Positions 1-64,000 of a stretch of 64,000 nt of DNA are shown here, in pieces. How positions within the stretch are numbered: the stretch's first letter is position 1; each line of letters opens with the position of its first letter. A model generated the notes under the pieces. That model was given only the letters and a program-made list of their open reading frames with translations, did no database searches and was not told the DNA's origin. The stretch lies in IMG/VR virus record IMGVR_UViG_2778260992_000001. One strand, 5' to 3'. The translations under genes and the position numbers were made by a program. The stretch comes from a virus. Taxonomy: Duplodnaviria > Heunggongvirae > Uroviricota > Caudoviricetes.

Positions 1-26
1 CTGTACTGACAGCATCATAAACAGTA

Positions 27-248
27 TTGCATCAGGCGTTTTCACCAAAGAGGGTTAGCATGATGAGAACAGTAGAAGTTCGCGCTGAAGATGTAATCCC
101 AGGTGATGTGGTCATAACATCTAAAGGCAAACGATGTGCGGTTAAATCTTTCTGGATGGAAGGTGACAAAGTGACTCTGTTCGGTACGGATGGTTCCGAA
201 ACGGATTATGACTACGACGAATTGCTTGTTGTTGAGAGAGCTGCCTAA
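27..248 (+). CDS. hypothetical protein (prophage-like small ORF)
   Basis: ORF track; stop overlaps start of next ORF (coupled); start uncertain, alternative ATG near 61. Confidence 0.4.
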   Translation: MHQAFSPKRVSMMRTVEVRAEDVIPGDVVITSKGKRCAVKSFWMEGDKVTLFGTDGSETDYDYDELLVVERAA

Positions 249-952
249 TGACCACCTTTACCAAAGAACAGTTAATCTCCCATGCACGCGAAAGCGTTAG
301 TTATCTGGAAAACTTGAAAGGACGTGTTAGCAAAGAAGGTGCGGACTGCAAAGTTGTTCTTGAGATGGTTGAACGAGATCTAGAACTGGCACGAATTGCA
401 CTGGCCTCGCTTGAGGCAAAACCAATAGGTGCATTCCACATTGCAGAACAGCAAGTTGACGGCACAAGTGACTACCTCAAGGATGGAGAATGGCCTATTG
501 ATAATGGAATTATTGAGGTCTACGCCGCCCCACCCATTCCAGTAGTACCTGAAGAAAAACCAATGCCTAACCCTCTTAAAATGTACGCGGTCGATGCTGT
601 TGCCGCTATTGCAGAGGTGAGAGGCTGGAACGCCTGTCGTGCCGCCATGCTTCAGAGTCAAGATAGTGGCATTAAGGATAGCTGGATAAGCTGTAGTGAG
701 CGAATGCCTGTAATCGGCGAGCTAAATTGGAGAACTGGTTTTCCTTTGCTGATTACGTGTGAGATCGGCGTTATACCAGCTTATTACGGCTTTGTGAGCG
801 TTAATGGGGGTAAGCATTATGGTTTTATGGAAAGTTTTAAATACGGAGACGATCGCGGCGGCCATCCTCAAACTAATGAATATGGACTGATTAGCAACGT
901 AACCCATTGGATGCCGCTACCAGAACCTCCGCAGGAGTCGCAGAGTGAATAA
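248..952 (+). CDS. hypothetical prophage protein, possible DUF551-like C-terminus
   Basis: C-terminal W-I-S-x-S-E-R-M-P segment recalled as typical of enterobacterial prophage DUF551 proteins; unverified. Confidence 0.45.
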   Translation: MTTFTKEQLISHARESVSYLENLKGRVSKEGADCKVVLEMVERDLELARIALASLEAKPIGAFHIAEQQVDGTSDYLKDGEWPIDNGIIEVYAAPPIPVVPEEKPMPNPLKMYAVDAVAAIAEVRGWNACRAAMLQSQDSGIKDSWISCSERMPVIGELNWRTGFPLLITCEIGVIPAYYGFVSVNGGKHYGFMESFKYGDDRGGHPQTNEYGLISNVTHWMPLPEPPQESQSE

Positions 953-1151
953 AGCAGAGTTATTTCAGAAAATATCGGCTCTCGCGACTGAATGTCACGC
1001 TATAGCATCTGAGCTTGATGTTGGCGGTGAACGAACCGAGATGTTCGAAATATACAGTGTGCTGCGCAATCTCTGTCGGCGTGGCTACGCTACTCAGGTA
1101 GGGCGAATGACTAACCCACTACTTTCATTCTGTGATGAGGATGACGAATGA
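945..1151 (+). CDS. hypothetical protein
   Basis: Short ORF overlapping neighbours by a few nt in a coupled operon. Confidence 0.35.
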   Translation: MNKAELFQKISALATECHAIASELDVGGERTEMFEIYSVLRNLCRRGYATQVGRMTNPLLSFCDEDDE

Positions 1152-1531
1152 TGCATAAATCAGTAGCCGGTGAGCTTCAGAAGGAAGTCGATAATACCAC
1201 TGATCTATTGGACGATATTTTAAGCATTCTCGCGCTGCTTGAGGCTGGCGATTGGTCAGAACATTGCACTAAAACAGAGCTAGGCGGTCGGCTTGAAAGA
1301 GAGATTACACGACTGATTAGCGATGCCCAAAATGATTTGTCACCTGAGCATCTCCCCTGCGATGTAGTTCTTGTGCCAGGGATGAGGATACACGAAGGCG
1401 TCAGAACGAAAACATTATTAACCGCATTACAGAGAAGAGCCGAACTAAGCTCGCGGATAAAGTTGATGCCATCCAAAATATTTGATGTCGTCAAATTTAC
1501 GCCATCGCAACATACTGAGAGAGATAAATGA
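1148..1531 (+). CDS. hypothetical protein
   Basis: ORF with ATGA-type overlap to flanking ORFs. Confidence 0.4.
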   Translation: MMHKSVAGELQKEVDNTTDLLDDILSILALLEAGDWSEHCTKTELGGRLEREITRLISDAQNDLSPEHLPCDVVLVPGMRIHEGVRTKTLLTALQRRAELSSRIKLMPSKIFDVVKFTPSQHTERDK

Positions 1532-2154
1532 GCACGGTAGCGAAAGATCTCACAGAAGATATTCTCAATGAAATTATTGCTGGTGCAAATACCTCGCTTG
1601 AGCAACTTCTTGCGTTAGCACTGAGAGCCGAACGTCGAGACAGAAATCGTTTTTATGAGCGATTACCAGGGAAGCGACCAGATAGATCGGATGAAGAAGG
1701 TTGCGATATAGACTACATGGAGCCTTCAGAGATTTATCAACTTGGTAAAGATGACGGCTGGAACGCTTATCACGATGCTGTGATGAAGTTGGATGAAAAA
1801 GTTAAACCTCTTTCTCGACCGGTAGATCACGGTTTCCGCGATAACTGCGAATGCTCTAGTTGCCAGACCACGGCCCGTATTTGTTCCGAATTGACAGATA
1901 AGTCCAGCCTAATCTACGAAGTTAATGTAGGCGGTAATACATGGGTCGAATGCACAAGAGCTGCATACGTAAGAGCAAAAGACAAGGGTGAATTAACCAG
2001 AGTTGTTACCCATCACCCAAATAATGAGCTTAAAGATCACCAGATTAGAGAACTGGTGAACGAGTTGCGGGATATTGCGGTTCAGTACCACGGAGCGCAG
2101 CAATTGCGGGAGAAAATTGCCAGAGCAGTGAACAACTCAGTCCGTAAAAAATAA
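1528..2154 (+). CDS. hypothetical protein (Cys-containing, 208 aa)
   Basis: ORF, last gene of coupled operon; hairpin follows. Confidence 0.45.
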   Translation: MSTVAKDLTEDILNEIIAGANTSLEQLLALALRAERRDRNRFYERLPGKRPDRSDEEGCDIDYMEPSEIYQLGKDDGWNAYHDAVMKLDEKVKPLSRPVDHGFRDNCECSSCQTTARICSELTDKSSLIYEVNVGGNTWVECTRAAYVRAKDKGELTRVVTHHPNNELKDHQIRELVNELRDIAVQYHGAQQLREKIARAVNNSVRKK

Positions 2155-2170
2155 GCAATAGTACGATAAA

Positions 2171-2196
2171 GAGGCCCCATGCTCTTGATGGGGCCT
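2171..2196. terminator. GC hairpin (AGGCCCCAT / ATGGGGCCT) after left operon
   Basis: 9-bp perfect stem, 7-nt loop; no clean U-tract on plus strand. Confidence 0.35.
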
Positions 2197-2263
2197 GTAG
2201 CAACTAGCGTTATGGACGCTGGTTTACGTACTCAATGATCGCTTTGATAATCGCGAACATCGG

Positions 2264-2565
2264 CGGCACGATTTTGAACAGTAAGTTAACCATAACAGGC
2301 CTCACTTAGTTTTATCGCGCCTAGCTGCAAATACCTTTGGGCTTGCCTTTGCAGTTGCAATATCTGTAGTCGCCAGATACTTACGGCACGATTTCGAGTT
2401 AAGGTAAGGTTTTAGAGTCACCAAAAACCTGGACTTAAATCTTCTTTGAGAACAACGATGTTTGGTAAATGGTCATTATTACCTAGCATGACGGCTCAAC
2501 GTTTCTTGATGAATCCAGTACATTCGGTTAATCTTAGCTCAGTCGCCAGATACTTATGGCTCAGG
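2264..2565. repeat. direct repeats (CGGCACGATTTYGA..TAAG and AGTCGCCAGATACTTAYGGC), two copies each
   Basis: Copies at 2264-2291/2384-2409 and 2367-2393/2540-2565 in a noncoding stretch. Confidence 0.4.
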
Positions 2566-2597
2566 AACAGAGGCGCAAACTCTGTTTCCTTTTAAAA

Positions 2598-2630
2598 AGC
2601 CCAGCCTAGTCAACTGGGCTTTTTAATGTC
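2598..2630. terminator. rho-independent terminator (GCCCAG..CTGGGC + T-run)
   Basis: Stem-loop followed by TTTTT; reads as terminator on both strands. Confidence 0.55.
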
Positions 2631-2919
2631 CGTTTTTAACCAAATGTACCCACAATACCGCAACATCAGTGTCTTGCGAATTAAGATAGGATTTATAGAG
2701 ACTATGTGCAAGTGCATAACTTTGTGGATAACTCGTAAAGGAAAAAGTGGTTTCCGCGGACATTAGTTCAGACAAGGAGTCTGGGAAAGTCAATGGGAAG
2801 TAAAAATTTGTTAAAAATAACGTTTGTTGGAATTGTATATATTTATGCCTTTCAATAGTTAGCATCTTATTAACATCTTTTTTAAGAGATAGAGTTCAAA
2901 AATATATAGCTTCAACATA

Positions 2920-2939
2920 TACTGTATGCATATACAGTA
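2920..2939. promoter_or_regulatory. LexA (SOS) box TACTGTATGCATATACAGTA
   Basis: Matches CTGT-N8-ACAG consensus; lies 17 nt upstream of the umuD'-like start, after an AAGAGG Shine-Dalgarno. Confidence 0.75.
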
Positions 2940-2955
2940 TTAAGAGGCGAGTATT

Positions 2956-3345
2956 ATGGGCTTCCCTTCTCCTGCGGCGGATTATGCTGAGAGCCGTATT
3001 TCTCTTGATCAGCAGATAATTAGACATCCTTCAGCGACCTACTTCATGAGGGCAGCTGATAGTCATCATCGTGAGGGAATATTACAGGGTGCATTGCTGG
3101 TGGTCGATTCCTCACTTACCCCGGTTGATGGTTCTCTGCTTGTATGCGCTCTGGATGGGGAATATCGCGTAAAAAGATACCGGAAGTATCCACGTCAGCA
3201 TCTGGAGGATTTAAGAACCGGTAAGAAGGAAGCATTGCCAAAGGATGACGATGGATGCACGGGCAGCAATGCCGTGTTTGGTGTGATCACTCACATTATC
3301 AACGACGCAAGAAGTGGCGAGTTTGATGATTGTCCCGTGATGTAG
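2956..3345 (+). CDS. UmuD'-like S24 peptidase-family protein (orphan, no umuC)
   Basis: N-terminus MGFPSPAADY aligns to E. coli UmuD immediately after its Cys24-Gly25 cleavage site; Ser and Lys of the catalytic dyad retained; no stop-free extension upstream. Confidence 0.75.
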   Translation: MGFPSPAADYAESRISLDQQIIRHPSATYFMRAADSHHREGILQGALLVVDSSLTPVDGSLLVCALDGEYRVKRYRKYPRQHLEDLRTGKKEALPKDDDGCTGSNAVFGVITHIINDARSGEFDDCPVM

Positions 3346-3356
3346 GAGAACTGATT

Positions 3357-3382
3357 AGGCGGTGCAATGCACCGCCTTTTTA
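3357..3382. terminator. bidirectional terminator between umuD'-like gene and apbC
   Basis: AGGCGGTGCAATGCACCGCCT hairpin plus T-run. Confidence 0.6.
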
Positions 3383-4483
3383 TCACACTGCGCGGAATGC
3401 GATTTCGCCAGGTATTACTTCACCTTGCCAATACATTTGGGCAGCAACGCGATCTGCGAGGTCACGATAAATAGCCGTAAATTCGCTATCTGGACGACTA
3501 ATAACGGTTGGTGTTCCGTTATCCAGATCTTCACGAAGAGAGATATGAAGTGGCATTTGGCCTAACAACTGCGTGTTGTATTTCTCGGCCAGTTTCTGTG
3601 CGCCACCGGTGCCAAAAATTGGCTCGTGATGACCGCAGTTACTGCAAATATGCACACTCATGTTTTCAACGATACCCAGTACCGGCACTTCGACTTTTTC
3701 GAACATCACAATGCCTTTCTTCGCATCGATCAGCGCGATGTCTTGCGGCGTAGTTACCACAACCGCACCAGTTACAGGAATGTTCTGCGCCAGCGTCAAC
3801 TGAATATCACCAGTGCCCGGCGGCATATCGAGAACGAGATAGTCCAGATCAGGCCACAGTGTTTCCTGCAACATCTGCATCAGCGCCTTGCTGGCCATCG
3901 GTCCACGCCACACCATTGCATTGTCGTCGGTGACCAGATAACCAATAGAGTTGGTTGCCAGGCCATGAGACATGATAGGTGCCATGTGAGTACCGTCAGG
4001 TGAGGTTGGACGTTGGTTTTCCGAGCCCAGCATGGTTGGAATTGATGGACCATAGATATCGGCATCCAAAATACCAACTTTCGCACCTTCAGCAGCCAAC
4101 GCCAGTGCCAGGTTTACCGCCGTGGAGGATTTACCCACGCCGCCCTTGCCTGAGCTGACGGCGATAATGTTCTTCACGCCATTAATGCCTGGTTGGTTTT
4201 TGACGCGCTTAAGCGTGGCAATGTTGTACGACAGCTTCCAGTCAATAGCCTTTGCGCCAGTGATACGGAGCAGATCACCACTACATTGCTCTTTCAGGTC
4301 TTCAAAAGGCTTATTCCACACGAAAGGCATGATTAGTTCGACATGCAGTGTGTCATCCATCAACGCAACATGGTGTAACGCTTTAAGCGTAGTCAGGTTG
4401 TGTTTCAGGGTTGGGTGCTGAAAATTAGCCAGCGTACCGGCTACCATTGCTCTCAGGGCATCCGGCGATTTGGACTCGCTCAT
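3383..4483 (-). CDS. apbC: iron-sulfur cluster carrier ATPase ApbC/Mrp
   Basis: Walker A GKGGVGKSS, C-terminal CSNCGHHEP motif; near-identical to E. coli Mrp as recalled; divergent from metG. Confidence 0.92.
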   Translation of the reverse strand: MSESKSPDALRAMVAGTLANFQHPTLKHNLTTLKALHHVALMDDTLHVELIMPFVWNKPFEDLKEQCSGDLLRITGAKAIDWKLSYNIATLKRVKNQPGINGVKNIIAVSSGKGGVGKSSTAVNLALALAAEGAKVGILDADIYGPSIPTMLGSENQRPTSPDGTHMAPIMSHGLATNSIGYLVTDDNAMVWRGPMASKALMQMLQETLWPDLDYLVLDMPPGTGDIQLTLAQNIPVTGAVVVTTPQDIALIDAKKGIVMFEKVEVPVLGIVENMSVHICSNCGHHEPIFGTGGAQKLAEKYNTQLLGQMPLHISLREDLDNGTPTVISRPDSEFTAIYRDLADRVAAQMYWQGEVIPGEIAFRAV

Positions 4484-4640
4484 CCCGTCTCCTTTATTTT
4501 AATTTGCGCAATTGTCGCCTTGTAGTGTACTCCAGCTACGACATTTAATCATTTATGAGAAATGCTGTTATCACATGGCAGACATAAGGCCATTTTGTTA
4601 CTATCAAGCCCCTTTTCACTACAAAGAAGTAATGCCTACT

Positions 4641-6674
4641 ATGACCCAAGTCGCGAAGAAAATTCTGGTGACGTGCGCGCTGCCGTACGCTAACGGCTCA
4701 ATCCACCTCGGCCATATGCTGGAGCACATCCAGGCTGATGTCTGGGTTCGTTACCAGCGAATGCGCGGCCACGAGGTTAATTTCATCTGTGCCGACGATG
4801 CCCACGGTACGCCGATCATGCTGAAAGCACAGCAGCTTGGTATCACACCGGAACAGATGATTGGCGAAATGAGTCAGGAACACCAGACTGATTTTGCAGG
4901 CTTTAACATCAGCTATGACAACTATCACTCGACGCACAGCGAAGAGAACCGTCAGTTGTCCGAGCTTATCTATACTCGCCTGAAAGAGAACGGTTTTATT
5001 AAAAACCGCACCATCTCTCAGCTGTACGATCCGGAAAAAGGCATGTTCCTGCCGGACCGTTTTGTGAAAGGCACCTGCCCGAAATGTAAAGCACCGGATC
5101 AATACGGCGATAACTGTGAAGTCTGCGGCGCTACTTACAGCCCGACTGAACTGATCGAGCCGAAATCGGTAGTTTCTGGTGCTACGCCGGTAATGCGTGA
5201 TTCCGAACACTTCTTCTTTGATCTGCCTTCTTTCAGCGAAATGTTGCAGGCATGGACCCGCAGCGGTGCGTTGCAGGAGCAGGTGGCAAACAAAATGCAG
5301 GAGTGGTTTGAATCTGGCCTGCAACAGTGGGATATCTCCCGCGATGCGCCGTACTTCGGTTTTGAAATTCCGAACGCACCGGGCAAATATTTCTACGTCT
5401 GGCTGGACGCGCCGATTGGCTACATGGGTTCCTTCAAGAATCTGTGCGACAAACGCGGCGACACTACCAGCTTCGACGAATACTGGAAGAAAGACTCCAC
5501 CGCCGAGCTGTACCACTTCATCGGTAAAGATATCGTTTACTTCCACAGCCTGTTCTGGCCTGCCATGCTGGAAGGCAGCAATTTCCGCAAGCCGACCAAC
5601 CTGTTTGTTCATGGCTATGTGACGGTGAACGGTGCGAAGATGTCCAAGTCTCGCGGCACCTTTATTAAAGCCAGCACCTGGCTGAATCATTTTGACGCTG
5701 ACAGCCTGCGTTACTACTACACTGCGAAACTCTCTTCGCGCATTGATGATATCGATCTCAACCTGGAGGATTTCGTTCAGCGCGTGAATGCCGATATCGT
5801 GAACAAAGTGGTTAACCTGGCCTCCCGTAATGCAGGCTTTATCAACAAGCGTTTTGACGGCGTGCTGGCAAGCGAACTGGCTGACCCGCAACTGTACAAA
5901 ACCTTTACTGATGCTGCTGAAGTGATTGGTGAAGCATGGGAAAGCCGCGAATTTGGTAAAGCGATTCGTGAAATCATGGCGCTGGCTGATCTGGCTAACC
6001 GCTATGTCGATGAACAGGCTCCGTGGGTGGTGGCGAAGCAGGAAGGGCGCGATGCCGATCTGCAGGCGATTTGCTCTATGGGCATTAACCTGTTCCGCGT
6101 GCTGATGACGTACCTGAAACCGGTACTGCCGAAACTGACTGAACGTGCAGAAGCATTCCTGAATACAGAACTGACCTGGGATGGTATCCAGCAACCGCTG
6201 CTGGGCCATAAAGTGAATCCGTTCAAGGCACTGTATAACCGCATCGACATGAAGCAGGTTGAAGCACTGGTGGAAGCATCCAAAGAGGAAGTAAAAGCCG
6301 CTGCCGCGCCAGTAACTGGCCCACTGGCAGATGATCCGATTCAGGAAACCATCACCTTTGACGACTTCGCCAAAGTTGACCTGCGCGTGGCTCTGATTGA
6401 AAACGCGGAGTTTGTCGAAGGTTCTGACAAACTGCTTCGCCTGACGCTGGATCTCGGTGGCGAAAAACGTAATGTCTTCTCCGGCATTCGTTCCGCTTAT
6501 CCAGATCCACAGGCACTGATTGGTCGTCACACCATTATGGTGGCCAACCTGGCTCCGCGTAAAATGCGCTTCGGTATCTCCGAAGGCATGGTGATGGCTG
6601 CTGGCCCCGGCGGGAAAGATATCTTCCTGTTAAGCCCGGATGCTGGTGCTAAACCAGGCCACCAGGTTAAGTAA
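4641..6674 (+). CDS. metG: methionine--tRNA ligase
   Basis: 677 aa from ATG at 4641 (track start 4512 is TTG); HIGH-like ANGSIHLGH and KMSKS motifs; matches E. coli MetG as recalled. Confidence 0.95.
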
Positions 6675-6694
6675 TTAAGCAACCATTCTTCACA

Positions 6695-6721
6695 ATGCCC
6701 GGCAATACGCTGGGCATTTTC
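6695..6721 (+). terminator. putative metG terminator
   Basis: ATGCCC..GGGCAT stem followed by TTTTC. Confidence 0.45.
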
Positions 6722-6756
6722 ATTTAGACACAATCCCTTCTGATTTACACATACCC

Positions 6757-6773
6757 TAAAACAATTTGTTTTC
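6757..6773. promoter_or_regulatory. class-1 palindrome AAAACAA-N-TTGTTTT (operator-like)
   Basis: TAAAACAATTTGTTTTC; first of more than 10 copies. Confidence 0.6.
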
Positions 6774-6806
6774 TGCCTTTTGTTGATTGAGATAATAAAC
6801 CACATA

Positions 6807-6823
6807 AGAAAACAACTTGTTTT
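6807..6823. promoter_or_regulatory. class-1 palindrome
   Basis: AGAAAACAACTTGTTTT, 13 nt upstream of ORF 6836. Confidence 0.6.
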
Positions 6824-6835
6824 GGAGTGGTTTAA

Positions 6836-7135
6836 ATGTTGAACATTACCCAAGCCTACCAGGTGGCATTGATCAGCTCATCTCATACATCAGAGGAAGA
6901 TGCTCGCCGATTCATGATCGCAAGCAATGAGCTGGATTGGGTTTCACAAATTGAGTACGGTTGCATTGTCCACGCCGGGTTACAGGATGATGTCTGGAAA
7001 GACAACTTGCGTCGATATGGTATATCCGAGGGCGCGATTTCGAACATTCAGAAGGTACTTGATGTAGGCTTCGACTCTGTACATTTCGATTGTGGCGCAC
7101 CGGTCGTTGAAGGGCTTGAGTGCTGGCAATGGTAA
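6836..7135 (+). CDS. hypothetical protein
   Basis: ATG with GGAGTGG Shine-Dalgarno; first ORF after class-1 motifs. Confidence 0.5.
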   Translation: MLNITQAYQVALISSSHTSEEDARRFMIASNELDWVSQIEYGCIVHAGLQDDVWKDNLRRYGISEGAISNIQKVLDVGFDSVHFDCGAPVVEGLECWQW

Positions 7136-7171
7136 TCCGGCAATCGCTTCATACTAGATAACGGAGAATTT

Positions 7172-7357
7172 ATGCTTAAAGAAGACTCATATCTACTAAA
7201 GGCGCTTGAAATGCGTGGCGTTGAACCTACAGTGAAAAACGCCCACGATATCTACCTTCAGTTTTCACCGGAGCTGAAACGGCTCATAAATCAATACGGG
7301 GTTAATGACTCAAGTGTTAAAGCGATGATAGATGATGAATTAGACCATCTCATCTAA
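7172..7357 (+). CDS. hypothetical small protein
   Basis: ORF with Shine-Dalgarno. Confidence 0.4.
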   Translation: MLKEDSYLLKALEMRGVEPTVKNAHDIYLQFSPELKRLINQYGVNDSSVKAMIDDELDHLI

Positions 7358-7509
7358 TCGTTATCCTATGATAATGGTTTCACTTTGAGATTGTCATTTT
7401 TCATAGCCAAAGCTGATGTTTGTGGAAGGTGGATTGATAAACGGATGCGTATTTAGGTTATACAAGTGAGAAAATTGATAATATATAAAAGCGATTTTTA
7501 TGTGATGGA

Positions 7510-8079
7510 ATGGATGTGATGGAAACCCAGAACCAACAAACAAAACCTCTGAATAACATTTATGCGTGGATTCTAGCGTTCATGCCTTTCTTCTTTGGAG
7601 TATTGCCGGAAGAGTATACCAATTACGCTATTATAATTGGGGGTGTAACTACCATCGGTTTGTTAGTAGCTGACAGAATGGCTCTATCGGAGTCTGGCTG
7701 TGAACCACCTTCAATTCTATGGGGGGTATTCCTCCTGCCTGTCTATCTCTGGAAGCGCGCGACTATTACAAAAGGCAGCAGAGTGCCATTTATCATAATC
7801 GTTGCGTCGCTGGCTTGGATTATCTTCATCGGCATCCCACACAAGGACGAGGTTGCTCTTGAAGAAGCAGCCTGCCCTCTCGTGACAACTATTCTGAAAG
7901 AGAATAACGGTTCGACTGCACCAAAATGTATGAAGGTGACAATAGAGGACAAGGTGACGGATAAGTTCTATAGAGCAACGGCTACACTAGACAATGGTAA
8001 TGACATTAACATTACTCTGGAACTTACCGGTGACAGGAACTTCTACGTCCGTGTTCCAAATGTTTATCTGAACAACTAA
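7510..8079 (+). CDS. hypothetical integral membrane protein
   Basis: Several hydrophobic helices in translation (AWILAFMPFFFGVL, FIIIVASLAWIIFIGI). Confidence 0.5.
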   Translation: MDVMETQNQQTKPLNNIYAWILAFMPFFFGVLPEEYTNYAIIIGGVTTIGLLVADRMALSESGCEPPSILWGVFLLPVYLWKRATITKGSRVPFIIIVASLAWIIFIGIPHKDEVALEEAACPLVTTILKENNGSTAPKCMKVTIEDKVTDKFYRATATLDNGNDINITLELTGDRNFYVRVPNVYLNN

Positions 8080-8225
8080 CGGTTGCAACTTATTGATAAT
8101 GGCGGTCACAATTTGATTCTTTTCTATAAGAATCCGTTGATCGCCACTACTCCCCTTCCATACCTGCAATCATACCCTTAAATATCAATAGGTTATGGTT
8201 GTTTATACAAATAAGAAAACAACTA

Positions 8226-8945
8226 AATAACAGATCAACGAAACGTCAACGCTTTCACCCGATTTGGTCTAAAAAATTGACGTTTTCACACATCACTTCT
8301 TATACCCGTAACTCTACGCAGCAGACAGCGCCACAGCGTCCAATTTTCACCACAGACGACCCAACACACTACCAACAAAAACACACGCTCAAAATCGCTC
8401 CCGTTGCGTTACGCAACCATATAAACAACTTATTTTCAGGCATAACAAAACAACTAAATAACACACATGCCATTCCCAAAAACAACCAACCTCTTTATGG
8501 CAGGCTACCGAAAAGACCCACCTCTTCTCCCCAGGCTACCGGACAACCAACCTAACTTTCACAGGCAATCCGAAAACATTCATACGCGCGATACCCACGA
8601 CACGCCATTACCCAAACAGCGAAGAAATACCAGACTCACTGAAACCCCAACGAAGCCTGTTACCGCAAGGATTCTCTCAATCCCAAAAGACACGAAACAG
8701 AACAATCACGGGAAACGCCATTACCCAATACACGAATAACTACAAAAGCCTTTCAGGCACTCCAGACAAACAACTCAAACACAATAACGAAAGCAATCGC
8801 CCACCTGCCATTACTCCATACACGGAGAAGAACAATCACCAAAACGACGAGAACACCCCATAGAAGAACCACCGCAAAACGAACGAAACCACATACACCG
8901 ACAGAGAAAACAACACACCCAATTCACCAACAGAAATAGTCGCCG
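8226..8945. other. noncoding A+C-rich (G-poor) strand-skewed region
   Basis: About 0.7 kb without credible ORF; plus strand dominated by CAAC/ACAA/AAC runs. Confidence 0.55.
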
Positions 8946-9140
8946 TATAGGACATTCTGGAAGGAGTGAGCATTAACGCCTATAGAGAGGTTGAGACAGA
9001 TAAAACACAACATGTATAGCGAAGAAGCCAGGTATGTATAAGTGGGGATGGAAGGAGGGGTGTCGCCTCCTTTTTCGTATTTATTCAACTCCTGATTTTA
9101 TCCCCCGTAACACCCCTACGGTCAGCCTTCGGTCCATACA

Positions 9141-9271
9141 GGGGAAAGGCTGCATCCCGCTACAGAAACGGCTGGGTTGCCTTTGGGAACGGCTGGAGGT
9201 TTTCAGGGAAACGGTCGAGTTGCCTGTGTGGATTTCGGGAAAAGGCTCGATGCCGGTTCAGGAACGGTGGC
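9141..9271. repeat. iteron array 1: six GRAAACGGC-like repeats at about 21-bp spacing
   Basis: Copies starting near 9144, 9164, 9187, 9208, 9239, 9261 in a G-rich noncoding stretch. Confidence 0.6.
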
Positions 9272-9600
9272 GTACCGGTATAGCGAGAGGGAGAGTTGCG
9301 GCTACCCACCTGTAATGTGCGGGAAGAAGAGAGGCGCTCACGTAGGCGGACTTGCTTACCGCTGGATTCCCTCTGAATGCCCAGCTACAGCGTAATTGTG
9401 CCAGACAGCCAACGGGTCACAATCGATTTCAGTAGGTTTTTGGGGAGAGGATTACTCTGCCACCAGCCACTTTCGGCCACTAAATCAGAATAATGTAAAA
9501 AGTGTACTCGGTACTGAACCTGAAAACTCACTGCCAAAACCACATTCACCGGAACAAAATCCTTTTTCGCCTGTGCGTTATTGCGATAATAACACCATCA

Positions 9601-9617
9601 AGAAAACATGTTGTTTA
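9601..9617. promoter_or_regulatory. class-1 palindrome
   Basis: AGAAAACATGTTGTTTA; the track ATG at 9608 lies inside it. Confidence 0.55.
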
Positions 9618-9628
9618 AGGATTGCTTT

Positions 9629-9958
9629 ATGTTTACAAATATCGACATCAACCAAATCAAGAAATTAACTCAAAAAGAGTTTGATCAGTTTTATGAGTTA
9701 GAAGGTTGGTCTTCCACTCTGATCAATTCAAGATGGGTGCTGGAACTGATGACTCGTGATGACGCACCTGCTTTGATGATCAGCGACCTGGGTGAAGATG
9801 CTGACTTTATGGATATGAGCGAATTTTGTGTGGACACATACAACCGCAGCCAGAAGTACTACTTCACATGCGATAGCGAAAATGACGTGATTTCTAAGGT
9901 CTATCTTCACCTCGTCCAGCATTGGGACGTTCAGGAGTTTCTTGAAGTATTCGAGTAA
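9629..9958 (+). CDS. acidic small early protein (hypothetical)
   Basis: ATG at 9629 after AAGGA; product strongly acidic (about 22 D/E vs 8 K/R). Confidence 0.5.
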   Translation: MFTNIDINQIKKLTQKEFDQFYELEGWSSTLINSRWVLELMTRDDAPALMISDLGEDADFMDMSEFCVDTYNRSQKYYFTCDSENDVISKVYLHLVQHWDVQEFLEVFE

Positions 9959-9967
9959 CCCCAACCA

Positions 9968-9990
9968 AAGCCAGCATTGCTGGCTTAATT
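9968..9990 (+). terminator. hairpin AAGCCAGCATTGCTGGCTT
   Basis: Perfect stem immediately after stop. Confidence 0.5.
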
Positions 9991-10083
9991 TCTCTATAGC
10001 CGCAGGGAAGAACCTGCATATAGCTCATGCACCTGATCAATATGCTTTGTAGCCGTTTTCTTACTGGTATTATTTACGCCATT

Positions 10084-10101
10084 GAGAAAACAAGTTGTTT
10101 A
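10084..10101. promoter_or_regulatory. class-1 palindrome
   Basis: GAGAAAACAAGTTGTTTA; track TTG start 10082 overlaps it. Confidence 0.55.
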
Positions 10102-10111
10102 CGGAGTTGTG

Positions 10112-10423
10112 ATGAAAAAATCATTGGTTCTTGGTCTGGACAAAGACCAGAAGAGAAAAGAGAAGCCTGCGCTGGTTGCTCAATTAACTTTGCTGGACAT
10201 CGTTGCCAATGGAACCTCTATTCGTCTGTTCCGTGAAACAGCGGTGTCTTTCGATAAAAACACCTTTACTCGTTATGTAATGAATGTTCGTCGCCAGCGT
10301 GGAAAAGGCTGGGTGGCATTTCAAAGAATGTGGCCGGAACATCAGCTCGAACTGGCTTTGATGGAAGTTAACCGCGTGGCCCAGCAAGAGATTCAGAGAG
10401 CATCAGTGATGGCAATAGCCTGA
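10112..10423 (+). CDS. hypothetical basic small protein
   Basis: ATG at 10112 after ACGGAG; in frame with track ORF 10082. Confidence 0.5.
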   Translation: MKKSLVLGLDKDQKRKEKPALVAQLTLLDIVANGTSIRLFRETAVSFDKNTFTRYVMNVRRQRGKGWVAFQRMWPEHQLELALMEVNRVAQQEIQRASVMAIA

Positions 10424-10457
10424 TAATGTGCAAGTGGTAATTAGTCGACCGTACGAC

Positions 10458-10487
10458 AGCCCCGCCATCCTTACGGGGCTTTTTTGT
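10458..10487 (+). terminator. rho-independent terminator
   Basis: GCCCCG..CGGGGC stem plus TTTTTT. Confidence 0.65.
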
Positions 10488-10549
10488 ATTGTAAGTACAT
10501 ACTTACGATCATAGAATATAAAAATAACCAAAACACTACGGAGAGTGAA

Positions 10550-10945
10550 ATGACCGTTAAACGCGAAAAACTGACAGTTGATGTTTACTATGCCTCTGAA
10601 ACCGCCGAAGGTAAGAATGTGGCAAAAATCACCGTTGTTACGTACAACACCGAAACTGGTGCCGAAGTCCAGGCCAGTACGATCGTGCGTAAAGGTGATG
10701 CCTCCGGCGGCGAGTACGCGACTCAATACCAGTCCATTCTCGATGCAACTGACCCGCTGCTGCTGAAAATCGAGAACTACTTCCGCCAGGTTAATGAAGA
10801 GGTGTTTGAAACCATGATGAATATGGTTAACACCGTATTCGCCTCCAGCCTGAATACCAACACTACCTGGATTGGTCAGTACGGCCTGCGCATTACCTCT
10901 GGCATTCCTGCCGACACCTTAATCCCTGAAAGCGTATTCGCTTAA
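10550..10945 (+). CDS. hypothetical protein
   Basis: ATG at 10550 after GGAGAGTG; in frame with track ORF 10484. Confidence 0.5.
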   Translation: MTVKREKLTVDVYYASETAEGKNVAKITVVTYNTETGAEVQASTIVRKGDASGGEYATQYQSILDATDPLLLKIENYFRQVNEEVFETMMNMVNTVFASSLNTNTTWIGQYGLRITSGIPADTLIPESVFA

Positions 10946-10954
10946 TCCTCTTTA

Positions 10955-10982
10955 AATGGCGCGTAAACCGCGCCATTTTATT
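10955..10982 (+). terminator. rho-independent terminator
   Basis: ATGGCGCG-TAAAC-CGCGCCAT plus TTTTATT. Confidence 0.65.
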
Positions 10983-10989
10983 ATGCCCG

Positions 10990-11005
10990 ATAACAATTTG
11001 TTTTC
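10990..11005. promoter_or_regulatory. class-1 palindrome (variant)
   Basis: ATAACAATTTGTTTTC with the same CTGCCTT tail as the 6757 copy. Confidence 0.5.
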
Positions 11006-11062
11006 TGCCTTATCTGATTTGTGAAAATGATTTCACTGAAGCAACTTAATAAGGAAACCATC

Positions 11063-11437
11063 ATGGGACTTGATATCTATATCGAGACGCAGCCTAAAAA
11101 CGATCTGAATAACGAGGCATCCAGAAAGCAGGTTGCTTACTTCCGTAAGTTCAATGCGCTCGTTGGGTGGATGGAGCGCAACGTAGGTGAAGTCGAAAAT
11201 TGTGAGCTTTTAGAATTAACGATGAATGACATTTGTTTTCTGAAGGCTCATTTGATGCACATAAACGAAAGTAATTGCGAAGAGTACTTGCCTACCCGGG
11301 AAGGTTTTTTCTTCGGCAGTCAGGAGTACGATGAAGGTTACTGGCATGATGTGGGGCAGTTGAAAGAGCTTGTGGAAGATCTGATTAAGAACCACGACTT
11401 TCACAATAACAGACTGACCTTCTGCGCCTGGTGGTAA
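11063..11437 (+). CDS. acidic small early protein (hypothetical)
   Basis: ATG at 11063 after AAGGAAACC. Confidence 0.5.
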   Translation: MGLDIYIETQPKNDLNNEASRKQVAYFRKFNALVGWMERNVGEVENCELLELTMNDICFLKAHLMHINESNCEEYLPTREGFFFGSQEYDEGYWHDVGQLKELVEDLIKNHDFHNNRLTFCAWW

Positions 11438-11439
11438 AT

Positions 11440-11583
11440 ATGGGCGATTTCAAGAAACGCCTGAAGGAAAGAGCCGAGATGGTCAGAAAGCAAAACGCCT
11501 CTTCTGTCATCAGATACGCAAGGCAGTTTAGTCGCAACAACAAATCAGTTGAGGAAAAGATCCTTAGCGTAATCGGGCGATAA
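11440..11583 (+). CDS. hypothetical small basic protein (47 aa)
   Basis: Short ORF read manually between stop at 11437 and hairpin at 11590; not in track. Confidence 0.3.
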   Translation: MGDFKKRLKERAEMVRKQNASSVIRYARQFSRNNKSVEEKILSVIGR

Positions 11584-11589
11584 TTATTA

Positions 11590-11612
11590 AGGCCACCAGC
11601 ATTGGTGGTCTT
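11590..11612 (+). terminator. hairpin GGCCACCAGCATTGGTGGTC (copy 1)
   Basis: Near-identical copy at 12062; no strong U-tract. Confidence 0.45.
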
Positions 11613-11737
11613 AAATGACTTTTAATAACCGAAGGTTAGTTTGAAACCTGGCTATCAACTTCCATAACCTTTCTTGTGTATTCAGCCTGTATTAACTTCT
11701 TTTATGCCTTATCTACACTGCGATAATTACACCAACA

Positions 11738-11754
11738 AGAAAACAACATGTTTA
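11738..11754. promoter_or_regulatory. class-1 palindrome
   Basis: AGAAAACAACATGTTTA preceded by shared CGATAATTACACCAACA box. Confidence 0.55.
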
Positions 11755-11772
11755 CGCAGTTAGGATATGCTC

Positions 11773-12054
11773 ATGACTGATTTCACCATTACCCCTAAAG
11801 CACAAAATGTATTTCTTGAATCATGGCTGGACTTGCCGGAAACAGAACAGCAAGAAATGGATCATGTGGATTATGACGAGCAGGTAAGCACGCGATTCTT
11901 CCACTTTGAGGGATGCGTTTACGACATTGTCGACTTCATGCGAGATGACCGCTTCCCTGAATGGCACGCAAGCTATCCACTAAACGCCTTTGCCATGCTG
12001 ATGATCCGTGTGGATGATTCAGGGGATACCATCGACATCGGTCTGCTCCACTAA
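11773..12054 (+). CDS. acidic small early protein (hypothetical)
   Basis: ATG at 11773 after AGGA; about 19 D/E vs 4 K/R. Confidence 0.5.
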   Translation: MTDFTITPKAQNVFLESWLDLPETEQQEMDHVDYDEQVSTRFFHFEGCVYDIVDFMRDDRFPEWHASYPLNAFAMLMIRVDDSGDTIDIGLLH

Positions 12055-12061
12055 AGGCTAA

Positions 12062-12081
12062 GGCCACCAGCATTGGTGGCC
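12062..12081 (+). terminator. hairpin GGCCACCAGCATTGGTGGCC (copy 2)
   Basis: Perfect 8-bp stem, 4-nt loop; same flanks AAGG..TTAAATGAC as copy 1. Confidence 0.45.
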
Positions 12082-12222
12082 TTAAATGACTATCTTGTTT
12101 CCCGCAGGCTAAAAACACCAACCTCTTACCTCCAGGCAACCGACAAACCCACCTGTTCCCGTCCGGCTACCGTAACTTTCCACTTTGACGCCTTATTCGT
12201 ACAACGATAATTAACACCAACA

Positions 12223-12239
12223 AGAAAACAATTTGTTAT
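12223..12239. promoter_or_regulatory. class-1 palindrome
   Basis: AGAAAACAATTTGTTAT preceded by shared ACGATAATTAACACCAACA box. Confidence 0.55.
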
Positions 12240-12258
12240 TTACGATAAGGAATTAATC

Positions 12259-12741
12259 ATGAATTTTATCGCTACTGTAAACGCACCCGCACATGGCAAT
12301 ATCGCTGTAACGTTCTCTGACATTGAAAAACGAGTACTTGGTGCATGGCGCGACAATGAGACGGTAGAACTGTCAGCACAAGAAAAATGCATTATTGCAC
12401 GCGACATCATTGGCAATCGTCGTTACTCGCGGGTATTTGAAAAAGCGTATGTGGTAAATTCTGGATTCGGAACGTTCGTCTTTCCGGTGCGCTCCGGGCG
12501 ATTCTGCCAGTCCAAGCTGATTGAGTTCGCTACGCAGATTTCTGTCTGGATTAAAACTCAATCGTCGTTCAAATTTTCCGACGATGAAGCAGTATCGCAG
12601 GGGATGCGGATCGCCAACAATGCAATTAAATGCAAAAACATTACGTATACCGCTGGCGTTGATACATGGAAACTGTTTTGCGCTAACTTTATGCTGAATG
12701 TATACGCAAGCAACCGCATCCACATCCTTGATGGCGTGTAA
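12259..12741 (+). CDS. hypothetical protein
   Basis: ATG after TAAGGAATT; last rightward early gene. Confidence 0.5.
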   Translation: MNFIATVNAPAHGNIAVTFSDIEKRVLGAWRDNETVELSAQEKCIIARDIIGNRRYSRVFEKAYVVNSGFGTFVFPVRSGRFCQSKLIEFATQISVWIKTQSSFKFSDDEAVSQGMRIANNAIKCKNITYTAGVDTWKLFCANFMLNVYASNRIHILDGV

Positions 12742-12748
12742 CTGAGAA

Positions 12749-12772
12749 GAGGGCCAGAAACGGCCCTTTCTC
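12749..12772 (+). terminator. rho-independent terminator
   Basis: GGGCC-AGAAAC-GGCCC plus TTTCTCT. Confidence 0.6.
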
Positions 12773-12790
12773 TATAGCCACCAGCTGCCG

Positions 12791-12909
12791 CAGGGAAATT
12801 TTCAGAAACGGCGAGGAACGTATTCATGAGCCGACGGGAAACGGCCAGGATTTTTTCGGGAAACGGCTGCATTCGCCTTTATGTAGAAAAAACATCGGGA
12901 AGCTGGTGG
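12791..12909. repeat. iteron array 2: GGAAACGGC-like repeats
   Basis: Strong copies near 12805, 12839, 12861 plus degenerate ones; convergent intergenic region. Confidence 0.55.
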
Positions 12910-13287
12910 AATCCAACCAGCGGTTGTCGGACAGGTGAGCGGGGAAAATTATGATGACTTTCGTCACCTGAGACATCCAGATTTCTTTCGTAGCATAATC
13001 ACATACGTGATTAAGTGGTGTGATTATGTGAAAAATCACGCGCACATAATACGCGAGCGGATACAGAACAAAACAAAATGCCGATCCGCACCGACAAATA
13101 AACGCGGATCACATAGCAAGACTAAAAGCCAATGATTAACCATACTCTATAGCGCAATATAACGCGTTTTAAGCGCGTTAATGTGTTAAGTAATGGGTAT
13201 GTACTGGCAAGGATATAAAAGCGCGTCTATGGCGTTATTTTGGTGCTTATTTTTATGTTGTTGGAGTGAGTTAAAGACAATAAAAAA

Positions 13288-13310
13288 CGCGCCATTGATG
13301 GCGCGTTATT
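13288..13310 (-). terminator. rho-independent terminator (minus strand)
   Basis: GCGCCATTGATGGCGC hairpin with T6 on minus strand. Confidence 0.6.
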
Positions 13311-13330
13311 GTGGAAGTATTGGAAACGAA

Positions 13331-13350
13331 AAAAGCGCCCATAGTGGGCG
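13331..13350 (-). terminator. rho-independent terminator (minus strand), GCGCCCATAGTGGGCGC
   Basis: Hairpin plus T-run on minus strand, just past stop of ORF 13358..13588; identical hairpin at 13831. Confidence 0.65.
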
Positions 13351-13357
13351 CTCGATT

Positions 13358-13588
13358 TTATTTATGTAAACTGATTTCAAATCCCATTTCTACAAACGCT
13401 TTCAGCATTAAAAATATATCAGCGTCGTTCACGTCTGCTTTTTTTCGCTCCTGGTCGCTCAATAAGTCAATTTTGCGCGTCGTTTCATCTATAAGCTCGA
13501 CTGCGCGCCCAGCGTAACCAGCGATCCCAGCGATGCGATTAACATAATATTCGTTATGGACGTTAACGCCAGCGATAAGAACAAACAT
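13358..13588 (-). CDS. hypothetical protein (AT-rich accessory gene)
   Basis: ORF track; AT-rich codon usage; own terminator. Confidence 0.45.
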   Translation of the reverse strand: MFVLIAGVNVHNEYYVNRIAGIAGYAGRAVELIDETTRKIDLLSDQERKKADVNDADIFLMLKAFVEMGFEISLHK

Positions 13589-13608
13589 GATTAAGCTCCT
13601 TAAAAAAA

Positions 13609-13812
13609 TTAAATAGAATTTTGAAGTTTTCCAATTAATGCGCTTAAACGTAAGTATTCACGTTTGCGCTTGCAATCTCGCTTGCTGTTAAGCAAATCAG
13701 AAAACGTAAAATTTAATTGGTCGCGTTGCGCGATTAAATCATCGATTAATTCTAGTTTATAAGCGCGATACTTTGCGCGATATTCCGCGCGGATCTTGTC
13801 ATAGCTGACCAT
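13609..13812 (-). CDS. hypothetical basic protein
   Basis: Track ORF 13609..13857 trimmed to internal Met so the start is not inside the 13831 hairpin. Confidence 0.4.
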   Translation of the reverse strand: MVSYDKIRAEYRAKYRAYKLELIDDLIAQRDQLNFTFSDLLNSKRDCKRKREYLRLSALIGKLQNSI

Positions 13813-13830
13813 TTTCAAAGCTCCTTTAAA

Positions 13831-13850
13831 GCGCCCATAGTGGGCGCTTG
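13831..13850 (-). terminator. hairpin GCGCCCATAGTGGGCGC (second copy)
   Basis: Identical to 13331 hairpin; directly past stop of ORF 13861..14511. Confidence 0.5.
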
Positions 13851-13860
13851 ATTCCATTAA

Positions 13861-14511
13861 TTACGCTTTGAAAGCATCAGCTAAATAATTGTAGAAATCA
13901 TTTTTAATGAAGCGATATTGCTGAGTACCAGCTTTCGCGCTCCCAGCTCCTTTGACTTTTTCAACAAGTCCAAGACGTTCGCAAAGATTGATCAACTGGT
14001 TGGCTTGAGTATAACCAGCGTCCAATTTAATTTCACACGCTTTTTTAGCTTCATTCATTAAATCGAAAACAGCGCCATTAGTGAACGTGTCGATCTCGTC
14101 GTTAATCATATCGATTAAAGCGAATACACGAGATCCAGACATATCAGCGATGGAATAAACGCATTTACCAGATTTAATTGATTTAACCAGATAAACCAGT
14201 TTTTCCAGAGAATAACTATTAGTCATTGCATCACGGAAAAATACTTCTGGCGCTTGTTTGCTTGCTTTAATCGCATAGTAGAAAACAGAGCATAATTTTT
14301 CGTCTTCTACTGCGTTTACGACGTTGTTGATGAAGTAAGCAAGTTTAGTGGTCGCAGCTTGCATATTTGCTTTGTCTGCTTTAGTGTGCGTACCATTTTT
14401 ATAATGTTCGTTATATGTTTGAGTTGCCAGATCTGCTTTTTCGCGCAGTTCATCGGATACAATGGAAGCAGCTTCAATGATGGATTTTTTAGAAATGATA
14501 ATGTTAGCCAT
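13861..14511 (-). CDS. hypothetical protein, possible winged-helix C-terminus
   Basis: 216 aa; C-terminal LINLCERLGLVEK..QQYRF resembles a winged-helix DNA-binding segment (weak); monocistronic, AT-rich. Confidence 0.45.
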   Translation of the reverse strand: MANIIISKKSIIEAASIVSDELREKADLATQTYNEHYKNGTHTKADKANMQAATTKLAYFINNVVNAVEDEKLCSVFYYAIKASKQAPEVFFRDAMTNSYSLEKLVYLVKSIKSGKCVYSIADMSGSRVFALIDMINDEIDTFTNGAVFDLMNEAKKACEIKLDAGYTQANQLINLCERLGLVEKVKGAGSAKAGTQQYRFIKNDFYNYLADAFKA

Positions 14512-14756
14512 GATAATTTTTCCTTATGTAAATTTAAAATTTATTGTCGTTAGCGTCTTCGCTTTCGACGAGTTCAATTATCGATATGCGAAAAAAGATT
14601 GCAAGTGTTTTTTTTAAATTTTTTGCAGGGATGAAAGTCCTAGAAATAAAAGCGAGATCGTCGAAGGTGTTCCCTAAATAAATAATCGATTGCGGCTTTA
14701 GACCTTATATATATTTAGGTTATTTGATTTGTAGATATAAAGAAGTGATGTGAAAA

Positions 14757-14782
14757 ATAATAACCGGACTTAGCCGGTTATT
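14757..14782 (-). terminator. rho-independent terminator (minus strand)
   Basis: TAACCGG..CCGGTTA hairpin plus T-run on minus strand past stop at 14795. Confidence 0.6.
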
Positions 14783-14794
14783 AACCTTATAGAT

Positions 14795-15103
14795 TTATTG
14801 AACAGAATCTACAGCCTTACGATTGGTGTCAAATAGCGCATCAACGAACTGTGCCGATGACTCGCTAGATTCGCAATCCAACATTGCCCGTTCTTCATTT
14901 GCCACTTTCTTACACAGTTCTACATTCTCACCTATCGCTTTTCCTGCTTTTACGGCTGCCGAAAATTGATACATGCAAACTGATACATTCTGAGACGTTG
15001 AGCACACGTCATTCATCAGCGACTGAATGACAGGCTTATAGTCCATTGCATTTGCCGCAACTGAGCAAAGTAAAAATAATGGTGGTAACAATATCGATTT
15101 CAT
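14795..15103 (-). CDS. secreted Cys-containing small protein
   Basis: N-terminal signal peptide MKSILLPPLFLLCSVAANA; several Cys in the mature part. Confidence 0.55.
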   Translation of the reverse strand: MKSILLPPLFLLCSVAANAMDYKPVIQSLMNDVCSTSQNVSVCMYQFSAAVKAGKAIGENVELCKKVANEERAMLDCESSESSAQFVDALFDTNRKAVDSVQ

Positions 15104-15106
15104 AAC

Positions 15107-15631
15107 TCAAAAAGGCAAAATTCGTTCAACCCAATCGAACAAAACAACTATTTTTCTACCGTTCTCGACACGTAGTGTAACCTGACAAGCATCTGCGCCT
15201 GCTGACACCCCCTCAATTTCACGGCCATCCGCCATGTACACCCTTATAGATTTGTTTGCTTTGTAGGCTTGGTTGCAAATTGCAAAAAAATCGCGGCGTG
15301 ATGGCCGATTATCGACATAATCAGGGTGAACTGTTAGTCGACCTTTGAAATCGTGAGCGATACTGTCAACCACACCTGATTCAATTGTACTAATGCGTTC
15401 AAGTGGGAGCCTTATACGATTTTCTTTGTCAAAAGGGGCTGGGCAAAGGTCAACTTTGTTACGAGATGGCATGAGGCCATAAACGTACATGCAAAACGCC
15501 TGGCCATCTTCGAGAGTGACCCTTACAGGAATTTGTTCTCTGCGCCAGAACATCAGTAGTTTTTCAACGTTAGTGTAATCTCGCGGCCAGAGTTCAGCTT
15601 GGATACCGTAGGTAATATCTTTGGTTGTCAT
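15107..15631 (-). CDS. hypothetical protein
   Basis: Track ORF 15107..15709 trimmed to internal Met (MTTKDITYG) to avoid overlap with the lipoprotein gene. Confidence 0.45.
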   Translation of the reverse strand: MTTKDITYGIQAELWPRDYTNVEKLLMFWRREQIPVRVTLEDGQAFCMYVYGLMPSRNKVDLCPAPFDKENRIRLPLERISTIESGVVDSIAHDFKGRLTVHPDYVDNRPSRRDFFAICNQAYKANKSIRVYMADGREIEGVSAGADACQVTLRVENGRKIVVLFDWVERILPF

Positions 15632-15635
15632 GTCA

Positions 15636-16058
15636 TCACAGAGTTGTTGGCAGAATGTCGATGTCACCAGAATTGCTGGTGAACACCCTGAACGCTTTTG
15701 TGTCTCCATTCTTCAGAGTCGTTTCTCGCTCTTGACGAGCGGGGTTTAGAGCACATAAACCTGCACCTTCAAGAGATGCACCCACAATTAATTCTCCGGC
15801 ATTTAAATGAAAAGTCGCTTTTTCGCCTGTAGCCAGTTTTGCGACAGTTTCGCCATTGATGAAAATGGAAGCATCACATCCAGCTCCTACAAAACCTGTG
15901 TCTCTCATTACCACCAACGTAGCTGGCGCTGCGCTTTGATACTTGAACACTTTGGCCTGCGGTGCTGGTTTGGCGTCATGGATTGATATTGGACGTGATT
16001 GGCACGCGGTAAGCATCAACACTGGTAACGTTAGTAGAGGGAGAAGCGAGTATTTCAT
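15636..16058 (-). CDS. putative lipoprotein
   Basis: Signal peptide with lipobox LTAC (MKYSLLPLLTLPVLMLTAC); start moved to this Met. Confidence 0.55.
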   Translation of the reverse strand: MKYSLLPLLTLPVLMLTACQSRPISIHDAKPAPQAKVFKYQSAAPATLVVMRDTGFVGAGCDASIFINGETVAKLATGEKATFHLNAGELIVGASLEGAGLCALNPARQERETTLKNGDTKAFRVFTSNSGDIDILPTTL

Positions 16059-16126
16059 GTTAGTTTTAGAACAGAAAGTGAACAGTATGGGAGACTTCAT
16101 CTTTGTCTCCCTAATTGATAGCGTGA

Positions 16127-16405
16127 TTATTTTAATCTGCTTAATAGCGTTTCAAGATCTTCCTTTGTCATATTAGAGTTCTCATAGATACGCATGATTT
16201 TCTCACGAGTCTTAGCGGAAGCCCCGACAGAAGATATAACCTTGTCAAAGTCGGCCATTGTCAATTGTTCCAGAATGGTATTTATGACTTCAGCCTTAGA
16301 CATTTTGATATTTTTTTCTTTTAGTTTCACTTGAAACTTTCCAAGTTTGTCATTGGCCTTATCAGACAATGCTACCTGACAGTAAGTTGTTTTCTTTTCA
16401 CTCAT
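16127..16405 (-). CDS. hypothetical small protein
   Basis: ORF directly downstream of the helicase gene, same strand. Confidence 0.45.
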   Translation of the reverse strand: MSEKKTTYCQVALSDKANDKLGKFQVKLKEKNIKMSKAEVINTILEQLTMADFDKVISSVGASAKTREKIMRIYENSNMTKEDLETLLSRLK

Positions 16406-16407
16406 AA

Positions 16408-17967
16408 CTAATCTCGTTTCAGAACTCCAAAATCGAATGCTCCATCAATAGGCAATACACCTTCTGCAAAGCCAGGTGTGGTGTCGATGATGTGTTTTCG
16501 CTCATAAGAGTGAGACAACAGGTATTTGTTGCTAATGTCAATGAAATCAGTGATAAAACACACGTTTGCCTGATTTTTTTTGGCTCGTAAGCCACGACCG
16601 ACACGCTGTCTCATTTCAACTTCTGCTTTCCCACCACCAGCAAGAATGACCGCACCAACGCTTGGCACATCAACACCAACATCCAGAATAGTCGAGCCTA
16701 TTAAAACATCTATTTCACCAGACGCTAAACTATTCAGCTTTGCTTGCCTTGTCGTCTGGTTAGATTCCCCATAGATGAAATCAACTTTAAGACCTGACTC
16801 CTTCATCATCTCCATCAGGATTTGCCCGTGGCGTTTAAGACGAACCAGAGTCATGCAGTTGAGTGAATGTTGCTTATAAAGCAATGCCTCGCGCACTATG
16901 GCCTCGTTACGTCCCAAATTATACACGATCCCCAACTGATAAGCCTTTTGGTAGGCGGTGCTCATACCAACTCTAAAATTAAGGTGTTTGTTGGCAAGTT
17001 CCGCCTTGATTCTGACCTCGTCTGGCTTGTAAGCAACTTTATGATAAAGGAAGTACGGTTTTGCCAGAATGCCTCGATCAATCAGGTACTTTTCTGTGAC
17101 TTTAATTTCAATTCGACCGGCCACAGCCATCAGACGCATGTTGGCTTCTGTAGAATCCTTCATGAACGGCGTGGCCGTAAGCGCCAGACGATAGTCTGCG
17201 TTCACACATAATCTGGCAATGTCATAGAAATTAGAGCCTGAAGACTCATGCGCTTCTTCCAGAATAAGCAGAGACACACTTGAAAGGAAGCGTTTCACTA
17301 GCTCCCGACGTTTGAGGTGGTAGCTCTTTTTATCTGGTGTTGCATCGCGTGGTGGTTCTTCAAGGAAACTTGCCAGAGTTTGAACTGTAGCGACGTTGAT
17401 ATGTCGTGATACCTGGAACTCACCCGAGCCAATGACTCCAACCTTTTGGTCTTTTAACCACGGTTCGCCATTTTCGGCGCGGTAGTCGATGGATCTCTGG
17501 AAGTTTTCGGCCATTTGAAACATCAGAACAGAGCGGGTTGTTAAAAATAATGTCATTCGACCGATACGTGCAGCTGCTTTGCAGGCAACGTTAGATTTCC
17601 CGCCACCAGTAGCGATCTGCGCAATCATCATTCCCTCTCGAACCAGTGTTTCCACAGTCTGATCCTGATATGCATAATCAGGATTGTATGGGAATGGGTT
17701 AACCGCCGGATTTGGTTTACCAAGCGCCGGGGCTTTGTCTTTGCGGATATGAACACATTTGATGCCCGCCTTGTTCAAGTTCGCCGCTACAGGCTTGGCA
17801 AAGCCAGCAGGGAACGAGTTTTTACTCCAGTTGAACATCGTGCTTGTGCCCTTCCAGTCGCCAGTCTCGACTTCGTAGCTCAACATTTGCTGCACCAGTT
17901 GCTTTACCTTGTCATCTGCGCCAGAAATAAGCGCATTTACTGCGTTAGATACAATCCGAACAGTCAT
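16408..17967 (-). CDS. SF2 DEAH-type helicase
   Basis: Motif I ATGGGKS, motif II LEEAH, motif III TATP, motif VI QRVGRGLR. Confidence 0.8.
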   Translation of the reverse strand: MTVRIVSNAVNALISGADDKVKQLVQQMLSYEVETGDWKGTSTMFNWSKNSFPAGFAKPVAANLNKAGIKCVHIRKDKAPALGKPNPAVNPFPYNPDYAYQDQTVETLVREGMMIAQIATGGGKSNVACKAAARIGRMTLFLTTRSVLMFQMAENFQRSIDYRAENGEPWLKDQKVGVIGSGEFQVSRHINVATVQTLASFLEEPPRDATPDKKSYHLKRRELVKRFLSSVSLLILEEAHESSGSNFYDIARLCVNADYRLALTATPFMKDSTEANMRLMAVAGRIEIKVTEKYLIDRGILAKPYFLYHKVAYKPDEVRIKAELANKHLNFRVGMSTAYQKAYQLGIVYNLGRNEAIVREALLYKQHSLNCMTLVRLKRHGQILMEMMKESGLKVDFIYGESNQTTRQAKLNSLASGEIDVLIGSTILDVGVDVPSVGAVILAGGGKAEVEMRQRVGRGLRAKKNQANVCFITDFIDISNKYLLSHSYERKHIIDTTPGFAEGVLPIDGAFDFGVLKRD

Positions 17968-18010
17968 AAACCTCTTTCCTTAGTGCCTTTTGTATGTTAT
18001 TTGGCTATTA

Positions 18011-18032
18011 TAATAAGTAAGTGATTACTTAG
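18011..18032. promoter_or_regulatory. class-2 element TAAGTAAGT..TTACTTA
   Basis: TAATAAGTAAGTGATTACTTAG in divergent region between helicase and ParB-like genes. Confidence 0.5.
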
Positions 18033-18049
18033 TGGATTGTAGCAATAAA

Positions 18050-18730
18050 ATGGATGTAAAAATCACGATTTTGCAGGTTGATGTTGCCAACCTTCGCCCG
18101 AATACCTGGAACACCAATTCGGTTGGTGCGCAGAATTTTGAAAAACTGAAAGGTTCTATCGAAAAATTGGGCTTTTTTAAGCCAATTTTGGCTCGTGAAC
18201 TTGAAGATGGATTTTTTGAAATCCTCGGCGGTGAACATCGCTGGCGTGCTGCTATTGAGCAAGGAATTTCAACGGTTCCGGTGCTTTCTGTGGGCAAAAT
18301 TAGCGATGTCGTAGCTAAACAGATGTCACTGGTGGACAACGAGCGATACGGTGAAGACGACCAAATCGCATTGCAACGCTTCATTGAAGAAATTCAGTCA
18401 GAACTTGACTATCAACTGTTTGAAATCGCTCCGTATGACGACGAAATCTCGATGGTTTTAGCAAAAGAGGCGGCAATCGACCTTGAAGCACTGGAGGCGT
18501 TGTCTCGTGGTAGTGATGAGCCTGTCGATACCGACAAACGAGAGAAAACCGAACGTGTGGGTGCGGAACATCAGACCATGCGCTTCAAAGTAACTTTCGA
18601 TGCGTCAGATCGTGTTGCAGAAACCATAAAAAACATCATCAAAGAGCAGGCTATTAACACCGGTAATGAAATGGAGAACGCTGGTGAGGCTCTGGTGTGG
18701 CTGGTCGACTACTACAAGGAGCGTATGTAA
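18050..18730 (+). CDS. ParB/Srx-fold N-terminal domain protein 1
   Basis: GGEHRWRAA arginine-rich motif resembling ParB GERRxRAA box; start moved to ATG 18050. Confidence 0.6.
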   Translation: MDVKITILQVDVANLRPNTWNTNSVGAQNFEKLKGSIEKLGFFKPILARELEDGFFEILGGEHRWRAAIEQGISTVPVLSVGKISDVVAKQMSLVDNERYGEDDQIALQRFIEEIQSELDYQLFEIAPYDDEISMVLAKEAAIDLEALEALSRGSDEPVDTDKREKTERVGAEHQTMRFKVTFDASDRVAETIKNIIKEQAINTGNEMENAGEALVWLVDYYKERM

Positions 18731-19398
18731 TGACCAAAAAGTTTGAAATCGTATATCGCGACCCGGCAGATCTTATTCCCTATGAGATGAATGCCAAAAA
18801 GCATGATGAACAGCAGATCAGAGATCTGGCCGCAGCCATTAAAAAGCGCGGATTTGACCAGCCAATTACGGTCGATAAGAACGACGTAATTATTACTGGC
18901 CACGGCCGCCGTGAGGCTGCAATTTTTGCTGGACTTGAGCGCGTACCGGTTATTGTTCGCGATGATCTCAGTGATGACGAGGTTCGTGCGAAGCGCCTTG
19001 AAGATAACCGACTTGCCAGCATTGATTACGATGCAATTAAGCTACAGAAAGAGCTTGAGTCGCTTGTTCTGGACGATATCGAGGTTTTCGGCTTTGAAGA
19101 GCGTGAGTTGAATGTTCTCGTTGGCAGTATGACAGAAGAAATGGACACCGACTCGCTAGTTATCGATCTTGGCGAAGAAACTAAACGACAGAAGGATGAA
19201 CACACCGAGATCAGTCGTGAAGTTGCAGCGGAAGAAGTACGTGTTGTCGACGTATTGGGCTTTAAAACGCTCCCTGCTGGCTCTGCCATTGTTGTTGGTG
19301 ATTTGCTTGCCCATATGGAAGAAATGACGGGAGAAAGCGGGGTAGACGCATTTGTGGCATATGCGGAGAAGATCTCTTCCGGGGAGATGGCTGCATGA
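18730..19398 (+). CDS. ParB/Srx-fold N-terminal domain protein 2
   Basis: TGHGRREAA motif; start ATG overlaps previous stop (TAATG). Confidence 0.55.
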   Translation: MTKKFEIVYRDPADLIPYEMNAKKHDEQQIRDLAAAIKKRGFDQPITVDKNDVIITGHGRREAAIFAGLERVPVIVRDDLSDDEVRAKRLEDNRLASIDYDAIKLQKELESLVLDDIEVFGFEERELNVLVGSMTEEMDTDSLVIDLGEETKRQKDEHTEISREVAAEEVRVVDVLGFKTLPAGSAIVVGDLLAHMEEMTGESGVDAFVAYAEKISSGEMAA

Positions 19399-20060
19399 GC
19401 AAATACATCATCAACGTATCGTTTCAGACACGCGTAAATAAAACCACGCGCACGTTGGAAATCGCTGAGTCGTTCGGGCTTGGCCTGGACGAAAAAGAGT
19501 GGACGCTTTACGACAATCTGGAGCTGGAAGTGAAGCAGGGCGATGTGGTGTACATCACCGGCCAATCCGGTTCCGGCAAATCCGTTGTGCTGCGCGAGTT
19601 GCAACGACAGATGAAGGATGAAGGGCTGTCTGTAGCCTCCATCGATGATTTTACCTTCGATAATGAGGTTAACGTCATCGATCAGTTGGGCAAAACGACC
19701 AGTGATGCGCTTGGGTTGTTATCTATGGCTGGTCTGAACGATGCATATCTGTTTGTTCGCAAGCCTTCTGAAATGTCAGACGGCCAGAAATATCGTCTCA
19801 AGATTGCCAAACTGATTGAGTCAGGCGCTAAAGTATGGGCTGCTGACGAGTTCGGCGCTGTTCTCGACCGTGTAACCGCTCAGGTTGTGGCGTCTAACCT
19901 CCAGCGTGCCGCTCGAAAGGTTGGTGCGACGGTAATGGTGGCGACGACTCACGAAGACCTGAAGAACGCGCTGCGCCCTGATATGCAGATCACCAAGCAC
20001 TACAAAGAACGCGTGAAGGTGGAATATCACAATGGTAGTCATGATGAGGTCCATTCATGA
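19395..20060 (+). CDS. ABC-type ATPase (soluble, 221 aa)
   Basis: Walker A GQSGSGKS, signature-like SDGQKYR, Walker B VWAADEFG, H-loop ATTHED. Confidence 0.65.
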   Translation: MSKYIINVSFQTRVNKTTRTLEIAESFGLGLDEKEWTLYDNLELEVKQGDVVYITGQSGSGKSVVLRELQRQMKDEGLSVASIDDFTFDNEVNVIDQLGKTTSDALGLLSMAGLNDAYLFVRKPSEMSDGQKYRLKIAKLIESGAKVWAADEFGAVLDRVTAQVVASNLQRAARKVGATVMVATTHEDLKNALRPDMQITKHYKERVKVEYHNGSHDEVHS

Positions 20061-20947
20061 CGGACATCATCATTAAACGCTACCGCCCTGAAGAGTTTCC
20101 GCGTCATCTGGACTTTCTGGAGCGAATGACTGTTACAAAGGGAACTGTAGAGGACTGGCACGCTCTTAAGTCGCTTCACTACAAAACAGACGGCAAACCT
20201 TTCGCGCCAACTTACTATCGCTGCGAACTTGATGACCGTCTGGTGGGCGTCGTGGTTATGGCTTACCCGAAACTACTGTTGGCACCTCGCCACCGCATGT
20301 TTCCTAAGTTGAAACCAACCACTAATACCACCGTGGCTAACCAGTACTGGGGTCGGTACGTGAATAACAACTTTGCGGTGATCAGTCGCTCAGTTGTGGA
20401 TACTCAGTATCGTGGCGTAGGCGTCTCTTATAGAATGATTAACCTGGTTAGCAGGATGCATGACCGGCCAATCATTGAGATCCAGTCCTCGATGAGCAAA
20501 TACAATCCCTTCGCCATGAAAGCAGGGTTTAAGTTCATCCGCCCTGAGCGACCGAAGAGCTATGAAAGTGCACTGCGTGTGTTCCAGCGCCATTTCCGCT
20601 CCGACCCGGGTGATAACGAGGCGATCGTCAAAGAGTTGTTCGCTATGAGCGAGTCTCGTCGTCGCCGTGCGCTGCGCGATTTGGTGGCGGACTACCATAA
20701 GAACAGTTCCCTGGCAAAAGCTGGGCGGAATCGTGGCACGACGATTCAGGACATTGCCGACAGTCTGGTGGACGAGGCCAGCATTGTGAAGCTGCTCAAG
20801 GACATTCACAACCTGAGCTTTACGTCTCCGTTGTATGGTGTGTACCGAAACCCTGACTTTGGCCGTCGACTGCCTGACACGCTGCCACTGCTGGCATTCG
20901 ACAAACAACCTTTGGATAAACCGTTAGAAATTGCTTTACCGGCATAA
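20057..20947 (+). CDS. hypothetical protein, weak acyltransferase-like motif
   Basis: YRGVGVS segment reminiscent of GNAT motif A; weak. Confidence 0.4.
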   Translation: MTDIIIKRYRPEEFPRHLDFLERMTVTKGTVEDWHALKSLHYKTDGKPFAPTYYRCELDDRLVGVVVMAYPKLLLAPRHRMFPKLKPTTNTTVANQYWGRYVNNNFAVISRSVVDTQYRGVGVSYRMINLVSRMHDRPIIEIQSSMSKYNPFAMKAGFKFIRPERPKSYESALRVFQRHFRSDPGDNEAIVKELFAMSESRRRRALRDLVADYHKNSSLAKAGRNRGTTIQDIADSLVDEASIVKLLKDIHNLSFTSPLYGVYRNPDFGRRLPDTLPLLAFDKQPLDKPLEIALPA

Positions 20948-20956
20948 GGATTTGCC

Positions 20957-21223
20957 ATGACGTTAACCGATAAACAAAAGGACATCATCAAAACGCTCAA
21001 TCTCGGTTATGAGCGAGGTCATCTACTTGACCTGGACGAATTGCTTGAAGTTTTGCCGTACAAGACAACCAAGCAAAGTATCCAGTTCTCAATTCGCGCT
21101 CTGATAAAAAAGGGGCTGGTGGAGAAAGGGCATACGCGCCAACGCAGTGACAATCGCTATCACCGCCGGACTCTTGGGTTAACCACTTTAGGTCGAGCCA
21201 AAGCGAAGTTACTGGTGATGTAA
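20957..21223 (+). CDS. small putative DNA-binding protein
   Basis: 88 aa, basic C-terminus; helix-turn-helix-like segment. Confidence 0.4.
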   Translation: MTLTDKQKDIIKTLNLGYERGHLLDLDELLEVLPYKTTKQSIQFSIRALIKKGLVEKGHTRQRSDNRYHRRTLGLTTLGRAKAKLLVM

Positions 21224-21247
21224 TCGGTCTGGGAGCTTATTTAAAGA

Positions 21248-21302
21248 CCTGCATCTGTATATATAAATAATAAGTAACTTATTAAATATATACGGAAGCA
21301 GG
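21248..21302. repeat. 55-bp near-palindromic element, copy A
   Basis: CCTGCATCTGTATATATAAATAATAAGTAACTTATTAAATATATACGGAAGCAGG; reverse complement matches copy B at 52919 in 53/55 positions. Confidence 0.8.
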
Positions 21303-21337
21303 CTTCGTAAGACATGCCAGACCTAATTAAACACCCC

Positions 21338-21354
21338 AGAAAACAAGTTGGTTA
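21338..21354. promoter_or_regulatory. class-1 palindrome (variant)
   Basis: AGAAAACAAGTTGGTTA. Confidence 0.5.
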
Positions 21355-21363
21355 GCAGATGCA

Positions 21364-21380
21364 GTAAACAAGTTGTTTTA
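21364..21380. promoter_or_regulatory. class-1 palindrome
   Basis: GTAAACAAGTTGTTTTA, about 40 nt upstream of the terminase small subunit candidate. Confidence 0.55.
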
Positions 21381-21418
21381 GAGCGCATGGACGCGCTCTG
21401 TGTGTTTTAGAGGGATCT

Positions 21419-22051
21419 ATGACGGTCGAAAAAGACGAGGTAAAAACTCGCCTGACACCAGCGGAGTGGGCCGAAGCTGAAGCCAAATGGACGTCAGGCG
21501 AATATACACTCTCAAAGCTGGAGGAAGAGTACGGCATTCGTCGTGAAACACTCTCCAGACATTTCAAAAAGCGAGGATTAGAGAAAGGCGCGGACTCTGT
21601 TGGGAAGATGGTTCGTGAGTCTCTTAAATCTGACGCAGAGCTTCGCGCTAAAGCCCGTGCGGAAAAGATAGAAGAACGTCGTACACGTTATGACGGCTGG
21701 GCGTATGCGTTGGGGCAGATGGTGATGGTCGAAGTCACTACGGCCAAACGTGAGGGTAAGCCTTTAGGGGCGATTGAGGATTCTCTCAAGAGCTTACAGA
21801 GAGCCAGTAATACCCTTGCAAAATGCTTTGAAGTTTCGTCCAAAGCATTGGGCATGGATCATGCGGAAAATGACGAGGAAGAAATTCCGAACCTGGTATT
21901 TGGTGAGCTTACGCCTTCCCAGGTGGCGAAATTACGTCAGGAAGACGACGAGCCTGAAATCATCGATGACGAATTGCTTGAGACGTTGGAAGAAGAAGCT
22001 CTAAGCGAATTTGATGCGACAGATGATGGAAGTGAAGGGGAGGACGAATAA
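21419..22051 (+). CDS. terminase small subunit (putative)
   Basis: N-terminal HTH-like segment, acidic C-terminus, immediately upstream of and overlapping terminase large subunit. Confidence 0.6.
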   Translation: MTVEKDEVKTRLTPAEWAEAEAKWTSGEYTLSKLEEEYGIRRETLSRHFKKRGLEKGADSVGKMVRESLKSDAELRAKARAEKIEERRTRYDGWAYALGQMVMVEVTTAKREGKPLGAIEDSLKSLQRASNTLAKCFEVSSKALGMDHAENDEEEIPNLVFGELTPSQVAKLRQEDDEPEIIDDELLETLEEEALSEFDATDDGSEGEDE

Positions 22052-23307
22052 TGGCAATCCCGTCCTCGCTCAGTCTTGTGCAACTGCATTCTGGACAGAT
22101 GAAAGTCTTCCAGTCTCCGCATCGATTTAAAGTTGTTTGTGCTGGTCGACGCTGGGGAAAATCCCGGTTGTCGATCTCCACTATTATTCGTGCGGCGGCA
22201 AAGGAAAAAAAGCAAAGGGTCTGGTATGTCGCTCCTACATACCAGATGGCTCGCCAGATTTTGTGGGACGATCTACAGGAAGTTCTGCCTCGTAAGTGGG
22301 TTAGGAAAAAGAACGACACCACGATGACAATCGTGTTGAAGAACGGTTCGGAGATCGCCCTCAAAGGTGCTGATAAGCCTGACACTCTGCGCGGCGTAGC
22401 GTTGCATTTTGTAGTGCTTGATGAATTTCAGGATATGAAGGCTGACACCTGGTACAAGGTGTTACGACCTACTCTTTCATCGACACGCGGCGGTGCACTG
22501 ATCATTGGTACGCCAAAAGGCTTCTCGGAATTTCACAAACTGTGGACTATAGGCCAGAACGTAGAGCTGCAAAGAAAGGGACAGTGGAAGAGCTGGCAGT
22601 TTGTAACTGCCGATTCTCCGTTTGTACCTACGGCGGAAATTGAAGCTGCTAAGAACGATATGGACCCGAAATCGTTCGCTCAGGAGTACCTGGCGAGCTT
22701 TGAGAACATGTCCGGGCGCGTTTACTACCCGTTCGATCGTAACGTGCATGTAAAACCGCTTCAGTTCAACCCTCGGTTGCCTATATGGGTAGGGCAGGAC
22801 TTCAACATTGACCCGATGTCTTCAGTAATTTTGCAACCTCAGCCAAATGGTGAGCTATGGGCAATTGATGAATTGGTGCTCTTTTCCTCTAACACGGCAG
22901 AGGTTTGTGATGAGCTTGAGAGACGCTTCTGGCGCTGGAAATCACAGATAACGGTATTTCCAGATCCGGCAGGTGCTTATCGCCAACATGCTCGCGGGGA
23001 GTCTGACGTCGACATATTCAAAGAGAAGGGATTCTTACGTGTCGATTATTCGAAAAAGCACCCGCCAATTGCGGATCGTGTTAATGCTGTTAACCGAATG
23101 CTGATGACCGCATCTGGAGATATCCGGCTGTATATCGATCCGAAGTGCAAGCATTTGATTGATTCACTGGAAAAAGTCATCTACAAGCCTGGAACACGAG
23201 ATATGGATAAGACAGGTGGCATTGAGCATAGTGCAGACGCATTGGGCTATCCAGTACATCGTAGGTATCCAGTCAAAAACCGTGTTATTCTTGGTGGTTC
23301 TCGATAG
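22051..23307 (+). CDS. terminase large subunit
   Basis: Walker A-like CAGRRWGKS, Walker B VVLDEF, C-terminal nuclease-like region; followed by portal. Confidence 0.85.
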   Translation: MAIPSSLSLVQLHSGQMKVFQSPHRFKVVCAGRRWGKSRLSISTIIRAAAKEKKQRVWYVAPTYQMARQILWDDLQEVLPRKWVRKKNDTTMTIVLKNGSEIALKGADKPDTLRGVALHFVVLDEFQDMKADTWYKVLRPTLSSTRGGALIIGTPKGFSEFHKLWTIGQNVELQRKGQWKSWQFVTADSPFVPTAEIEAAKNDMDPKSFAQEYLASFENMSGRVYYPFDRNVHVKPLQFNPRLPIWVGQDFNIDPMSSVILQPQPNGELWAIDELVLFSSNTAEVCDELERRFWRWKSQITVFPDPAGAYRQHARGESDVDIFKEKGFLRVDYSKKHPPIADRVNAVNRMLMTASGDIRLYIDPKCKHLIDSLEKVIYKPGTRDMDKTGGIEHSADALGYPVHRRYPVKNRVILGGSR

Positions 23308-23325
23308 GTAAGTAATTATCTAAGG
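23303..23325. promoter_or_regulatory. class-2 element (imperfect)
   Basis: GATAGGTAAGTAATTATCTAAGG before portal gene. Confidence 0.4.
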
Positions 23326-23333
23326 TTATTCAA

Positions 23334-24908
23334 ATGGAATTGAACGACAAACAAATTAAGGATCTGGTGGCGCGACGCCACCCGGAATACGAAAAGAAAA
23401 AAGAACATTGGGACTTCCTCGCCAGCACTTACGCTGGCGGGCGTGGTTGGTTTACAGACAATATCTTTCGTTACTTTAAAGAGGGAGATCAGGAGTTTAA
23501 GGAGCGAGTTGAGCGTGCTTATCGCTTCAACCACACTCGTGAGGTGGTAAACCTCATCAACAAATATCTCTTTAAAGAAGACATTCATAGAAATATCGAA
23601 GAGGCACCAGAGCAGATCCGCAATTTCTGGAAACGTGCGACCCGCCAGAATGCCTCTATTGACTCATTTATGGCCGCTATTGATTTGCAGTCGTCTATTT
23701 ACGGTCGCATATGGGTTGTTGTCGATAGCACGATGAGTGGTGATGTTGAGTCAGTAGCTGACGAGAAAAAGAAAGATGCTCGCGCCTACGCCTACTGGAT
23801 TTCACCTCAGCAAATGCTGGATGTGGCATGGGACGACGACGGGAATATGTTGTGGGCGTTAATTGTGGAAGTCGCTCGTGATGACGCAGATCCTTTTACT
23901 TCTACAGGTCAGGAATACCAACGTTATCGTCTGTGGACACAAAACGAGTGGTATCTGTTCCGTGAGGAAGTGAAGAAGGGCGCTGGTGGAGCAGGTCGCC
24001 GTCAGGCAAAAGTTATTTTAGAGGATAGCGGTGCGCATAATCTCGGCGTAGTTCCTGTGTTTCCTGTTGATTGTATTGGAGAAAGTGAATCACCGTATTT
24101 CAGCCCATCGTTGATCGATGATATCGCTTATCTTGATCGTGCGGTTGCAAACTATCTGTCAAACCTTGATGCCATTATTCAGGATCAGACATTTAGCCAG
24201 TTGGCTATACCGGTACAGTCGCTTTTACCTGGTGATGAAAACCACACTAAAGTGCTTGAAATGGGCACAAAGCGAGTCTTCACCTACGATTCTGAAGGTG
24301 GAAACCAGCCGTTTTATCTGTCACCAGACCCGAAACAAGCTCAGATGATCATCACTACGATTAAGACGGTGATTAACGAAATCTACCATTCAGTTGGTGT
24401 AGCTGGTGAGCGAACGAAGCAGGACAACGCACAGGGAATCGATAACTCATCTGGTGCCGCAAAAATGTATGACTTCCAGCGTGTAAATAGCTTGCTTGTC
24501 ACAAAAGCAGAGCGTCTGGAAAGGGCTGAACGCCAAATCATGCTACTGGTTGCGAAATGGATGGGGGTAGATCTGGACGAAGACCACTCTTTAATTGCGT
24601 ATCCAGAAAGTTTCGATATTCGTGGCCTTACTGATGAATTTTCTGTTGCCGAGAAACTGTCGTTACTTCAGGCACCGGACTCTGTACGTCGTCACCAGAT
24701 GGAAATGCTGATTGAGAAGATTTTCCCGAACATCACTGAGGCGATGAAGAAGGAATTTGATAAAGATCTCTTGAATTTTCCGCCAAAAAATGATCTAAAT
24801 ACCCTTGAAAATAAGTCAGTACTTACTTATGATCAAGGCACAGCCCAAGAAAGCGGGCAAGATCAACCCCGAGGGAATGGGGACTCATCTACTCAAGAGA
24901 ACGAGTGA
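23334..24908 (+). CDS. portal protein
   Basis: 524 aa immediately after terminase large subunit. Confidence 0.7.
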   Translation: MELNDKQIKDLVARRHPEYEKKKEHWDFLASTYAGGRGWFTDNIFRYFKEGDQEFKERVERAYRFNHTREVVNLINKYLFKEDIHRNIEEAPEQIRNFWKRATRQNASIDSFMAAIDLQSSIYGRIWVVVDSTMSGDVESVADEKKKDARAYAYWISPQQMLDVAWDDDGNMLWALIVEVARDDADPFTSTGQEYQRYRLWTQNEWYLFREEVKKGAGGAGRRQAKVILEDSGAHNLGVVPVFPVDCIGESESPYFSPSLIDDIAYLDRAVANYLSNLDAIIQDQTFSQLAIPVQSLLPGDENHTKVLEMGTKRVFTYDSEGGNQPFYLSPDPKQAQMIITTIKTVINEIYHSVGVAGERTKQDNAQGIDNSSGAAKMYDFQRVNSLLVTKAERLERAERQIMLLVAKWMGVDLDEDHSLIAYPESFDIRGLTDEFSVAEKLSLLQAPDSVRRHQMEMLIEKIFPNITEAMKKEFDKDLLNFPPKNDLNTLENKSVLTYDQGTAQESGQDQPRGNGDSSTQENE

Positions 24909-24929
24909 TAAGTAACAAAGGGAATTTTT

Positions 24930-25817
24930 ATGAAACTGTGGCAAATGCTTTTGGCCCGTCGTGGTCTGATGGATGTTGCTGAAGCGCATGAGCGTGGAGG
25001 CGCTGGCGGTGTAGCTGCTGATAATGAGCAGAGTACACAAAATCCTGACAAACAGGGTGAACAAAAAGAGCAGCCGAAGGGTGATGACGAATACGCTGGC
25101 ATGACTCATGAAGAGTTACTGGCCGAACTTCGTAAAACCAAGAAAGCTGGTGCTGAACTGCTGAAAGAGAACATGAAGCGCAAAGAGAAAGAGCGCACAT
25201 TGGCCGATCAGCTTGCTCAGTACGGTGATATCGACCCGGCGCGTGCTCGCCAGCTTTTAGAAGCTGAACAGGCCGCAGAAAATGCACGTCGTGAGGCGGA
25301 GCAAGCTGAACTGGAGCGTCGTGGTGAGTTCGATGCTGTTAAAAAACAGATGATCGAAGCACACCAGGCAGAGCTGGCACAGCGTGACGAACGTTATGCA
25401 GCACTGGAAAGTGAAAACGCATCACTGAAATCTCAATTAGTCGAGATGACCGTGGGCGCTTCCTTCAGTAACTCTCTCTTCCTACGTGACAAAGTTCTGA
25501 TGACTCCGGCAAAAGCCCGCGTGATCTACGGTTCTCATTTTGAAGTGGGTGAAGACGGTAGCGTAGTGGGTTATGACAAACCGGCAGGTCATAAAGAACG
25601 AGCTGTTCTGGTTGACGGTGAAGGTAAGCCGTTGCCGTTTGAATCCGCGATTGAACGCATTGTGCGGGCAGATCCGGAAGCTGACGCATTGATGCGTAGC
25701 GAAGCCAAGCAGGGTGTAGGCTCACATTCCAAATCGACCTACACAATATCCCAACCGAAGAACAAGTCGACTATGGATAAGTTGGCCTCCGGTCTGGGGA
25801 AAATTGGACTTAAGTAA
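24930..25817 (+). CDS. head scaffolding protein (putative)
   Basis: Charged coiled-coil-like E/K/A/R-rich sequence between portal and capsid genes. Confidence 0.55.
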   Translation: MKLWQMLLARRGLMDVAEAHERGGAGGVAADNEQSTQNPDKQGEQKEQPKGDDEYAGMTHEELLAELRKTKKAGAELLKENMKRKEKERTLADQLAQYGDIDPARARQLLEAEQAAENARREAEQAELERRGEFDAVKKQMIEAHQAELAQRDERYAALESENASLKSQLVEMTVGASFSNSLFLRDKVLMTPAKARVIYGSHFEVGEDGSVVGYDKPAGHKERAVLVDGEGKPLPFESAIERIVRADPEADALMRSEAKQGVGSHSKSTYTISQPKNKSTMDKLASGLGKIGLK

Positions 25818-25842
25818 CATCTAAATCAAAGGGAATTGATAG

Positions 25843-26718
25843 ATGCCATTACTGCGTGAAGAAGCTGAAAAGCTGTCTAACAACGAACTTGAACAGGGTG
25901 TGATCGAAACTATCATCGATCGCGATGACCTGTTTGCCATCTTGCCTTTTATGAAAATTAATTCAAAGGCATATCTGTACAACCGTGAAAAAACGCTGAG
26001 TGAAGCTACCTTCATCGACGTTAACGACACCATCCCTGAAGGTGCAGCAACCTTCGAAGAATGCGTTGCGAAACTGCGTATTCTGGCTGGTGACGTAGAC
26101 GTTGATAAATTCCTGGCAACCACTATGGCCGACACCAATAACCAGTTGGCTATTCAGGTTCGTCAGAAAGTTAAAGGTCTGGCTCGTGCGTTCCGCCGCA
26201 ACCTGATTTTGGGTGACTCCAGCTCCAACAACAAAGCGTTCGACGGTATTCCACGCCTGATGCATGAAGATCAGAAGATCGACATCGCAGGTGCATCTAT
26301 GACTTTCTCCATGTTCGACGAACTGGTCGATGCGGTGAAAGATCTTGGTGCTGACTGCATCATGATGCGTTCAGAGCACCTGCGTGCTTACCGTGCGCTG
26401 CTGCGTACAGTAAACGTAGGCCCGTCTGAAATCATGATGGAGAACTTCGGTCGTCCGATGCTGTGTCATAACGGCGTTCCGTTCATTATCAACGACTTCA
26501 TCCCGACCGATTCTGGCAAAGCAAGCATCTACTGCCTGCATCTGTCAGAAGAGAACGGCGTTACTGGTCTGTATGGCGGCGACAACGCAGGTATCGTTGT
26601 TGAAAACATTGGTACTGTACAGAACAAAGACGCAGTACGTACCCGTGTGAAGTGGTACTGCTCTCTGGCGAATAAGCACGATAAGGCTATCGCTGCACTG
26701 ACCAATGTAAAAATTTAA
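25843..26718 (+). CDS. major capsid protein
   Basis: 291 aa after scaffold, followed by strong terminator; same CAAAGGGAATT ribosome-binding region as scaffold gene. Confidence 0.7.
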   Translation: MPLLREEAEKLSNNELEQGVIETIIDRDDLFAILPFMKINSKAYLYNREKTLSEATFIDVNDTIPEGAATFEECVAKLRILAGDVDVDKFLATTMADTNNQLAIQVRQKVKGLARAFRRNLILGDSSSNNKAFDGIPRLMHEDQKIDIAGASMTFSMFDELVDAVKDLGADCIMMRSEHLRAYRALLRTVNVGPSEIMMENFGRPMLCHNGVPFIINDFIPTDSGKASIYCLHLSEENGVTGLYGGDNAGIVVENIGTVQNKDAVRTRVKWYCSLANKHDKAIAALTNVKI

Positions 26719-26752
26719 TCAGTGTAGTAGATAAGCAGTTATCTATGTTAAA

Positions 26753-26778
26753 GGGTGGGCTATACGCCCACCCTTTTT
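26753..26778 (+). terminator. rho-independent terminator after capsid gene
   Basis: GGGTGGGC-TATAC-GCCCACCC plus TTTTT. Confidence 0.75.
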
Positions 26779-26791
26779 GTAGGAGCGAGAA

Positions 26792-27712
26792 ATGCCAGAA
26801 CAAAAGATGAAGATTACGGAAGAGGCATTTTCGGATTTTACGGGGCATATGTGCCGTGCCGGATTTACCAATTCTATCTCCGATGAACCTTTAACCGAGC
26901 GGCAACAAAGTCAGCTATCTGCTTGTTTGCAGGCGGTTCCCTTCTCCCAATCCGTAAACATAACTCCGGCTTCACCATCAGTTTTGGTTGGGAAAACTGT
27001 TCAACTTAGTGCAGGTATTAGTATGGGTAAGAGTGCCAGTTCATTCACCTGGAAGTCAGCCAATGATCAAATTGCAACCGTTAACGGCACTGGATTAGTA
27101 ACTGGCGTAGCCCCAGGCAAAGTAAAAATTACTGCAACTGATCAGGAAACCCAGCTTTCCGCTTCAGTGGAAGTCACCGTAAATCCGGTAGCCGTTCAAT
27201 CCGTAACGGTAACGCCAGACTCAACCTCTGTTGAGAAAGGAAAATCAGTCAGTCTGAAAGCGAATGTTCAGCCGTCAAATGCGACGAATAAGGCTGTTAC
27301 CTGGTCTTCCAAAAATGAAGATAAGGCAACGGTAGACCAGAGCGGGAACGTAACTGGTGTAGAAGTTGGCACTGCGACGATTGAGATCGTTTCCCAAGAT
27401 GGCAGCAAAAAGGCAACTGCAACGGTGGAAGTAACTGCGCCTGTTGTGGCTGTTACTGGTGTCGAAATCGACCCAAATAGCACAACCGTTGAGGCAAACA
27501 AAACTGTTCAGCTGATCGCAAATGTCGAGCCGGTAGGAGCCACAAATAAAACCGTTACTTGGGAATCCAAAAATACCGAGTTTGCAACGGTGGACAGCGA
27601 AACCGGTGTTGTAACTGGTGTTGCGGCTGGCACTGCCACAATCGAGGTTACTACACAAGATGGTAGCCACAAAGCGACAGCGACCGTAGAGGTCACTGCC
27701 GCACAGGAATAA
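26792..27712 (+). CDS. Ig-like (Big_2-type) repeat protein, probable capsid decoration
   Basis: Three repeats of about 90 aa with pattern VTVxP..KAVTWSS..ATVDxxGxVTGV..GTATI. Confidence 0.6.
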   Translation: MPEQKMKITEEAFSDFTGHMCRAGFTNSISDEPLTERQQSQLSACLQAVPFSQSVNITPASPSVLVGKTVQLSAGISMGKSASSFTWKSANDQIATVNGTGLVTGVAPGKVKITATDQETQLSASVEVTVNPVAVQSVTVTPDSTSVEKGKSVSLKANVQPSNATNKAVTWSSKNEDKATVDQSGNVTGVEVGTATIEIVSQDGSKKATATVEVTAPVVAVTGVEIDPNSTTVEANKTVQLIANVEPVGATNKTVTWESKNTEFATVDSETGVVTGVAAGTATIEVTTQDGSHKATATVEVTAAQE

Positions 27713-27718
27713 CCGATA

Positions 27719-27740
27719 TTGGGCGGCGAAAGCCGCCCAA
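27719..27740. terminator. strong hairpin TTGGGCGGC-GAAA-GCCGCCCAA
   Basis: 9-bp stem with GAAA loop; no U-tract, so may be a processing or stability element. Confidence 0.4.
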
Positions 27741-27756
27741 GTGGAGAGAAAGCGTT

Positions 27757-28191
27757 ATGAAACCAGCAAAAATTGTTTTATTAGAACCGCAATTTTCCGG
27801 TTATTCGGGAATGCTGTGCGGCGTTCAGTTCGAGAACGGGGTATCCGTAGCGGAGTTGCCTTTTATCGATCAGCAGAGAATTTGTGCATCAATGCGAGCG
27901 TCAACAGTAGAGGGAAAAAATGTTTCCCCATCTGCCGCATACAGTGATCGTGGTGAATTGGCCGCAGACCTGATTACAGAGCCAGTAGCGCCTGACATTG
28001 TGCCAATGAAACGTGGGACACCAGATGAACCGGCCAAACAGATCCAGACTTTCACACGAGAAGAGCTGGAGTCCATTGCAGACAACGAAGGTATTGCCGG
28101 TCTACGAGTTATTGGTAATCAGGTTGGTGTTAAAGCGAAAGGAATTGTCGAGATGATTGAAGGCATCCTGAAAGCACAAGGCGGTGAGTAA
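27757..28191 (+). CDS. hypothetical head protein
   Basis: Position within head module. Confidence 0.45.
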   Translation: MKPAKIVLLEPQFSGYSGMLCGVQFENGVSVAELPFIDQQRICASMRASTVEGKNVSPSAAYSDRGELAADLITEPVAPDIVPMKRGTPDEPAKQIQTFTREELESIADNEGIAGLRVIGNQVGVKAKGIVEMIEGILKAQGGE

Positions 28192-29024
28192 TGGCGCAGA
28201 TCGACTCGTATCGTAGCGGTGAAGCTGTTTCTCTTTCATTTGCCTTCAACGTGCTGGATATCGAATCTGCCACCTACACAGTAAAGGACAGCACCGGGGC
28301 TATTCTCGTTGATGGCGAGCCGCTAGAAATTACCAGCGGGCAAATGTCGATTCCGGTTGTCGTGTCGGCTGAATATAACCTGCTCTCTGAGAAAGAACGC
28401 GATCTGCGGTACGTCATTGTGAAGGCTGTTGCATCGGGTCTGACGCATGAAGGGCGGCAAATGTATGTTCTGCTGAATAGTTTTGAACTGTCGATACCAG
28501 AACAGTCGTTTGCAACTGTCGCTGATGCTCAAATGCAGGCGATCGATATGCTGAATGGGGACACTTTGCTGTCGGATGGTGAAGGCTTAATGCGCAAGCG
28601 TCTCATTGAGGCTACCAGACGAATTAAAACTTTACCGTTCTCAATCCGCAAAATTCTACGTATCGACTTTGACCGATACGATCGCCCTCAAAATATGCTG
28701 AATGTGTATGACATTCCGTGGGGAGCAGACGGAGCGTACCGGCATGATTTAGTCGATTGGGAAAAGATGACGCAGGAGAAGTTTGAAGAGTTCCCTGACT
28801 ACTTCAAAGAAGCGTTGATGCTTGCCGTTGTCAACGAAGCGTGTGAGATCGCAAATGGCAATGATGTTGCCGCAGCACGAGAAGATGGCATTTTGTCAGA
28901 GTCCATCGGTGAAACAACCAACATGTACCGTACCGGTAAAGCTGCAAACGTGCATGTGGCTCGCAGTACCTGGCGCTTGCTGGTCAGTTACATTAACAAC
29001 CGTATGATTGTTCGCCGTGCGTAA
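28191..29024 (+). CDS. head completion/connector protein (putative)
   Basis: Position; coupled start. Confidence 0.45.
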   Translation: MAQIDSYRSGEAVSLSFAFNVLDIESATYTVKDSTGAILVDGEPLEITSGQMSIPVVVSAEYNLLSEKERDLRYVIVKAVASGLTHEGRQMYVLLNSFELSIPEQSFATVADAQMQAIDMLNGDTLLSDGEGLMRKRLIEATRRIKTLPFSIRKILRIDFDRYDRPQNMLNVYDIPWGADGAYRHDLVDWEKMTQEKFEEFPDYFKEALMLAVVNEACEIANGNDVAAAREDGILSESIGETTNMYRTGKAANVHVARSTWRLLVSYINNRMIVRRA

Positions 29025-29103
29025 CGCTAGTCGCATTATTTACTTTTGGTCGAAATGGTTTTTGGCCAGTAATGAGAGCGACCGACAACAACAGGGAGAG
29101 AGC

Positions 29104-29448
29104 ATGAATATTTCATGGCAAACAGAAATTGCGATCTACCGCTTTGGCGCAAAGAACGTTTACGGCGAGGCGCAATTGCAATTCGTCAGGAAGACGAATG
29201 TCGGCGTGGTTAAGTTCGAACAGAGTAATGAGAAATCGTCAGTTCGTGCTGATAGCTCTGGTAGCCGTGGTAAGGCGAGTCTGGAGTTGTTTGATGCTGT
29301 GTTAGTTGTCCCTTTAGAAGCGGCTGTACAACTTGATGATGTGCTGATCCTTGAAGGTCAAAAATTAAAGGTGTCCAGTGTTCATCGCCGCTGGGGGCTA
29401 CGAGGAAGACCTGGGCATCTTGAAGTGGGGGCGAATATATGGGTCTGA
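29104..29448 (+). CDS. head-tail adaptor (putative)
   Basis: ATG 29104 after GGGAGAGAG; track start 29008 unlikely. Confidence 0.45.
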   Translation: MNISWQTEIAIYRFGAKNVYGEAQLQFVRKTNVGVVKFEQSNEKSSVRADSSGSRGKASLELFDAVLVVPLEAAVQLDDVLILEGQKLKVSSVHRRWGLRGRPGHLEVGANIWV

Positions 29449-29912
29449 AATACGATGCGCATCAGTTCAAACGTGCGGGGAATAGACTCAACAACAGCCA
29501 GAAAGCATTTAAGCGATATCTTATTCGGGACATGGAAAAGCTGGCGCGTTTGGTTGAGCGTCTCAGCCGTGCAATGGCTCCGCTGGAAACCGGATCTCTG
29601 GAGACAGCTATCTTTGCCAGGGTGATTAAAGAAGGTTATTCAGGGCTGCGCATTGAGCTTTCTGTGTCTGGAGCAAAACCACGTCAGGGGCATCCGGGCG
29701 TAGAAGTCGGTGACTATGCTAAGTACATGGAGCTGGGTAAATATCGACTCGGTTATCTTTCTCGAATGAAGAACGTGACAAACCCACCAATTGCCGGTGT
29801 TAAACCTCGTGTTGGGCCACACTTTCTGGAAAGAGCGGTGGAAATTAGCGAGAAGCAGTTCTCAGAAGCGATTCTTGAGGCTGCCAGAAAAGCCGGTTTT
29901 ACGAGAGGTTAA
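29439..29912 (+). CDS. tail completion protein (putative)
   Basis: Position; overlapping start. Confidence 0.45.
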   Translation: MGLKYDAHQFKRAGNRLNNSQKAFKRYLIRDMEKLARLVERLSRAMAPLETGSLETAIFARVIKEGYSGLRIELSVSGAKPRQGHPGVEVGDYAKYMELGKYRLGYLSRMKNVTNPPIAGVKPRVGPHFLERAVEISEKQFSEAILEAARKAGFTRG

Positions 29913-29913
29913 T

Positions 29914-30297
29914 GTGTTTATCGAAGCGTTTGCAAGTTTGATGCAGAAGGCAAAGATTGGCACGGTCGGGACTGACATTTTCTGTCACTACTTGCCTGCC
30001 AATGTGAAATCTGGCGTCCTGCTTATTAACCCAAATACCGGCATCAGCATCGATCATGAGCTACAGGGCTTTTATCACGAATCATTCACAATCATTGTGC
30101 GTGGTTCGTCAATTACTACGACGGTTGAGAAAGCCAATAAAATCATTGAGATGTTTCCAGTAGAGGAAACGGAATCTGGTGGTGTTTATTTTCGACTTGT
30201 ACGACCGATGGCGATGCCAATCATTTATCCCAAAAATGATGGGGCATTAATAGAAGCAGGCATTCCTGTTGAATTTGCTGGCTATTTATTGAATTAA
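29914..30297 (+). CDS. tail terminator-like protein (putative)
   Basis: GTG at 29914 right after previous stop; alternative ATG 29941. Confidence 0.4.
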   Translation: MFIEAFASLMQKAKIGTVGTDIFCHYLPANVKSGVLLINPNTGISIDHELQGFYHESFTIIVRGSSITTTVEKANKIIEMFPVEETESGGVYFRLVRPMAMPIIYPKNDGALIEAGIPVEFAGYLLN

Positions 30298-30304
30298 GTT
30301 AATT

Positions 30305-30322
30305 GGTAAGTATATACTTACC
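30305..30322. promoter_or_regulatory. class-2 palindrome GGTAAGTATATACTTACC
   Basis: Perfect 18-bp palindrome 50 nt upstream of major tail gene. Confidence 0.6.
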
Positions 30323-30371
30323 ATTAGCGCAATGAATGCGTAGAATTAACGGAAAAAGGAGTTTTCCATCA

Positions 30372-31118
30372 ATGTCTAATACCCATGTAAAAAACATCAA
30401 ACTTGGTGCCTGTAAGGTGTCGTTTGGTGGTGTGGATTTGGGTTACACCAAAGGTGGTGTTCAGGTTGAAGTAGCCACTGAAACGCTGAAAGTCACCGTC
30501 GATCAGTTGGGGCAGACCGTAATTTCCGAATTAGTTCAGGGGCGCAACATTACCATCACCGCGCCTCTGGCTGAGTCTGTACTCCAAAACATGGTTGACC
30601 TGATGCCCGGTTCTACTCTGAGCGAAGATGACAACTCTGTCACGATCACATCTGCACAGGGCGTCAACCTGATCGATGTGGCGAAGGAGCTGGTTCTGAC
30701 TCCGCAGGACACCACCGACTATGTGTTGACCATTCCGAAAGCGGCAACCGCGGGCAACTTCACTATGACCTACCAGTCTGATGATGTTCGTGTGTTCTCT
30801 GTTCAGTTCAGCGCATACCCGGATGATGAAGGCGTTCTGGGCAAAATGAGCGGTCCCAAACCGGTAAAAACTGTGTCGATCACACCGGAATCTCCAACCG
30901 TAAAAGCTGGAGAAACTGTGCAACTGACAGCCGAAATCACTCCAGCTGATGCCGCAGACAAAACCGGTGTTTGGGAATCTGAAGACCAGGAAAAGGCCAC
31001 GGTAGATCAAACGGGTCTTGTGCGTGGTGTGGCGCAGGGTACTGCAAACATCTCCTTCACCAGCAATAGCGGTGCTAAGAAGGCAACTAAGTCAGTAACG
31101 ATTAACTCCGCAGATTAA
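30372..31118 (+). CDS. major tail protein with C-terminal Ig-like domain
   Basis: ATG 30372 after AAAAAGGAG; C-terminal Big_2-like segment; position before chaperone and tape measure genes. Confidence 0.7.
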   Translation: MSNTHVKNIKLGACKVSFGGVDLGYTKGGVQVEVATETLKVTVDQLGQTVISELVQGRNITITAPLAESVLQNMVDLMPGSTLSEDDNSVTITSAQGVNLIDVAKELVLTPQDTTDYVLTIPKAATAGNFTMTYQSDDVRVFSVQFSAYPDDEGVLGKMSGPKPVKTVSITPESPTVKAGETVQLTAEITPADAADKTGVWESEDQEKATVDQTGLVRGVAQGTANISFTSNSGAKKATKSVTINSAD

Positions 31119-31131
31119 TCAGTAATTAAGC

Positions 31132-31157
31132 AGAGGCTCAGGATGAGCCTCTCTTTT
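31132..31157 (+). terminator. rho-independent terminator after major tail gene
   Basis: AGAGGCTCAGGATGAGCCTCT plus TTTTAAAA. Confidence 0.7.
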
Positions 31158-31173
31158 AAAAGGATTTTAACCA

Positions 31174-31491
31174 ATGACCAAATTACTCGATCTCGATTCC
31201 ATTCTGCCTCCGAAGAAAAGTATCAAATTTGGCGGTCAGGAATATCCCATCGTTGAAATGACGGTTGGTTTGTTCGTTTCCATCAAGCAGATGGAAGGCA
31301 AAGATCTCATGAACATGTCCCCTGTTGAGCAAGTGACAGCTTATGCAGATCTGGTTCGTAAGGTTATCCCTTCAGTACCTGACGAAGTTCTTGAAAAACT
31401 GACTGTTCCGCAACTCCAGCAGATCTTCACCTTCGCTATGGAAGTGATTGATGAAGAAAACGAAAAAGCGGCTGGCGAAGGGGCAAAGTAA
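31174..31491 (+). CDS. tail assembly chaperone (G-like)
   Basis: Small acidic protein directly upstream of tape measure gene. Confidence 0.6.
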   Translation: MTKLLDLDSILPPKKSIKFGGQEYPIVEMTVGLFVSIKQMEGKDLMNMSPVEQVTAYADLVRKVIPSVPDEVLEKLTVPQLQQIFTFAMEVIDEENEKAAGEGAK

Positions 31492-31841
31492 TTTCCCGCG
31501 ATGAATCCGGGACAAGGACCGTTTCAATAGATCTCGGATTCTATTTCAGTCGTGTAGTTGCTCACTACGCTGTGTCGCCATTAGAGCTATTGAACATCCC
31601 TCTCACGATGTTCTGGATGCTCAGTCGCAATATAGACCGTCTGCGTGCGGAAGAGGATGTCCGCAACTTACAAGTCGCTCGTGCGTCCCAGGCGGATGGC
31701 GAGGCTGTGAAGGCGTTCATGGAGGGTTTGCAACTCAGGATTGGAAGACCAGTCGTAACAGATAAAGTCTACGATCCAAGCCAGGATAAGGCAGACCCTG
31801 ACGCCAAAGAGCAACTGATGCAAATATTTGGCAGAGGATGA
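31455..31841 (+). CDS. T-like extension ORF, probably expressed as G-T fusion by -1 frameshift
   Basis: -1 frame is open for 129 codons with no ATG, overlapping the last 12 codons of G; A-run GAAAAAG at 31462-31468 is a possible slip site. Confidence 0.45.
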   Translation, partial: RKRKSGWRRGKVISRDESGTRTVSIDLGFYFSRVVAHYAVSPLELLNIPLTMFWMLSRNIDRLRAEEDVRNLQVARASQADGEAVKAFMEGLQLRIGRPVVTDKVYDPSQDKADPDAKEQLMQIFGRG

Positions 31842-31848
31842 CAAGGGA

Positions 31849-34800
31849 ATGTCACAAAACGTAGAGTTTATCCTGTCGCTGGAAGACAAACAGTTTACAG
31901 CGTCAATCGATCGTGCGGGGAAACTGCTTACTCGATTTGGTGAGCAGGTAACAAAGCCTGCTCAAAAAATCCAAACCTTTGAACGCTCTTTGGGTTCGGT
32001 CGCCCGTATCATTGGCGTTCTGGAAAGCAAGCTCGATTCTACGGCAGATAAACTACAGGATGTAGCTGCCGGTTTTGAGCTTGCTTCAGATGCTACGCGT
32101 AAAATGCGTGGCAACATCACCAGCCTCAATTCTGGTCTTAAAGCCCTGATTGAGCGCGTCGATACGACAACTTCTTCAGTAGATAAACTCACCGCGTCAT
32201 TACGTAAAGTGCAATCAGAGCTAAATGATTTCTCTGATTGGGCGACCTATGCAAGCAAAAGCGCAAGCCGCTTTGGTACTGAGGTCAAAGAAGCCTCTGC
32301 GTCCGTGAGTGGCATGAATACGCGCCTTAATACCACGACGAAGCGACTCAGTAATTGGGGTGTCACAACGAGTCAGGCTGCCGAGGGACTGAAAAAGGTT
32401 CGTGAGCAGATGGACGAAGTTATTGGACGTCAGCAACTGATTAGCAAGCCGGTACGCGTTCGTACATCTGGAAGTGGCGATGGTGGTAGCGGGCAGCGTA
32501 GCGGCGCTTCTGGTCACAGCGGTAAAAATAACGAAGGAGGTATGTTCTCTGGCCTTCGTGGCAACATTTTCCTGCTTGGCGAGATCGGAGATGCTGCCAG
32601 AACGGTTACTGACATCATGTTTGGGTGGCAGAAGCCTATTGTTGAAGCTGCGGCCGAAATGGAACGTATGCGGGTGATGCTTCGAGGGTTGAATAAGGAG
32701 AAGTCCAACCCTGGCCAGGCTGCCGCTGATGATATGAAGTACATCGTAGACATGGCTCAAAATGCGCCGTTCGCGATGCAGGCGTTAACAGATTCCTTCG
32801 TGAAGTTTCGTTCTGCTGGCTTAGATCCAACCGATGGTTCTCTGAAGGCGCTGGTGGACTCCGTTGCTCGTTTTGGTGGTGATAGTGAGCTGTTGAAACG
32901 TGCGGCTGTGGCCGTTCAGCAGATGTCCGGTAAGGGCGTCGTGTCAATGGAAGAGCTACGTCAGCAATTAGGTGAAGCCGTTCCTAACGCGATGCAGGCA
33001 ATGGCAGACGCCGCAGGCATCACTATGGGGGAACTGACTAAAGCCGTTGCCAGCGGTACGGTTGAGGCAAAGCAGGCGTTGTCTCTGATGTTTGTTGGTC
33101 TGCGTGCGGAGAACGAGAACGCAGCGAAAGACATGATGCAAACCTACACAGGTGCGCTGGCGCAACTTCAGACGTCATTCACGTTATTTGCTGATCGAGT
33201 TGGTCAGGCTGGATATCTGGATTCTCTATCAAAGGGGATGAAAGAACTGGCTTCAATCATGAATAGCGCCGAAGGGATTTCGTTTGCCAATTCTTTAGGT
33301 TCGGGGTTAACGACGGCAATCGATGGGTTGCGTCAGCTTGCTCAATGGTTAGCAAAGAACCAAGAGCTGGTAATTAATCTCGGTAAGGTCGTGGCCGCGA
33401 TGGTTGCGTTCAAACTGATGCGAGCAGGGATCATGGGAGTAGTTGGCGCAGGCAGCCAGATGGTTAGCACCTTTGCCACGATGGCGACCGCCATACAGAC
33501 TCCATTTAACCTCGGCGCTACAGCAGTAACTCGATTCAATCGTGCGGCACGTATGGGGTTGGCTCCGATCCCCTCTCTTATTTTCGCCATTCGTGGGGCG
33601 ATTACGGGGCTTAAAGGTGCTTTTGCAGGATTAACGGCGTTCATTGCAGCAAACCCTATAGGGGCAGCATTTACAGTTGCCACTGTAGCTGTTGCTGGCC
33701 TAATCACGTACATGACCATGCTCCGCAGCGAAACTTCAAAGGTCGTTGACGAGATTAGGAAAATACCAGAAGCGATGACAGCGGCCAAACGTGCACAAAT
33801 GGCCGACCGCGCAGAAAAGCTCGAAAAGCAGATTCTTGCTGATCAACGAGCATTAAAAACTGGTGAGGGTGTTAATTACGTATCTAACTCTGCCGGTGTT
33901 ATTACTCACAAAGAGTCGAAGGCTGACATTGAAGCACGCCTGAAAAAAAATCAGGAAGAGTATCAAAAGATAACCGGCACGATAGCTCTTGGTGACGGCG
34001 CTGTAGCAAAGCGTTTGGCTAAAGAGGCTGCCGAATCTCAGATTGAGAAAATTCGAGCGGAAAACCAGATTTTCGCGGCAACATTCGTGAAAGCCCGGCA
34101 GGAGGCTCTGGAGAAGATCCAGAAAATCAATGATGACAGTTCACTTTCAGATGATGAAAAGAACAAGCTATTGGCACCGTTACGTGAAACGGTAAACAAA
34201 AGCTATCTGGAGCCTGCGCAAAAACTGGTTGATTCACTTTCTTCTCGTAAGAATGCGACCGAGAAGCAAATCGCGACTCTTAATGATCAGCTTGAAAAAG
34301 CCAAAAAGGATGGAAATACCGAGCAGATCCAGAAACTTCAAGGCAGTATTCGTGGTTATCAGGAGCATTTGGAAACCGTTGCTCAGGAACTGACTCAGGC
34401 AGAGTTCGAGAGAGATAACGCGGCCAAAACTGGTAAGGGCGTGATGTCAAACCAGGGGACTGTTCTTGGGTTAGGTACAACTGATAAAGCTGCTCAGAAG
34501 GCGCTGGCGCAATATATGCGAAACCAGATGGATTCTGCGACTTATCAGCGTACTTTGCCTGACGGCACTCCGATGATGGACTTCGAAGGTAAGCCTATTA
34601 TTGGGCCTAAACAACTCAAGACGCAGCTTAATTTGCAGAAAGCATCCAGTGCCAGCTCTCTGGAGAAAATGAGCGATGAAGAGCGTGCCGCAGCCATTGC
34701 TGCACTGACTAAAGCTCGTGAACAGGATGCCGCAGCTGCCGAGAAAGCCGCCCAACGATCAGCTAACGCCTCGCAGCGTGCGGCCAAGAAGGAGCAGGCA

Positions 34801-36420
34801 GCGCAACAGAAACTGGCAGCCGGATACCAGAAGGCTCTGGATAAAGCCGATCAGCTTATGGGGCAAATGGGTGAAAGCTCTAAGGCTACGGTATCGTTTG
34901 ATCAGTCTCTTCGCGATACAACGAAATCGCTGACAGATTTGGCTAATGCGGTTCCTAACGAGTTCATCACTCAAGAGATGATCGACAAGGCGAAAAAACG
35001 TCTTGAAGACCTCAAAAATGCGACACCTGAATATCGCGAGATGTTTAATCGCCGCAATGTTGAGCAGATGATCTCCACTTGGGCACCGGAGGCGGATTCC
35101 ATTATTAGTGCTGGCTATACGCCGTCTCGCGAAGAGAAAGTTGCTGATTTCGAAGACACCTACAACCGCAATCTCAAAGCGTTGATAGAACTTCGTGATA
35201 AGGCGTCTGATCCTAAAGTTGTGGCGCTTTATACAAAGAAAATCAATCAACTGATTGCTGCTGGCAATACCGCGCTTATTAAAGAGACGGGGACTGCGAC
35301 GCAGAAGTTGGCACTGGAATACGAAAACTTGGCAGAGCAGATCGAAAGCACCTGGACTGATTTGTTTAGTGGCTTAACTGATGTCCTGACTGATTTCGTT
35401 ATTAACGGGAAGATGAGCTTCTCCAGCCTATCTCAGTCCATTTTGAAAGATATCACCAATATGGTCGTGAAGTCGCAAATCACGCTGCCTCTAATGAACA
35501 TGTTGGGGATGGGAACCACCGCAGCTGGTAGTTCACAGAGTGGCAATTTGCTCACTGGAGTTGCTTCTGCCGTTGCCAATCAAGGTGTACGAATGGGCAA
35601 CACTGTTAATGGCGACAAGTCGGTAGGAGAAGCCACGAAGGAGACGTCCAGTTCGGTAACTGGATTGGGGCAAACAACACAGCAGACCACCAGCGCAATT
35701 GGCACAGCAACAAATGCGATTGGTAGCTGGGTATCGGGGCTATTTGATAGCACCGAAGCCAAAGATGCTGAGACAAAAGCAGTGAAGGACTCCATCTTCT
35801 CGATGCAGAACCTCAGCTCTGTTACCGGCGCTCTGTCTGCCGCGTTTGCAATGCTTGGAGCTAATGCTTCCGGCTCTGGTAATAAGTGGTTGAATTTCGG
35901 CGCGACAGTTGCATCTGGTTTGGTTTCAGTATGGGCTGGTGGTGGATTTGATGGATTGATGTCCGGTTCTTCTGGCTCAACTTCCGGGTTCAACAATCTG
36001 ACCAGTTCTGCTGCCGATGGCACGAATGGTATTCCTGCAATTCCGAAGTTTGCAAATGGTGGCATATTCGGAAAAGACGGCGTGATCCCGCTCCGGGCAT
36101 ACCAGAAAGGCGGTATCGCCAACTCACCTCAATTGGCGTTGTTTGGGGAAGGCGATATGAATGAGGCGTATGTTCCATTGCCTGATGGTCGAACAATCCC
36201 TGTAACGCTCAGTACCGATGGTATGAGTGGAGGAGGAAATGTTCTTTCTCCGGTATCAATTGAGATCAACGTCCATAGTGACGGTAGCACAACTGAATCC
36301 GGCGATACAGAAAGCATATGGAACAATGCCGCTCAACGGATGAAAGCAATCGCGCTTGAGACTATCGCTCAAGAGAAACGCCCTGGCGGATCACTCAACC
36401 CAAACACTCAACGTAACTAA
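31849..36420 (+). CDS. tail tape measure protein
   Basis: About 1520 aa, coiled-coil-rich with Gly-rich hydrophobic central segment; start ATG 31849 (track TTG 31828). Confidence 0.85.
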   Translation: MSQNVEFILSLEDKQFTASIDRAGKLLTRFGEQVTKPAQKIQTFERSLGSVARIIGVLESKLDSTADKLQDVAAGFELASDATRKMRGNITSLNSGLKALIERVDTTTSSVDKLTASLRKVQSELNDFSDWATYASKSASRFGTEVKEASASVSGMNTRLNTTTKRLSNWGVTTSQAAEGLKKVREQMDEVIGRQQLISKPVRVRTSGSGDGGSGQRSGASGHSGKNNEGGMFSGLRGNIFLLGEIGDAARTVTDIMFGWQKPIVEAAAEMERMRVMLRGLNKEKSNPGQAAADDMKYIVDMAQNAPFAMQALTDSFVKFRSAGLDPTDGSLKALVDSVARFGGDSELLKRAAVAVQQMSGKGVVSMEELRQQLGEAVPNAMQAMADAAGITMGELTKAVASGTVEAKQALSLMFVGLRAENENAAKDMMQTYTGALAQLQTSFTLFADRVGQAGYLDSLSKGMKELASIMNSAEGISFANSLGSGLTTAIDGLRQLAQWLAKNQELVINLGKVVAAMVAFKLMRAGIMGVVGAGSQMVSTFATMATAIQTPFNLGATAVTRFNRAARMGLAPIPSLIFAIRGAITGLKGAFAGLTAFIAANPIGAAFTVATVAVAGLITYMTMLRSETSKVVDEIRKIPEAMTAAKRAQMADRAEKLEKQILADQRALKTGEGVNYVSNSAGVITHKESKADIEARLKKNQEEYQKITGTIALGDGAVAKRLAKEAAESQIEKIRAENQIFAATFVKARQEALEKIQKINDDSSLSDDEKNKLLAPLRETVNKSYLEPAQKLVDSLSSRKNATEKQIATLNDQLEKAKKDGNTEQIQKLQGSIRGYQEHLETVAQELTQAEFERDNAAKTGKGVMSNQGTVLGLGTTDKAAQKALAQYMRNQMDSATYQRTLPDGTPMMDFEGKPIIGPKQLKTQLNLQKASSASSLEKMSDEERAAAIAALTKAREQDAAAAEKAAQRSANASQRAAKKEQAAQQKLAAGYQKALDKADQLMGQMGESSKATVSFDQSLRDTTKSLTDLANAVPNEFITQEMIDKAKKRLEDLKNATPEYREMFNRRNVEQMISTWAPEADSIISAGYTPSREEKVADFEDTYNRNLKALIELRDKASDPKVVALYTKKINQLIAAGNTALIKETGTATQKLALEYENLAEQIESTWTDLFSGLTDVLTDFVINGKMSFSSLSQSILKDITNMVVKSQITLPLMNMLGMGTTAAGSSQSGNLLTGVASAVANQGVRMGNTVNGDKSVGEATKETSSSVTGLGQTTQQTTSAIGTATNAIGSWVSGLFDSTEAKDAETKAVKDSIFSMQNLSSVTGALSAAFAMLGANASGSGNKWLNFGATVASGLVSVWAGGGFDGLMSGSSGSTSGFNNLTSSAADGTNGIPAIPKFANGGIFGKDGVIPLRAYQKGGIANSPQLALFGEGDMNEAYVPLPDGRTIPVTLSTDGMSGGGNVLSPVSIEINVHSDGSTTESGDTESIWNNAAQRMKAIALETIAQEKRPGGSLNPNTQRN

Positions 36421-36425
36421 CTATC

Positions 36426-36447
36426 GACTGCCCCGACGGGGGCAGTC
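36426..36447. terminator. hairpin GACTGCCCCGACGGGGGCAGTC
   Basis: Long GC stem; no U-tract. Confidence 0.4.
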
Positions 36448-36462
36448 TCACAAGGATGTGAG

Positions 36463-36798
36463 ATGGAAAGACAAACGTTTAATTGGTATCCAGATTACGA
36501 ATCTGAAAAAAGCGTAAAACCGAATGTAACGGTACTTAATTTTGGTGATGACTACGAGCAGCGACAGGCTCAAGGTCTTAATCGTATTAAAGAAGAATGG
36601 TCGTTAACCTTTACAAGATCATACAACGAAATTAATGCAATCGATGACTTCCTGACTGAGCGATCAGGCGTTGAATCGTTCTATTGGGTTAATCCAAGAG
36701 GCAAGCAGATTGTAGTTGTATGTGACAGTCATACGGTCAAGCGATATCAGGGGTACTGTGTCTTAACTGCTACATTCAGACAAGTATTTGAGGCTTAA
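36463..36798 (+). CDS. minor tail protein (lambda M-like)
   Basis: 111 aa, position after tape measure; similar to lambda gpM as recalled. Confidence 0.65.
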   Translation: MERQTFNWYPDYESEKSVKPNVTVLNFGDDYEQRQAQGLNRIKEEWSLTFTRSYNEINAIDDFLTERSGVESFYWVNPRGKQIVVVCDSHTVKRYQGYCVLTATFRQVFEA

Positions 36799-36804
36799 GT
36801 ATCT

Positions 36805-36827
36805 GGATAAGTAAGTACTAATTTACT
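36805..36827. promoter_or_regulatory. class-2 element
   Basis: GGATAAGTAAGTACTAATTTACT. Confidence 0.45.
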
Positions 36828-36880
36828 ATCATTGTGGCGCTGACAGGATGTTAGCGCCTACTTATTTCAAGGATGAAACA

Positions 36881-37579
36881 ATGGGAATTAAAGCTGATAT
36901 TCAGAGCTTATCTCCCTCTGCACTCATTGAGTTGTTCGTACTGGATATGTCGAACACAACTTCAGGGGGGAAGCTATTCTTCCACGCCGGAACAAACGAA
37001 CTGATGCAACCGGTCGTCTGGCAAGGAGTGACATACGAGCCGTGGCCAATCAAAGCATCAGGTTTTGACAAAACGGGCCAGGGAACGTTGCCACGTCCAA
37101 AAATTCAGGTATCGAACTTTGCCGGAACCGTCTCTGCGGAAGTTCAGGCGAACGACGATCTTGTTGGCTGCCGCATTATTCGCAAGATGACGCTGGCTCG
37201 CTTCCTCGATGCCGTTAATTTTAAAGACGGCAACCCAACAGCAGATCCAAACCAACATTTCCCGGATGAAATGTGGTTTATCGAACAGAAAACTCTCGAA
37301 ACTCATCAGGTTGTCGAGTTTGAATTGTCCAGTGTGTTCGATTTGATGGGGGTGCAACTGCCGTATCGTCAGATCATTAAAAACACCTGCCCGTGGAAAT
37401 ACCGAGGGCCAGAATGCGGCTATACCGGTCCATATTTCGACAAAAATAACCAGCAGACGTCTATGTCTGGTGCTGATTACTGCACAAAACGTTATGACGC
37501 CTGTAATGCGCGTCGGAATTATTTTGCCAACGGAGTGATCCATTTTGGCGGGTTTATTGGAGCTACGCGATATGGGTAA
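36881..37579 (+). CDS. minor tail protein (lambda L-like)
   Basis: Conserved C-terminal Cys cluster CPWKYRGPECGY...YCTKRYDAC as in lambda gpL. Confidence 0.8.
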   Translation: MGIKADIQSLSPSALIELFVLDMSNTTSGGKLFFHAGTNELMQPVVWQGVTYEPWPIKASGFDKTGQGTLPRPKIQVSNFAGTVSAEVQANDDLVGCRIIRKMTLARFLDAVNFKDGNPTADPNQHFPDEMWFIEQKTLETHQVVEFELSSVFDLMGVQLPYRQIIKNTCPWKYRGPECGYTGPYFDKNNQQTSMSGADYCTKRYDACNARRNYFANGVIHFGGFIGATRYG

Positions 37580-38369
37580 TAAAGCAATCCCTGAGCTTGG
37601 CTCTGATGTTATGCAGCAAATCTATCTCTGCGCCATAAATCGCTACCCTAATGAAGCGTGTGGCTTTCTGGTGAGAACTAATGGCGACAAATATCGCTTT
37701 ATGGAAGCGCGAAATGTTTCGGAGAACCCGCAGAACACTTTTGTAATGCACGTTGACGACATTATGGCGGCAGAGGATGCAGGTGACGTAATCGCAATCT
37801 GGCATTCACATACTGATGAATCAGCAGAAGCATCTGATGCCGATCGTGCAGGCTGTGAAGCGACGGAAGTTCCGTGGATGATTCTGGCTATTCGCAAGAA
37901 TGTTGAGGGAGATGCCCCTTTCCATTTTAGCGAGATGAATGTGATCACACCTGATGGTTTCGAAATGCCATACCTGGGTAGACCGTATGTATTTGGCGTA
38001 TTCGATTGCTGGATGTTGTGTCGGGACTATTTGAAGCGTGAGTTTAACGTCGAGCTTAACCCGAACGCACACCTGCATATTCCATCGTGGTACACCGGCG
38101 ATAACGACATTCTCGACCAGAACTACCGAAACGAGGGATTGGTACGGCTTGCGCCTGGAACAGAGCCTCAACGTGGGGACGTCTTCTTTATTCAATACGG
38201 GAAAATGCCAGATCACTGCGCGGTTTATATCGGCGATGGAATGATTCTTCATCACCAGATCGACCGTCTTAGTTGTCGTGCTTATTACGGCGGAATGTAT
38301 CAGAAACATACGACGCATCACTTGCGTCACAGAGACTTGCTCAAGGGAGATGAGACGTGTCTGAGTTAG
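37572..38369 (+). CDS. tail assembly protein (lambda K-like), JAB/MPN plus NlpC/P60
   Basis: JAMM motif HSHTDESAEASDAD (HxH-x7-S-x2-D), downstream Cys/His region; overlaps L end. Confidence 0.8.
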   Translation: MGNKAIPELGSDVMQQIYLCAINRYPNEACGFLVRTNGDKYRFMEARNVSENPQNTFVMHVDDIMAAEDAGDVIAIWHSHTDESAEASDADRAGCEATEVPWMILAIRKNVEGDAPFHFSEMNVITPDGFEMPYLGRPYVFGVFDCWMLCRDYLKREFNVELNPNAHLHIPSWYTGDNDILDQNYRNEGLVRLAPGTEPQRGDVFFIQYGKMPDHCAVYIGDGMILHHQIDRLSCRAYYGGMYQKHTTHHLRHRDLLKGDETCLS

Positions 38370-38950
38370 TTCATGTGCAGCTTGGCGGCCCTATGGCCAA
38401 ACATTTTGGCCGCCACTGGCATCTAAAGGTGCGCAATGCAAAACAGGCTCTGGATTTAATTGAGGCCAACAAGCCTGGGTTTAAAGCATGGATGAAGCGC
38501 AATATCAAAACCTATGACCGTTACCACATCCAGATCACCAATAAACAGGGCCACAAGTGGTCTGTTGACGAAAGTGAATATCAGATGATGGGGCAGTCTG
38601 ACAACATTGCCAAAATCCGCATTACACCTGTTCCGCGAGGAAGCGGTGGATCTGCTTTTGGGTGGTTTCAGACGGTAGTAGGGGCCGCTTTGTTGGTTGT
38701 ATCGGCGGTAGTGATGCCTGCTTTAGCACCTCTCGGTTTGTCACTGATGATGGGCGGCATATCACAAATCATATCGCCGCAAGCCACTAACGAAAGTGTG
38801 AGACAGGCAGATAACTCGAACTCTTATTATTTCGACGGCCCTCAAAATACAGAAAACCAGGGCAACCCAGTACAACTTATCTATGGCGAGGAAATTCTGG
38901 TTGGCTCACAGGTTGTGAGTTCTTCAATCACGATTGACCAGCTAATGTAA
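38357..38950 (+). CDS. tail assembly protein (lambda I-like)
   Basis: GTG start with GGGAGA Shine-Dalgarno; C-terminal hydrophobic Gly-rich segment like gpI. Confidence 0.65.
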   Translation: MSELVHVQLGGPMAKHFGRHWHLKVRNAKQALDLIEANKPGFKAWMKRNIKTYDRYHIQITNKQGHKWSVDESEYQMMGQSDNIAKIRITPVPRGSGGSAFGWFQTVVGAALLVVSAVVMPALAPLGLSLMMGGISQIISPQATNESVRQADNSNSYYFDGPQNTENQGNPVQLIYGEEILVGSQVVSSSITIDQLM

Positions 38951-38967
38951 ACAAGGATTTTTTGAAC

Positions 38968-41900
38968 ATGGAACAGTTCAAGAAGAAAAAGCTACCGCTG
39001 TTTATTGCCGGTGCGGGTGGTAAAAAAAGCAGCAAAAGCTCCAGCCGTACACCGGTTGAAGCCGACGATACCGTAAATTCTCGTGCAATGGCCGCTATCC
39101 TCGATCTTCTTGGGGAAGGGGTAATTGGCGGCTTAGTAAATGGCGCAAGATCTATTTTTATCGACGATCTGCCGATTGTAAATGAAGACGGTTCCTCCAA
39201 CTTCAGCGGAATCACATGGGATTTTCGCGACGGTTCACAAGACCAGACTCCAATGTCTGGCTTTGATTTCGTTGAAACGCCTAAATCCGTCAATATCCAG
39301 TTAAAAAAAACACATTATGTAACGGTTTCAATCGATAACGATGAAGCTGATCGGGTTCGTGTCATCATGAAGTTTCCTTCTTTGCGAAGCATAGATAAAA
39401 AAACTGGTGACACGAACGGTACGACTGTTGAGTACAAGTTCCAGATAGCAAATGGCGACTCAACATTTGTAGATGTGGTCGCTGAAGGTGAAAAAAGCGT
39501 TGGCATTAAGCTAACAGCAAAGAAGACCGGCGTTTATTACCGTAGCTATGAGCTGAAGCTGCCTAAGCCTGGACGAGCATACAAGGTTCGTGTGGTCCGT
39601 ATTACCGATGATAACAGTAGCCAGTATCTCTATAACGATACATGGGTGGATTCAATCGGGGAAATTGTCGATACACCGATGAACTATCCAAACTCTGTTT
39701 TGGTTGGATTGAAGGTAAACTCTGAGCAATTCGGCAGCACCATGCCATCTCGCTCTTATCTGGTGCGTGGCCTAAAAATTCGAGTACCTTCAAACTATAA
39801 CGAGTCCAGTAACACTTACGCTGGGGTATGGGATGGCACTTTTAAGCTGTTGTCTTCTTCGAACCCCGCGTGGATTCTCTTTGATTTGCTGACCAATGCT
39901 CGATATGGCCTTGGTCAGTATGTGTCGGAATCTATGATTGACCTTGGCCAGTTGTACCAGATTGGTCGATATTGTGACGAAGAGGTCGATGATGGCTTTG
40001 GTGGCAAAGAGAAACGCTTTGCAATCAATACGCAGATCACCAGTCGACAGGACGCATACCGGCTAATTCAGGATATTGCCGGAGCATTCCGCGGCATGGT
40101 GTTTTGGGCTGGTGGGATGGTTAACATCATGCAGGATAGCCCATCAGATCCGGTAATGATGTTTACCAACTCTAACGTCAAAGATGGATTGTTTACCTAT
40201 AAAGGTTCTGCGCGTAAAGATCGCCCATCCGTTGCGCTCGTAACCTACAACAACAAGGAGGACGGTTATAAGCAAAACATCGAGTACGTCGAAGATCAGG
40301 ACGCAATGCGCCGTTATGGTGAGCGTAAAACAGAAGTCGTAGCATTTGGCTGTACAAGCCGAGGGCAGGCTCACCGAGTTGGTTTGTGGCTTTTATATAC
40401 CTCCAGAATGGAGTCGGATGTAATTACATTTACTGCCGGCTTAGACGCGTCATTTCTGATGCCTGGTGAAACCGTTCTGATTCAGAACAAATATCGCGCA
40501 GGCAAACGTAACTCAGGTCGAATTGTGGCGTTTACCAAAAACAGCGTCACACTCGATGCGCCTGTGTCGTTAGCCAAAGGCGGCTGCTTTATTCGAATAC
40601 TGAATCAGGAAGGCAAAATCGTTGAACGCGATGTTCTTGAAACTGGCGAAAATATAACAAAAGTTACGTTTTCAAAAGCCCTGTCTTCGGCTGAAACGCC
40701 TGTTTTGAACGGCGTCTGGACTATTACAGAACCAGACCTCGAACCTATGCGCGTTCGCATCGTTAACATCGCGCAGGGGGAAACGCCGGGTAGCTTTGAC
40801 ATCACCGCTGTTGAGAACAATCCGTCTAAATATGAGGCAATCGACAATGGTGCAACGCTGATCCCGCAGAATACGACGGTATTGGACCCAACTTACTCCA
40901 AGCCATCTAATCTGCAAATCACTGAAGGGACTTATCTCTCAAGCCCGGGCAACCTGTCAGTAAAACTGACTGCAACATGGGAAGGGAAATCTCCAGAGTA
41001 TTGGATCAGTTGGCGACGTTCTGATGAAAACAATGTATCGAACTGGCAATCGGCGCGTGTAACCGAAGAGCAATACGAAATCGTTAATGTCGCGGAGAAT
41101 GGACGCTACGACTTCCAGCTGTATGCGGTTTCATTCAACGGTAAAAAAACAGAGATTATCAGTACCGTTTATCAGGTGTTGGGCACAATGACACCGCCGG
41201 ATTCCCCAACGTCATTAACGGCCGTTGGAGACTATCGTAATGTGATACTGAATTGGGTTAATCCAGATTCGGTAGACCTTGATCACATTAATGTTTACGC
41301 ATCCCAGACCAACAATCTGGATACGGCGAAACTGATCGCAGAGTCTGCAAGCACCACCTTTACACATGCTGGTCTTGGGGATAGCGAAACGTGGTATTAC
41401 TGGGTTCGAGCATCGAACAAGCGAGGTATGTTAAGTCCTCCGAACTCAAACTTGGGTACAGAGGCGACAACTCGCGATGTACTGTCGTTCCTGACTGGCA
41501 AAATTACATCTTCCGAGCTTGGTCAGGCTCTGCTTGAGGACATCAACAGCAAAGCCTCTCAAGAAGCAGTTGACGAGTTAAATGAGCATATCAACCAGAG
41601 CGTCGAATCTTTGGAGGGGGCGGTAAACGACGTTAAGGAAGATATAGCTGAATTAGATAAGCAGTTCAGCGATAACCTCGCGGATTTTGAAATAAAATTC
41701 AACGAGCGTAGCGATGCTTTGGAGAACGCACAAACCGAGCTTAAAGGTGAGGTTTCGGCAACGATCGACAAGGTCAATGAAGCGTTTGAAAAAATTGATG
41801 CTACTGATGCTGCAATTGTTGAAATCGAAAACACCGTATCTGAACACGATAAAGCTCTCGCTAATACAGTCGAGGCAATAAAGGCTGCAAGAGATGAAGC

Positions 41901-43695
41901 GGCGGCTCTTATTGCTAAGGAAAGCGAGGCTCGTGTTGAAGGCGATGCTGCAAACGCTAAACAACTGGAAGTGTTGCAGTCAACGGTAGAGGAAAGCTCC
42001 GCTGCCGTTGAAGAAATGAAAAAGACGGTTGCAGAGGTCGATCGTGCCAGTGCAGAACTGACTACGAACATTGAGGCGTTAGCCAAAACAAATATTGACC
42101 TGGCTCTTCGTCAAGATGAAGACCAGCACAAGCAGATGGTCAATAACGCGAAGATCGCAACAACACAGAAAACCTTTGCTGATGATATGTCTGCAATGGC
42201 CACGAAGGTTGAGGAAATTCGCGTAGAAATTGGCGAAGACATTAAGGCCAGTATTCTGGAAGAGTCCACCGCTCGTGCCGATGGCGATGAAGCGTTGGCA
42301 AAGCGTGTCACTCAGCTGCAATCTAAGTTTGAAGGAGATATCAGCGCGGCGATTAGTACAGAGCAGGAGGCTCGTACATCTGCCGATGAAGCTCTGACGA
42401 CACAGATCACTCAGCTTGAGTCGAAAGTAAGCAACGATATCGTCGCAGCTATTAAGGAAGAGCAAGAAGCCCGAGCAACGGAAGATTCGGCTCTGGCAAG
42501 CCAGATCACCCAACTTCAGGCAAAGGTTGATGATGATATTTCTGCTGCAATACGTAGTGAGCAGGAGGCCCGAGCAAGCGGGGACTCTGCGTTAGCCAAA
42601 CAAATAAACCAGCTTCAGTCAAAGGTTGACGGTGATATATCCGCTGCCATCACTCAGGAGCAGGAGGCCAGAGCAAGTGCTGACCAGGCGCTCTCACGAG
42701 AAATTAACAGCCTGCGAGCACAAACCGGAACTGATATTGCCGCAGCGGTTGCTGTAGAGACAAAAGCAAGGACTGATGCCGATAGTGCATTGTCTACCCA
42801 GATTACGTCTCTTACAGCAAAAGCTAATGATCTCGAGGCGTCTCTTGCCAGAGAAACAACGGCTCGTGCAGATGGTGATACCGCTTTAACAAAAGAGGTT
42901 TCAAGTTTAAAAGCACAGACAGCGAAAGATATTAGTGCGGCCGTTGCAGTTGAAACGCAGGCTCGAACTGATGCTGACTCGGCGTTGTCGTCTCAGATCA
43001 CCAAGCTGACCTCTCAATACAAAGAGGATATTAAAGCGGCTGTAGCAACCGAAACGAAAACGCGTACAGAGCAAGATGCGGCATTGGCGACTCAAATCAC
43101 AAACTTAGAGTCTCAAACAGCAGCCAACATTTCTGCGGCGGTCACAACTGAAACGACAGCGAGAACGCAGGCAGATAATGCTCTGAGTGGGCGAATCGAT
43201 ACTCTGAAAGCAGAGGTGGATGGAAATACCGCGACAATTCAACAGCAGGCAACAGCTATTGCTGATACCAACAAAAAAGTGTCAACCGCGTGGACGTTGA
43301 AAATGGAGACTTCAACGAGCGGAGGGCAGAAGTATGTTGCCGGTATTGCGCTTGGTATTGACACCACTGGGCTATCTCAGTTTTTGGTTCAGGCGGACAG
43401 GTTTGGTTTGGTCAACTCTGTCAACGGGAAGATCACCACGCCATTTGTTATCGAAAACAGTATTGCCTATATGAATGGTGCTTATATCAAGGATGGCACA
43501 ATCACCAATGCAAAGGTAGGCGATCTGCAATCTACCAATTTTGTTAGCGGTAGATCTGGATGGCGATTCGGTAAAAATGGAACGCTTGAAATAAACGGTA
43601 ATAGCGGCGGCAATGGGCGATTGGTCATTAATGGTCAGCGGATTGACGTTTATGACGATAACAACGTCCTACGAGTAAGAATTGGCCGTCTGTGA
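38968..43695 (+). CDS. central tail fibre / host specificity protein (lambda J-like)
   Basis: About 1575 aa after M-L-K-I; fibronectin-III-like middle, ten tandem coiled-coil repeats, distinct C-terminal domain. Confidence 0.85.
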   Translation: MEQFKKKKLPLFIAGAGGKKSSKSSSRTPVEADDTVNSRAMAAILDLLGEGVIGGLVNGARSIFIDDLPIVNEDGSSNFSGITWDFRDGSQDQTPMSGFDFVETPKSVNIQLKKTHYVTVSIDNDEADRVRVIMKFPSLRSIDKKTGDTNGTTVEYKFQIANGDSTFVDVVAEGEKSVGIKLTAKKTGVYYRSYELKLPKPGRAYKVRVVRITDDNSSQYLYNDTWVDSIGEIVDTPMNYPNSVLVGLKVNSEQFGSTMPSRSYLVRGLKIRVPSNYNESSNTYAGVWDGTFKLLSSSNPAWILFDLLTNARYGLGQYVSESMIDLGQLYQIGRYCDEEVDDGFGGKEKRFAINTQITSRQDAYRLIQDIAGAFRGMVFWAGGMVNIMQDSPSDPVMMFTNSNVKDGLFTYKGSARKDRPSVALVTYNNKEDGYKQNIEYVEDQDAMRRYGERKTEVVAFGCTSRGQAHRVGLWLLYTSRMESDVITFTAGLDASFLMPGETVLIQNKYRAGKRNSGRIVAFTKNSVTLDAPVSLAKGGCFIRILNQEGKIVERDVLETGENITKVTFSKALSSAETPVLNGVWTITEPDLEPMRVRIVNIAQGETPGSFDITAVENNPSKYEAIDNGATLIPQNTTVLDPTYSKPSNLQITEGTYLSSPGNLSVKLTATWEGKSPEYWISWRRSDENNVSNWQSARVTEEQYEIVNVAENGRYDFQLYAVSFNGKKTEIISTVYQVLGTMTPPDSPTSLTAVGDYRNVILNWVNPDSVDLDHINVYASQTNNLDTAKLIAESASTTFTHAGLGDSETWYYWVRASNKRGMLSPPNSNLGTEATTRDVLSFLTGKITSSELGQALLEDINSKASQEAVDELNEHINQSVESLEGAVNDVKEDIAELDKQFSDNLADFEIKFNERSDALENAQTELKGEVSATIDKVNEAFEKIDATDAAIVEIENTVSEHDKALANTVEAIKAARDEAAALIAKESEARVEGDAANAKQLEVLQSTVEESSAAVEEMKKTVAEVDRASAELTTNIEALAKTNIDLALRQDEDQHKQMVNNAKIATTQKTFADDMSAMATKVEEIRVEIGEDIKASILEESTARADGDEALAKRVTQLQSKFEGDISAAISTEQEARTSADEALTTQITQLESKVSNDIVAAIKEEQEARATEDSALASQITQLQAKVDDDISAAIRSEQEARASGDSALAKQINQLQSKVDGDISAAITQEQEARASADQALSREINSLRAQTGTDIAAAVAVETKARTDADSALSTQITSLTAKANDLEASLARETTARADGDTALTKEVSSLKAQTAKDISAAVAVETQARTDADSALSSQITKLTSQYKEDIKAAVATETKTRTEQDAALATQITNLESQTAANISAAVTTETTARTQADNALSGRIDTLKAEVDGNTATIQQQATAIADTNKKVSTAWTLKMETSTSGGQKYVAGIALGIDTTGLSQFLVQADRFGLVNSVNGKITTPFVIENSIAYMNGAYIKDGTITNAKVGDLQSTNFVSGRSGWRFGKNGTLEINGNSGGNGRLVINGQRIDVYDDNNVLRVRIGRL
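42250..43240 (+). repeat. ten tandem repeats of about 96 nt (32 aa) inside J-like gene
   Basis: Units like EEQEARATEDSALASQITQLQAKVDDDISAAIR repeated with variation. Confidence 0.8.
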
Positions 43696-43725
43696 TGGTG
43701 GAAAAAAAATTTTATATCGGTAAGA

Positions 43726-43745
43726 ATAGGTAAGTACTTACTTAA
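43726..43745. promoter_or_regulatory. class-2 palindrome (core GTAAGTACTTAC)
   Basis: ATAGGTAAGTACTTACTTAA upstream of side tail fibre gene. Confidence 0.55.
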
Positions 43746-43788
43746 TGGCGGGCAAGGATAGCCCGCCAAATCAAGGAGCATATTCAAC

Positions 43789-46700
43789 ATGTGGTACAGG
43801 GAAGGTACTATCACATTTACACAGGGTAGCAATACTCTGGTTGGGGCAGGGACAGCCTGGAACGTAACAGCTAATGGTGTGTTGCCTGGGATGATCGTCA
43901 TTGGCCCCGACAACAAGCTGTATGAGATCAAGCGCGTAACCAGTGATACGAACATTGTTCTCTCAGAACCTTATACCGGCGAAACTCAGTCTGAAGTTCC
44001 GTGCCGAATCATTACGACCTATGAAGGCGACTTAACACAGTTTAGCGCGCGCTTTACTGCACTAATGTCGCGTATGTCGGCTGATTCAAAGTCCATGCGC
44101 AGTTGGTTGACTGCTCTGGATGAGGTGACAATCGAGCGTGAAGACGGTACAGAAGTGACCGTTAAGCCGCTAATGCAGATCGTCAACGAGCACAACGAAA
44201 ACGTTGAGTGGTATAAAAATAACACTGACGCGATTGATGCTGCTGGCGACAAAGCTCGTGAGGCGGCGGCCAGTGCTGCCGCAGCAGCAGAAAGCGCCAA
44301 TACCGCTGGAGAAAAAGCCTCTCAAGCGTCTCAAAGTGCATCCGCTGCGGCATCCTCACAAAGTGCTGCAAGTGCGAGCGCAACTGCTGCGAAAAAATCT
44401 GAAACGAACGCACAAGCCGCAAAAGAAGCGGCAGCAGAATCAGCATCTGTAGCGTCGGCCAAAGCATCGGAGGCAGCAACATCTGCGTCCAGTGCCTCTG
44501 CATCTAAGGATGCAGCCAAAGCATCAGAGACTAACGCTTCATCGAGCGCAAACGCGGCAGCATCATCGGCAACAGAAGCTGCAAATTCGTCTAAGGCAGC
44601 AAAAACGTCAGAGGCAAACGCAAAAGCATCTGAAACGGCAGCCGAACAGAGTGCATCGTCTGCAAACAGTTCGAAATCTGCGGCAGAAGCGTCAGCAAGC
44701 GCAGCCTCAGCAAGTGCGGATAGTGCTTCATCAAGTGCAACAGCGGCAGGAAAATCTGCGGATAGCGCATTGTCATCAGCGACAACAGCTACCACAAAAG
44801 CGACAGAGGCGACGAGTCAGGCTACAGCTGCTAAAAATTCAGCATCTGCAGCAAAAACCTCTGAAACAAATGCAAAGACTTCAGAAGACAATGCTGCTTC
44901 CTCTAAGGCGGCAGCTGCTGAATCTGCAAGTTCTGCGTCTGCATCAGCCTCCTCAGCATCCGCTTCAAAAGATGAGGCTACCAAGCAGGCATCAGAAGCG
45001 AAGGGCAGTGCTTCAACGGCATCCACGAAAGCAACAGAGGCGGCAGGCAGTGCGACGGCTGCATCTCAGAGCAAAACTGCTGCTGAATCCGCTGCGACCC
45101 GTGCGGAAGCTGCTGCTGATCGTGCTGAAGAGATTGCCGGTGCGGTTGCGATGGAAGACGCAAGCCTTACAACTAAAGGTGTTGTGAAACTTAGCAGTGC
45201 TGTCGATAGCACCAGTGAATCGCTGGCCGCAACGCCAAAAGCAGTTAAAGCAGCCAATGACAATGCGAATAGCAGGGTGCCATCTAACCGAAAAATTAAC
45301 GGAAAAGCACTGACTGCGGATATAACATTAACGCCGAAAGATATTGGTACTTTAAATTCAGTAACGATGTCTTTCTCTGGCGGGGCTGGGTGGTTCAAAC
45401 TGGCTACGGTTACCATGCCACAAGCGAGTTCCATCGTTTACATCACATTGATTGGTGGTGCTGGATATAATGTTAACTCCCCTATGCAGGCTGGTATATC
45501 TGAACTTGTTCTTCGTGCGGGAAATGGAAATCCAAAAGGTCTTACTGGTGCGTTATGGCGAAGGACATCGGTTGGATTTACTAATTTTGCATGGGTGAAT
45601 ACATCCGGCGATACATATGATATTTATGTTGAGATTGGCAATTATGCGACGAGTGTAAATGTCCACTGGGATTGTACTGCAAATGCGTCAGTTTCTATTT
45701 ATACATCGCCAACATATTCAGCGAGTAAGCCTGCCAGCGTTACCGATGGTGTTGTTTATACGATGTATAGCTCACATCAGAAACCTACGCCATCAGATAT
45801 TGGAGCACTGCCAACAACCGGAGGAACAGTTTCTGGTCCGTTGTCTGTTACAGGCGGATTAACTGGTTCATTGAATGGTAATGCAAGTACAGCAACGAAA
45901 TTACAGACGACAAGAACTATCGGTGGAGTTGGTTTCGACGGTTCTGCCAATATTAATCTTCCAGGTGTAAACACTACGGGTAATCAGAACACCACTGGTA
46001 ATGCCGCAACTGCTACAAAACTACAGACGGCAAGAACTATCGGCGGCGTGAGCTTTGATGGTACTGCAAATATTAATTTGCCAGGTGTTAATACGACTGG
46101 TAATCAGAATACAACAGGTAATGCGGCTACTGCTACGAAGTTGCAGACTGCGCGTACTATTAATGGGGTGTCGTTTGACGGTTCGGCAAATATTTCCTTG
46201 TCACCAGCAAATATAGGTTGCCCGGCATCTCCTACTGGTTGGTTAACTACAGGAAGTAATGGCGGAGCAATAACAACAGCCCAGTTAGTGACGTTATTGC
46301 AAAATAATGGAGCCTTTAACACAAAGGCATGGATTGCTCGATGTGCGTGGGCCTATGCCAATAGCGCAACCATACCAAATAGTGAAACTGGTTGTGGCGT
46401 TATTCCATTGGCAGGAGCTGTTATAGAAGTATTTAATAACGGTAGTAGTTCAAATAATTATACGATCCGCATAACAACGGCCACAACGACAAGTGTTTCC
46501 GGTGCTCTCACTAATGCGGAGTTTATCTATGTATTTAATGGCACAGATTATTCTCCAGGATGGCGAAGAGTATATAACACGAAAAACAAACCAACTGCAT
46601 CTGACGTTGGTGCATTACCTCTTACCGGTGGTACATTATCTGGAGGTTTGACATCTTCTGGTGAGATCGTTTCAAAATATGCAAATGGTTTCCGCATTGC

Positions 46701-47817
46701 TTACGGTAGCTTTGGGTTCTTTATCCGTAATGACGGCGGCAGCACATATTTCATGCTAACAGCATCAGGAGATACGTTAGGTTCATGGAACGGCTTGCGA
46801 CCGATTACAATTAATAATACTAGCGGTGTTGTGTCTATTGGTAATGGACTAAATGTTACTGGTGGCGTAAATGGTAGTTTGAACGGTAATGCTTCAACAG
46901 CTACGAAGTTGCAAACAGCGAGAAACATCAATGGTGTTAAGTTTGATGGCTCAGGCGATATCAACATTAATACATTGGTATCTCGTGGCCGAGTTACGGC
47001 GTTAAGCGGCTCTACTCAAGGCACTGCTGGCATTCAAATGTACGAGGCGTACAACAATAGCTATCCGACCACGTATGGCAACGTATTGCACATGAAAGGT
47101 GCGAGTGCTGCTGGCGAGGGTGAGTTGCTTATTGGCTGGAGTGGTACGAGCGGTGCACATGCGCCGGTTTTCATTCGCTCCCGAAGAGATACCACTGATG
47201 CAGCATGGTCAGCGTGGGCACAGGTATATACCGCTAAGGATTCAATCCCTGGTGTGAATACAACCGGTAATCAGAACACTACTGGTAATGCTGCCACCGC
47301 CACAAAATTGCAGACAGCAAGGAAAATTGCTGGTGTGGCGTTTGATGGCTCTGCCGATATTACTTTGACTGCGGCTAACCTTAATGCCTATACGAAAACA
47401 GAGGTAACAAACCTTCTAAGTTCCTATGTGAAGAGCAGTTCTCTTCCAAGCATGACTGTGCGAACTTCCTCTGTTTCAGGTGGGGATATGGGCATGAGTT
47501 TGTCCGCATTCATTAGCCACCTTAAATCAAATGGGGCGTTTAGCAAAAGTTATTGGATTGGCTTTGGCGATGCTATGGGATTCAATGCTGGCAGTATCAA
47601 CAATATAACGGGATTTGGTGCTGTAGAATTAGCAGAATCCATAATCGAAGTTTTTAATCTACCTAATGGTGATTATACAATTCGTTTAACGACGTCACAC
47701 AAAGCTGACTACGGTGGGATTACAAACGCAATCCTCGTTTATCACTACCGCAGTAATAGAAACCCGGCAGGTCAATGGCTTAAATTTGCCGGTACTCTTG
47801 GGGCTACAAACAACTGA
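43789..47817 (+). CDS. side tail fibre protein
   Basis: 1342 aa; Ala/Ser-rich low-complexity region, repeated GNQNTTGNAATATKLQTARTIGGVSFDG units, distinct C-terminal domain. Confidence 0.8.
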   Translation: MWYREGTITFTQGSNTLVGAGTAWNVTANGVLPGMIVIGPDNKLYEIKRVTSDTNIVLSEPYTGETQSEVPCRIITTYEGDLTQFSARFTALMSRMSADSKSMRSWLTALDEVTIEREDGTEVTVKPLMQIVNEHNENVEWYKNNTDAIDAAGDKAREAAASAAAAAESANTAGEKASQASQSASAAASSQSAASASATAAKKSETNAQAAKEAAAESASVASAKASEAATSASSASASKDAAKASETNASSSANAAASSATEAANSSKAAKTSEANAKASETAAEQSASSANSSKSAAEASASAASASADSASSSATAAGKSADSALSSATTATTKATEATSQATAAKNSASAAKTSETNAKTSEDNAASSKAAAAESASSASASASSASASKDEATKQASEAKGSASTASTKATEAAGSATAASQSKTAAESAATRAEAAADRAEEIAGAVAMEDASLTTKGVVKLSSAVDSTSESLAATPKAVKAANDNANSRVPSNRKINGKALTADITLTPKDIGTLNSVTMSFSGGAGWFKLATVTMPQASSIVYITLIGGAGYNVNSPMQAGISELVLRAGNGNPKGLTGALWRRTSVGFTNFAWVNTSGDTYDIYVEIGNYATSVNVHWDCTANASVSIYTSPTYSASKPASVTDGVVYTMYSSHQKPTPSDIGALPTTGGTVSGPLSVTGGLTGSLNGNASTATKLQTTRTIGGVGFDGSANINLPGVNTTGNQNTTGNAATATKLQTARTIGGVSFDGTANINLPGVNTTGNQNTTGNAATATKLQTARTINGVSFDGSANISLSPANIGCPASPTGWLTTGSNGGAITTAQLVTLLQNNGAFNTKAWIARCAWAYANSATIPNSETGCGVIPLAGAVIEVFNNGSSSNNYTIRITTATTTSVSGALTNAEFIYVFNGTDYSPGWRRVYNTKNKPTASDVGALPLTGGTLSGGLTSSGEIVSKYANGFRIAYGSFGFFIRNDGGSTYFMLTASGDTLGSWNGLRPITINNTSGVVSIGNGLNVTGGVNGSLNGNASTATKLQTARNINGVKFDGSGDININTLVSRGRVTALSGSTQGTAGIQMYEAYNNSYPTTYGNVLHMKGASAAGEGELLIGWSGTSGAHAPVFIRSRRDTTDAAWSAWAQVYTAKDSIPGVNTTGNQNTTGNAATATKLQTARKIAGVAFDGSADITLTAANLNAYTKTEVTNLLSSYVKSSSLPSMTVRTSSVSGGDMGMSLSAFISHLKSNGAFSKSYWIGFGDAMGFNAGSINNITGFGAVELAESIIEVFNLPNGDYTIRLTTSHKADYGGITNAILVYHYRSNRNPAGQWLKFAGTLGATNN
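44220..45160 (+). repeat. Ala/Ser/Thr/Lys/Glu low-complexity coding region in tail fibre
   Basis: GCN-rich codon repeats; spawns spurious ORFs in other frames. Confidence 0.75.
45870..46200 (+). repeat. tandem tail-fibre repeat units (coding), further copies near 46875 and 47250
   Basis: Three consecutive copies of about 120 nt with near-identical protein sequence. Confidence 0.75.
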
Positions 47818-47935
47818 TTTAGGGATTATTTATATGGCTGTGTGGTTTAAAAATGCGATTTCACAGCCGCAATCATAGGGATATATTAGTGAGTTACTAG
47901 ATGCGAATATGAACAACCGTTAAACGGTATATGTA

Positions 47936-47958
47936 TAGGTAGGTAAGTATATACCTAC
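47936..47958. promoter_or_regulatory. class-2 palindrome
   Basis: TAGGTAGGTAAGTATATACCTAC upstream of lysis cassette. Confidence 0.55.
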
Positions 47959-48020
47959 AATTAAAAGGAGAAGTGTGATATAAATCCGCCATCCCGATTT
48001 GACTTTTCACGGAGGAAAAC

Positions 48021-48344
48021 ATGTCGAACGAGATGGCGGGCGTTACAACAGAGCAAGTTGAGCGTATTGCCGCGATCGTTGCTCGGGAGGTTGTTGGCAA
48101 ATTAGGCAAAGAGCTACGTGAAGAAATTGGCCAGGAGGTCAATGATCAGCTGAAAACCTACTTTGGTGATATGACCCCGGCGCAACATAGTATTCAACAC
48201 TCCAACCTGGACAAGCTCCTTAACCGGTTAGATTCCATCTCCAGTGGGTTCTTTGGCGGCATTGTTTCTAAAATAACGTCGTTCATTATTACTGCACTGC
48301 TTTTGGGGTTAGCCGCGTATGGCGTAAAAAATGGACTGCAATAA
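48021..48344 (+). CDS. holin-like membrane protein (single C-terminal TM)
   Basis: First gene of lysis cassette; one hydrophobic helix ITSFIITALLLGLAAYGV near C-terminus; function inferred from position. Confidence 0.35.
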   Translation: MSNEMAGVTTEQVERIAAIVAREVVGKLGKELREEIGQEVNDQLKTYFGDMTPAQHSIQHSNLDKLLNRLDSISSGFFGGIVSKITSFIITALLLGLAAYGVKNGLQ

Positions 48345-48357
48345 CAGGAGATCAAGG

Positions 48358-49050
48358 ATGAAGACTCCGAGAGGCATTCGTAATAATAACCCCGGTAATC
48401 TTGATAAAGGATCACCGTGGCAAGGTCTGGTTGCGAATCCAGATGAACCGCGCTTTTGCACGTTTAAAGACCCTGTTTGGGGGATTCGTGCGTTGGCGGT
48501 GACTCTAATTACCTACCACGACAAACGTCGCGCAAAAGACGGCTCAAGTATCGATACCATTCGTGAAGTTATTGAACGTTGGGCACCGCCGAATGAAAAC
48601 AACACTGACGCCTACATTAATGAGGTGTCTAAAGCCGTTGGTGTAACCGCAGACATGATCATCGATCTGCATGATTACGACATTCTTCGACCTTTGGTTG
48701 AGGCAATCATTCGCCATGAGAATGGGCGAGGTCCGCTAAAAACGCTGAACACCTGGTATGCGGCAGAAGTTATTGAGGAAGGTCTGCGTCGAGCTGGCGT
48801 CGTTAAGCCGGTGAAAACCGTGAAGGCTGTTCCTGTAACTAAAGAAACAGCAGGCGCAACTGTCACAGCAGGTATTGGTCTGGCGCAGCTGGCCGATGTT
48901 ATGCCGCAGGTTTCCGCTGCTATGGATAAAGCACAAGGTCATATCTCTAGCGGGGATACAGTACGCATCATCTTCGGTATTGCCACTATTGTTGTGGCTG
49001 GATTTATCGCCTGGTCGCAGGTAAGAAGACACCAGAAAGGGATGGTCTAA
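48358..49050 (+). CDS. putative endolysin with C-terminal membrane anchor
   Basis: Sits between holin-like gene and spanins; N-terminal RNNNPGN motif; C-terminal hydrophobic helix IIFGIATIVVAGFIAW. Confidence 0.5.
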   Translation: MKTPRGIRNNNPGNLDKGSPWQGLVANPDEPRFCTFKDPVWGIRALAVTLITYHDKRRAKDGSSIDTIREVIERWAPPNENNTDAYINEVSKAVGVTADMIIDLHDYDILRPLVEAIIRHENGRGPLKTLNTWYAAEVIEEGLRRAGVVKPVKTVKAVPVTKETAGATVTAGIGLAQLADVMPQVSAAMDKAQGHISSGDTVRIIFGIATIVVAGFIAWSQVRRHQKGMV

Positions 49051-49051
49051 T

Positions 49052-49303
49052 ATGCTAGGCAGCCTGATGACAAAGCTAAAAGTTGCTTTGATTACGCTGG
49101 CTGCCGTTCTTTTCGTTCTGGTCGGCGCTTACACGATGGGCGGAAATGCGGCGCGACGAGCAATGGAAGAGAAGGCAAAACAGGAAGACAGGAAACGACT
49201 TCAAAGCACAGTGGACGTCAAAAATGAAACACTTGATGAGTTACGGAGCAAGGATGCTTCTACTGTTCATCATGAGTTGCACAATAAGTGGTTGCGTGAT
49301 TAA
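49052..49303 (+). CDS. i-spanin (Rz-like)
   Basis: N-terminal TM LKVALITLAAVLFVLVGAY then charged helical region; overlapped by lipoprotein ORF. Confidence 0.65.
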   Translation: MLGSLMTKLKVALITLAAVLFVLVGAYTMGGNAARRAMEEKAKQEDRKRLQSTVDVKNETLDELRSKDASTVHHELHNKWLRD

Positions 49304-49454
49304 GCCTCAACCCGATGGGGTGCTTTTCTGCGATGCGGCTACACCGCTATACATCAGCCGTGATGATCTCATGACCGAAGAGACTGAAAGAGAGGTGCTT
49401 TTTCACAATATGATTGGGGAGCGATTGTGTGGATGGGGCAGAAAAGTGCCATAA
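49224..49454 (+). CDS. o-spanin (Rz1-like lipoprotein), overlapping i-spanin in another frame
   Basis: Signal peptide with lipobox ISGC; starts inside the i-spanin gene and extends beyond it. Confidence 0.6.
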   Translation: MKHLMSYGARMLLLFIMSCTISGCVIKPQPDGVLFCDAATPLYISRDDLMTEETEREVLFHNMIGERLCGWGRKVP

Positions 49455-49628
49455 CAAAAGTGGCGTTTTCTAACATAAAATTTGCATATTATTAGAGCAC
49501 AAGGTAGATTTGATGCATGGATGTCAAGTAAATCATACCTTGTTTTAATAAATCGACGCATACTCGTAGCCTCTAAACCGACAAGGTCGCCGCTATGACA
49601 TAAAGTTATTACCGGCTAAGGTGGAAAC

Positions 49629-50027
49629 ATGCATACTGCACTTAACGCATCTCGTTCTATTCAGACGATAAGAGACTGTACCAAGATGATCGCATCGGTT
49701 CCGTTGCGGTATTGGGATGACTCGCTCCAAATTCGTGAAATGAACAAACCAGGTATGCTTAAGGATCAGCGTTTCATCGTTAACCTTAAAAGTGACGTTG
49801 AAGAAGGCAAGTTTACCATCAAATTGTTTGCAGAAATGATGGTGCTCAACAATCGGTTACGTTTCCTTGTTAAGCCAGAAAAACAGTTTCCCGATGTTGT
49901 GCGTTGTGAACCGGATGCTTTCTATGAGATTGAAAGCAAAATAGCTAAATTTATCAAAGATAAATACCGCGTAGATGTTAAAATAGCGAAACTGGATTCA
50001 CCTACGGATATGCGGCTAGCGAACTAA
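49629..50027 (+). CDS. hypothetical protein
   Basis: ATG after AAGGTGGA; first gene of a two-gene unit. Confidence 0.5.
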   Translation: MHTALNASRSIQTIRDCTKMIASVPLRYWDDSLQIREMNKPGMLKDQRFIVNLKSDVEEGKFTIKLFAEMMVLNNRLRFLVKPEKQFPDVVRCEPDAFYEIESKIAKFIKDKYRVDVKIAKLDSPTDMRLAN

Positions 50028-50804
50028 ATGTCACCATCATTCATAGCAGAGTATTCAAAAGTACTGTCTGATTTCCCTGAATGTGAAACAAGAGAAAAAA
50101 TCAGAGTTGGCTACATGGTTAACTCTGATTTTTCTGTTTTACGACTCACAGAATGGTCCTTGACCGGTTCTAATTATGATTACTGTTTGACAGTGTCATT
50201 TGTAGGCGACCCTGATGCAGATTGGCTTCAAGAACATGCAATGGATCTTGACGAGCAGGGGTATTCAGAAGCAGAGATAGTTCATAGTGTTCGTGAGTTA
50301 GTTGGTGATGAGCAAGAAGATGATGACGGCATTCAGATCGCCAGGTTCGTCTACAAACGATTCCAGTTTCGCTCACAAAAAGGCTCTCATCTTGGGGTCC
50401 AGATTAAAGGGGCATTTGTAACCCCTTCAAAGGAACAAAAGGGACTTGCTAGAAGAGTTTACAATTTCCTTCTCAATTGGCATGACCATGTGGTATGTGA
50501 TGACCATCAGACGGTTTACGGTGCCAGAATTTGGGCGGTCGGTATGCTTCTGGTCGGGCGTGTCCAAATCTATGACAATTTAAACAAAGAATTTATAGAT
50601 GTCCTTGTTGAAGGTGGTATTGGGCAGAATGGCGTCAAACCGTGGGACGCGCTGCTATTGAGCAGCGAGGCCCAGTTACGTCACTGGAACCCTATGGCCG
50701 TCAGCATAGACCCATCTAGTCAGATTCTCGCCATCATCTCCAAAGAAGACCGTCACATTGAAGTGGGCGTTACAACTTTTGACGCCAGGTCTACCAACCA
50801 TTAA
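50028..50804 (+). CDS. hypothetical protein (258 aa)
   Basis: Start abuts previous stop; followed by strong terminator. Confidence 0.5.
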   Translation: MSPSFIAEYSKVLSDFPECETREKIRVGYMVNSDFSVLRLTEWSLTGSNYDYCLTVSFVGDPDADWLQEHAMDLDEQGYSEAEIVHSVRELVGDEQEDDDGIQIARFVYKRFQFRSQKGSHLGVQIKGAFVTPSKEQKGLARRVYNFLLNWHDHVVCDDHQTVYGARIWAVGMLLVGRVQIYDNLNKEFIDVLVEGGIGQNGVKPWDALLLSSEAQLRHWNPMAVSIDPSSQILAIISKEDRHIEVGVTTFDARSTNH

Positions 50805-50809
50805 TTCCT

Positions 50810-50831
50810 AAACCCGCTTCGGCGGGTTTTT
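50810..50831 (+). terminator. rho-independent terminator
   Basis: AAACCCGCTTCGGCGGGTTTTT. Confidence 0.8.
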
Positions 50832-50908
50832 GATGTTTCAGTTTCTTTATCAACCTACTAATTAACCTTTACACCGCAGCCGTAGGCATTTAGGCTATAT
50901 CACATATA

Positions 50909-50925
50909 AGAAAACAAGTTGTTTC
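50909..50925. promoter_or_regulatory. class-1 palindrome upstream of parA-like gene
   Basis: AGAAAACAAGTTGTTTC. Confidence 0.6.
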
Positions 50926-50959
50926 AGACGATAATTATATACGCAAAGGGAACTCTCCA

Positions 50960-51628
50960 ATGACCAAGATCTTTGTGGTTGGCGGCACAAAGGGCGGGCC
51001 TGGCAAATCCACCGTTGCCCAGCAAATTGCCGTTTGCCTGAAAGTCAAAAAGAAGAAGAAGGTTTATATCACTGATATAGATATTCAGCGCACGACAACA
51101 AGCTGGTGTGAAGACCGTCGACAGAACGAAGACCTTGAGCTGATTCCTTTTGCATACGTTCAGGATGACATCATTAAGCACCTAAAATCGCTTCAGGGTA
51201 GAGCTGAGTTTGTAGTGGTAGATGCTGGTGGCTTTGACTCCGAAATTCAGCGACAAGCGATGCTGATGGCCGACGTTATCATTATCCCGCTGCGTCCTAA
51301 GCGTCGTGATTTGAAATCTTTACGTGACATCGATCCTATTATCGACAATGTTCGTAATGTAAACGATAAAGTGAAGGTCCGCGCGGTCATGAACCAGTGC
51401 CCGGCTTTGCCATCACAAGTGTCTCGCATTTTGGCGGCTAAAGAGATTGTCGAGACGTTTGGCATCGAGTCTGCGCCAGTCAATTTATATAACCGCAACG
51501 TCTATGATGATGCGGAAGAGTCTGGTCGTTCTATCTTTGAAATGACCGGTAGCGAGCGCGACAAAAAGGCGGAAGCCGAGTTTGAAGAATTTGTAGATTA
51601 TCTGTTGAGTCTGGAGGAAGAAGAATAA
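50960..51628 (+). CDS. ParA/MinD-family partition ATPase
   Basis: Deviant Walker A GGTKGGPGKST; 222 aa; followed by small overlapping gene. Confidence 0.8.
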   Translation: MTKIFVVGGTKGGPGKSTVAQQIAVCLKVKKKKKVYITDIDIQRTTTSWCEDRRQNEDLELIPFAYVQDDIIKHLKSLQGRAEFVVVDAGGFDSEIQRQAMLMADVIIIPLRPKRRDLKSLRDIDPIIDNVRNVNDKVKVRAVMNQCPALPSQVSRILAAKEIVETFGIESAPVNLYNRNVYDDAEESGRSIFEMTGSERDKKAEAEFEEFVDYLLSLEEEE

Positions 51629-51987
51629 TGTCCATGAAAATGGGTGACCTAGCAAAGCGCAAAGAGCCTGATGCACCGGCTAAGAACACAACTCCTTTGC
51701 GCCAACCAGTCAGACCACAGGGACGCCCGACTCGTGGCAAAGAGAAAATTAAAAGCCGCACAATGTCACTGGAGGACGAATACTTCGAACTGCTGGAGAT
51801 GATGAAGTTCATCCCTCGCTTCGAGAAGTTCACTCGTTCTGACGTGATTCGAGCAGCCATTTTCCATCTGGCAGAGAAGTCACCGCAGGAAATCGAGGAC
51901 ATCGTGAAATTGAATGAGGCGATCACCGCTGCCGATGTCACGATGCGTACCGATGAAATCAAACGAGAGTTGATGAAGAAAGGTTAA
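51628..51987 (+). CDS. ParG-like ribbon-helix-helix centromere-binding protein (putative)
   Basis: 119 aa, basic Pro/Arg-rich N-terminal tail, C-terminal RHH-like segment; start overlaps parA stop. Confidence 0.5.
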   Translation: MSMKMGDLAKRKEPDAPAKNTTPLRQPVRPQGRPTRGKEKIKSRTMSLEDEYFELLEMMKFIPRFEKFTRSDVIRAAIFHLAEKSPQEIEDIVKLNEAITAADVTMRTDEIKRELMKKG

Positions 51988-51990
51988 AAA

Positions 51991-52025
51991 TCATGCATTG
52001 GCGCAATGTACGCGCCAATGCATGA
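51991..52025. terminator. perfect 14-bp inverted repeat TCATGCATTGGCGC-N7-GCGCCAATGCATGA
   Basis: Between convergent parG-like and GIY-YIG genes; terminator or protein-binding site. Confidence 0.55.
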
Positions 52026-52039
52026 GTACAATGTCAGTT

Positions 52040-52807
52040 TTATGCCGCGCTAACACTATGTTCAGTCCTAACCACTCCAACCTTCACAAAAGGGCTACCG
52101 TAGCTTGGTGGCTTCTTGATTAATTTGCCAACATACAGTTTTCTAATATGCTCATCGGCTATTCTGCCAACAAATTCATAACGTTTTGTGTCGGGGCCAA
52201 GAGCTATATCCCTTGTAAAGTACTGCTGAGAACCGGCTTTGACCCAGCATTCAATCTGATAAACTTCCATTATCAGCCCACCATATGTAGCGTAGGCATA
52301 TTTGAGATTCTCGTCTCTTGGAACCTTTGCCCATACGCCACGCGTAGCTTCATATAATGCCAGAGCGGACATTCCTGACTTGTAGGTGCTGTTTAGCAGG
52401 AAGGCAAGACCGGCGTGCTCAGGAGCAATTTCAGTTTCCTCTTGCAGCACTAAGTGATGGTAGGCGTCCAGTGATATTCTGCCCATCATGGAACCACTTC
52501 CTCGTACCTTATTCGTAAGCTCTCCGACCCCCATAAGGTCGATGCATGTCGCCTCAACAAGTTTGGCTGTGGTTTCATCCATACCATGACGAAGTATATC
52601 TATGCCTAATTTTTTATTAGCCAAAAGTTCTTTGATCCGCATGGATTTGGGAGAGTCATCGGGATACTTGATGTGATCGAGACAACGAGTCGATTTGCCT
52701 TTTCCTATGTAAAACGGTCTTTTCATCTTGTCTTCTGTATCATAGAGACAGTAAACATAGTATTTAGCCTTATCCAATGATCTCGCGTATACCGATAAAT
52801 CGTCCAT
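52040..52807 (-). CDS. GIY-YIG nuclease-domain protein (possible homing endonuclease)
   Basis: N-terminal YVYCLYD..(11)..PFYIGKGK motif; opposite strand to neighbours. Confidence 0.6.
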   Translation of the reverse strand: MDDLSVYARSLDKAKYYVYCLYDTEDKMKRPFYIGKGKSTRCLDHIKYPDDSPKSMRIKELLANKKLGIDILRHGMDETTAKLVEATCIDLMGVGELTNKVRGSGSMMGRISLDAYHHLVLQEETEIAPEHAGLAFLLNSTYKSGMSALALYEATRGVWAKVPRDENLKYAYATYGGLIMEVYQIECWVKAGSQQYFTRDIALGPDTKRYEFVGRIADEHIRKLYVGKLIKKPPSYGSPFVKVGVVRTEHSVSAA

Positions 52808-52918
52808 TATTGCATCTCTTAGCTACTGACTAATGCGTTCTATTTTACACATAAGTTTTTAATCAATTTAACAGGCTCAAAGTGTAGAGCTTCTGGGCGT
52901 CTAAGACGACAAGTTATG

Positions 52919-52973
52919 CCTGCTTCTGTATATATTTAATAAGTTACTTATTATTTATATATACAGAAGCAGG
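52919..52973. repeat. 55-bp near-palindromic element, copy B (inverted copy of A)
   Basis: CCTGCTTCTGTATATATTTAATAAGTTACTTATTATTTATATATACAGAAGCAGG. Confidence 0.8.
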
Positions 52974-53058
52974 TCTTTTAAAAAGACACCCACCAGAACA
53001 ACTCCCTTCCGTTTCCACTTCCAAAAACTGTCACCAGTCGCTATCATCCGCTCATTGT

Positions 53059-53080
53059 GATAAGTAAGTAACTACCTACC
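53059..53080. promoter_or_regulatory. class-2 element
   Basis: GATAAGTAAGTAACTACCTACC upstream of ORF 53092. Confidence 0.45.
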
Positions 53081-53091
53081 AGGTGAGCCAC

Positions 53092-53832
53092 ATGAGCCAA
53101 ATCTTTTTTGATACCATTGACAACGACCAGTACGACTTCATGACAGAGTGGAATACCGCTGTTATGGACAAGTGGGTCGCTGAAAACATTGGTTTGTCGC
53201 GCTGCAAAGACGAGGCTGAACTCTTCGAGACGAAGTGGTTTGATTACCGCGATATGCATCCTCTCATGGCCACCTGTCTTTTTACGGAGGCATACAAACG
53301 TCAGTACTCAAATATCATGCTGACGCACGGTCGCGAACACTTTGAAACAGCTCCGTTCACCACCGGGTTAAAACGCCTGCCTTATCAGGAGTTGTCGACT
53401 GCCAATAAAACGTCTCTATGGAAAGCACGCCAGTTTGCTGACCGCTATTGCTGCTCATACGACTACTTTATCTCCACCGTTCTTTCCGCAGCTGCACGAC
53501 GGCTGTGGGACAAGCTGCCGCGCCCACAGCATTTATGGCAGCCAGAGCTGATTGAGATATTCGAAGAGAAATTAGCCAGACGCGCAACAACCCGTCTGGA
53601 TGACTCTCTCGTTAGCTTTAAGCATATGGGAGACATGCAGTTCAACCCGATTCAGGAAAGCTATTTTGAGTGGATTCTGGAGCGTTTACGCACCATCCCC
53701 CGCAGCAAGCGCATACGCGCAATTTTCTCCGCTATCTGGCTAATGGAAATCGTTCCAGAGCGCCTTATTTCCGCCCACTTTCCAGAAGAACTGGAAGAAG
53801 CACGGCGGTTTATTGATCCCCTATCTAATTAA
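53092..53832 (+). CDS. hypothetical protein (possible replication initiation or helicase-loading role)
   Basis: ATG 53092; function guessed only from position before DnaB-like helicase. Confidence 0.45.
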   Translation: MSQIFFDTIDNDQYDFMTEWNTAVMDKWVAENIGLSRCKDEAELFETKWFDYRDMHPLMATCLFTEAYKRQYSNIMLTHGREHFETAPFTTGLKRLPYQELSTANKTSLWKARQFADRYCCSYDYFISTVLSAAARRLWDKLPRPQHLWQPELIEIFEEKLARRATTRLDDSLVSFKHMGDMQFNPIQESYFEWILERLRTIPRSKRIRAIFSAIWLMEIVPERLISAHFPEELEEARRFIDPLSN

Positions 53833-53840
53833 CTAATACT

Positions 53841-53857
53841 AGAAAACAATTTGTTTA
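53841..53857. promoter_or_regulatory. class-1 palindrome
   Basis: AGAAAACAATTTGTTTA, 19 nt upstream of helicase start. Confidence 0.6.
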
Positions 53858-53875
53858 AAAAACAAAGGAAAGCAC

Positions 53876-55216
53876 ATGACCGAACTTTGCCATACAGGAC
53901 GCGGGCTGTCCGAAGAGTTTGATGAAGATTTCCAGAACAGACTGACGGCATATTTTTGTCGTGATCACGAGTTTCTTACTCGTGCGGGAGATCTGGTTGT
54001 GCCTAGCCAATTTGCCAATGCGGCCAATGCCATATTGGTTAATATGGTTTCGGGCTATTACCGTATGTACAAGAGCGCGCCCTCTTCATCTGCAATTCTG
54101 GATATGCTTAAGCGTGCGAAACGCGATAAGACTATCCGTGAGGAACTATTCGCCGATGTTGTTGCTGCGTTTAAGCGCATCCTTGCAGAAAAATTGTCCG
54201 ATACCTCGTACATGGTTGACCAGGTATCAACCTTCGCAAAAAGCGTAGCGTTTGATGATGCTCTGATTAAGGCTGCTGAACTGAAAGAGAAGGGCGACTT
54301 TCAGGGGGCGATGGCAATCATGGCCAAGGTTCAGCAGATTGGATCGAATGAAGCGACCGGAATCTATGACTACTACACCTCCGCAAGTGAGCGATTGAAA
54401 GCGCGTGAATATGAGGCTTCAGAGGAGTATGTACCAAACAGTATTACAACTGGACTCCCTCTTCTCGATAGGTTGCTGTACCAAAAAGGCTGGGCAAAGC
54501 GCGAAATGGTGCTCTTCATGGGGTTCGCTAAATCCGGTAAATCGACCGCAATGGGTGAGTTTTCCATAAACGCAACGCTTGCTGGCTACAATGTTCTGTA
54601 TCTCTCGCTGGAGGTTCACACCAACATTTTGTCCGATCGTTTTGATGCAAGATTGTCGGAGACGGAAATGTCCAAGCTGGTGGAACGGCGCGATGAAGTT
54701 CATCGTAAGTTGGCAGAGTTGGGAGCCACGAAGGGGATTGGTAGTTTGTGGGTTGTTGAGCGTCCGTCAGGAAGTATGTCACCGGCAGATCTGGACCGTA
54801 TGCTTAACAGCATGAAAGCCAATGGCATGGTGCCTGACATGGTTGTTGTCGACTACGCAGATTTGATGCGTGCCAGTTATGACCTTCGTGATGATCGCGC
54901 CAATATTCGTAGTATCTACACCGATTTACGTGCTCTTTATGACAAACATAACGTTGCTGGGATCACGGCATCGCAGACAAACCGTGAAGGTGGCGCGTCA
55001 GAAGTTGCCACAATGATGCACGCTGCCGACAACATCGAAAAAGTACGTATTGCTGACCTGGTAATAACGATCAACAAAACCGAAGAAGAAGAAGCGAAAG
55101 GAGAGGCTCGTCTCTACTTTGCTGGTTCGCGTAACCAGCAGGGAGGGATCAGCATTCGCGTTAAACAAAACCTCGAACAAATGCGCTTCATTGAGCGAAT
55201 CTTAGACGTTACCTAA
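53876..55216 (+). CDS. DnaB-like replicative helicase
   Basis: C-terminal RecA-like domain with Walker A GFAKSGKST and DnaB-type downstream motifs; 446 aa. Confidence 0.75.
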   Translation: MTELCHTGRGLSEEFDEDFQNRLTAYFCRDHEFLTRAGDLVVPSQFANAANAILVNMVSGYYRMYKSAPSSSAILDMLKRAKRDKTIREELFADVVAAFKRILAEKLSDTSYMVDQVSTFAKSVAFDDALIKAAELKEKGDFQGAMAIMAKVQQIGSNEATGIYDYYTSASERLKAREYEASEEYVPNSITTGLPLLDRLLYQKGWAKREMVLFMGFAKSGKSTAMGEFSINATLAGYNVLYLSLEVHTNILSDRFDARLSETEMSKLVERRDEVHRKLAELGATKGIGSLWVVERPSGSMSPADLDRMLNSMKANGMVPDMVVVDYADLMRASYDLRDDRANIRSIYTDLRALYDKHNVAGITASQTNREGGASEVATMMHAADNIEKVRIADLVITINKTEEEEAKGEARLYFAGSRNQQGGISIRVKQNLEQMRFIERILDVT

Positions 55217-55220
55217 AAAA

Positions 55221-55247
55221 TAAGCGTGGAGAACACCTCCACGCTTG
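55221..55247 (+). terminator. hairpin AAGCGTGGAG-AACA-CCTCCACGCTT
   Basis: 10-bp stem right after helicase stop; weak U-tract. Confidence 0.5.
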
Positions 55248-55297
55248 ATTCATTGGTGAAACAACTTTTCTTTTGCCAAACCACAAAAGAAAAACAC

Positions 55298-56479
55298 ATG
55301 AGCCTTTATGTTATATCAACATTTAGGTTGGTCACAATATTGCCTGTTAAAAGTGGAATTATCGTGAGCGAGCTGAAAGAGCTAATTACCGAATTAGATT
55401 TTGAACAATGGTTGGATACTGAAGGTATCGTTTATCGACGTGGAGGCGTGAGTGCTCGCGGTCGTGAAGTGAATATCAAGGAGTGTCCGGTATGCGGCAG
55501 CTCCAACTGGAAGGTATATTTCAATCTGACCAGTGGCGTCGGTAAATGCTTCGCTGGTGATCATCCCGAAGAGATTCAGTTCAATAAGCTGGTCTTCCTC
55601 AAGCACTACAGCGGCAAATCACGACGACAGTTCGAGGAATATGTGCAGAACGCTCTTCTTTCCCAGGGGTGGGCACCAAAGAAAGAAGAGATAGTGCTTG
55701 CAAGCACAGTCGAGTTAGAGGGACCACTTGCACTCCCTCGTCATTACGAACTTCCTATAGATGGCCGTCTTCCAGACTATCTGGTTGAACGAAACATATC
55801 GCCTGAAATGGCAAAGTATTTTGACCTACGATACTGCGTCGAAGGCAAGCACGCTTATGTTGATCCGTATACAGATCAGGTTAAAGGACAGATATTCGAT
55901 ATGCGAATACTGATACCGGTTTACGATCTGGATGGGGTAATGAAGACATTTCAGGGGCGAGACATTACCGGTACAGCTGAACGTCGCTACCTCTTTCCTA
56001 TGCAGCTTCCAGCTTCAGGTAAGTTTCTCTACAACGGCCATAATGCGCTCGGCAAACAGACTGTAGTTGTCTGTGAGGGGGCGTTCGATGTTATGGGGGT
56101 TAAACGAGCTATTTTTGATGAAGAAACATTACGTGATTACGTGGAACCGATAGGAACGTTCGGGATGCATCTATCTGGCAACACCACTCAGGATGCAGAA
56201 GATCAGTTGGGCGCGTTCCTGACGCTCAAGGCGCGTGGATTACGTAATGTGATCATGATGTGGGATAGTGAAAAGCAAGCTATACGCAACACGATGGCCG
56301 CAGCCAGGCGATTGACCAGTATTGGTCTTAATGTCAAAGTTGCGTGTTTGGGCGAGGAAGGACTCGACCCCGGCGATGCGACACCGGGGCAGATTATCAA
56401 AGCCTACTATTGCGCAAAACCTTACTCACGACAGCTTGAACTTTTAAGCAAGGTAAAAGGTATAGCAGCATTAGTTTGA
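55298..56479 (+). CDS. DnaG-type DNA primase (zinc ribbon plus TOPRIM)
   Basis: CPVCGSS..(17)..KCFAGDH zinc-binding motif; TOPRIM-like VVVCEGAFDVMG and MMWDSE; start uncertain (ATG 55298 or GTG 55364). Confidence 0.7.
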   Translation: MSLYVISTFRLVTILPVKSGIIVSELKELITELDFEQWLDTEGIVYRRGGVSARGREVNIKECPVCGSSNWKVYFNLTSGVGKCFAGDHPEEIQFNKLVFLKHYSGKSRRQFEEYVQNALLSQGWAPKKEEIVLASTVELEGPLALPRHYELPIDGRLPDYLVERNISPEMAKYFDLRYCVEGKHAYVDPYTDQVKGQIFDMRILIPVYDLDGVMKTFQGRDITGTAERRYLFPMQLPASGKFLYNGHNALGKQTVVVCEGAFDVMGVKRAIFDEETLRDYVEPIGTFGMHLSGNTTQDAEDQLGAFLTLKARGLRNVIMMWDSEKQAIRNTMAAARRLTSIGLNVKVACLGEEGLDPGDATPGQIIKAYYCAKPYSRQLELLSKVKGIAALV

Positions 56480-57508
56480 ACCAGTATTAGTCACGTAAAC
56501 ATTGACCGAAAATGATTTAACTTCTGTGTTGAAGTTGTCAGTCATTACCGCGAGGTAGGCATTCTTGGTATCTCTGAATTGCTTCAGGATGATTTGAACG
56601 TTATCGGTGCAAACAAACGAGGTAGCCAGATTGCCTCCTTTCTCTGAAAAATCCTTTAGGAAAGTGCAGTCAATTTTGCCATCATTAGCGGTGAAGGTGG
56701 CATCATCACCCTGCCAGGTAAATGTTGCGTTAACGCCTTTATCAATGGATTTAGCAATAAGTCGTTGAGTGGAGGATTTTGCTTTAGATCTTGCTGCTGA
56801 TGGTTGGTATTTACCGCTTTCTTTTAGTTCTGCAATGTAATCACAGCCATTTTTATCTTCTTTATCGCAAGCTGCCTGATAAAGCTCAGCTGCTTTTTTA
56901 TAATCTTTTTTAACCCCTTCACCATACTCATACATAATGCCAAGATTCGCCAATGCAGATGCACTGCCTAGTTCGATTCCTTTTTTATAATACTCTATTG
57001 CCTTTTTGTAGCTTTTTGGCACGCCTGCGCCAACATAATATAACTGTCCTAAATATGACGCAGATTCAGGGTCGCCAGCCTCTACTGCAAGTTTGTGATA
57101 TTTCAGGGAAAGTTTTTGGTCTTTCTTACCCGCAAGTCCTTTATGATAAATAACACCCAGATTGTGATAAGAGTTGCCTCCAGCTGCATCACCAGCTTTC
57201 TTAAAGAGTTCCTCTGCCTTTTTGAAATTTTTATCAACCCCATACCCAAGGGCATACATTATACCTAGAGCATTAAACGCTTCTTTGTTCCCCTTAGAAG
57301 TCGCCAGTTCAAGCCATTTTCTGGCTTCATCGTAGTTTTTTTCGACACCATGAATACCTTTCATATAGTCGATACCTAAAGCACTCTGTGACTCAACGTC
57401 GCCTGCTTTTGCCGCATCGATCAGCTTTTGTATTTCATAGGCATGTGCACTCCCCGAAACAAGTAATAGCGACAACATAAAGAAAGATATTGGTTTGAAA
57501 TGTTTCAT
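56471..57508 (-). CDS. secreted Sel1-like repeat (SLR) protein
   Basis: Signal peptide MKHFKPISFFMLSLLLVSGSAHA; repeated A-x-x-LG-x-xY..G-x-GV..K/D..A-x-x-WY-like units; extra C-terminal domain. Confidence 0.7.
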   Translation of the reverse strand: MKHFKPISFFMLSLLLVSGSAHAYEIQKLIDAAKAGDVESQSALGIDYMKGIHGVEKNYDEARKWLELATSKGNKEAFNALGIMYALGYGVDKNFKKAEELFKKAGDAAGGNSYHNLGVIYHKGLAGKKDQKLSLKYHKLAVEAGDPESASYLGQLYYVGAGVPKSYKKAIEYYKKGIELGSASALANLGIMYEYGEGVKKDYKKAAELYQAACDKEDKNGCDYIAELKESGKYQPSAARSKAKSSTQRLIAKSIDKGVNATFTWQGDDATFTANDGKIDCTFLKDFSEKGGNLATSFVCTDNVQIILKQFRDTKNAYLAVMTDNFNTEVKSFSVNVYVTNTGSN

Positions 57509-57627
57509 TTTTGGATTTTCACAAGATGGTTAGGTGGTTGTGGCTACTCGGTGTAAGGCTTTGTAATCACCGATTGGTAAGGTTACTTCAATTTAGCTTA
57601 ACTGTCAGCATACCCAATCGCCGAAAA

Positions 57628-57649
57628 GATAAGTAGATGATTACTTATT
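57628..57649. promoter_or_regulatory. class-2 palindrome
   Basis: GATAAGTAGATGATTACTTATT upstream of ORF 57690. Confidence 0.5.
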
Positions 57650-57689
57650 AGTGTGTAAGAATACTGCCATCTGTTAGCTAGGAGTTGGT

Positions 57690-58472
57690 ATGAAAGACGA
57701 AATTCAGAAATTAGCCTGCGACATCATTGATAAAACTGGTTTAGAAATCAGCGAGAGCAATCGGCTAGACATCATTGAAAAAGCCGTCAATACGGCAATG
57801 GCTCATATCGCCACTCGTTTAGTCGAGATCCCGCTACCGGGGCTACCTTATCTGAAGGTTAAGTTGCGCGTATGGGGCGAACCTGCACATGCACGACGTT
57901 CTGCATTAGTTGTTTTTGTACGCAAAGAAAACTTACGAACTCTAAAAGTGCAGGTTGGGGCGTGGTTTGATGGCAGAGTCATCTATACAGATACCATTAT
58001 CTGTCCTCCAGGTGACGAACATATTGAAGCCGTCATTCGAGAATCAATTCGAGCTATGCGCAGTTTAGCTTTGCTGGAAGACAAGCAAAACTTTGAAGAT
58101 TACTTGCTGTCGGTAAAAGCTGAACCAACATTGTCTCTGAAAGCCGATTTCGTCACCCCGACAAATCTGTTGGAGGTTTTGATTAATAAAGGGGCTAATG
58201 ATGCTGTAAACCTAATCAGGGAGAGCGAATATTCGACTCTTTGCGACATGTGCAAAAGCCAGTTGGATCTTGTGCATATCATTGTTGATGCGGGGAAGGC
58301 GTGTGATGGCGTAATGGCGGAATTTGCTGGGAAGATGGTCAGGATTGCTAACGAATTACCGATGATAGAGCAAGAGGCCAAATCATACGCCACCAATCAT
58401 GTCACAGAGCTTCTTGCCCCCTATCGCTTAGAAAGCGATCAGCGCAAGATGATTAGCTGGGGAAGTTGGTAA
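57690..58472 (+). CDS. hypothetical protein
   Basis: ATG after AGGAG. Confidence 0.5.
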   Translation: MKDEIQKLACDIIDKTGLEISESNRLDIIEKAVNTAMAHIATRLVEIPLPGLPYLKVKLRVWGEPAHARRSALVVFVRKENLRTLKVQVGAWFDGRVIYTDTIICPPGDEHIEAVIRESIRAMRSLALLEDKQNFEDYLLSVKAEPTLSLKADFVTPTNLLEVLINKGANDAVNLIRESEYSTLCDMCKSQLDLVHIIVDAGKACDGVMAEFAGKMVRIANELPMIEQEAKSYATNHVTELLAPYRLESDQRKMISWGSW

Positions 58473-58539
58473 GCTCTCTGTGTGTCGTTTTTTACGCAAA
58501 TAATGATAGGTAAGCACAAGATTATTTCTGGCGGTAATT

Positions 58540-59010
58540 GTGAAAGCTGATTTGTCAAAAATCCCTTCTATTTCAGGAAATAACGGTTATTCACTTCGTT
58601 GTGAGGAAGTAAAGATAAACGGTGAGTCGGCATATTGCAGCTATTCCGTTTGCCAGCACACCATTCTTGCCTTCAAAGAAAACCGTCTTCCTCGAACTTC
58701 TTTCCAGTCGTGCGCAACCGCTATTAAAGCAGGCAAATGTAAGGCGTTAAAAATGATGGTTGAAGAGATTCGTAAAGGAGAATCTCTGTATTTCGCAGAT
58801 ATGACCGCACTCATTAAGGAGGTTGAAGAACGGAATAAACAAGCCAGATCTATAAAACGAAAACGTGACAGTGTAACGATTAATAGCATGGTTAAGAAGA
58901 GCGCCACATCACAAACAGCGATCACTGACGTGTATGCGGCGTTGCTTGAAGAAACAACAAAAGAAACACATGAGCAAATCGATCAACATATGGAGGCAAA
59001 ACAACAATGA
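58540..59010 (+). CDS. hypothetical Cys-rich protein
   Basis: GTG start; N-terminal C-x-x-x-C/C-Q-H cysteines; overlaps ligase start. Confidence 0.4.
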   Translation: MKADLSKIPSISGNNGYSLRCEEVKINGESAYCSYSVCQHTILAFKENRLPRTSFQSCATAIKAGKCKALKMMVEEIRKGESLYFADMTALIKEVEERNKQARSIKRKRDSVTINSMVKKSATSQTAITDVYAALLEETTKETHEQIDQHMEAKQQ

Positions 59011-60329
59011 AAAAGTTGATCGCACTTAAGCATAAGCTGGACGAAATGAAAGCTATGGGAACCAATGCAAAAAAAGAGGCATTGGCCAACATGGATGACT
59101 TTGAACAAAGCATGGTTTCATTGATGCTCAACCCTTTCATCCGTTTTGGGGTAAAGAAATACAAAGTGGCAGAGCCGCTTAGTGAGTCCGTCCCAAGTGA
59201 CGAAAAAGCCATTGATGTACTGAATAAGCTGGCCTCTCGCGAGCTGACGGGGAACGCAGCAATAGCTGCTGTTGAGTCTATCGTGGCGTCAATGTGCGCC
59301 GATGGGCAGGACGTGTTCCGTCGTTTCCTCTTAAAAGACCCGAAAGCGGGTGTTGGGATTAGCCTATGCAACAAGGTTTTTGAAAATCCCATTCCGAAAT
59401 TCGAGGTGCAGCTGGCGTCACCGTATAAAGAAAAAGGCGACAAATACCCCTTCAAGCCAAACCCTAAAGCAAAATGGCCGATGATTGGCAGCCTTAAGCT
59501 CGATGGTTTGCGAGTAATTTGCGAGGTTATTGTTGACGAAGAAGAGGTTAACTTCCTTTCTCGTACTGGTAATCCAATCACGTCTCTCGATCACCTAAAG
59601 CCAGCCATGCTCGAATTAGGCAAACTTTCAGGCCACAAACACATCTTCTTCGATGGTGAAGGCACAGCCGGTTCATTTAACCAGTCCGTATCTGCATTGC
59701 GCAAAAAGAACGTGCAGGCAATTGGCGCTATTTATCATGTTTTCGACTTCTTCCTACCGGAATGGCGAGCACAGGCTAAATCCAAAGAGTATGCAAAGAC
59801 ATGTATGAAGCTGAAAGAGCGCCTGGCTATGCTCGTGGCGTTGTTCAAAAACGATCGCAGTGAAGGCTACGCACAAGACATTCACCTGCATCCGTTCTAC
59901 ATCATCCATAGCCACGAAGACTTCATCGAACGCTTCATGAAACGCCTGGACGATAACGAAGAAGGGGAGATGGGCAAAGATCCGAACTCTGTTTACGAGT
60001 TTAAACGTACCCGCAGCTGGTGGAAGTTAAAAGACGAAGATTCAGAAGATGGTGAAATTATCGATTTTGAGCCGGGCGACCCGGACTCTGGTTTTGCCAA
60101 CACGCTTGGAAAAATTGTTATTCGTCTTGAAAACGGCGTCATCGTTCGTGCGAGCGGCATTAAGCATAAATATCTGGACGAGATCTGGAACAACAAAGAG
60201 AAGTACCGTGGTCGCATTGTCGAGGTTCATTGTCACGAGAAAACACCTGATGGCAGCTTACGCCACCCACGACTGAAATGGCCGCGTTGCTTACGCGATA
60301 CCGAAGATCGAATCGGAGATAAAGAATGA
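59007..60329 (+). CDS. ATP-dependent DNA ligase
   Basis: Adenylation motif I KLDGLR (Lys in KxDG) and downstream nucleotidyltransferase-like motifs; 440 aa. Confidence 0.8.
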   Translation: MKKLIALKHKLDEMKAMGTNAKKEALANMDDFEQSMVSLMLNPFIRFGVKKYKVAEPLSESVPSDEKAIDVLNKLASRELTGNAAIAAVESIVASMCADGQDVFRRFLLKDPKAGVGISLCNKVFENPIPKFEVQLASPYKEKGDKYPFKPNPKAKWPMIGSLKLDGLRVICEVIVDEEEVNFLSRTGNPITSLDHLKPAMLELGKLSGHKHIFFDGEGTAGSFNQSVSALRKKNVQAIGAIYHVFDFFLPEWRAQAKSKEYAKTCMKLKERLAMLVALFKNDRSEGYAQDIHLHPFYIIHSHEDFIERFMKRLDDNEEGEMGKDPNSVYEFKRTRSWWKLKDEDSEDGEIIDFEPGDPDSGFANTLGKIVIRLENGVIVRASGIKHKYLDEIWNNKEKYRGRIVEVHCHEKTPDGSLRHPRLKWPRCLRDTEDRIGDKE

Positions 60330-60541
60330 TCGTATTAAGTAAACGGGAGAAAGAAACGCTTCATGAAATTAGTAAGTGGCCGGAGTTCCCTGAGTACTGG
60401 AAGCCTAAAACGCGAGCTAAGTTAGAGCGTTTAGGGTTGGTTGCAAACGTTTCTGAAACGTGGTGCTCGGCCAACTACCAGTTAACTGATAAAGGGAAAT
60501 TATTGCTACAGCAATTAGTAGAATCAGGAGCCTTTAAATGA
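60326..60541 (+). CDS. hypothetical small protein
   Basis: Coupled start. Confidence 0.4.
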   Translation: MIVLSKREKETLHEISKWPEFPEYWKPKTRAKLERLGLVANVSETWCSANYQLTDKGKLLLQQLVESGAFK

Positions 60542-60690
60542 TTCCATACATCTCATTGGCTTTTATGGCTGGCTTCCTTATCGGCTTCGGCATCTGTCGT
60601 GATTTGATTAAGCAGGAACTTAAAACCAAAACACTGTGCATCGGGAAGCGTGTGTATCGGGTAGTTCATGAAACAAAGGTGAGAACATGA
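60538..60690 (+). CDS. hypothetical small membrane protein (50 aa)
   Basis: Manually read ORF with hydrophobic N-terminus ISLAFMAGFLIGFGI; coupled to neighbours. Confidence 0.3.
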   Translation: MIPYISLAFMAGFLIGFGICRDLIKQELKTKTLCIGKRVYRVVHETKVRT

Positions 60691-60977
60691 GCAATTTAAC
60701 TTCTTGGGACTGGTGGTTGGTACACTATTTCTTAGCGGCCGGAGTCGCATTCGCCTTTTACGTAGGTCAGTTAGTCGTAAAACTGTTGCTGATTAAATTT
60801 GCTAGTCATAAACGTATCGATGATGGTCTGTGGCGTCTTGGCACCCTGGTGGAAACTCGCTACGGGCAACTTAAGGAGAACGAAACCATTACTATCCAAG
60901 CGAAACGATTCACTGCCACCATCACAAGAACACCTAGTCGTAGAGTGGCCTTGATCAAAAAAGTCACAACCGAATAA
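60687..60977 (+). CDS. hypothetical membrane protein
   Basis: N-terminal TM WWLVHYFLAAGVAFAFYVG. Confidence 0.45.
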   Translation: MSNLTSWDWWLVHYFLAAGVAFAFYVGQLVVKLLLIKFASHKRIDDGLWRLGTLVETRYGQLKENETITIQAKRFTATITRTPSRRVALIKKVTTE

Positions 60978-60986
60978 AAACATATC

Positions 60987-61008
60987 GATAAGTATTTACT
61001 TACTTATC
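60987..61008. promoter_or_regulatory. class-2 palindrome
   Basis: GATAAGTATTTACTTACTTATC (8-bp arms). Confidence 0.5.
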
Positions 61009-61152
61009 TTTTGTGTATAAGATGACTTTGTTTTCGTTGAGACGCGACTGTTTGAACTTAAATACAAGTGCAAACGAAGAAGTCTATCTGGCAGTAGCCT
61101 AATAAGCCAAACACCAGCGAGGTCAGTTTCCAGCCTCGTTACCGAAATGGGA

Positions 61153-61500
61153 CACACTGAGCGAGTGTGATTGCAGAACGCAGGAGGGAACATGAGTGTT
61201 CCCTCCGATGAAGTAACAGAATGGGCGGTCGGTATATTTTCAACTCCATATGACTCCCGGATTCTTAGCCACTGACCGCCCATCCTGTTACGTCATTTTG
61301 TTCAATTATGTCGTTTATACTGGGTTAAAAAGCGGCGACGTAGCCCGGCTGGTATGGTTAGCCAGCACACAACGTTGAGGCCATTACATTTTTATCAATT
61401 CTAAGGTTCTATTCACAGAGATACCGGCGAGCGTTGATATGTAACATGTTGGGCAAACATTCAATCGGAGTAGTGGCCTCAACGTTGTGAAGACAGGATT
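61153..61500 (+). ncRNA. candidate structured RNA region (strand and function unknown)
   Basis: Nested perfect stems at 61183-61206, 61215-61230/61274-61289 and 61368-61382/61475-61489 in an ORF-free stretch. Confidence 0.35.
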
Positions 61501-61753
61501 GTTGTGTAGGTTTAACCACTGTTGCCATTGGTGCCTGTTTTCACAACAAATGATTCCATACATCACATTATATAAATTACAAAGTAGGTGCTGTCCTCAG
61601 AAACATCATCTACTTAAAGATTTAGCCTTCTATTGAGCGAAGTCGAAAGCGTCTGGCACTAACGAAAAGTGCAAGTAGCGGTGCGTTTCCTGGCAGAAAC
61701 TAACACCGCCGCGATTGGCACTGTTGAGTAATAAATACTGTCAGTGCTGAATT

Positions 61754-61828
61754 GATGGTGTAGCTCAGCGGTAGAGCAGTTGGCTGTTAACCAACTGGTC
61801 GGTGGTTCGAATCCACCCACCATCGCCA
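61754..61828 (+). tRNA. tRNA-Asn (GUU)
   Basis: Manual cloverleaf: 7-bp acceptor GATGGTG/CACCATC, anticodon loop CTGTTAA, T-loop GGTTCGAATCC, 3' CCA; differs from E. coli tRNA-Asn. Confidence 0.8.
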
Positions 61829-61833
61829 ATTTA

Positions 61834-61920
61834 GGGGAGTTAGTCCGTAGAGGTAGCGGTGTAGACTGTAAATCTACTGTCATGGCGACTCGGGTGGTTC
61901 GACTCCATCACTCCCCACCA
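61834..61920 (+). tRNA. tRNA-Tyr (GUA), class II
   Basis: Acceptor GGGGAGT/ACTCCCC, anticodon stem-loop GTAGA-CTGTAAA-TCTAC, long variable arm, 3' CCA. Confidence 0.75.
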
Positions 61921-61924
61921 AATT

Positions 61925-62000
61925 GCCGGTTTAGCTCAGTTGGTAGAGCAGTCGCTTTGTAAGCGAATGGCCAGCGGTTCGAGTCCGTTAACCGGCACCA
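61925..62000 (+). tRNA. tRNA-Thr (UGU)
   Basis: Acceptor GCCGGTT/AACCGGC, D-arm GCTC..GAGC, anticodon loop TTTGTAA, T-loop TTCGAGT, CCA; one G-A mismatch at top of anticodon stem. Confidence 0.65.
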
Positions 62001-62224
62001 ATACAACGATAAGATCATTACGGTTAATCGTCGTTCATGTGCACAATGACTGGTCGAAAGGTAGTGATCTTACCGTTGTGGTGGATTCGCAGACTGATGC
62101 GATAGCTTTCTTGGATGTTAGGGAAATGCGGCCGCAAATCTTCCCTTTCGCGAGCGGTGATCGTCCGTAGTCCTAATTGGCTGCACCGTATGCCGGAGAT
62201 TCAGTACCGGCCACCACAACGGCC

Positions 62225-62311
62225 GGAGAGTAGGGAGCATGGTGCTCAAGCGGTCTTGAAAACCGTCCCATTGCGCAAGCGATGATGGTTCGATTCCATT
62301 ACTCTCCGCCA
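62225..62311 (+). tRNA. tRNA-Ser (UGA), class II (D-arm irregular)
   Basis: Acceptor GGAGAGT/ACTCTCC, anticodon stem-loop GCGGT-CTTGAAA-ACCGT, long variable arm, T-arm GATGG-TTCGATT-CCATT, CCA. Confidence 0.6.
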
Positions 62312-62313
62312 GA

Positions 62314-62391
62314 CACAGCGTTGAGCGGTTTGGCCTTTTAATCAACTCGATTAAGACTCCGCTAACATAAACCAGACCGCTCAACGCTGTG
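62314..62391. repeat. 16-bp perfect inverted repeat CACAGCGTTGAGCGGT / ACCGCTCAACGCTGTG
   Basis: Starts 3 nt after tRNA-Ser; arm sequence resembles the 61368/61475 inverted repeat. Confidence 0.7.
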
Positions 62392-62465
62392 ATAGACAAT
62401 TACGGCAGACGTTCTTAACCATAGCTTGCTAACATCCTAGCAACACTTTTTTCAGCGCAAAATTC

Positions 62466-62488
62466 AAAGGGGCTTCGGCCCCTTTTTT
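62466..62488. terminator. bidirectional rho-independent terminator GGGGC-TTCG-GCCCC plus T6
   Basis: Terminates rightward tRNA transcript; also lies just past stop of leftward gene 62504..63766. Confidence 0.8.
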
Positions 62489-62503
62489 GTTGAACAGTGC
62501 AAT

Positions 62504-63766
62504 TTACTTTACATAGTCGCCCAGTTTTAATATTTCGCGCTTATATTCTTTAACCATGCTACTGGATTCAGTATAAATTCGATTTAAAAGATTATCGCTA
62601 TCTTTATTCTCATTTATCTTAATGAGTGATAATTTAAATTCATAGTCATCAAATGCCACAATCAAATGGTGGCCTGGGATTATATCTTCGTCACTCTTGA
62701 AGTATATATCTTCAAGTATGTAATCTAGTTGATTATATTTTCTTTTCTCGATGTAATCTTCAGCCATAGCTATTACATCATTCCTGTCATTTAACCTGTT
62801 TTTTTCGGAAGGCACATCTTCGTAATGTTGCACGATTGAACAACCAATAAGGCGTGGGATGTAAACGTCAAAATGAGTAACTCTATCATTCGCGGTTTTA
62901 AGTAGTTCCTCAAAGTAGTTTCTTACATGTAAAGGCAACTTCTCAAAGTAATCATTAATTATAGGAGAACAAGGAGTTTTATAATTCATAAGAACCGACG
63001 GTACGAGCTTTGGGTTTCGAAACATCCAGTCCCTTTTAACGTCCGATGGAACATAATAACTTTTAATGATATTATCAAAATAATTTATCATTCGAGATTT
63101 GAATATTTTGTTGAATCTAAGGTTTATGAATGCATCCAGATAAGGCATATCTGAATAAGCATCATCAAAAAATATTTCATCATTGAAAAAATCATATTTA
63201 TTCAATAAACAACACAGTTTTCCCGAATTAATATGTTCACAATAATCGATTTTTAATCCAAAGATAGCAATGATCAACTTCATCTGAGGTGGGATTTTGA
63301 AAATTAATTGTGACACATACGCTCTTTTTTCCTTTAGACATTCCCCATCAATATAAAATGAACTATCCACATACTCAAAAATATTAATAATATGCTTCAC
63401 ATACTGTATTACCTCATGCTGTTTTACCAATGGGTAATATAGTCTATGTAACTCATCGCTGTTTAAATTAACTTTGCGTTTATCGATAATTTGTTTTGCA
63501 AGAAGACATAGCTCATCATGTTGATTTAATAAGGAATCAAACCATTGTTTAAATGCACTCTTTCGCATTTCGAACAATGATTCTGTTGTTAATTGAAGGG
63601 CTGAAAAAGCTGCTTTTGCACTTTTTCTCGCTTCGTAGGCATTCCATGCTGTTGCTATAAAAGCAAATGCTGTAGCCAATGTTCCAACAATTTGACCATT
63701 TAAAACAACCCAATCCCAAAAAATCACGGTGAGCAGTAGTATAATAATGAAAATTAAAAAAGGCAT
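62504..63766 (-). CDS. AT-rich membrane-anchored protein of unknown function (420 aa)
   Basis: Two N-terminal TM helices then about 340-aa soluble domain; very AT-rich codon usage unlike flanking DNA; no recombinase or NTPase motifs seen. Confidence 0.6.
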   Translation of the reverse strand: MPFLIFIIILLLTVIFWDWVVLNGQIVGTLATAFAFIATAWNAYEARKSAKAAFSALQLTTESLFEMRKSAFKQWFDSLLNQHDELCLLAKQIIDKRKVNLNSDELHRLYYPLVKQHEVIQYVKHIINIFEYVDSSFYIDGECLKEKRAYVSQLIFKIPPQMKLIIAIFGLKIDYCEHINSGKLCCLLNKYDFFNDEIFFDDAYSDMPYLDAFINLRFNKIFKSRMINYFDNIIKSYYVPSDVKRDWMFRNPKLVPSVLMNYKTPCSPIINDYFEKLPLHVRNYFEELLKTANDRVTHFDVYIPRLIGCSIVQHYEDVPSEKNRLNDRNDVIAMAEDYIEKRKYNQLDYILEDIYFKSDEDIIPGHHLIVAFDDYEFKLSLIKINENKDSDNLLNRIYTESSSMVKEYKREILKLGDYVK

Positions 63767-64000
63767 GTATGTATTTCACTCTACTAACTATAAAATATTA
63801 GGGTAATGTTAACCAAACAATGCCTTAATTAATAGATTGATCGAGGCTTTAATAGCTTTATAATGCAGACTGCAATGATAAGTATGCACATACCTATCTT
63901 CTTTGTAAGTAAAGTTGCATATCGGGGGTCTACGCCGGAACCGCCGAAATTTCCGGCCTGTGATTTTTAGTGGTCCTTCGGTACTTCAATAACTCCATCA

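Follow-up and report, generated by a model that had tools for sequence, protein, structure and literature searches.

What reads the short palindrome that recurs ahead of gene blocks in this phage genome, and does that reader switch the genes on or hold them off? The DNA analysed here (the window, 64,000 nucleotides in its full length) comes from an SSU5-like phage-plasmid with ∼95% identity to Escherichia phage Cyrano. A first-pass annotation, made from the sequence alone, had listed elements of the form TARGTAAGTA…TACTTA ahead of several operons and had proposed a middle/late promoter recognised by a modified RNA polymerase or a phage activator. We compared the window with Cyrano, SSU5, Klebsiella pJN2-26, the metagenomic relative L047 (59% GC) and Rhizobium phage RHEph10 (61% GC). 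No published description of the 22-bp motif was found in the literature.

When the copies were aligned, the listed elements proved to be a single 22-bp dyad with fixed spacing, RATARGTAAGT·ACTTACYTATY. All of the quoted elements exist, within 0–2 nt of the positions given: GGTAAGTATATACTTACC at 30305, GTAAGTACTTAC at 43730 rather than 43732, and TAGGTAGGTAAGTATATACCTAC at 47936, with the other listed copies at 18012, 23303, 36806, 53059, 57628 and 60987. Additional copies were found at 10486, 24810, 26726, 58505 and 63877, giving 14 in the window and ∼25 per whole genome (Table 1). The enrichment is strong: the window holds 13 sites with at least 17 of 22 matches, against 0.32 expected from shuffles, 10 with at least 18 of 22, against 0.017, and eight exact matches to TARGTAAGTA, against 0.11. 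Twelve of the 14 copies are wholly intergenic, in a window that is 90% coding by our own gene calls (binomial probability ∼7e-11, by our own arithmetic); of the other two, one lies over the terL stop codon and one within 100 nt of the 3′ end of the portal gene. Ribosome-binding context was rejected as an explanation, as the start codon lies anywhere from 0 to 98 nt beyond the motif, and in the Rhizobium phage the same junctions hold a variant palindrome.

Table 1. Copies of the 22-bp palindrome in the window, with the gene for the candidate trans-acting factor
Feature	Position	Strand	Half-sites	Context
Palindrome	10486..10507	.	GTATTGTAAGT·ACATACTTACG	Overlaps −35 and spacer of promoter-like site TTGTAA (10489–10494)-17-TAGAAT (10512–10517)
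Palindrome	18012..18033	.	AATAAGTAAGT·GATTACTTAGT	82-bp divergent region, UvsW-like helicase (minus)/ParB-like operon (plus, ATG 18050)
Candidate trans-acting factor, 88-aa protein	20957..21223	+		Just upstream of terS, at end of ParB-like operon headed by the 18012 copy
Palindrome	23303..23324	.	GATAGGTAAGT·AATTATCTAAG	terL stop/portal start junction, 9 nt before portal ATG
Palindrome (24810–24831) with promoter	24805..24833	+	AATAAGTCAGT·ACTTACTTATG	3′ end of portal gene, ahead of scaffold and major capsid genes
Degenerate palindrome	26726..26747	.	AGTAGATAAGC·AGTTATCTATG	After major capsid gene
Palindrome	30301..30322	.	AATTGGTAAGT·ATATACTTACC	Ahead of major tail gene (ATG 30372); TACCAT at motif positions 19–24
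Palindrome	36806..36827	.	GATAAGTAAGT·ACTAATTTACT	Between tail genes M and L
Palindrome	43725..43746	.	AATAGGTAAGT·ACTTACTTAAT	Best copy in the window, 21/22; between J and side tail fibre gene
Palindrome	47938..47959	.	GGTAGGTAAGT·ATATACCTACA	Ahead of holin/lysis genes; TACAAT at motif positions 19–24
Palindrome (53059–53080) with upstream hexamer	53042..53080	+	GATAAGTAAGT·AACTACCTACC	First gene of helicase unit, ATG 53092
Palindrome (57628–57649) with extended −10-like TGTAAGAAT (57654–57662)	57628..57662	+	GATAAGTAGAT·GATTACTTATT	
Half-degenerate palindrome	58505..58526	.	GATAGGTAAGC·ACAAGATTATT	Ahead of DNA ligase-containing unit; Cyrano copy at 35606
Near-perfect palindrome	60987..61008	.	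GATAAGTATTT·ACTTACTTATC	After small-gene cluster; ∼750 nt upstream of tRNA cluster (61754–62311)
Palindrome with divergent centre	63877..63898	.	GATAAGTATGC·ACATACCTATC	110 nt upstream of minus-strand 420-aa gene

Annotation transferred from Cyrano (portal, major tail protein, L, side tail fibre and holin) confirmed that copies precede the portal, major tail, L, side fibre and lysis genes. The regulon is nevertheless wider than the middle/late or structural class that had been suggested: across the whole Cyrano and SSU5 genomes, the motif also heads replication, recombination and nucleotide-metabolism units, namely those of SSB, sbcCD, RNR, thyX, dam, RNase H, helicase and ligase. The 22-base palindrome is real and precedes nearly all of the lytic gene blocks, and it is a genuine, promoter-associated cis-regulatory family located upstream of genes. 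Its separation from the class-1 motif (GAAAACAAnTTGTTTTC) was upheld. Two 55-bp perfect palindromes (about 21249–21303 and 52918–52972) had been said to carry the same core; their centre, AATAAGTwACTTATT, does contain the outer 7-bp motif arms, abutted, but the inner AAGT.ACTT is absent.

In Cyrano, SSU5 and Klebsiella pJN2-26, copies occupy orthologous gene junctions with diverged flanking sequence, and the same motif occurs in L047. In RHEph10, a co-varied version (AGTCAATCAAT·ATTGATTTACC) is found at the same junctions, from which it follows that the phage itself encodes the reader of the site. Orthologues of the 18012 copy precede the ParB-like gene in Cyrano, SSU5, Klebsiella, L047 and, with the variant motif, RHEph10. 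The counterpart of the 23303 copy is a perfect palindrome in Klebsiella, and the degenerate 26726 copy has a better-preserved counterpart in SSU5 (5470) and a perfect one in Klebsiella (19025). The two halves of the motif and the flanks on both sides are about equally conserved. Mirrored positions show no covariation, the observed pairings equalling the expectation for independence, and there are 10 A–C mismatches at positions 5/18. The centre is the most variable part, and the most conserved bases recur at a 4-bp periodicity. Judged from the sequences, this independent variation of the halves argues for a symmetric protein bound to double-stranded DNA rather than for an RNA hairpin.

The placement of the motif relative to predicted sigma70-type core promoters varies: it may fill the spacer and touch the −10, lie over the −35, or fall at +6 to +27. 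The 24810 copy forms the 17-bp spacer of a near-consensus promoter, TTGAAA…TATGAT, which was the top promoter-like hit (10/12 matches). Spacer placement with good hexamers is also seen at Cyrano 57445, at SSU5 55694 and at the counterparts of the 23303 copy in L047 (TTGCCA-17-TATGAT) and RHEph10 (TTGACG-17-TACCAT), where other spacer-type copies have TTGATG or TTGGCA at the same distance from TACCAT. A register with the −35 at −5 to +1 and the −10 at 19–24 recurs across distant phages. The most conserved motif bases, T19 and A20, coincide with −12/−11 of the commonest −10. Of 49 copies, 23 have TAnnnT at positions 19–24; most copies lack any −35, and only a few have a predicted TTGnnn exactly 17 bp upstream of the −10.

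Other arrangements are conserved as well. The 10486 copy overlies the −35, as in SSU5 (93164, TAATAT) and Klebsiella pJN2-26 (TAGTAT). The 57628 copy lies upstream of a predicted extended −10, which would place it at about −41 to −20; this arrangement is repeated at SSU5 38177 and 84177 and Cyrano 84619. At 53059 the palindrome abuts the Shine-Dalgarno sequence and follows a TATCAT/TATGAT hexamer (53042–47) kept in Cyrano, SSU5 and Klebsiella; with this hexamer as the predicted −10, the palindrome would span about +6 to +27. The 23303 copy also abuts a Shine-Dalgarno sequence, and the −10 there is a prediction. At 18012, TATAAT-like hexamers overlie the left edge on both strands, and at 63877 a mirrored TATCAT points leftwards.

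GC hairpins follow many copies by 0–8 nt. A terminator-like hairpin (stem 26753–26769, then a T-run) comes directly after the 26726 copy, and a GC hairpin (43747–43767) is immediately 3′ of the 43725 copy. The short hairpin after the 30301 copy (30326–30341) is matched in SSU5, Klebsiella and RHEph10 by different stems in the same place. The 36806 palindrome and its hairpin (36836–36858, GGCGCTGACAGGATGTTAGCGCC) have orthologues in SSU5, Klebsiella (stem CAACGT/ACGTTG, same loop) and RHEph10.

In Cyrano lysogens grown in LB, genes downstream of class-2 sites are silent, averaging 3.1 log2, where the floor is 2.32 (PMC9928086, supplementary file 2). Among them are genes behind near-consensus promoters (CYRAN_56, 2.32; CYRAN_4, 3.4), and under macrophage stress expression rises exactly at Cyrano sites 9017, 34729, 57445 and 59398, by +2.4 to +3.65 log2 (PMC9928086). 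The largest step-up among structural genes is at the 30301 junction (+2.5 log2), and a rise is also seen at the junction equivalent to 24805–24833. Several strong palindromes show no step whatever. The gene downstream of the 57628 orthologue is leaky in lysogens; the association of poorer palindromes with more leak was not significant (Spearman −0.29, p = 0.22; Mann–Whitney p = 0.058).

We give about an even chance to the reading that the motif is the repressor operator of a lytic regulon, read by a phage-encoded symmetric DNA-binding protein. The motif itself, its symmetry, enrichment, placement, conservation and co-evolution across phages, and the silence of the downstream genes in lysogens are observed; whether regulation is negative or positive, where transcription starts, what the hairpins do and which protein binds are inferred. 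The regulator would be a dimer or a dimer of dimers, and one operator copy would head almost every lytic transcription unit (structural, lysis, replication, recombination and nucleotide metabolism). Each copy would lie inside the stretch of a sigma70-type core promoter that RNA polymerase covers, in most cases filling the spacer so that T19/A20 supply the first two bases of the −10 hexamer (TAYCAT). Bound protein would block these promoters and keep the regulon silent in the plasmid-prophage, and its removal would switch on all lytic units together. The GC hairpins probably stop read-through from the preceding unit, making each unit dependent on its own controlled promoter.

The operator-like behaviour follows from the symmetry of the dyad and flanks, the variable position relative to −10/−35 and the coincidence of T19/A20 with −12/−11. 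Variable placement favours a repressor because activators require a fixed position and repressors do not. Repression fits the geometry and the lysogen RNA-seq better than activation, with an activator as a possible alternative. Against the operator, the copies without a −35, which would be weak as plain sigma70 promoters, precede the most abundant virion proteins, an arrangement typical of activator-dependent late promoters; the recurrent −35/−10 register could likewise reflect a fixed geometry between activator and RNA polymerase. The strong palindromes without an expression step and the non-significant leak trend also count against it.

The leading candidate for the regulator, on the basis of structural modelling, is the 88-aa MarR-like winged-helix protein. 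Its AlphaFold model (pLDDT 82) has a winged-helix topology, and Foldseek matched it to MarR-family cores (MepR, ZitR and MarR; TM 0.7–0.76); no Pfam or PHROG function was found. Homologues are present in Klebsiella, L047 and RHEph10, and the encoding of a conserved MarR-fold protein in a module headed by one of the sites supports the operator reading. Its mRNA is low in Cyrano lysogens, 1–3 log2 units above the upstream neighbour. The recognition-helix residues do not clearly track the motif type across the three lineages compared, which, like the low mRNA, counts against the candidate.

The first-pass proposal of a phage activator holds as regards a phage-encoded reader and fails as regards a middle/late class, since the regulon includes replication genes; activation itself is the main rival of the operator reading, though less probable. 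In such a scheme, resembling that of Lpa in phage P1, the palindrome would replace the −35, an activator would recruit host sigma70 RNA polymerase to the TAYCAT −10 at the right edge, and lysogen silence would reflect the absence of the activator. The centre of the P1 repeat, near −22, is not far from −19.5, the value calculated for the motif here. The lack of a −35 in most copies and the fixed register of the −10-like hexamer agree with this, as does the presence of copies ahead of structural and lysis operons, as in P1, where all 11 late promoters carry the reported Lpa site, a conserved 9-bp inverted repeat (PMC10695390). The candidate factors (the winged-helix protein and two ParB-like proteins) are at or near the lysogen expression floor, the stress step-ups are equally compatible with activation, and the family reaches RHEph10, which carries rIIA/rIIB. 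However, copies at about +6 to +27 (53059) or abutting a Shine-Dalgarno sequence (23303) cannot be upstream activator sites, 10486 and the 57628-type copies depart from the register, and the protein would touch −12/−11 as duplex. Promoters of the near-consensus form TTGAAA-17-TAT(C/G)AT would be expected to show some basal activity even with no activator present, yet they are at the floor in lysogens, and the winged-helix mRNA does not follow target expression, being higher in B6 (targets off) than in MB1 (targets on). No C1 or Lpa homologue or Lpa-like family match was recognised among the ∼50 window proteins scanned. The motif does not resemble a promoter for a modified RNA polymerase, and there is very little probability that it serves an RNA polymerase or sigma factor encoded by the phage. 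A conserved element of ∼20 bp directly upstream of ribosome-binding sites recalls T7-type promoters, and RHEph10 encodes a sigma-70-family protein, gp045. Polymerase and sigma promoters are directional, whereas this element is symmetric together with its flanks; it is placed variably with respect to sigma70 hexamers, and host-type −35/−10 hexamers flank several copies. A tblastn search with gp045 gave no homologue in the window, Cyrano or SSU5 at E ≤ 1. As the first-pass annotation had noted, no such polymerase or sigma factor was seen, either among the ∼50 window proteins scanned or in the Cyrano and SSU5 annotations.

Two further readings move the function away from the promoter itself. It is improbable that the copies are dispersed loading or centromere-like sites for the two ParB-like proteins, serving DNA organisation, packaging or long-range silencing with only a secondary link to promoters. 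Long perfect palindromes distributed along a replicon are characteristic of parS/OB sites, all lineages examined have a copy ahead of the ParB-like operon, and the 55-bp palindromes share the motif half-site. ParB-like protein 1 has an N-domain that aligns to Spo0J/ParB/Noc, including a GxxR-type motif, and a C-terminal strand-helix-helix pattern containing residues that do not vary between lineages; two ABC-type ATPases are encoded further along the operon. Yet a ParB helix-turn-helix domain is not recognisable in either protein (both have a ParB/Srx N-domain), and the predicted DNA-facing residues are identical in L047 and RHEph10 despite their different motifs. Both proteins are at the expression floor in Cyrano lysogens and therefore have no role in plasmid maintenance. 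The actual partition pair is ParA with a ParG-like ribbon-helix-helix protein, whose promoter carries a class-1 and not a class-2 site (the RHEph10 partition promoter has yet another palindrome), and the fixed −35/−10 register in several lineages argues for a transcriptional role. An RNA-level hairpin in polycistronic mRNA, whether it served in processing, stabilised the 5′ end or bound a translational repressor, is very unlikely. Many copies are preceded by a stop codon and followed by the next Shine-Dalgarno sequence, which some of them abut. A FljA-like protein, one conceivable repressor, is encoded at 15107–15625 on the minus strand; FljA is reported to bind the fliC mRNA leader (PMC2652032), and the Salmonella fliC leader has GATAAGG beside its Shine-Dalgarno sequence. 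However, mirrored positions lack compensatory changes and mismatches, including A–C, are frequent, the centre varies most, as it does in protein-bound dyads, the most conserved bases have a 4-bp periodicity, and copies in divergent promoter regions adjoin the gene start. There was no Rfam family match, and no FljA-like homologue was detected at the corresponding place in RHEph10, though the palindrome system is present there.

The repressor-operator reading can be set beside several known systems. P1, with the many dispersed operators of its C1 repressor and its Lpa promoters, is likewise an enterobacterial phage-plasmid with dozens of transcription units, in which one short repeated motif heading units defines a regulon and two motif classes share one genome. 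The C1 operators are asymmetric 17-mers, whereas the motif here is a 22-bp perfect dyad. The Lpa promoters have an inverted repeat just upstream of the −10 and no −35 (PMC10695390), as at many motif copies. Unlike the Lpa boxes, the motif also heads replication and nucleotide-metabolism genes and varies in position relative to the −10, and there is no sequence similarity with the P1 motifs. Like the 21-bp operator of P22 Arc, which lies in Pant between the −35 and −10, and like MarR-family operators, a dyad of ∼21–22 bp fills the spacer and touches the −10, and a small symmetric protein would bind it. Arc, however, is a ribbon-helix-helix protein serving one promoter pair, whereas here there are ∼25 copies per genome and the candidate is a predicted MarR-type winged helix. 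The RK2 KorB/KorA regulon, with 12 OB palindromes, and N15, with dispersed SopB-binding inverted repeats, share perfect palindromes spread over the replicon near promoters, a plasmid- or phage-encoded reader and ParB-family genes, here headed by one site; they differ in that the ParB-like proteins here lack a recognisable helix-turn-helix and are silent in lysogens, and the partition operon has the class-1 motif. T4 middle promoters likewise have a phage-specific element in place of the −35, ahead of a good −10 of host type, and the window phage shares T4-like replication and recombination genes (UvsW, UvsY and a gp32-like SSB). The MotA box, in contrast to this symmetric 22-mer of variable placement, is an asymmetric 9-mer at −30 read by a monomer with AsiA; no MotA or AsiA homologue was seen.

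SSU5-like phage-plasmids are a clinically common, unstudied family, and the palindrome provides a first testable handle on how their lytic genes are switched.

All the elements quoted by the first-pass annotation were present, offset by 0–2 nt from where it had placed them. The sequence TARGTAAGTA matched the window 8 times against 0.11 expected, and the aligned copies share a constant spacing and form one 22-bp dyad, RATARGTAAGT-ACTTACYTATY (the class-2 motif; copies are named by their start coordinates). With at least 17 of 22 matches there are 13 sites in the window versus 0.32 in shuffles, and with at least 18 of 22 there are 10 versus 0.017. We accepted 14 copies (Table). Although the window is 90% coding by our own gene calls, 12 of the 14 are wholly intergenic. 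The idea that the motif merely reflects ribosome-binding-site context was rejected: the gap to the start codon varies from 0 to 98 nt, the motif has no GGAG core, and in Rhizobium phage RHEph10 the same junctions are filled by a sequence variant.

Positions 30000–50000 of the window are 95.9% identical, over 95% of the query, to Escherichia phage Cyrano (pLF82, OV696614.1) and ∼80% identical to Salmonella phage SSU5. These matches identify the window as a phage-plasmid of the SSU5/pHCM2 type. Its gene order is that of Cyrano, beginning with the accessory and early region (Table). The element also carries a complete methionyl-tRNA synthetase gene (annotated as MetRS in Cyrano) and a cluster of four tRNAs (Asn, Tyr, Thr, Ser). 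The side tail fibre gene contains at least five diverged in-frame units at 120-nt spacing (GGTAATGC..ACGAAGTTGCAGAC..TTTGATGG). Two minus-strand insertions interrupt the plus-strand lytic region, both unlike Cyrano at those places; one product is a GIY-YIG (LEM-3-like) nuclease-domain protein and the other a Sel1/TPR-repeat protein.

Whole-genome scans found about 22–25 class-2 copies in each of Cyrano and SSU5. In these genomes copies precede the portal, scaffold/capsid, decoration, major tail, L, side fibre and holin genes, and also the SSB, sbcCD, RNR, thyX, dam, RNase H, helicase and ligase units. The motif had been proposed as a middle/late signal of structural and lysis operons; its presence at replication, recombination and nucleotide-metabolism units speaks against such a restriction. 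Since structural, lysis and replication-type units all carry copies, the class-2 regulon is essentially the entire lytic gene set.

Two near-perfect 55-bp palindromes, CCTGCTTCTGTATATAT..AATAAGTwACTTATT..ATATATACAGAAGCAGG, were said to carry the same core at their centres. The outer arms of the class-2 motif are indeed there; the inner eight bases are absent. One palindrome lies upstream of terS; the second falls in the divergent region that precedes the helicase unit. Related copies occur in Cyrano, SSU5 and the Klebsiella element. They may be centromeric, packaging or origin-like sites.

Coordinates of the sites, genes and gene blocks discussed (positions in the window unless another genome is named)
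Feature	Position	Strand	Remark
Accepted class-2 copies (starts)	10486, 18012, 23303, 24810, 26726, 30301, 36806, 43725, 47938, 53059, 57628, 58505, 60987, 63877		
Promoter-like match at class-2 site	24805–24833		TTGAAA-17-TATGAT; region's best promoter-like match
Promoter-like match at class-2 site	Cyrano 57445, SSU5 55694		TTGAAA-17-TATCAT
Promoter-like match at class-2 site	L047, terL-portal		TTGCCA-17-TATGAT
Promoter-like match at related dyad	RHEph10, three sites		TTGATG, TTGGCA or TTGACG-17-TACCAT
Class-1 17-mers	6757, 6808, 9602, 10086, 10989, 11739, 12224, 21339, 21364, 50910, 53842		
Methionyl-tRNA synthetase gene	4575–6674	+	
FljA homologue	15107–15625	−	
UvsW-like helicase	after accessory/early region	−	order as in Cyrano
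92-aa ribbon-helix-helix gene	16127–16405	−	directly after UvsW-like helicase
ParB-like operon, then terS, terL, portal	after UvsW-like helicase		order as in Cyrano
Tandem ParB-like genes 1 and 2	18050–19398	+	
88-aa protein gene	20957–21223	+	
55-bp palindromes	∼21249–21303, ∼52918–52972		
Head, tail, side fibre and lysis genes	after portal		order as in Cyrano
M-L hairpin	36836–36858; L129 ∼28650; SSU5 ∼15620		
Side tail fibre gene	45841–47378		
parA, then helicase/primase, ligase, tRNA cluster	after lysis genes		order as in Cyrano
Gene after parA	51628–51987	+	
Insertions unlike Cyrano	52040–52807, 56471–57508	−	
Four-tRNA cluster	61754–62311		

In Klebsiella phage pJN2-26 the palindrome stands at the same junctions, and several copies are perfect (terL-portal, capsid-decoration and M-L). 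An IMG/VR scan also recovered a 59%-GC contig related to RHEph10 (L047), in which the identical AT-rich motif lies upstream of the ParB-like gene, at terL-portal and ahead of the capsid gene. The class-2 motif itself is absent from RHEph10 (61% GC), where a related dyad with the halves AGTCAATCAAT and ATTGATTTACC occupies the same junctions, upstream of ParB, terS, portal, the major tail gene, M-L, helicase, cobT and cobS, with at least 18 copies within the first 50 kb of the genome. Within any one genome the copies all change in concert, so that a host factor is excluded as the reader and the site must co-evolve with a phage protein.

To relate the sites to expression, we set the Cyrano RNA-seq table (PMC9928086, supplementary file 2) against the class-2 site map. 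In LB lysogens the genes downstream of class-2 sites average 3.1 log2, where the floor is 2.32, and targets are at the floor even behind promoters matching 10 of 12 consensus positions. In intra-macrophage bacteria at 6 h, expression rises exactly at Cyrano 3526 (+1.2), 9017 (+2.5), 34729 (+2.4), 57445 (+3.6) and 59398 (+3.65); the remaining sites show no step, or a fall after the hairpin. Poorer palindromes tended to be leakier in Cyrano, although not significantly (p = 0.06–0.2). In lysogens, genes headed by the separate class-1 palindrome (parA and several early genes) show moderate expression, whereas class-2 targets are near the floor. The two classes are therefore different regulons, as the annotation had supposed.

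No single hexamer distance was common to all of the 49 class-2 sites from the window, Cyrano and SSU5. The −10-like hexamers peak at both edges of the dyad, at positions −3 to 3 in 26 of the 49 sites and at 19–24, in the form TAnnnT, in 23; conservation is just as high in the mirrored flank, and there are copies in other registers. Where a −35 is present it lies 17 bp upstream of the 19–24 hexamer, so that the dyad forms the spacer (Table). At this −35 offset TTG is found in 5 of ∼24 RHEph10 sites, against ∼0.3 expected as estimated from base composition. Other copies are arranged differently: copy 10486 overlaps the −35 of TTGTAA-17-TAGAAT, an arrangement kept in SSU5 and Klebsiella; copies of the 57628 type are followed by TGTAAGAAT; copy 53059 abuts the Shine-Dalgarno sequence and has a conserved TAT(C/G)AT 11 nt upstream; and copy 23303 has the portal ATG 9 nt away. 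The predicted hexamers would place copies in the spacer/−10, over the −35, at −41 to −20, or at +6 to +27. Canonical sigma70 matches fall below those of shuffles both in 17500–37400 (13 versus 20.8 ± 4.8) and in 43500–63400 (11 versus 35.3 ± 5.4).

We consider it very probable that the class-2 motif acts in cis as a regulatory dyad at lytic-regulon promoters and is bound by a protein that the phage itself encodes. A role as RNA, a promoter for a phage polymerase or sigma factor, and ParB-type loading are minor readings. The logo of the 49 sites is symmetric, flanks included; counting the weak flanks, A/W to the left and A-T to the right, the dyad reaches ∼26 bp. Mirrored positions vary independently, with observed pairing equal to the independence expectation at all 11 pairs, and A-C mismatches between them are common. 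This absence of compensatory changes led us to reject an RNA hairpin or RNase processing element, and with the symmetric logo it indicates that the element is DNA read by a symmetric protein; an Rfam search with the motif gave no family match. The symmetry likewise argues against a promoter for a modified or single-subunit phage RNA polymerase or a phage sigma factor, since such promoters are directional. As the annotation had noted for the window, no phage sigma factor or RNA polymerase gene is annotated in Cyrano or SSU5, and the RHEph10 sigma factor gp045 has no homologue in these two or in the window. Against a site of the parS or KorB-OB type, the ParB-like proteins have no detected helix-turn-helix and are at the floor in the plasmid state.

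As to how the factor acts, we favour repression, with the dyad an operator within sigma70 promoters, though belief and doubt are here about equal. Three things point this way: the copies differ in where they sit inside the polymerase footprint, they overlap −12/−11, and near-consensus promoters are silent in lysogens. An activator box like that of P1 Lpa is possible but rather unlikely. It would account for the fact that most class-2 copies lack a −35 yet precede the genes for the most abundant virion proteins; however, a late restriction of the Lpa type does not agree with the copies at units such as SSB, RNR and ligase, and none of the ∼50 window proteins scanned against Pfam and PHROGs carried an Lpa-like annotation. 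With either mode there is a likeness to P1, in which a dispersed operator or promoter box defines a phage regulon. Neither the class-2 motif nor the regulation of lytic genes in SSU5-type elements was found described in the searchable literature.

The module headed by copy 18012 is kept in all lineages and comprises two ParB-N-domain proteins, two ABC-type ATPases and an 88-aa protein, the gene for the last directly preceding terS throughout. The modelled 88-aa protein is a winged helix (pLDDT 82) that matches MarR-family cores at TM 0.7–0.76. Together with ParB-like protein 1, whose C-terminus is ribbon-helix-helix-like by sequence pattern, this putative MarR-fold protein is a candidate reader of the motif. 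Pfam and PDB sequence searches with ParB-like proteins 1 and 2 matched the ParB N-domain only, with no helix-turn-helix; the corresponding genes CYRAN_119 and CYRAN_120 are those at the floor in lysogens. An IMG/VR search for distant 88-aa homologues, aimed at co-variation between residues and motif, returned just relatives of 78–100% identity, and the Pfam and PHROG scans of ∼50 window proteins recognised no further regulator. The two tandem ParB/Srx N-domain proteins and the ATPases that follow always lie ahead of terS. At its C-terminal end protein 1 has a strand-helix-helix pattern (HQTMRFKVTF..NAGEALVWL) containing residues that are unchanged between E. coli and Rhizobium phages.

Three other proteins were excluded, or made less likely, as class-2 readers. 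The 92-aa ribbon-helix-helix protein has predicted DNA-facing residues that vary (Y/H/S, A/Q/K) despite identical motifs. In Cyrano lysogens its orthologue ranks with the most expressed genes (12 times background); an immunity-type repressor whose operator varies is one possible role. Against the ParG-like partner of ParA stands the promoter of its gene, which bears a class-1 site; the RHEph10 counterpart bears a third type of palindrome. The Cyrano annotation calls this product a RelE/ParE toxin, but it resembles a centromere-binding protein of the ParG type, ribbon-helix-helix in class and with a basic tail. Identity among the E. coli, Salmonella and Klebsiella elements is 92–100%, far higher than the genome-wide average. 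RHEph10 also has a ParA and ribbon-helix-helix pair, with the promoter palindrome CGCTAAAnnTTTAGCG. For the FljA-like protein, RHEph10 shows no homologue at the equivalent position.

The FljA homologue is full length (Pfam Flag1_repress, E = 2.5e-84; weak Hfq-like C-terminal match), lies at the same place in Cyrano, SSU5 and a Klebsiella phage-plasmid, whose host is non-flagellate, and is expressed in Cyrano lysogens. The fliC target of FljA shares CAAGTTGT with the class-1 core, this sequence being present in the Salmonella fliC leader (AACATCAAGTTGTAATTGATAAGGAAAAGATCATG). Instead of a flagellin moron, the homologue may be a core phage regulator, possibly the reader of class 1. The class-1 palindrome, GAAAACAAnTTGTTTTC, has 14 matches at up to three mismatches against 0.63 expected; it lies ∼10 nt downstream of an extended −10 (TGnGATAAT type), just past the likely start, and heads early small genes, terS, parA and the helicase gene.

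GC hairpins start 0–8 nt after many class-2 copies, in the window after 26726 (a terminator), 30301, 36806 and 43725. At the major-tail and M-L junctions their position is kept among the window, SSU5, Klebsiella and RHEph10 while the stems differ. The M-L hairpin keeps the loop ACAGGATGT with a wholly changed stem (GGCGCT/AGCGCC versus CAACGT/ACGTTG), followed by a U-rich tail, and it looks like a conserved attenuator or terminator within the tail operon. A −10 at positions 19–24 would place the start in or at the 5′ arm of the hairpin, which suggests that the hairpins may block read-through from the preceding unit while sparing local transcripts. On a wider scheme, which we regard as improbable when taken as a whole, palindrome and hairpin would make up ∼25 insulated promoter-in-terminator cassettes, all under one ancient phage module. 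Transcripts initiated within the 5′ arm would escape where upstream read-through terminates; the module, made up of the ParB-like CTPase pair, the ABC-type ATPases and the MarR-like protein, would be loaded onto the palindromes to serve as a KorB-like clamp or regulator; and the system, with its co-evolving site, would persist from enterobacterial phage-plasmids to Rhizobium phages.

Phage-plasmids of the SSU5/pHCM2 kind occur widely in E. coli, Salmonella, Klebsiella and Shigella, and resistance genes can be among their cargo. Because virtually all lytic transcription units are headed by the class-2 motif, it provides a map of the regulon and a bait for identifying the switch protein (by DNA pull-down, EMSA or one-hybrid), and it permits simple reporter tests. 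Its conservation across the family, with the RHEph10 variant, offers a natural specificity-swap series for matching site to protein. This conservation, together with the co-evolved variant in Rhizobium phages, shows the circuit to be far older than the enterobacterial phage-plasmids.

Follow-up and report, generated by a model that had tools for sequence, protein, structure and literature searches.

What do two ParB-fold proteins, a compact ATPase and a 296-aa protein do together when their genes are coupled directly upstream of the terminase genes of a phage-plasmid? The window analysed here, a stretch of 64,000 nt, is an SSU5-like phage-plasmid with 99% identity to phage Cyrano. The four genes lie on its plus strand in the order ParB1 (18050-18730, with an ATG start and a GTG at 18032), ParB2 (18730-19398), soluble ABC-type ATPase (19395-20060) and GNAT-fold acyltransferase (20057-20947; 296 aa, pI 9.8, with a conserved C-terminal extension). 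The first-pass annotation had described four coupled genes, and all four ORFs were confirmed, with overlapping junctions (TAATG, ATGA and ATGA, from 5' to 3'). That annotation had also allowed that profile matches might identify them as routine, characterised terminase-associated or partition proteins of a known phage genus. PHROG does place all four in known families, and the SSU5/Nickievirus-like siphoviruses share the block as part of their core genes, just upstream of those for the terminase, but partition is not supported. The co-occurrence across related phages that it had suggested checking was found: the order ParB1-ParB2-ABC-GNAT is retained at ~40% identity in Nickievirus, Rhizobium and Stenotrophomonas phages of ~105-122 kb. 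Of 5,426 complete E. coli genomes, 248 (4.6%) carry the four-gene module, as do 772 plasmids of PLSDB, and it is plasmid-borne in every case. The module is not discussed in the Cyrano paper, literature searches combining SSU5 with ParB/ABC, COG2401 and the COG name yielded no functional study, and no report of a modified base for SSU5-like phages was found in the literature searched.

The product of the third gene matches Pfam ABC_tran (PF00005) with an E-value of 5.8e-13 and 50.1 bits against a cut-off of 25, and its ATPase motifs are complete (Walker A GQSGSGKS, signature SDGQ, Walker B VWAADE and H-loop TTHE), as expected of the compact soluble ABC ATPase recognized at first sight. The fourth product is without a family in NCBIfam and reaches 14.4 bits against Pfam GNAT, where the gathering threshold is 23.6; the homologous GNAT ORF L187:7118-7606 exceeds the cut-offs of PF00583, PF13508 and PF13673. 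GNAT motif A (R/Q-x-x-G-x-G/A) reads R119-G-V-G122-V-S124, with R119 and G122 invariant and S, A or G at position 124. A PDB sequence search with the gene 4 profile gave no meaningful match. The best structural matches of the GNAT domain are RimI- and Naa-type protein N-acetyltransferases and small-molecule N-acetyltransferases; Mom ranks 20th, behind ~19 ordinary acetyltransferases, and TmcA/NAT10 is not among the top 60. With motif A and all ABC motifs kept, the GNAT enzyme looks active, as far as its sequence can tell.

The ATPase and the 296-aa protein had been taken for unrelated partners. This part of the first-pass annotation did not hold, as they correspond to the N- and C-terminal halves of one known viral family of ABC-GNAT fusions. 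The profile of the 296-aa protein retrieved 953 relatives, the distant ones being proteins of 450-500 aa with an ABC domain at the N-terminus and a GNAT-type domain at the C-terminus, and by homology the two proteins are halves of a single chain in most viral relatives. A single PHROG profile, phrog_11143, spans both, with the ATPase on profile positions 2-185 and the 296-aa protein on positions 205-252. The motif A equivalents R320 and G323 are invariant in the fusions, and HY, R78, R111, R119/G122, E141 and a C-terminal Y-x-x-x-x-N-P motif are kept in both gene 4 and the fusions. Throughout the SSU5/Nickievirus clade the unit is split into two genes with an ATGA overlap. The ABC part of phage pT24, a published ABC-GNAT example, was matched at E 2e-40, and its GNAT part was not matched by the profiles used here. 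Among the new results, these alignments identify genes 3 and 4 as a split version of an ABC-GNAT fusion that is widespread in viruses. Also new are the chains that join ParB, ABC and GNAT, the retained gene order in the ~105-122 kb phages, the position beside the terminase in three virus groups with PolB or GINS fusions in others, and the methyltransferase fusions of the ParB subtype, all described in this text. Already known is the prediction by Iyer, Aravind et al. that an ABC-coupled GNAT carries out acyl modification of a DNA base (PMC7824862), and the Cyrano record already labels gene 4 with the COG name (COG2401).

Both ParB/Srx proteins were confirmed, with the arginine boxes GGEHRWRAA at residues 60-68 of ParB1 and TGHGRREAA at residues 56-64 of ParB2, and with matches to Pfam ParB_N (PF02195) that exceed the curated cut-off (E 3.3e-13 and 1.3e-8, respectively). 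The arginine motif GxxR, which takes the form GG[EQH]HR in ParB1 and GHGR in ParB2, is present together with the phosphate-binding motif DNxR, and R64, N97 and R99 of ParB1 are invariant among 45 ParB1 orthologs. In ParB1 the nucleotide-binding domain (residues ~1-116) is followed by an acidic, disordered linker (142-172) and by a C-terminal domain that is small and conserved (173-226). Aligned by hhalign, ParB2 pairs with ParB1 at 98.8% probability over 193 columns, as a paralog along its full length. In other phages, nucleotide-binding domains of the ParB2 type are fused to DNA methyltransferases, and ParB2 has matches to phrog_930 (E 1e-112), to phrog_498 'DNA methyltransferase' (E 1.7e-31) and to PADLOC MTase_II (E 2.9e-17). 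No methyltransferase domain is present in the module, where the catalytic partner is the separately encoded ABC plus GNAT. No DNA-binding domain was identified by Pfam or PDB profile searches in ParB1, ParB2 or the C-terminal extension of the GNAT protein. The C-terminal domain of ParB1 was considered as a ribbon-helix-helix; the model has the strand-helix-helix order, yet neither the PDB profile search nor Pfam supports this assignment.

The module is transcribed divergently from an SF2 (UvsW-like) helicase on the minus strand (16408-17967; Pfam ResIII, DEAD and Helicase_C), as the first-pass annotation had noted, with an 82-bp gap to ParB1. This divergent control region (17968-18049) holds the palindrome TAAGTAAGTGATTACTTA at 18014-18031, the family of which is over-represented in the window (10 matches against 0.95 expected). 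A divergent helicase occupies the matching position at all six distant loci examined; it is thus a constant neighbour, and whether it belongs to the system is uncertain. On the other side follows a gene for an 88-aa protein (20957-21223, plus strand; phrog_900, E 1.9e-45), possibly a winged-helix protein, for which the LexA_DNA_bind and Lrs14/Sta1-type matches are weak and sub-threshold. A gene of 87-113 aa lies directly after the GNAT gene at 6/6 distant loci of the clade. The 88-aa gene beside the SSU5-type module and that beside the triple fusions described below show no homology.

Relatives in other viruses join the same parts. In four proteins of 666-699 aa (P0224, P0226, P0194 and P0223), ParB_N, a Zn-ribbon, ABC and GNAT are found on a single polypeptide, the ParB call being based on HMM E-values of 1e-8 to 1e-4, an hhalign probability of 95.6% and a match to the PDB ParB 7bnk at E 1e-4. 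ParB, ABC and GNAT are adjacent at 21 of the 36 loci retrieved with the triple fusion as query. As these three parts form a single polypeptide in some viruses, the four genes very probably form one system, and one that does not serve partition. In 5/5 other loci tested, the ParB subtype seen in the triple fusions is joined to an N6_N4 DNA methyltransferase, and two DNA methyltransferase genes flank P0223. ABC-GNAT is fused to a family-B DNA polymerase in P0204 (35 collection blocks listed; 24 contigs examined) and to the C-terminal domain of Gins51 in other viruses, and some ABC-GNAT genes sit inside replication modules. In a large lineage, only 1 of 72 ABC-GNAT loci has a ParB nearby, which argues that ParB is an accessory. 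Modification, anti-defence and packaging had been listed as candidate roles without a mechanism; among these, DNA modification gains support from sequence comparison, namely from the fusion proteins, the exchange of methyltransferase for ABC-GNAT on one ParB subtype and the fusions to replisome proteins.

The best explanation would be a ParB-assisted ABC-GNAT acyltransferase acting on the double-stranded DNA of the phage itself, in the context of replication and packaging. ParB1 and ParB2 would be nucleotide-gated activators or targeting subunits, a role modelled on the ParB partner of 5mYOX176 and on what the ParB domain is presumed to do when fused to a methyltransferase. The ABC domains would dimerise with ATP and thereby gate or power the engagement of the basic GNAT subunit, which would acylate a DNA base, with acyl-CoA as the donor or, in the manner of Mom, with charged tRNA as the source of an aminoacyl group. 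A mark of this kind would protect the DNA from host nucleases. That the target of such a machine is DNA we hold at slightly under an even chance. More tentatively still, SSU5-like phage-plasmids may carry a so far undetected acyl or aminoacyl DNA base modification, installed at the replication-to-packaging step by the first known ATP-/NTP-gated DNA acyltransferase (ParB-ABC-GNAT), and the same family may mark the DNA of many uncultured bacterial and archaeal viruses.

Some observations touch on the choice of target. The pI of 9.8 of the GNAT subunit was counted for an action on DNA. Counted against it were the ordinary protein and small-molecule N-acetyltransferases that are the closest GNAT structures, and the linkage to terminase and replisome, which equally fits a protein target.

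Among the alternatives, a packaging accessory survives best, although we consider it unlikely. The complex would mark or prepare the packaging start site or the concatemer, or acylate the terminase, the portal or a DNA-bound protein, without genome-wide base modification. It would account for the position of the ABC-GNAT unit, which adjoins the large terminase gene in three virus groups. The SSU5-clade module is immediately upstream of the candidate small terminase subunit (21419-22051, plus strand; phrog_867) and the large subunit (22051-23307, plus strand; PHROG, Pfam Terminase_6N and Terminase_3), the fused ABC-GNAT gene directly follows the large terminase gene in 38/72 loci of another lineage, and the triple fusion or separate ParB/ABC/GNAT genes lie at most 1.5 kb upstream of it in 18 of 21 loci. 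Module and terminase genes are moreover separated by direct repeats and a conserved 55-bp near-palindrome (21248-21302), with an inverted second copy at 52920-52974. However, phage DNA methyltransferases often adjoin terminase genes too, so that position by itself does not discriminate. The fusions to PolB and Gins51 and the placement in replication modules point elsewhere, and the exchange with DNA methyltransferases suggests an enzymatic marking of DNA. In GenBank, the SSU5 and Cyrano records both end just past the module, and these ends were considered as a cos or pac site and rejected; the break falls inside the 55-bp palindrome, and the record ends are therefore more likely a convention or an assembly break. 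For Nican01 a long direct terminal repeat has been reported; its record was re-ordered to begin at the large terminase gene and does not give the position of the terminus.

Somewhat less probable again is a protein acetyltransferase, by which the GNAT would redirect the cell through acetylation of a protein of host or phage, for instance RNA polymerase, a nucleoid protein or part of the replisome, with ABC and ParB as regulators. Rac and similar phage GNATs, which acetylate host RNA polymerase, provide a precedent (PMC7824862). The RimI-/Naa-type structural matches fit this reading, and a PolB or Gins51 fusion could tether the enzyme to a protein target. Against it stand the co-occurrence and fusion with a ParB domain type that is otherwise attached to DNA methyltransferases, and the terminase adjacency in three virus groups would suggest expression with the packaging genes rather than during early host takeover. 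No candidate target is conserved across the hosts, which range from those of archaea-like viruses to enterobacteria.

An anti-defence function on small nucleic-acid molecules appears improbable. GNAT toxins acetylate aminoacyl-tRNA, and the basic GNAT subunit might acylate charged tRNA, nucleotides or signalling nucleotides, with the ParBs hydrolysing or sensing NTPs; CTP, ATP or GTP are ligands of ParB-fold proteins, some of which are kinases or NTPases. Charged tRNA is also bound by Mom (PMC13219725). Against this, a PADLOC scan of seven proteins returned no defence or anti-defence profile match, only generic P-loop ATPase, helicase and ParB-methyltransferase matches, and none of the DndA, DndC-E, SspA-D, DpdA or DpdC partners, the absence of Dnd, Ssp and Dpd enzymes having been noted from the outset. 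The module is a strictly conserved, clade-wide core set, unlike typical variable anti-defence cargo, and the fusions to PolB and GINS are more in keeping with a DNA-bound role.

Plasmid partition or centromere binding, which the database name 'ParB-like partition protein' implies, is very improbable. It would agree with the ParB fold and its conserved arginine motifs, with the palindromes as potential binding sites and with a low-copy plasmid element (a mean of 5.5 copies per cell is reported for Cyrano). However, Nickievirus phages, which are described as predicted lytic or as showing no temperate behaviour, have these genes in the same order, and the module is therefore not explained by partition, as the first-pass annotation had concluded. 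HTH_ParB (PF17762) gave no Pfam match in ParB1 or ParB2 at E-values up to 0.1, whereas it does match the canonical ParBs of two other loci (L179 and L184), and the ParB1 model has an acidic disordered stretch where canonical ParB has its central HTH. The ParA-binding motif [LFI]G[KR]G[LFI] is absent from both proteins, no ParA gene is adjacent, and ParB is joined to ABC-GNAT in other viruses. A distinct ParA operon lies 32 kb away (50960-51987); of the ParA/ParG pair proposed there, the ParA-type ATPase (50960-51628) was recovered, but the coupled 119-aa 'ParG' has no Pfam match. ABC transporter subunits, as genes 3 and 4 are annotated in many records, can practically be dismissed: the ATPase does resemble transporter nucleotide-binding domains, but all transporter matches are far under the NCBIfam cut-offs and no equivalog threshold is reached, the label 'ABC transporter ATP-binding subunit' is wrong for gene 4, which has a GNAT fold and no ATPase motifs, and the operon partners are ParB and GNAT proteins, with no permease.

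Should the ParB-assisted ABC-GNAT system prove to modify DNA, the known phage DNA modifications would gain a chemistry that is new to them (ATP-dependent acyl transfer) as well as a new enzyme architecture, and the activation of DNA-modifying enzymes by ParB-fold proteins, demonstrated recently, would be seen to extend further. SSU5-like elements include hundreds of plasmids in clinical Klebsiella, E. coli, Yersinia and Salmonella. Given the prevalence of the module in PLSDB plasmids and E. coli genomes, an overlooked mark on the DNA could have consequences for restriction barriers, for methylome surveys based on sequencing and for the range of hosts open to phage-plasmids that carry resistance. 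The current labels 'partition protein', 'DNA methyltransferase' and 'ABC transporter' are misleading. Cyrano and SSU5 are culturable, and as the four-gene cassette is only 2.9 kb, a direct test of DNA modification is feasible.

Among the known systems, the ParABS and KorB-type CTP clamps share the nucleotide-binding fold, the GxxR arginine and DNxR with the module ParBs, which lack their HTH domain, ParA-interaction motif and adjacent ParA. In the DpdA/DpdB and DndB systems of DNA modification (7-deazaguanine and phosphorothioate), a ParB-fold NTPase is an accessory or regulatory part, as the module ParBs would be here. The RNA cytidine acetyltransferases TmcA/NAT10, which combine an ATPase domain with a GNAT and acetylate a nucleic-acid base, offer an analogy for an acyltransferase that needs ATP, but their ATPase is helicase-like, not ABC, and their substrate is RNA. 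Mom of phage Mu is a GNAT that modifies DNA, transferring glycine from Gly-tRNA to adenine N6 in dsDNA (PMC13219725); it is no specific relative of gene 4 and works without an ATPase or ParB partner. According to the same study, simple N-acyl groups at adenine N6 are chemically unstable (PMC13219725), which speaks against the proposed reading. ParB-acetyltransferase fusions bind GTP (PMC12704722).

The closest likeness of genes 3 and 4, over their whole length and in the same order, is COG2401 ('MK0520, ABC-type ATPase fused to a predicted acetyltransferase domain'), a family with a predicted function and no experimental characterisation (PMC7824862); here it is represented by two overlapping genes plus two ParB paralogs. 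On the ParB side, fusions to N6/N4 DNA methyltransferases are common in phages, and their N-terminal domain is the one matched by ParB2. The phage thymine dioxygenase 5mYOX176 needs ParB176 on dsDNA (PNAS 2026; PMC13229309), an example of a phage enzyme for DNA base modification that is activated on this substrate by a ParB lacking a DNA-binding domain. In its layout ParB176 resembles the module ParBs, its NTP-binding domain being followed by a middle region that is partly disordered and by a small C-terminal domain. The 5mYOX enzymes fall into ParB-dependent and ParB-independent subclasses (PMC13229309), just as ABC-GNAT occurs with and without ParB; the partner of ParB176 is an Fe/2-oxoglutarate dioxygenase served by one ParB, whereas here an ATPase-coupled acyltransferase is accompanied by two.

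The module comprises four plus-strand genes, namely ParB1 (18050-18730), ParB2 (18730-19398), an ABC-type ATPase (gene 3, 19395-20060) and a 296-aa GNAT-fold protein (gene 4, 20057-20947), which together span 18050-20947 with overlapping ends (junctions TAATG, ATGA and ATGA). An SF2 helicase gene (16408-17967) is divergently oriented and separated from the module start by 82 bp. ParB1 (226 aa, E 3.3e-13) and ParB2 (222 aa, E 1.3e-8) both passed the Pfam ParB_N model and contain the ParB motifs quoted in the first-pass annotation (GGEHRWRAA and TGHGRREAA), and gene 3 (221 aa) codes for a full ABC-type ATPase with Walker A, signature, Walker B and H-loop. Because of these features, the four coupled genes, the two ParB-fold proteins and the ABC ATPase described in that annotation are confirmed, and the assignment of the 296-aa protein as acyltransferase-like is now much firmer than could then be known. 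All four proteins were assigned to existing PHROG families (723, 930, 293 and 886), the labels of which are uninformative or wrong ('ParB-like partition protein', 'ABC transporter', 'ABC transporter ATP-binding subunit'). In public records, ParB2 orthologs without a methyltransferase domain are named 'DNA methyltransferase' or 'DNA modification methylase' (NC_042091.1, NC_034248.1, PV340561.1, MF554642.1), and gene 4 is widely labelled 'ABC transporter ATP-binding subunit', although it has a GNAT fold without ATPase motifs.

A search of 1.8 billion representative proteins with the gene 4 profile yielded 953 relatives, and the distant ones are mostly proteins of 450-500 aa with an N-terminal ABC ATPase and a C-terminal gene-4 domain. 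The same residues are invariant in gene 4 and in the fusions, including the C-terminal extension. Judged by sequence, genes 3 and 4 together correspond, in split form, to the COG family 'ABC-type ATPase fused to a predicted acetyltransferase domain', as indicated by the fusion architecture and the invariant residues shared with these distant relatives; in the Cyrano record, gene 4 already bears that name. Four representatives of 666-699 aa contain an extra N-terminal domain ahead of ABC and GNAT, which was found by both the ParB1 and ParB2 profiles (E 1e-8 to 1e-4), was matched by hhalign with 95.6% probability and was identified as ParB by PDB search (7bnk, E 1e-4; 5k5a, E 8e-4). It carries the motifs NPN and DGEQR and is followed by a Zn-ribbon. 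The occurrence of all three domains in a single polypeptide strongly supports cooperation of the module's separately encoded proteins. When this triple fusion was used as query in a viral-contig scan, 36 loci were found; the three parts are adjacent in 21 of them, as three separate ORFs in 20.

The ABC-GNAT unit adjoins the large terminase gene in three separate virus groups. In the SSU5 clade it is found upstream; in the two-domain-fusion lineage, 38/72 loci have it directly downstream; and for the triple-fusion or three-gene form it lies no more than 1.5 kb upstream in 18/21 loci. The analysis shows that the ParB, ABC and GNAT parts, with their conserved catalytic motifs, form one system that is core to the clade and tied to packaging genes. 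ABC-GNAT is also found in replication contexts, as a 1,260-aa fusion to a family-B DNA polymerase inside a replication module (loci L012-L014, gene 8001-11783) of a phage lineage present in many metagenomes (35 collection blocks listed, 24 contigs read), as a fusion to the C-terminal domain of Gins51, a protein of the archaeal replisome, and within an SPbeta-like replication module. The Gins51 fusion was seen on two short metagenomic contigs of unknown origin (L182, L183), and one ABC-GNAT fusion protein (P0163) has an intein with a LAGLIDADG endonuclease within its ABC domain. Since all phage DNA passes through both replisome and terminase, a DNA-directed enzyme accounts for both associations by one idea; a packaging-specific role is less likely.

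The ParB subtype found with the triple fusion was fused to an N6/N4 DNA methyltransferase in 5/5 other loci tested, and ParB2 strongly matched ParB-methyltransferase profiles. Thus, the same targeting or activating domain has a DNA methyltransferase as its partner in some proteins and ABC-GNAT in others. Two DNA methyltransferase genes flank one triple-fusion locus. In distant relatives, a dCMP/cytidine deaminase gene lies a few genes past the divergent helicase (L002, 4695-5183; L003, 3108-3569), and one of them also has anaerobic ribonucleotide reductase genes there (L003, 1-2486).

DNA modification is not new as an idea, because predictions and precedents exist. Iyer et al. predicted acyl modification of a DNA base by an ABC-coupled GNAT, naming phage pT24 as an example and citing their own 2013 survey (PMC7824862); with our profiles, the ABC half alone was confirmed in pT24. 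The Mom protein of phage Mu is an example of a GNAT fold that modifies dsDNA, with Gly-tRNA as donor (PMC13219725), and a 2025 survey reported phage ParB-fold domains fused to methyltransferases and a ParB-acetyltransferase fusion that binds GTP (PMC12704722). No link to the SSU5-type four-gene arrangement was found in the literature searched. ParB1 and ParB2, possibly as a heterodimer, would serve for activation or targeting under NTP gating; the ABC domains, by dimerising in an ATP-dependent manner, would gate the basic GNAT subunit onto DNA; and GNAT would transfer an acyl or aminoacyl group onto a base before packaging, so that the modified DNA would be protected against host nucleases. 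Several points weaken the proposal of a DNA substrate: the GNAT domain has its closest structural matches among ordinary acetyltransferases of proteins and small molecules, a DNA-binding domain was not found in ParB1, ParB2 or the GNAT C-terminal extension, and instability has been reported for simple N-acyl adenines (PMC13219725). The GNAT may instead, with lower probability, act on a protein. No modified base has been reported for SSU5-like phages in the searchable literature, where no discussion of the module's function was found either.

The module belongs to the core genes of a phage clade and is not a plasmid function. Gene 4 homologs at 41-46% identity have the same arrangement in every locus examined: divergent helicase, ParB, ParB, ABC, GNAT, a gene of 87-113 aa, a gap, the candidate small terminase, the large terminase and the portal, with 1-3 small inserts between ABC and GNAT in some loci. 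This order was found in three metagenomic or genomic contigs and in Pseudomonas phage nickie, Rhizobium phage RHEph10 and Stenotrophomonas phage BUCTxx99. Among isolated phages, 31 records contain gene 4 (12 SSU5-like phages and 19 siphoviruses of ~105-122 kb), all of which are included in the 39 matches to gene 3. Partition, rightly rejected in the first-pass annotation, is rejected here as well because Nickievirus carriers are reported as predicted lytic or without temperate behaviour, a separate ParA-type ATPase operon is present in the window (50960-51987), and neither ParB1 nor ParB2 has an HTH_ParB domain, a ParA-binding motif or a ParA gene next to it. A 119-aa protein (51628-51987), which is coupled in translation to that ATPase, had no Pfam match that would bear out the 'ParG' label of the first-pass annotation. 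The window segment shares 99.1% identity with Escherichia phage Cyrano and 85.5% with Salmonella phage SSU5. It matched 772 PLSDB plasmids, mainly from Klebsiella, Escherichia, Enterobacter, Yersinia and Salmonella (719 covering at least 80% of the query, 740 non-mobilizable), and 248/5,426 complete E. coli genomes, every time on plasmids. The module is widespread, mis-annotated and directly testable.

A 55-bp near-palindrome (CCTGCATCTGTATATATAAATAATAAGTAACTTATTAAATATATACGGAAGCAGG) is located at 21248-21302, between the 88-aa gene and the candidate small terminase gene. A second, inverted copy (52920-52974, 53/55 identical) lies in a divergent intergenic region ~0.9 kb beyond the parA operon, just ahead of the DnaB-like helicase region and beside a gene for a 255-aa protein with a LEM-3-like GIY-YIG nuclease domain (52040-52807, minus strand). 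The element is kept in SSU5, where an arm change makes the outer arms perfectly complementary, and both SSU5 and Cyrano have GenBank records whose ends fall within it; it could be an operator, origin, centromere or ParB-protein binding site. Palindromes of 14-18 bp (TAAGTAnnTACTTA and variants) occur at 10492, 18018, 24812, 30307, 43731, 57630 and 60989, one of them within the 82-bp helicase/ParB1 region, and TAAGT-N-ACTTA is strongly over-represented in the window (10 matches vs 0.95 expected), which suggests a shared operator for a regulator. Two direct repeats (AAACAAGTTGnTT), 25 bp apart in 21337-21400, are followed by a GC-rich hairpin and T-run (21379-21400) immediately 5' of the candidate small terminase ribosome-binding site. 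Repeats and hairpin are conserved in SSU5 with compensatory changes and may control the late operon, as a terminator subject to antitermination, or belong to a packaging site. The GC content of 62001-64000 is 0.37, vs 0.43-0.51 in the rest of the window, and this stretch may be cargo or a foreign segment.

From its sequence features, the description that fits the module best is a split form, with two ParB proteins, of a ParB/ABC-GNAT DNA-modification system that was predicted earlier but is uncharacterised. ParB1 and ParB2 are paralogous over their full length (hhalign 98.8%, 193 columns). In the ParB1 model (pLDDT 81), a confident nucleotide-binding domain, which resembles PadC, pNOB8 ParB-N, KorB and sulfiredoxin, is followed by an acidic linker that is disordered (residues 142-172, with pLDDT below 50) and by a small confident C-terminal domain. 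In this last domain, a conserved extended segment precedes two helices in a ribbon-helix-helix-like order; as no sequence-level match was found for it, the domain is left unassigned. The arginine and asparagine for NTP binding are invariant across 45 orthologs. The same architecture has been described for the phage ParB which activates the thymine dioxygenase 5mYOX176 on dsDNA: its nucleotide-binding domain is joined by a flexible middle region to a small C-terminal domain, and it has no DNA-binding domain (PMC13229309). ABC-GNAT without a nearby ParB is common (ParB lies near 1/72 loci in one lineage), and ParB is therefore accessory; its presence or absence mirrors the ParB-dependent and ParB-independent subclasses of these dioxygenases (PMC13229309).

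Follow-up and report, generated by a model that had tools for sequence, protein, structure and literature searches.

The ten tandem repeat units carried by the J-like tail gene of an SSU5-like phage-plasmid, 99% identical to Escherichia phage Cyrano, may well constitute a modular and length-variable coiled-coil shaft, forming the distal ~330 residues of the helical shaft of a lambda-J-like central fibre and being probably metastable. The units lie in a window of 64,000 nucleotides (i.e., the whole stretch of viral DNA that was analysed), to which all positions refer. As a repeat finding by itself, the array is ordinary. The earlier note on this DNA, in which the repeats had been described, missed what is likely the main point, drawn here by analogy: a shaft of this kind has been reported to be metastable and to switch its fold (PMC12874032). 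As to the energy source used by non-contractile tails for breaching the envelope, the sole experimental answer so far is the coiled-coil-to-prism switch of an F-pyocin, and the pyocin's sequence framework is now recognized in an inducible family of E. coli phage-plasmids to which Y. pestis pMT1 and S. Typhi pHCM2 also belong.

The J-like gene and its tandem units

The open reading frame holding the array opens at a TTG codon (position 38962), from which it encodes 1577 aa, and its counterpart in Cyrano, 99.0% identical in nucleotides, is the 'tail host specificity protein J'. The earlier assignment to a J-like gene is borne out by the Pfam domains FNIII-A_GpJ, Phage-tail_3 and Phage_Tail_Tip, by the NCBIfam profile lambda_TipJ (aa 23-957, E = 1.9e-157), and by gene order; in the window this runs tape measure, M, L, K, I and J, with JAB and NlpC/P60 domains in the K-like ORF, and in the relatives it is annotated as L, C40 peptidase, tail assembly protein and then the J-like gene, corresponding to the lambda-like order L-K-I-J. 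The lambda_TipJ score of 525.8 bits is under the cut-off of 1950 bits, and the protein is J-like but no equivalog of lambda J. The gene, its domains and the side-fibre gene that follows it are located as listed below.

38968..43695, + strand: J-like tail-tip / central-fibre gene, 1575 aa from ATG (Pfam, NCBIfam, Cyrano identity)
39271..40530, + strand: N-terminal hub, with FNIII-A_GpJ (aa 102-236, Pfam E = 1.5e-29) and Phage-tail_3 (aa 358-521, Pfam E = 1.6e-33)
40900..41151, + strand: fn3 domain, aa 645-728, borderline (Pfam E = 4.2e-5; score 24.1 bits, cut-off 25)
41509..42237, + strand: presumed helical shaft, its proximal portion without repeats, ~aa 848-1090 (proline-free, heptad-like periodicity)
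43234..43638, + strand: Phage_Tail_Tip (DUF1983), aa 1423-1557 (Pfam E = 1.4e-41)
43789..47817, + strand: downstream side tail-fibre gene, 1342 aa (Pfam Gp34_trimer, E = 2.3e-28)

Between the end of the array (aa 1419) and the first residue of the tip domain (aa 1423) there is a gap of 3 aa. The tip domain is the beta-prism 'central straight fibre' of lambda gpJ: it matches lambda J 839-971 by sequence and, in Foldseek, the central tail fibre of lambda (8xcj/8xci, E = 3e-7), the Foldseek matches being confined to this domain.

Ten tandem units were delimited at 42238-43224, in frame within the ORF 38962/38968-43695. The count and the approximate place had been given correctly in the earlier note, but its bounds (42250-43240) do not hold, and neither does its period of 96 nt or 32 aa: nine of the ten units measure 99 nt (33 aa), only unit 7 (42832-42927) measures 96 nt (32 aa), and identity in the self-comparison of the array is highest at offsets of 33 aa (0.47) and 99 nt (0.53). 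The identity at offset 33 was 0.486, while shuffled sequences reached at most 0.148 +/- 0.009 at any offset (z = 37), and a unit HMM recognized each of the ten units with i-Evalues of 1e-16 to 1e-21. The same HMM was used to locate a lone degenerate copy, listed first.

41905..41991, + strand: lone copy of the 33-aa unit, degenerate, aa 980-1008 (unit HMM, i-Evalue 1.8e-6)
42238..42336, + strand: unit 1, 33 aa, DIKASILEESTARADGDEALAKRVTQLQSKFEG (unit HMM)
42337..42435, + strand: unit 2, 33 aa (unit HMM)
42436..42534, + strand: unit 3, 33 aa (unit HMM)
42535..42633, + strand: unit 4, 33 aa; forms with unit 3 the closest pair (72% aa, 65% nt)
42634..42732, + strand: unit 5, 33 aa (unit HMM)
42733..42831, + strand: unit 6, 33 aa (unit HMM)
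42832..42927, + strand: unit 7, 32 aa, without the first residue; the most divergent unit
42928..43026, + strand: unit 8, 33 aa (unit HMM)
43027..43125, + strand: unit 9, 33 aa (unit HMM)
43126..43224, + strand: unit 10, 33 aa; its end is 3 aa short of the tip domain

The degenerate copy lies ~110 aa upstream of the array; of 14 orthologues examined, 13 have it in the corresponding place, and the protein of Klebsiella phage p4727 displays a single weak unit-like match (score 10), at another position.

The repeat is a protein-level one. Identity between units ranges from 28 to 72% in amino acids and from 39 to 65% in nucleotides, and by codon position it amounts to 53% at the first, 68% at the second and 31.5% at the third; seven residues (A4, E9, R13, D17, A19, L20 and L27) are invariant in all ten units, with several codons in use at every invariant residue of the array, and the longest exact nucleotide match between any pair of units is 12 nt. 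Tandem Repeats Finder reported nothing at the array because the units are too diverged at the DNA level. These features point to ancient units maintained by protein-level selection. Saturation of the third codon positions speaks against both a recent duplication and concerted evolution of the units, which were rejected, as was the duplication of a five-unit block, since identity between units i and i+5 (28-48%) is no higher than in other pairs. No Pfam family covering the array was found at E <= 0.1, and no 11-aa sub-repeat was visible at the identity level in the self-comparison.

Variation in unit number among relatives

Orthologues in SSU5-like phage-plasmids carry 10, 9, 6, 5 or 4 units, the terminal ones being conserved in position and the internal ones variable. 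An invariant count without length polymorphism, which the earlier note had set against its own reading, was therefore not found. Since the 5-, 9- and 10-unit alleles all occur in E. coli plasmids, there is no simple link between unit number and host. Furthermore, two independent, recent and exact one-unit (99-nt) indels distinguish genes that are otherwise ~99% identical, both of them in frame and located at microhomologies of 10-11 nt between neighbouring units. The 9-unit allele, carried by E. coli NZ_CP027358 and two other genomes, lacks the following segment.

42521..42619, + strand: 99-nt segment missing from the 9-unit allele (pairwise alignment, junction analysis)

The end-points of this deletion can be placed anywhere in a 10-nt in-register microhomology of units 3 and 4, CAAAGGTTGA. 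Its exact junction was present in 3 of 167 complete E. coli genomes, and the 10-unit allele is kept in 164 of them. Natural pairs of alleles are formed by CP027358 with the window and by PhiR41_1 with S. sonnei CP045933.

Units are almost certainly gained and lost by microhomology slippage. With a longest match of 12 nt and 31% identity at third positions, they are too diverged for ordinary homologous recombination. The expansion and contraction anticipated by the earlier note is thus seen in the unit numbers (10, 9, 6, 5, 4) and in the two one-unit indels, but not by the route of homologous recombination: changes in unit number are rare microhomology events, and the locus is no fast switcher. 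That the length of the fibre would change with unit number follows arithmetically.

Predicted structure and proposed working of the shaft

Run on the monomer without an alignment, AF2 predicted a helix at aa 1080-1439, with a short break at aa 1257-1260 and pLDDT values mostly of 70-80, lower at the break; with 118 sequences, the helix spanned aa 1080-1406 with the break at aa 1252-1255, followed by low confidence at aa 1383-1410 and by strands from aa 1412, within unit 10. Nine and a half units were helical in both runs, which displayed no prism or alternative beta state for the bulk of the array; the residues just before it (aa 1079-1090) were also helical in the AF2 models, and the stretch from aa 826 to 1491 is free of proline. 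A helical shaft made of 33-aa units is thereby very probable, and the models place a long helix directly N-terminal of the beta-prism seed, as in shafts of the F-pyocin type. The coiled coil proposed in the earlier note agrees with the predicted helix, with the presence of the unit in the F2-pyocin fibre just before the tip, and with the F-pyocin central fibre PA0641 of PAO1, in which the equivalent shaft (907-1084) was resolved as a trimeric, three-stranded coiled coil that stutters immediately ahead of the prism (bioRxiv 10.64898/2026.02.24.707460).

The spectral peak of hydrophobic periodicity was found at 3.65 in the array and at 3.56 (heptad-like) in the upstream non-repetitive shaft, and nine core positions per 33 residues correspond to a spacing of 3.67. 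As 33 mod 7 equals 5, a heptad register must break in every unit, and the continuous 7-residue register of a canonical heptad coiled coil is not kept by the array; judging from the hydrophobic pattern and this arithmetic, the core spacing of 3.67 appears to be hendecad-like. Small residues (Ala, Ser, Thr, Val, Gly) constitute ~48% of the array (159/329).

The pattern SxSxxMxxLxS occurs in reverse at unit positions 4-14 and forward at positions 19-29 in all ten units, and forward at positions 12-22 it is perfect in six of them and satisfied at 4/5 positions or more in all ten. The array holds 27 perfect matches, compared with ~5.8 in composition-preserving shuffles (maxima 8 and 9). The invariant E9 and D17 occupy 'M' positions, and R13 lies four residues away from both; acidic M residues paired to Arg at +/-4 have been described within this motif for the fold switch (PMC12874032). 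The motif is a loose one and the array is rich in small residues, composition being controlled for by the shuffle test. From the four overlapping matches per unit no consistent strand map could be derived, the directions not being cleanly alternating.

The motif was also detected in 118 of 120 DUF1983 homologues, with a modal spacing of 33; no literature on coiled-coil repeats in DUF1983 proteins was found. A unit profile of 33 columns, searched against 177,635 PDB sequences, yielded three matches in all: T1 gp33 (E = 9.5e-8), the F2-pyocin tail fibre at 1034-1062 (E = 9.4e-5), and 9ze4_N (E = 0.002), another J-type fibre for whose PDB entry, 9ze4, no publication was found. The query of shaft plus tip matched the F2-pyocin fibre with E = 1.2e-24; with the array alone (phmmer, PDB) T1 gp33 was the best match (E = 1.2e-10), and the F-pyocin fibre was absent at E <= 0.01. 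The proposed link between the array and the F-pyocin shaft rests on one strong unit, on the motif and on the common position.

In the virion, three chains would form a parallel coiled coil of ~49 nm for ten units, or ~4.9 nm per unit, the trimeric state being suggested by the trimeric J hub and by the solved F-pyocin shaft (PMC12874032; PMC13455828). This shaft would be metastable; upon engagement of the cell surface by the side fibres or the distal end, the coiled coil would refold, with the beta-prism of the tip domain as 'seed'. The fibre would thereby become shorter, the tail tip would open and the tape-measure protein would be released, and unit number would set how far the device reaches as well as its stroke or stored energy. 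In the F7 pyocin, a beta-prism is formed from the coiled coil 921-1083, and when this conversion is blocked no killing occurs (PMC12874032). The study is a preprint on a tailocin, with 24 test cases and a main text in which repeats, SSU5 or periodicity are not mentioned, and according to its authors lambda and T5 have no such extensive switch (PMC12874032). By analogy with the pyocin, fold switching of the present shaft could occur, although we regard it as slightly doubtful. The array has twice the length of the F7 segment, and ~240 more presumably helical residues lie ahead of it. A further proposal, rather unlikely as it stands, is that the 33-residue unit would be the structural quantum of a fold-switching 'spring', each unit contributing a constant amount of coiled-coil length and a set block of beta-prism strands, so that in SSU5-like phage-plasmids the non-contractile tail would have had its stroke and stored energy tuned stepwise, from 4 to 10 units.

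The same array could be a passive spacer, that is, a stable three-stranded rod holding the tip at a set distance from the hub, in which unit number tunes reach (for instance, relative to O-antigen or capsule) and nothing refolds. We consider this a doubtful but real possibility: a helix is predicted whether or not an alignment is used, length differs by whole units with the terminal ones conserved in position and the internal ones variable, and lambda and T5 function without a large switch (PMC12874032). However, the invariant framework of small residues and Glu/Asp-Arg pairs fits the fold-switch motif in each unit, the forced heptad discontinuity per unit is unlike what a maximally stable rod would display, and the probably homologous F-pyocin shaft does switch (PMC12874032).

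It is improbable that the units serve as a docking platform, binding side tail fibres so that more units would carry more, or differently placed, fibres. Side fibres do sit on the coiled-coil shaft in F-pyocins, and a 1342-aa side-fibre gene lies downstream of J; the docking site of the F-pyocins, however, is a single kink and no repeat, and the side fibre has PDB matches (Mu tail fibre protein S and T4 gp34) at aa 790-1033 only, its N-terminus displaying no detectable similarity to any solved chain. The side-fibre gene also differs widely among relatives, and fibres differ between plasmids of equal unit number, and vice versa. Far less probable still is a contingency locus at the DNA level, where the repeats would serve frequent recombination or slippage and thereby switch fibre length at a high rate. 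Two independent, exact one-unit indels between near-identical genes are what such a locus would produce, but the units are 39-65% identical in nucleotides with exact matches of 12 nt at most and 31.5% identity at third positions, near-identical DNA units are absent and Tandem Repeats Finder was negative, and the 10-unit allele is found in 164 of the 167 E. coli genomes.

The natural differences in unit number between near-identical genes make the length dependence of the mechanism directly testable, and the modular units could be used to engineer the length of fibres in phages and tailocins. If the array is indeed a metastable spring, the allele series, including ~99% identical pairs one unit apart, is ready for relating energy or reach to length in siphophage infection.

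Comparison with known systems

Coiled coils of a non-heptad, hendecad type (11/3) occur in tetrabrachion and in the stalks of trimeric autotransporters, where stalk length comes in whole repeats. The core spacing of the array (3.67) equals the hendecad value, a resemblance that is geometric and inferred, with no sequence relationship. The best sequence match to the array is T1 gp33 (PDB 9l9p_S), a DUF1983 J-like protein of the Drexlerviridae, which likewise carries 33-aa units before the same C-terminal tip domain, but only ~3-4 of them; two are nearly identical, which argues for a recent duplication in T1. The C-terminus of the T1 protein (821-1172) was unresolved by cryo-EM (PMC11945409).

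Lambda gpJ is ordered as hub, FNIII, alpha-helical shaft (AHS), beta-prism and receptor-binding domain (RBD) (PMC11101478), and part of its shaft (residues 841-861) changes secondary structure on tail opening. The array occupies the place of the AHS, which in lambda is a short three-helix bundle without a repeat array, and the tip domains are homologous; beyond its tip domain lambda J goes on to a LamB-binding domain, but the window protein has just 18 aa after the tip domain and no receptor-binding domain of the lambda type.

The central fibre of the F-type pyocins (F7 CFP; F2 / PA0641; PDB 25vf) is similarly a J-like hub protein with a coiled-coil shaft adjoining a beta-prism tip, and shares with the array the unit (F2 1034-1062), the SxSxxMxxLxS pattern and the Glu/Asp-Arg pairs at i+/-4. 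The F-pyocin is, however, a tailocin and not a phage, and docking of side fibres on its shaft has no counterpart detectable from the window sequences. The F-pyocin shaft is mostly heptad with one stutter (bioRxiv 10.64898/2026.02.24.707460), whereas the array breaks register in each unit; and in place of a shaft of ~163-178 aa with a single clear unit, the window protein has ten regular 33-aa units (329 aa) preceded by ~240 upstream residues.

The J-like tail-tip gene and its repeat array

The window comes from an SSU5-like phage-plasmid, and its J-like gene is 99.0% identical to the 'tail host specificity protein J' of Escherichia phage Cyrano, a plasmid prophage of E. coli LF82 that produces siphovirus particles (PMC9928086). 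The identification as a J-like gene made in an earlier note was confirmed by Pfam matches to FNIII-A_GpJ, Phage-tail_3 and Phage_Tail_Tip (DUF1983, the tip domain), with a borderline fn3, and by NCBIfam lambda_TipJ, which aligned over aa 23-957 (E = 2e-157) with a score under its equivalog cut-off. Its neighbours include the tape measure, L, K (JAB + NlpC/P60) and I genes. Residues are numbered throughout from the ATG at 38968.

Features of the J-like gene and its surroundings
38962-43695, + strand: J-like tail-tip ORF, probable ATG at 38968, giving 1575 aa
41905-41991 (aa 980-1008): lone degenerate unit found with the unit HMM, ~110 aa upstream of the array
42238-43224 (aa 1091-1419), + strand: array of ten units in register
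aa 1423-1557, + strand: Phage_Tail_Tip domain (Pfam)
43789-47817: side-fibre gene (1342 aa), downstream of the J-like gene

In the side fibre, aa 790-1033 correspond to a T4 gp34/Mu S-type trimerisation region, and an N-terminal attachment domain was not recognisable; this gene and the small genes beyond it differ in almost every relative compared.

The ten tandem copies previously noted in the J-like gene and their location were correct, the proposed period of 32 aa (96 nt) being off by one codon: self-identity peaks when the sequence is shifted by 33 aa (0.47) or 99 nt (0.53). Identity at offset 33 reached 0.486, and shuffled sequence gave 0.148 +/- 0.009 at its best offset (z = 37). Nine of the ten units have 33 aa, unit 7 having 32 for want of its first residue, and scores with an HMM built on these units ranged from 1e-16 to 1e-21 per unit. 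Just before unit 1, a probably trivial 12-nt period (GAAATTCGCGAA, 2.5 copies, 42214-42243) encodes EEIRVEIGED.

Identity between units is 28-72% in protein and 39-65% in DNA, distributed over codon positions 1, 2 and 3 as 53%, 68% and 31.5%. Seven residues (A4, E9, R13, D17, A19, L20 and L27) are invariant in all units, each encoded by 2-4 codons; the longest exact match shared by any two units is 12 nt, and Tandem Repeats Finder (TRF) reported no array. By these comparisons, the units are evidently old duplicates held by protein-level selection. A young or homogenised DNA repeat was rejected, given the low third-position identity, the several codons per invariant residue and the short longest match.

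The array lies within a proline-free stretch (aa 826-1491). Aa 1079-1575 were modelled as a monomer with AF2. The model built without an alignment is helical over aa 1080-1439 except for a short turn at aa 1257-1260; its pLDDT is mostly 70-80, dropping near the turn. In the one built with 118 homologues, helix runs as far as aa 1406 and is interrupted at aa 1252-1255, confidence is low over aa 1383-1410, and strands start at aa 1412, within unit 10. Hydrophobic or small residues occupy unit positions 2, 6, (9), (13), 16, 20, 24, 27 and 31, that is, 9 core positions per 33 residues or a spacing of 3.67 (spectral peak 3.65; 3.56 in the non-repetitive upstream shaft). A unit of 33 residues does not hold a whole number of heptads (7 residues), so an unbroken heptad register would be impossible and discontinuities would be expected in each unit. 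Of the coiled coil proposed earlier, the helix is supported by the models. The J-like protein carries a modular 33-aa array, predicted to be helical, adjoining the prism domain.

Variation in unit number among relatives

Units were counted with the unit HMM in the window and 14 fetched orthologues, bearing out the suspected length polymorphism, to which two clean 99-nt indels contribute.

Number of 33-aa units in the window and its orthologues
10 units: window; S. sonnei CP045933
9 units: E. coli CP027358; phage PhiR41_1
6 units: Y. pestis pMT1; E. hormaechei CP053644
5 units: SSU5; C. freundii; E. coli CP124469 and CP101235; Cronobacter; E. marmotae
4 units: S. Typhi pHCM2; Buttiauxella
0 units: Klebsiella phage p4727

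The same shaft and tip occur at 95-99% identity in ~165 E. coli plasmids, and in a spread sample of distant plasmids the matches are shorter by whole units. The first unit best matched window unit 1 in about half of the orthologues, and the last best matched window unit 10 in all but one; by this measure, end units appear usually conserved in position and internal units variable. The lone degenerate unit keeps its position in 13 of 14 orthologues at any unit number, the exception being the SSU5-like Klebsiella phage vB_KpnS_p4727, whose J orthologue (2210 aa) lacks the 33-aa array, so that its C-terminal half must have a different build. Among more distant DUF1983 proteins, 118 of 120 contain the unit in 1-11 copies, with a modal spacing of 33; in some lineages the spacing is 36-39. 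T1 gp33 (PDB 9l9p_S) has two consecutive, nearly identical 33-aa units at ~913-978 (DDIQASLTDIREVIATETEALSREIDQLKAQIG), evidently a recent duplication in a separate phage lineage.

CP027358 equals the window less exactly 99 nt (42521-42619), with units 3 and 4 fused at a junction inside a 10-nt microhomology (CAAAGGTTGA); this exact junction is found in 3 of the 167 complete E. coli genomes carrying this shaft. In a lineage ~30% diverged, one clean 99-nt indel separates the PhiR41_1 and S. sonnei genes, which otherwise share 99.74% identity; the flanks of this indel have an 11-nt in-register match (GCTGCTATTAA). These two recent events indicate that unit number changes in frame, rarely and one unit per step. 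The polymorphism thus arises through microhomology indels; the expansion and contraction by recombination anticipated earlier does occur as one-unit changes, but is rare. A fast DNA contingency locus was rejected on the TRF result, the nucleotide divergence, the 12-nt longest match and the scarcity of the deletion allele.

The 5' part of J (~2655 nt from 38962, to ~aa 885) is ~90% identical in PhiR41_1 and CP054387, and the array region (42100-43400) only ~69% in the closely related S. sonnei CP045933 gene, which points to a mosaic J with a recombination boundary (~41618) at the shaft start. The length of J beyond the array (window 43225-43695) falls into two classes: 156 aa, as in the window, SSU5, Cronobacter and others, and 268-295 aa, as in pMT1, pHCM2, Buttiauxella, E. 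hormaechei and E. coli CP101235, the longer form meaning that some lineages carry an additional C-terminal domain. In two E. coli plasmids matching 41500-43695 (NZ_CP085184 and NZ_CP029421), an IS3-family element (IS1203, ISEc52) splits J; these phage-plasmids probably do not make infectious tails.

A candidate fold-switching shaft

Only 3 of 177,635 PDB sequences matched the unit profile: T1 gp33 (E = 9.5e-8), the F2-pyocin tail fibre at 1034-1062 (ASLQSEQTARANADSALAQRIDTVQASTD; E = 9.4e-5) and the J-type fibre 9ze4_N (E = 0.002). As judged from sequence, the array has its unit and framework in common with the F-pyocin shaft. The T1 gp33 C-terminus is not resolved in the published structure (PMC11945409); the equivalent F-pyocin shaft, which has been solved, is a trimeric coiled coil bearing side fibres (PMC13455828; bioRxiv 10.64898/2026.02.24.707460). 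According to a preprint, the entire 163-residue coiled coil of F7 pyocin converts to a beta-prism upon cell contact, opening the tip and ejecting the tape measure, and mutations blocking the prism abolish killing (PMC12874032). The proposed 11-residue fold-switch pattern is SxSxxMxxLxS, in which small residues form the prism corners and an Asp or Glu at M often has an Arg partner four residues off; repeats, periodicity and SSU5 are not mentioned there (PMC12874032).

This pattern is perfect in all ten units, in reverse at positions 4-14 and forward at 19-29; a third match (positions 12-22) is exact in six units and close to exact in the remaining four. E9 and D17 occupy M positions, each four residues away from R13, and the array holds 27 perfect matches against ~5.8 in composition-keeping shuffles. 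With a helix rise of 0.148 nm per residue, three parallel chains would form a trimer ~49 nm long at ten units. Such a shaft may be metastable and could refold into a prism of, by rough arithmetic (11-residue strands, 0.48 nm stacking), ~14 nm, a large shortening stroke. Against this switch, the AF2 monomer models remain helical, the array by itself appears only weakly homologous to the pyocin shaft, the motif is loose, and the experiments behind the model come from a tailocin preprint (PMC12874032). The chief alternative is a passive spacer with adjustable length; for the fold-switch model, the unit-number alleles constitute a natural length series on which it can be tested. The Cyrano tail measures 259 +/- 12 nm, longer than the 230 nm that the tape measure predicts (PMC9928086); the tip and central fibre might account for part of this excess.

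In lambda gpJ, the hub is followed by two FNIII domains and a short alpha-helical shaft; next comes the 'central straight fibre', which is a beta-prism, and last the receptor-binding domain (PMC11101478). Lambda residues 839-971 are the counterpart of the Pfam tip domain, whose model matches the lambda fibre (Foldseek), so that the array occupies the place of lambda's short helical shaft. Whereas a receptor-binding domain follows the prism in lambda, the window protein ends 18 aa past its prism domain. The array is an unusually long and regular example of an already known type of central-fibre shaft.
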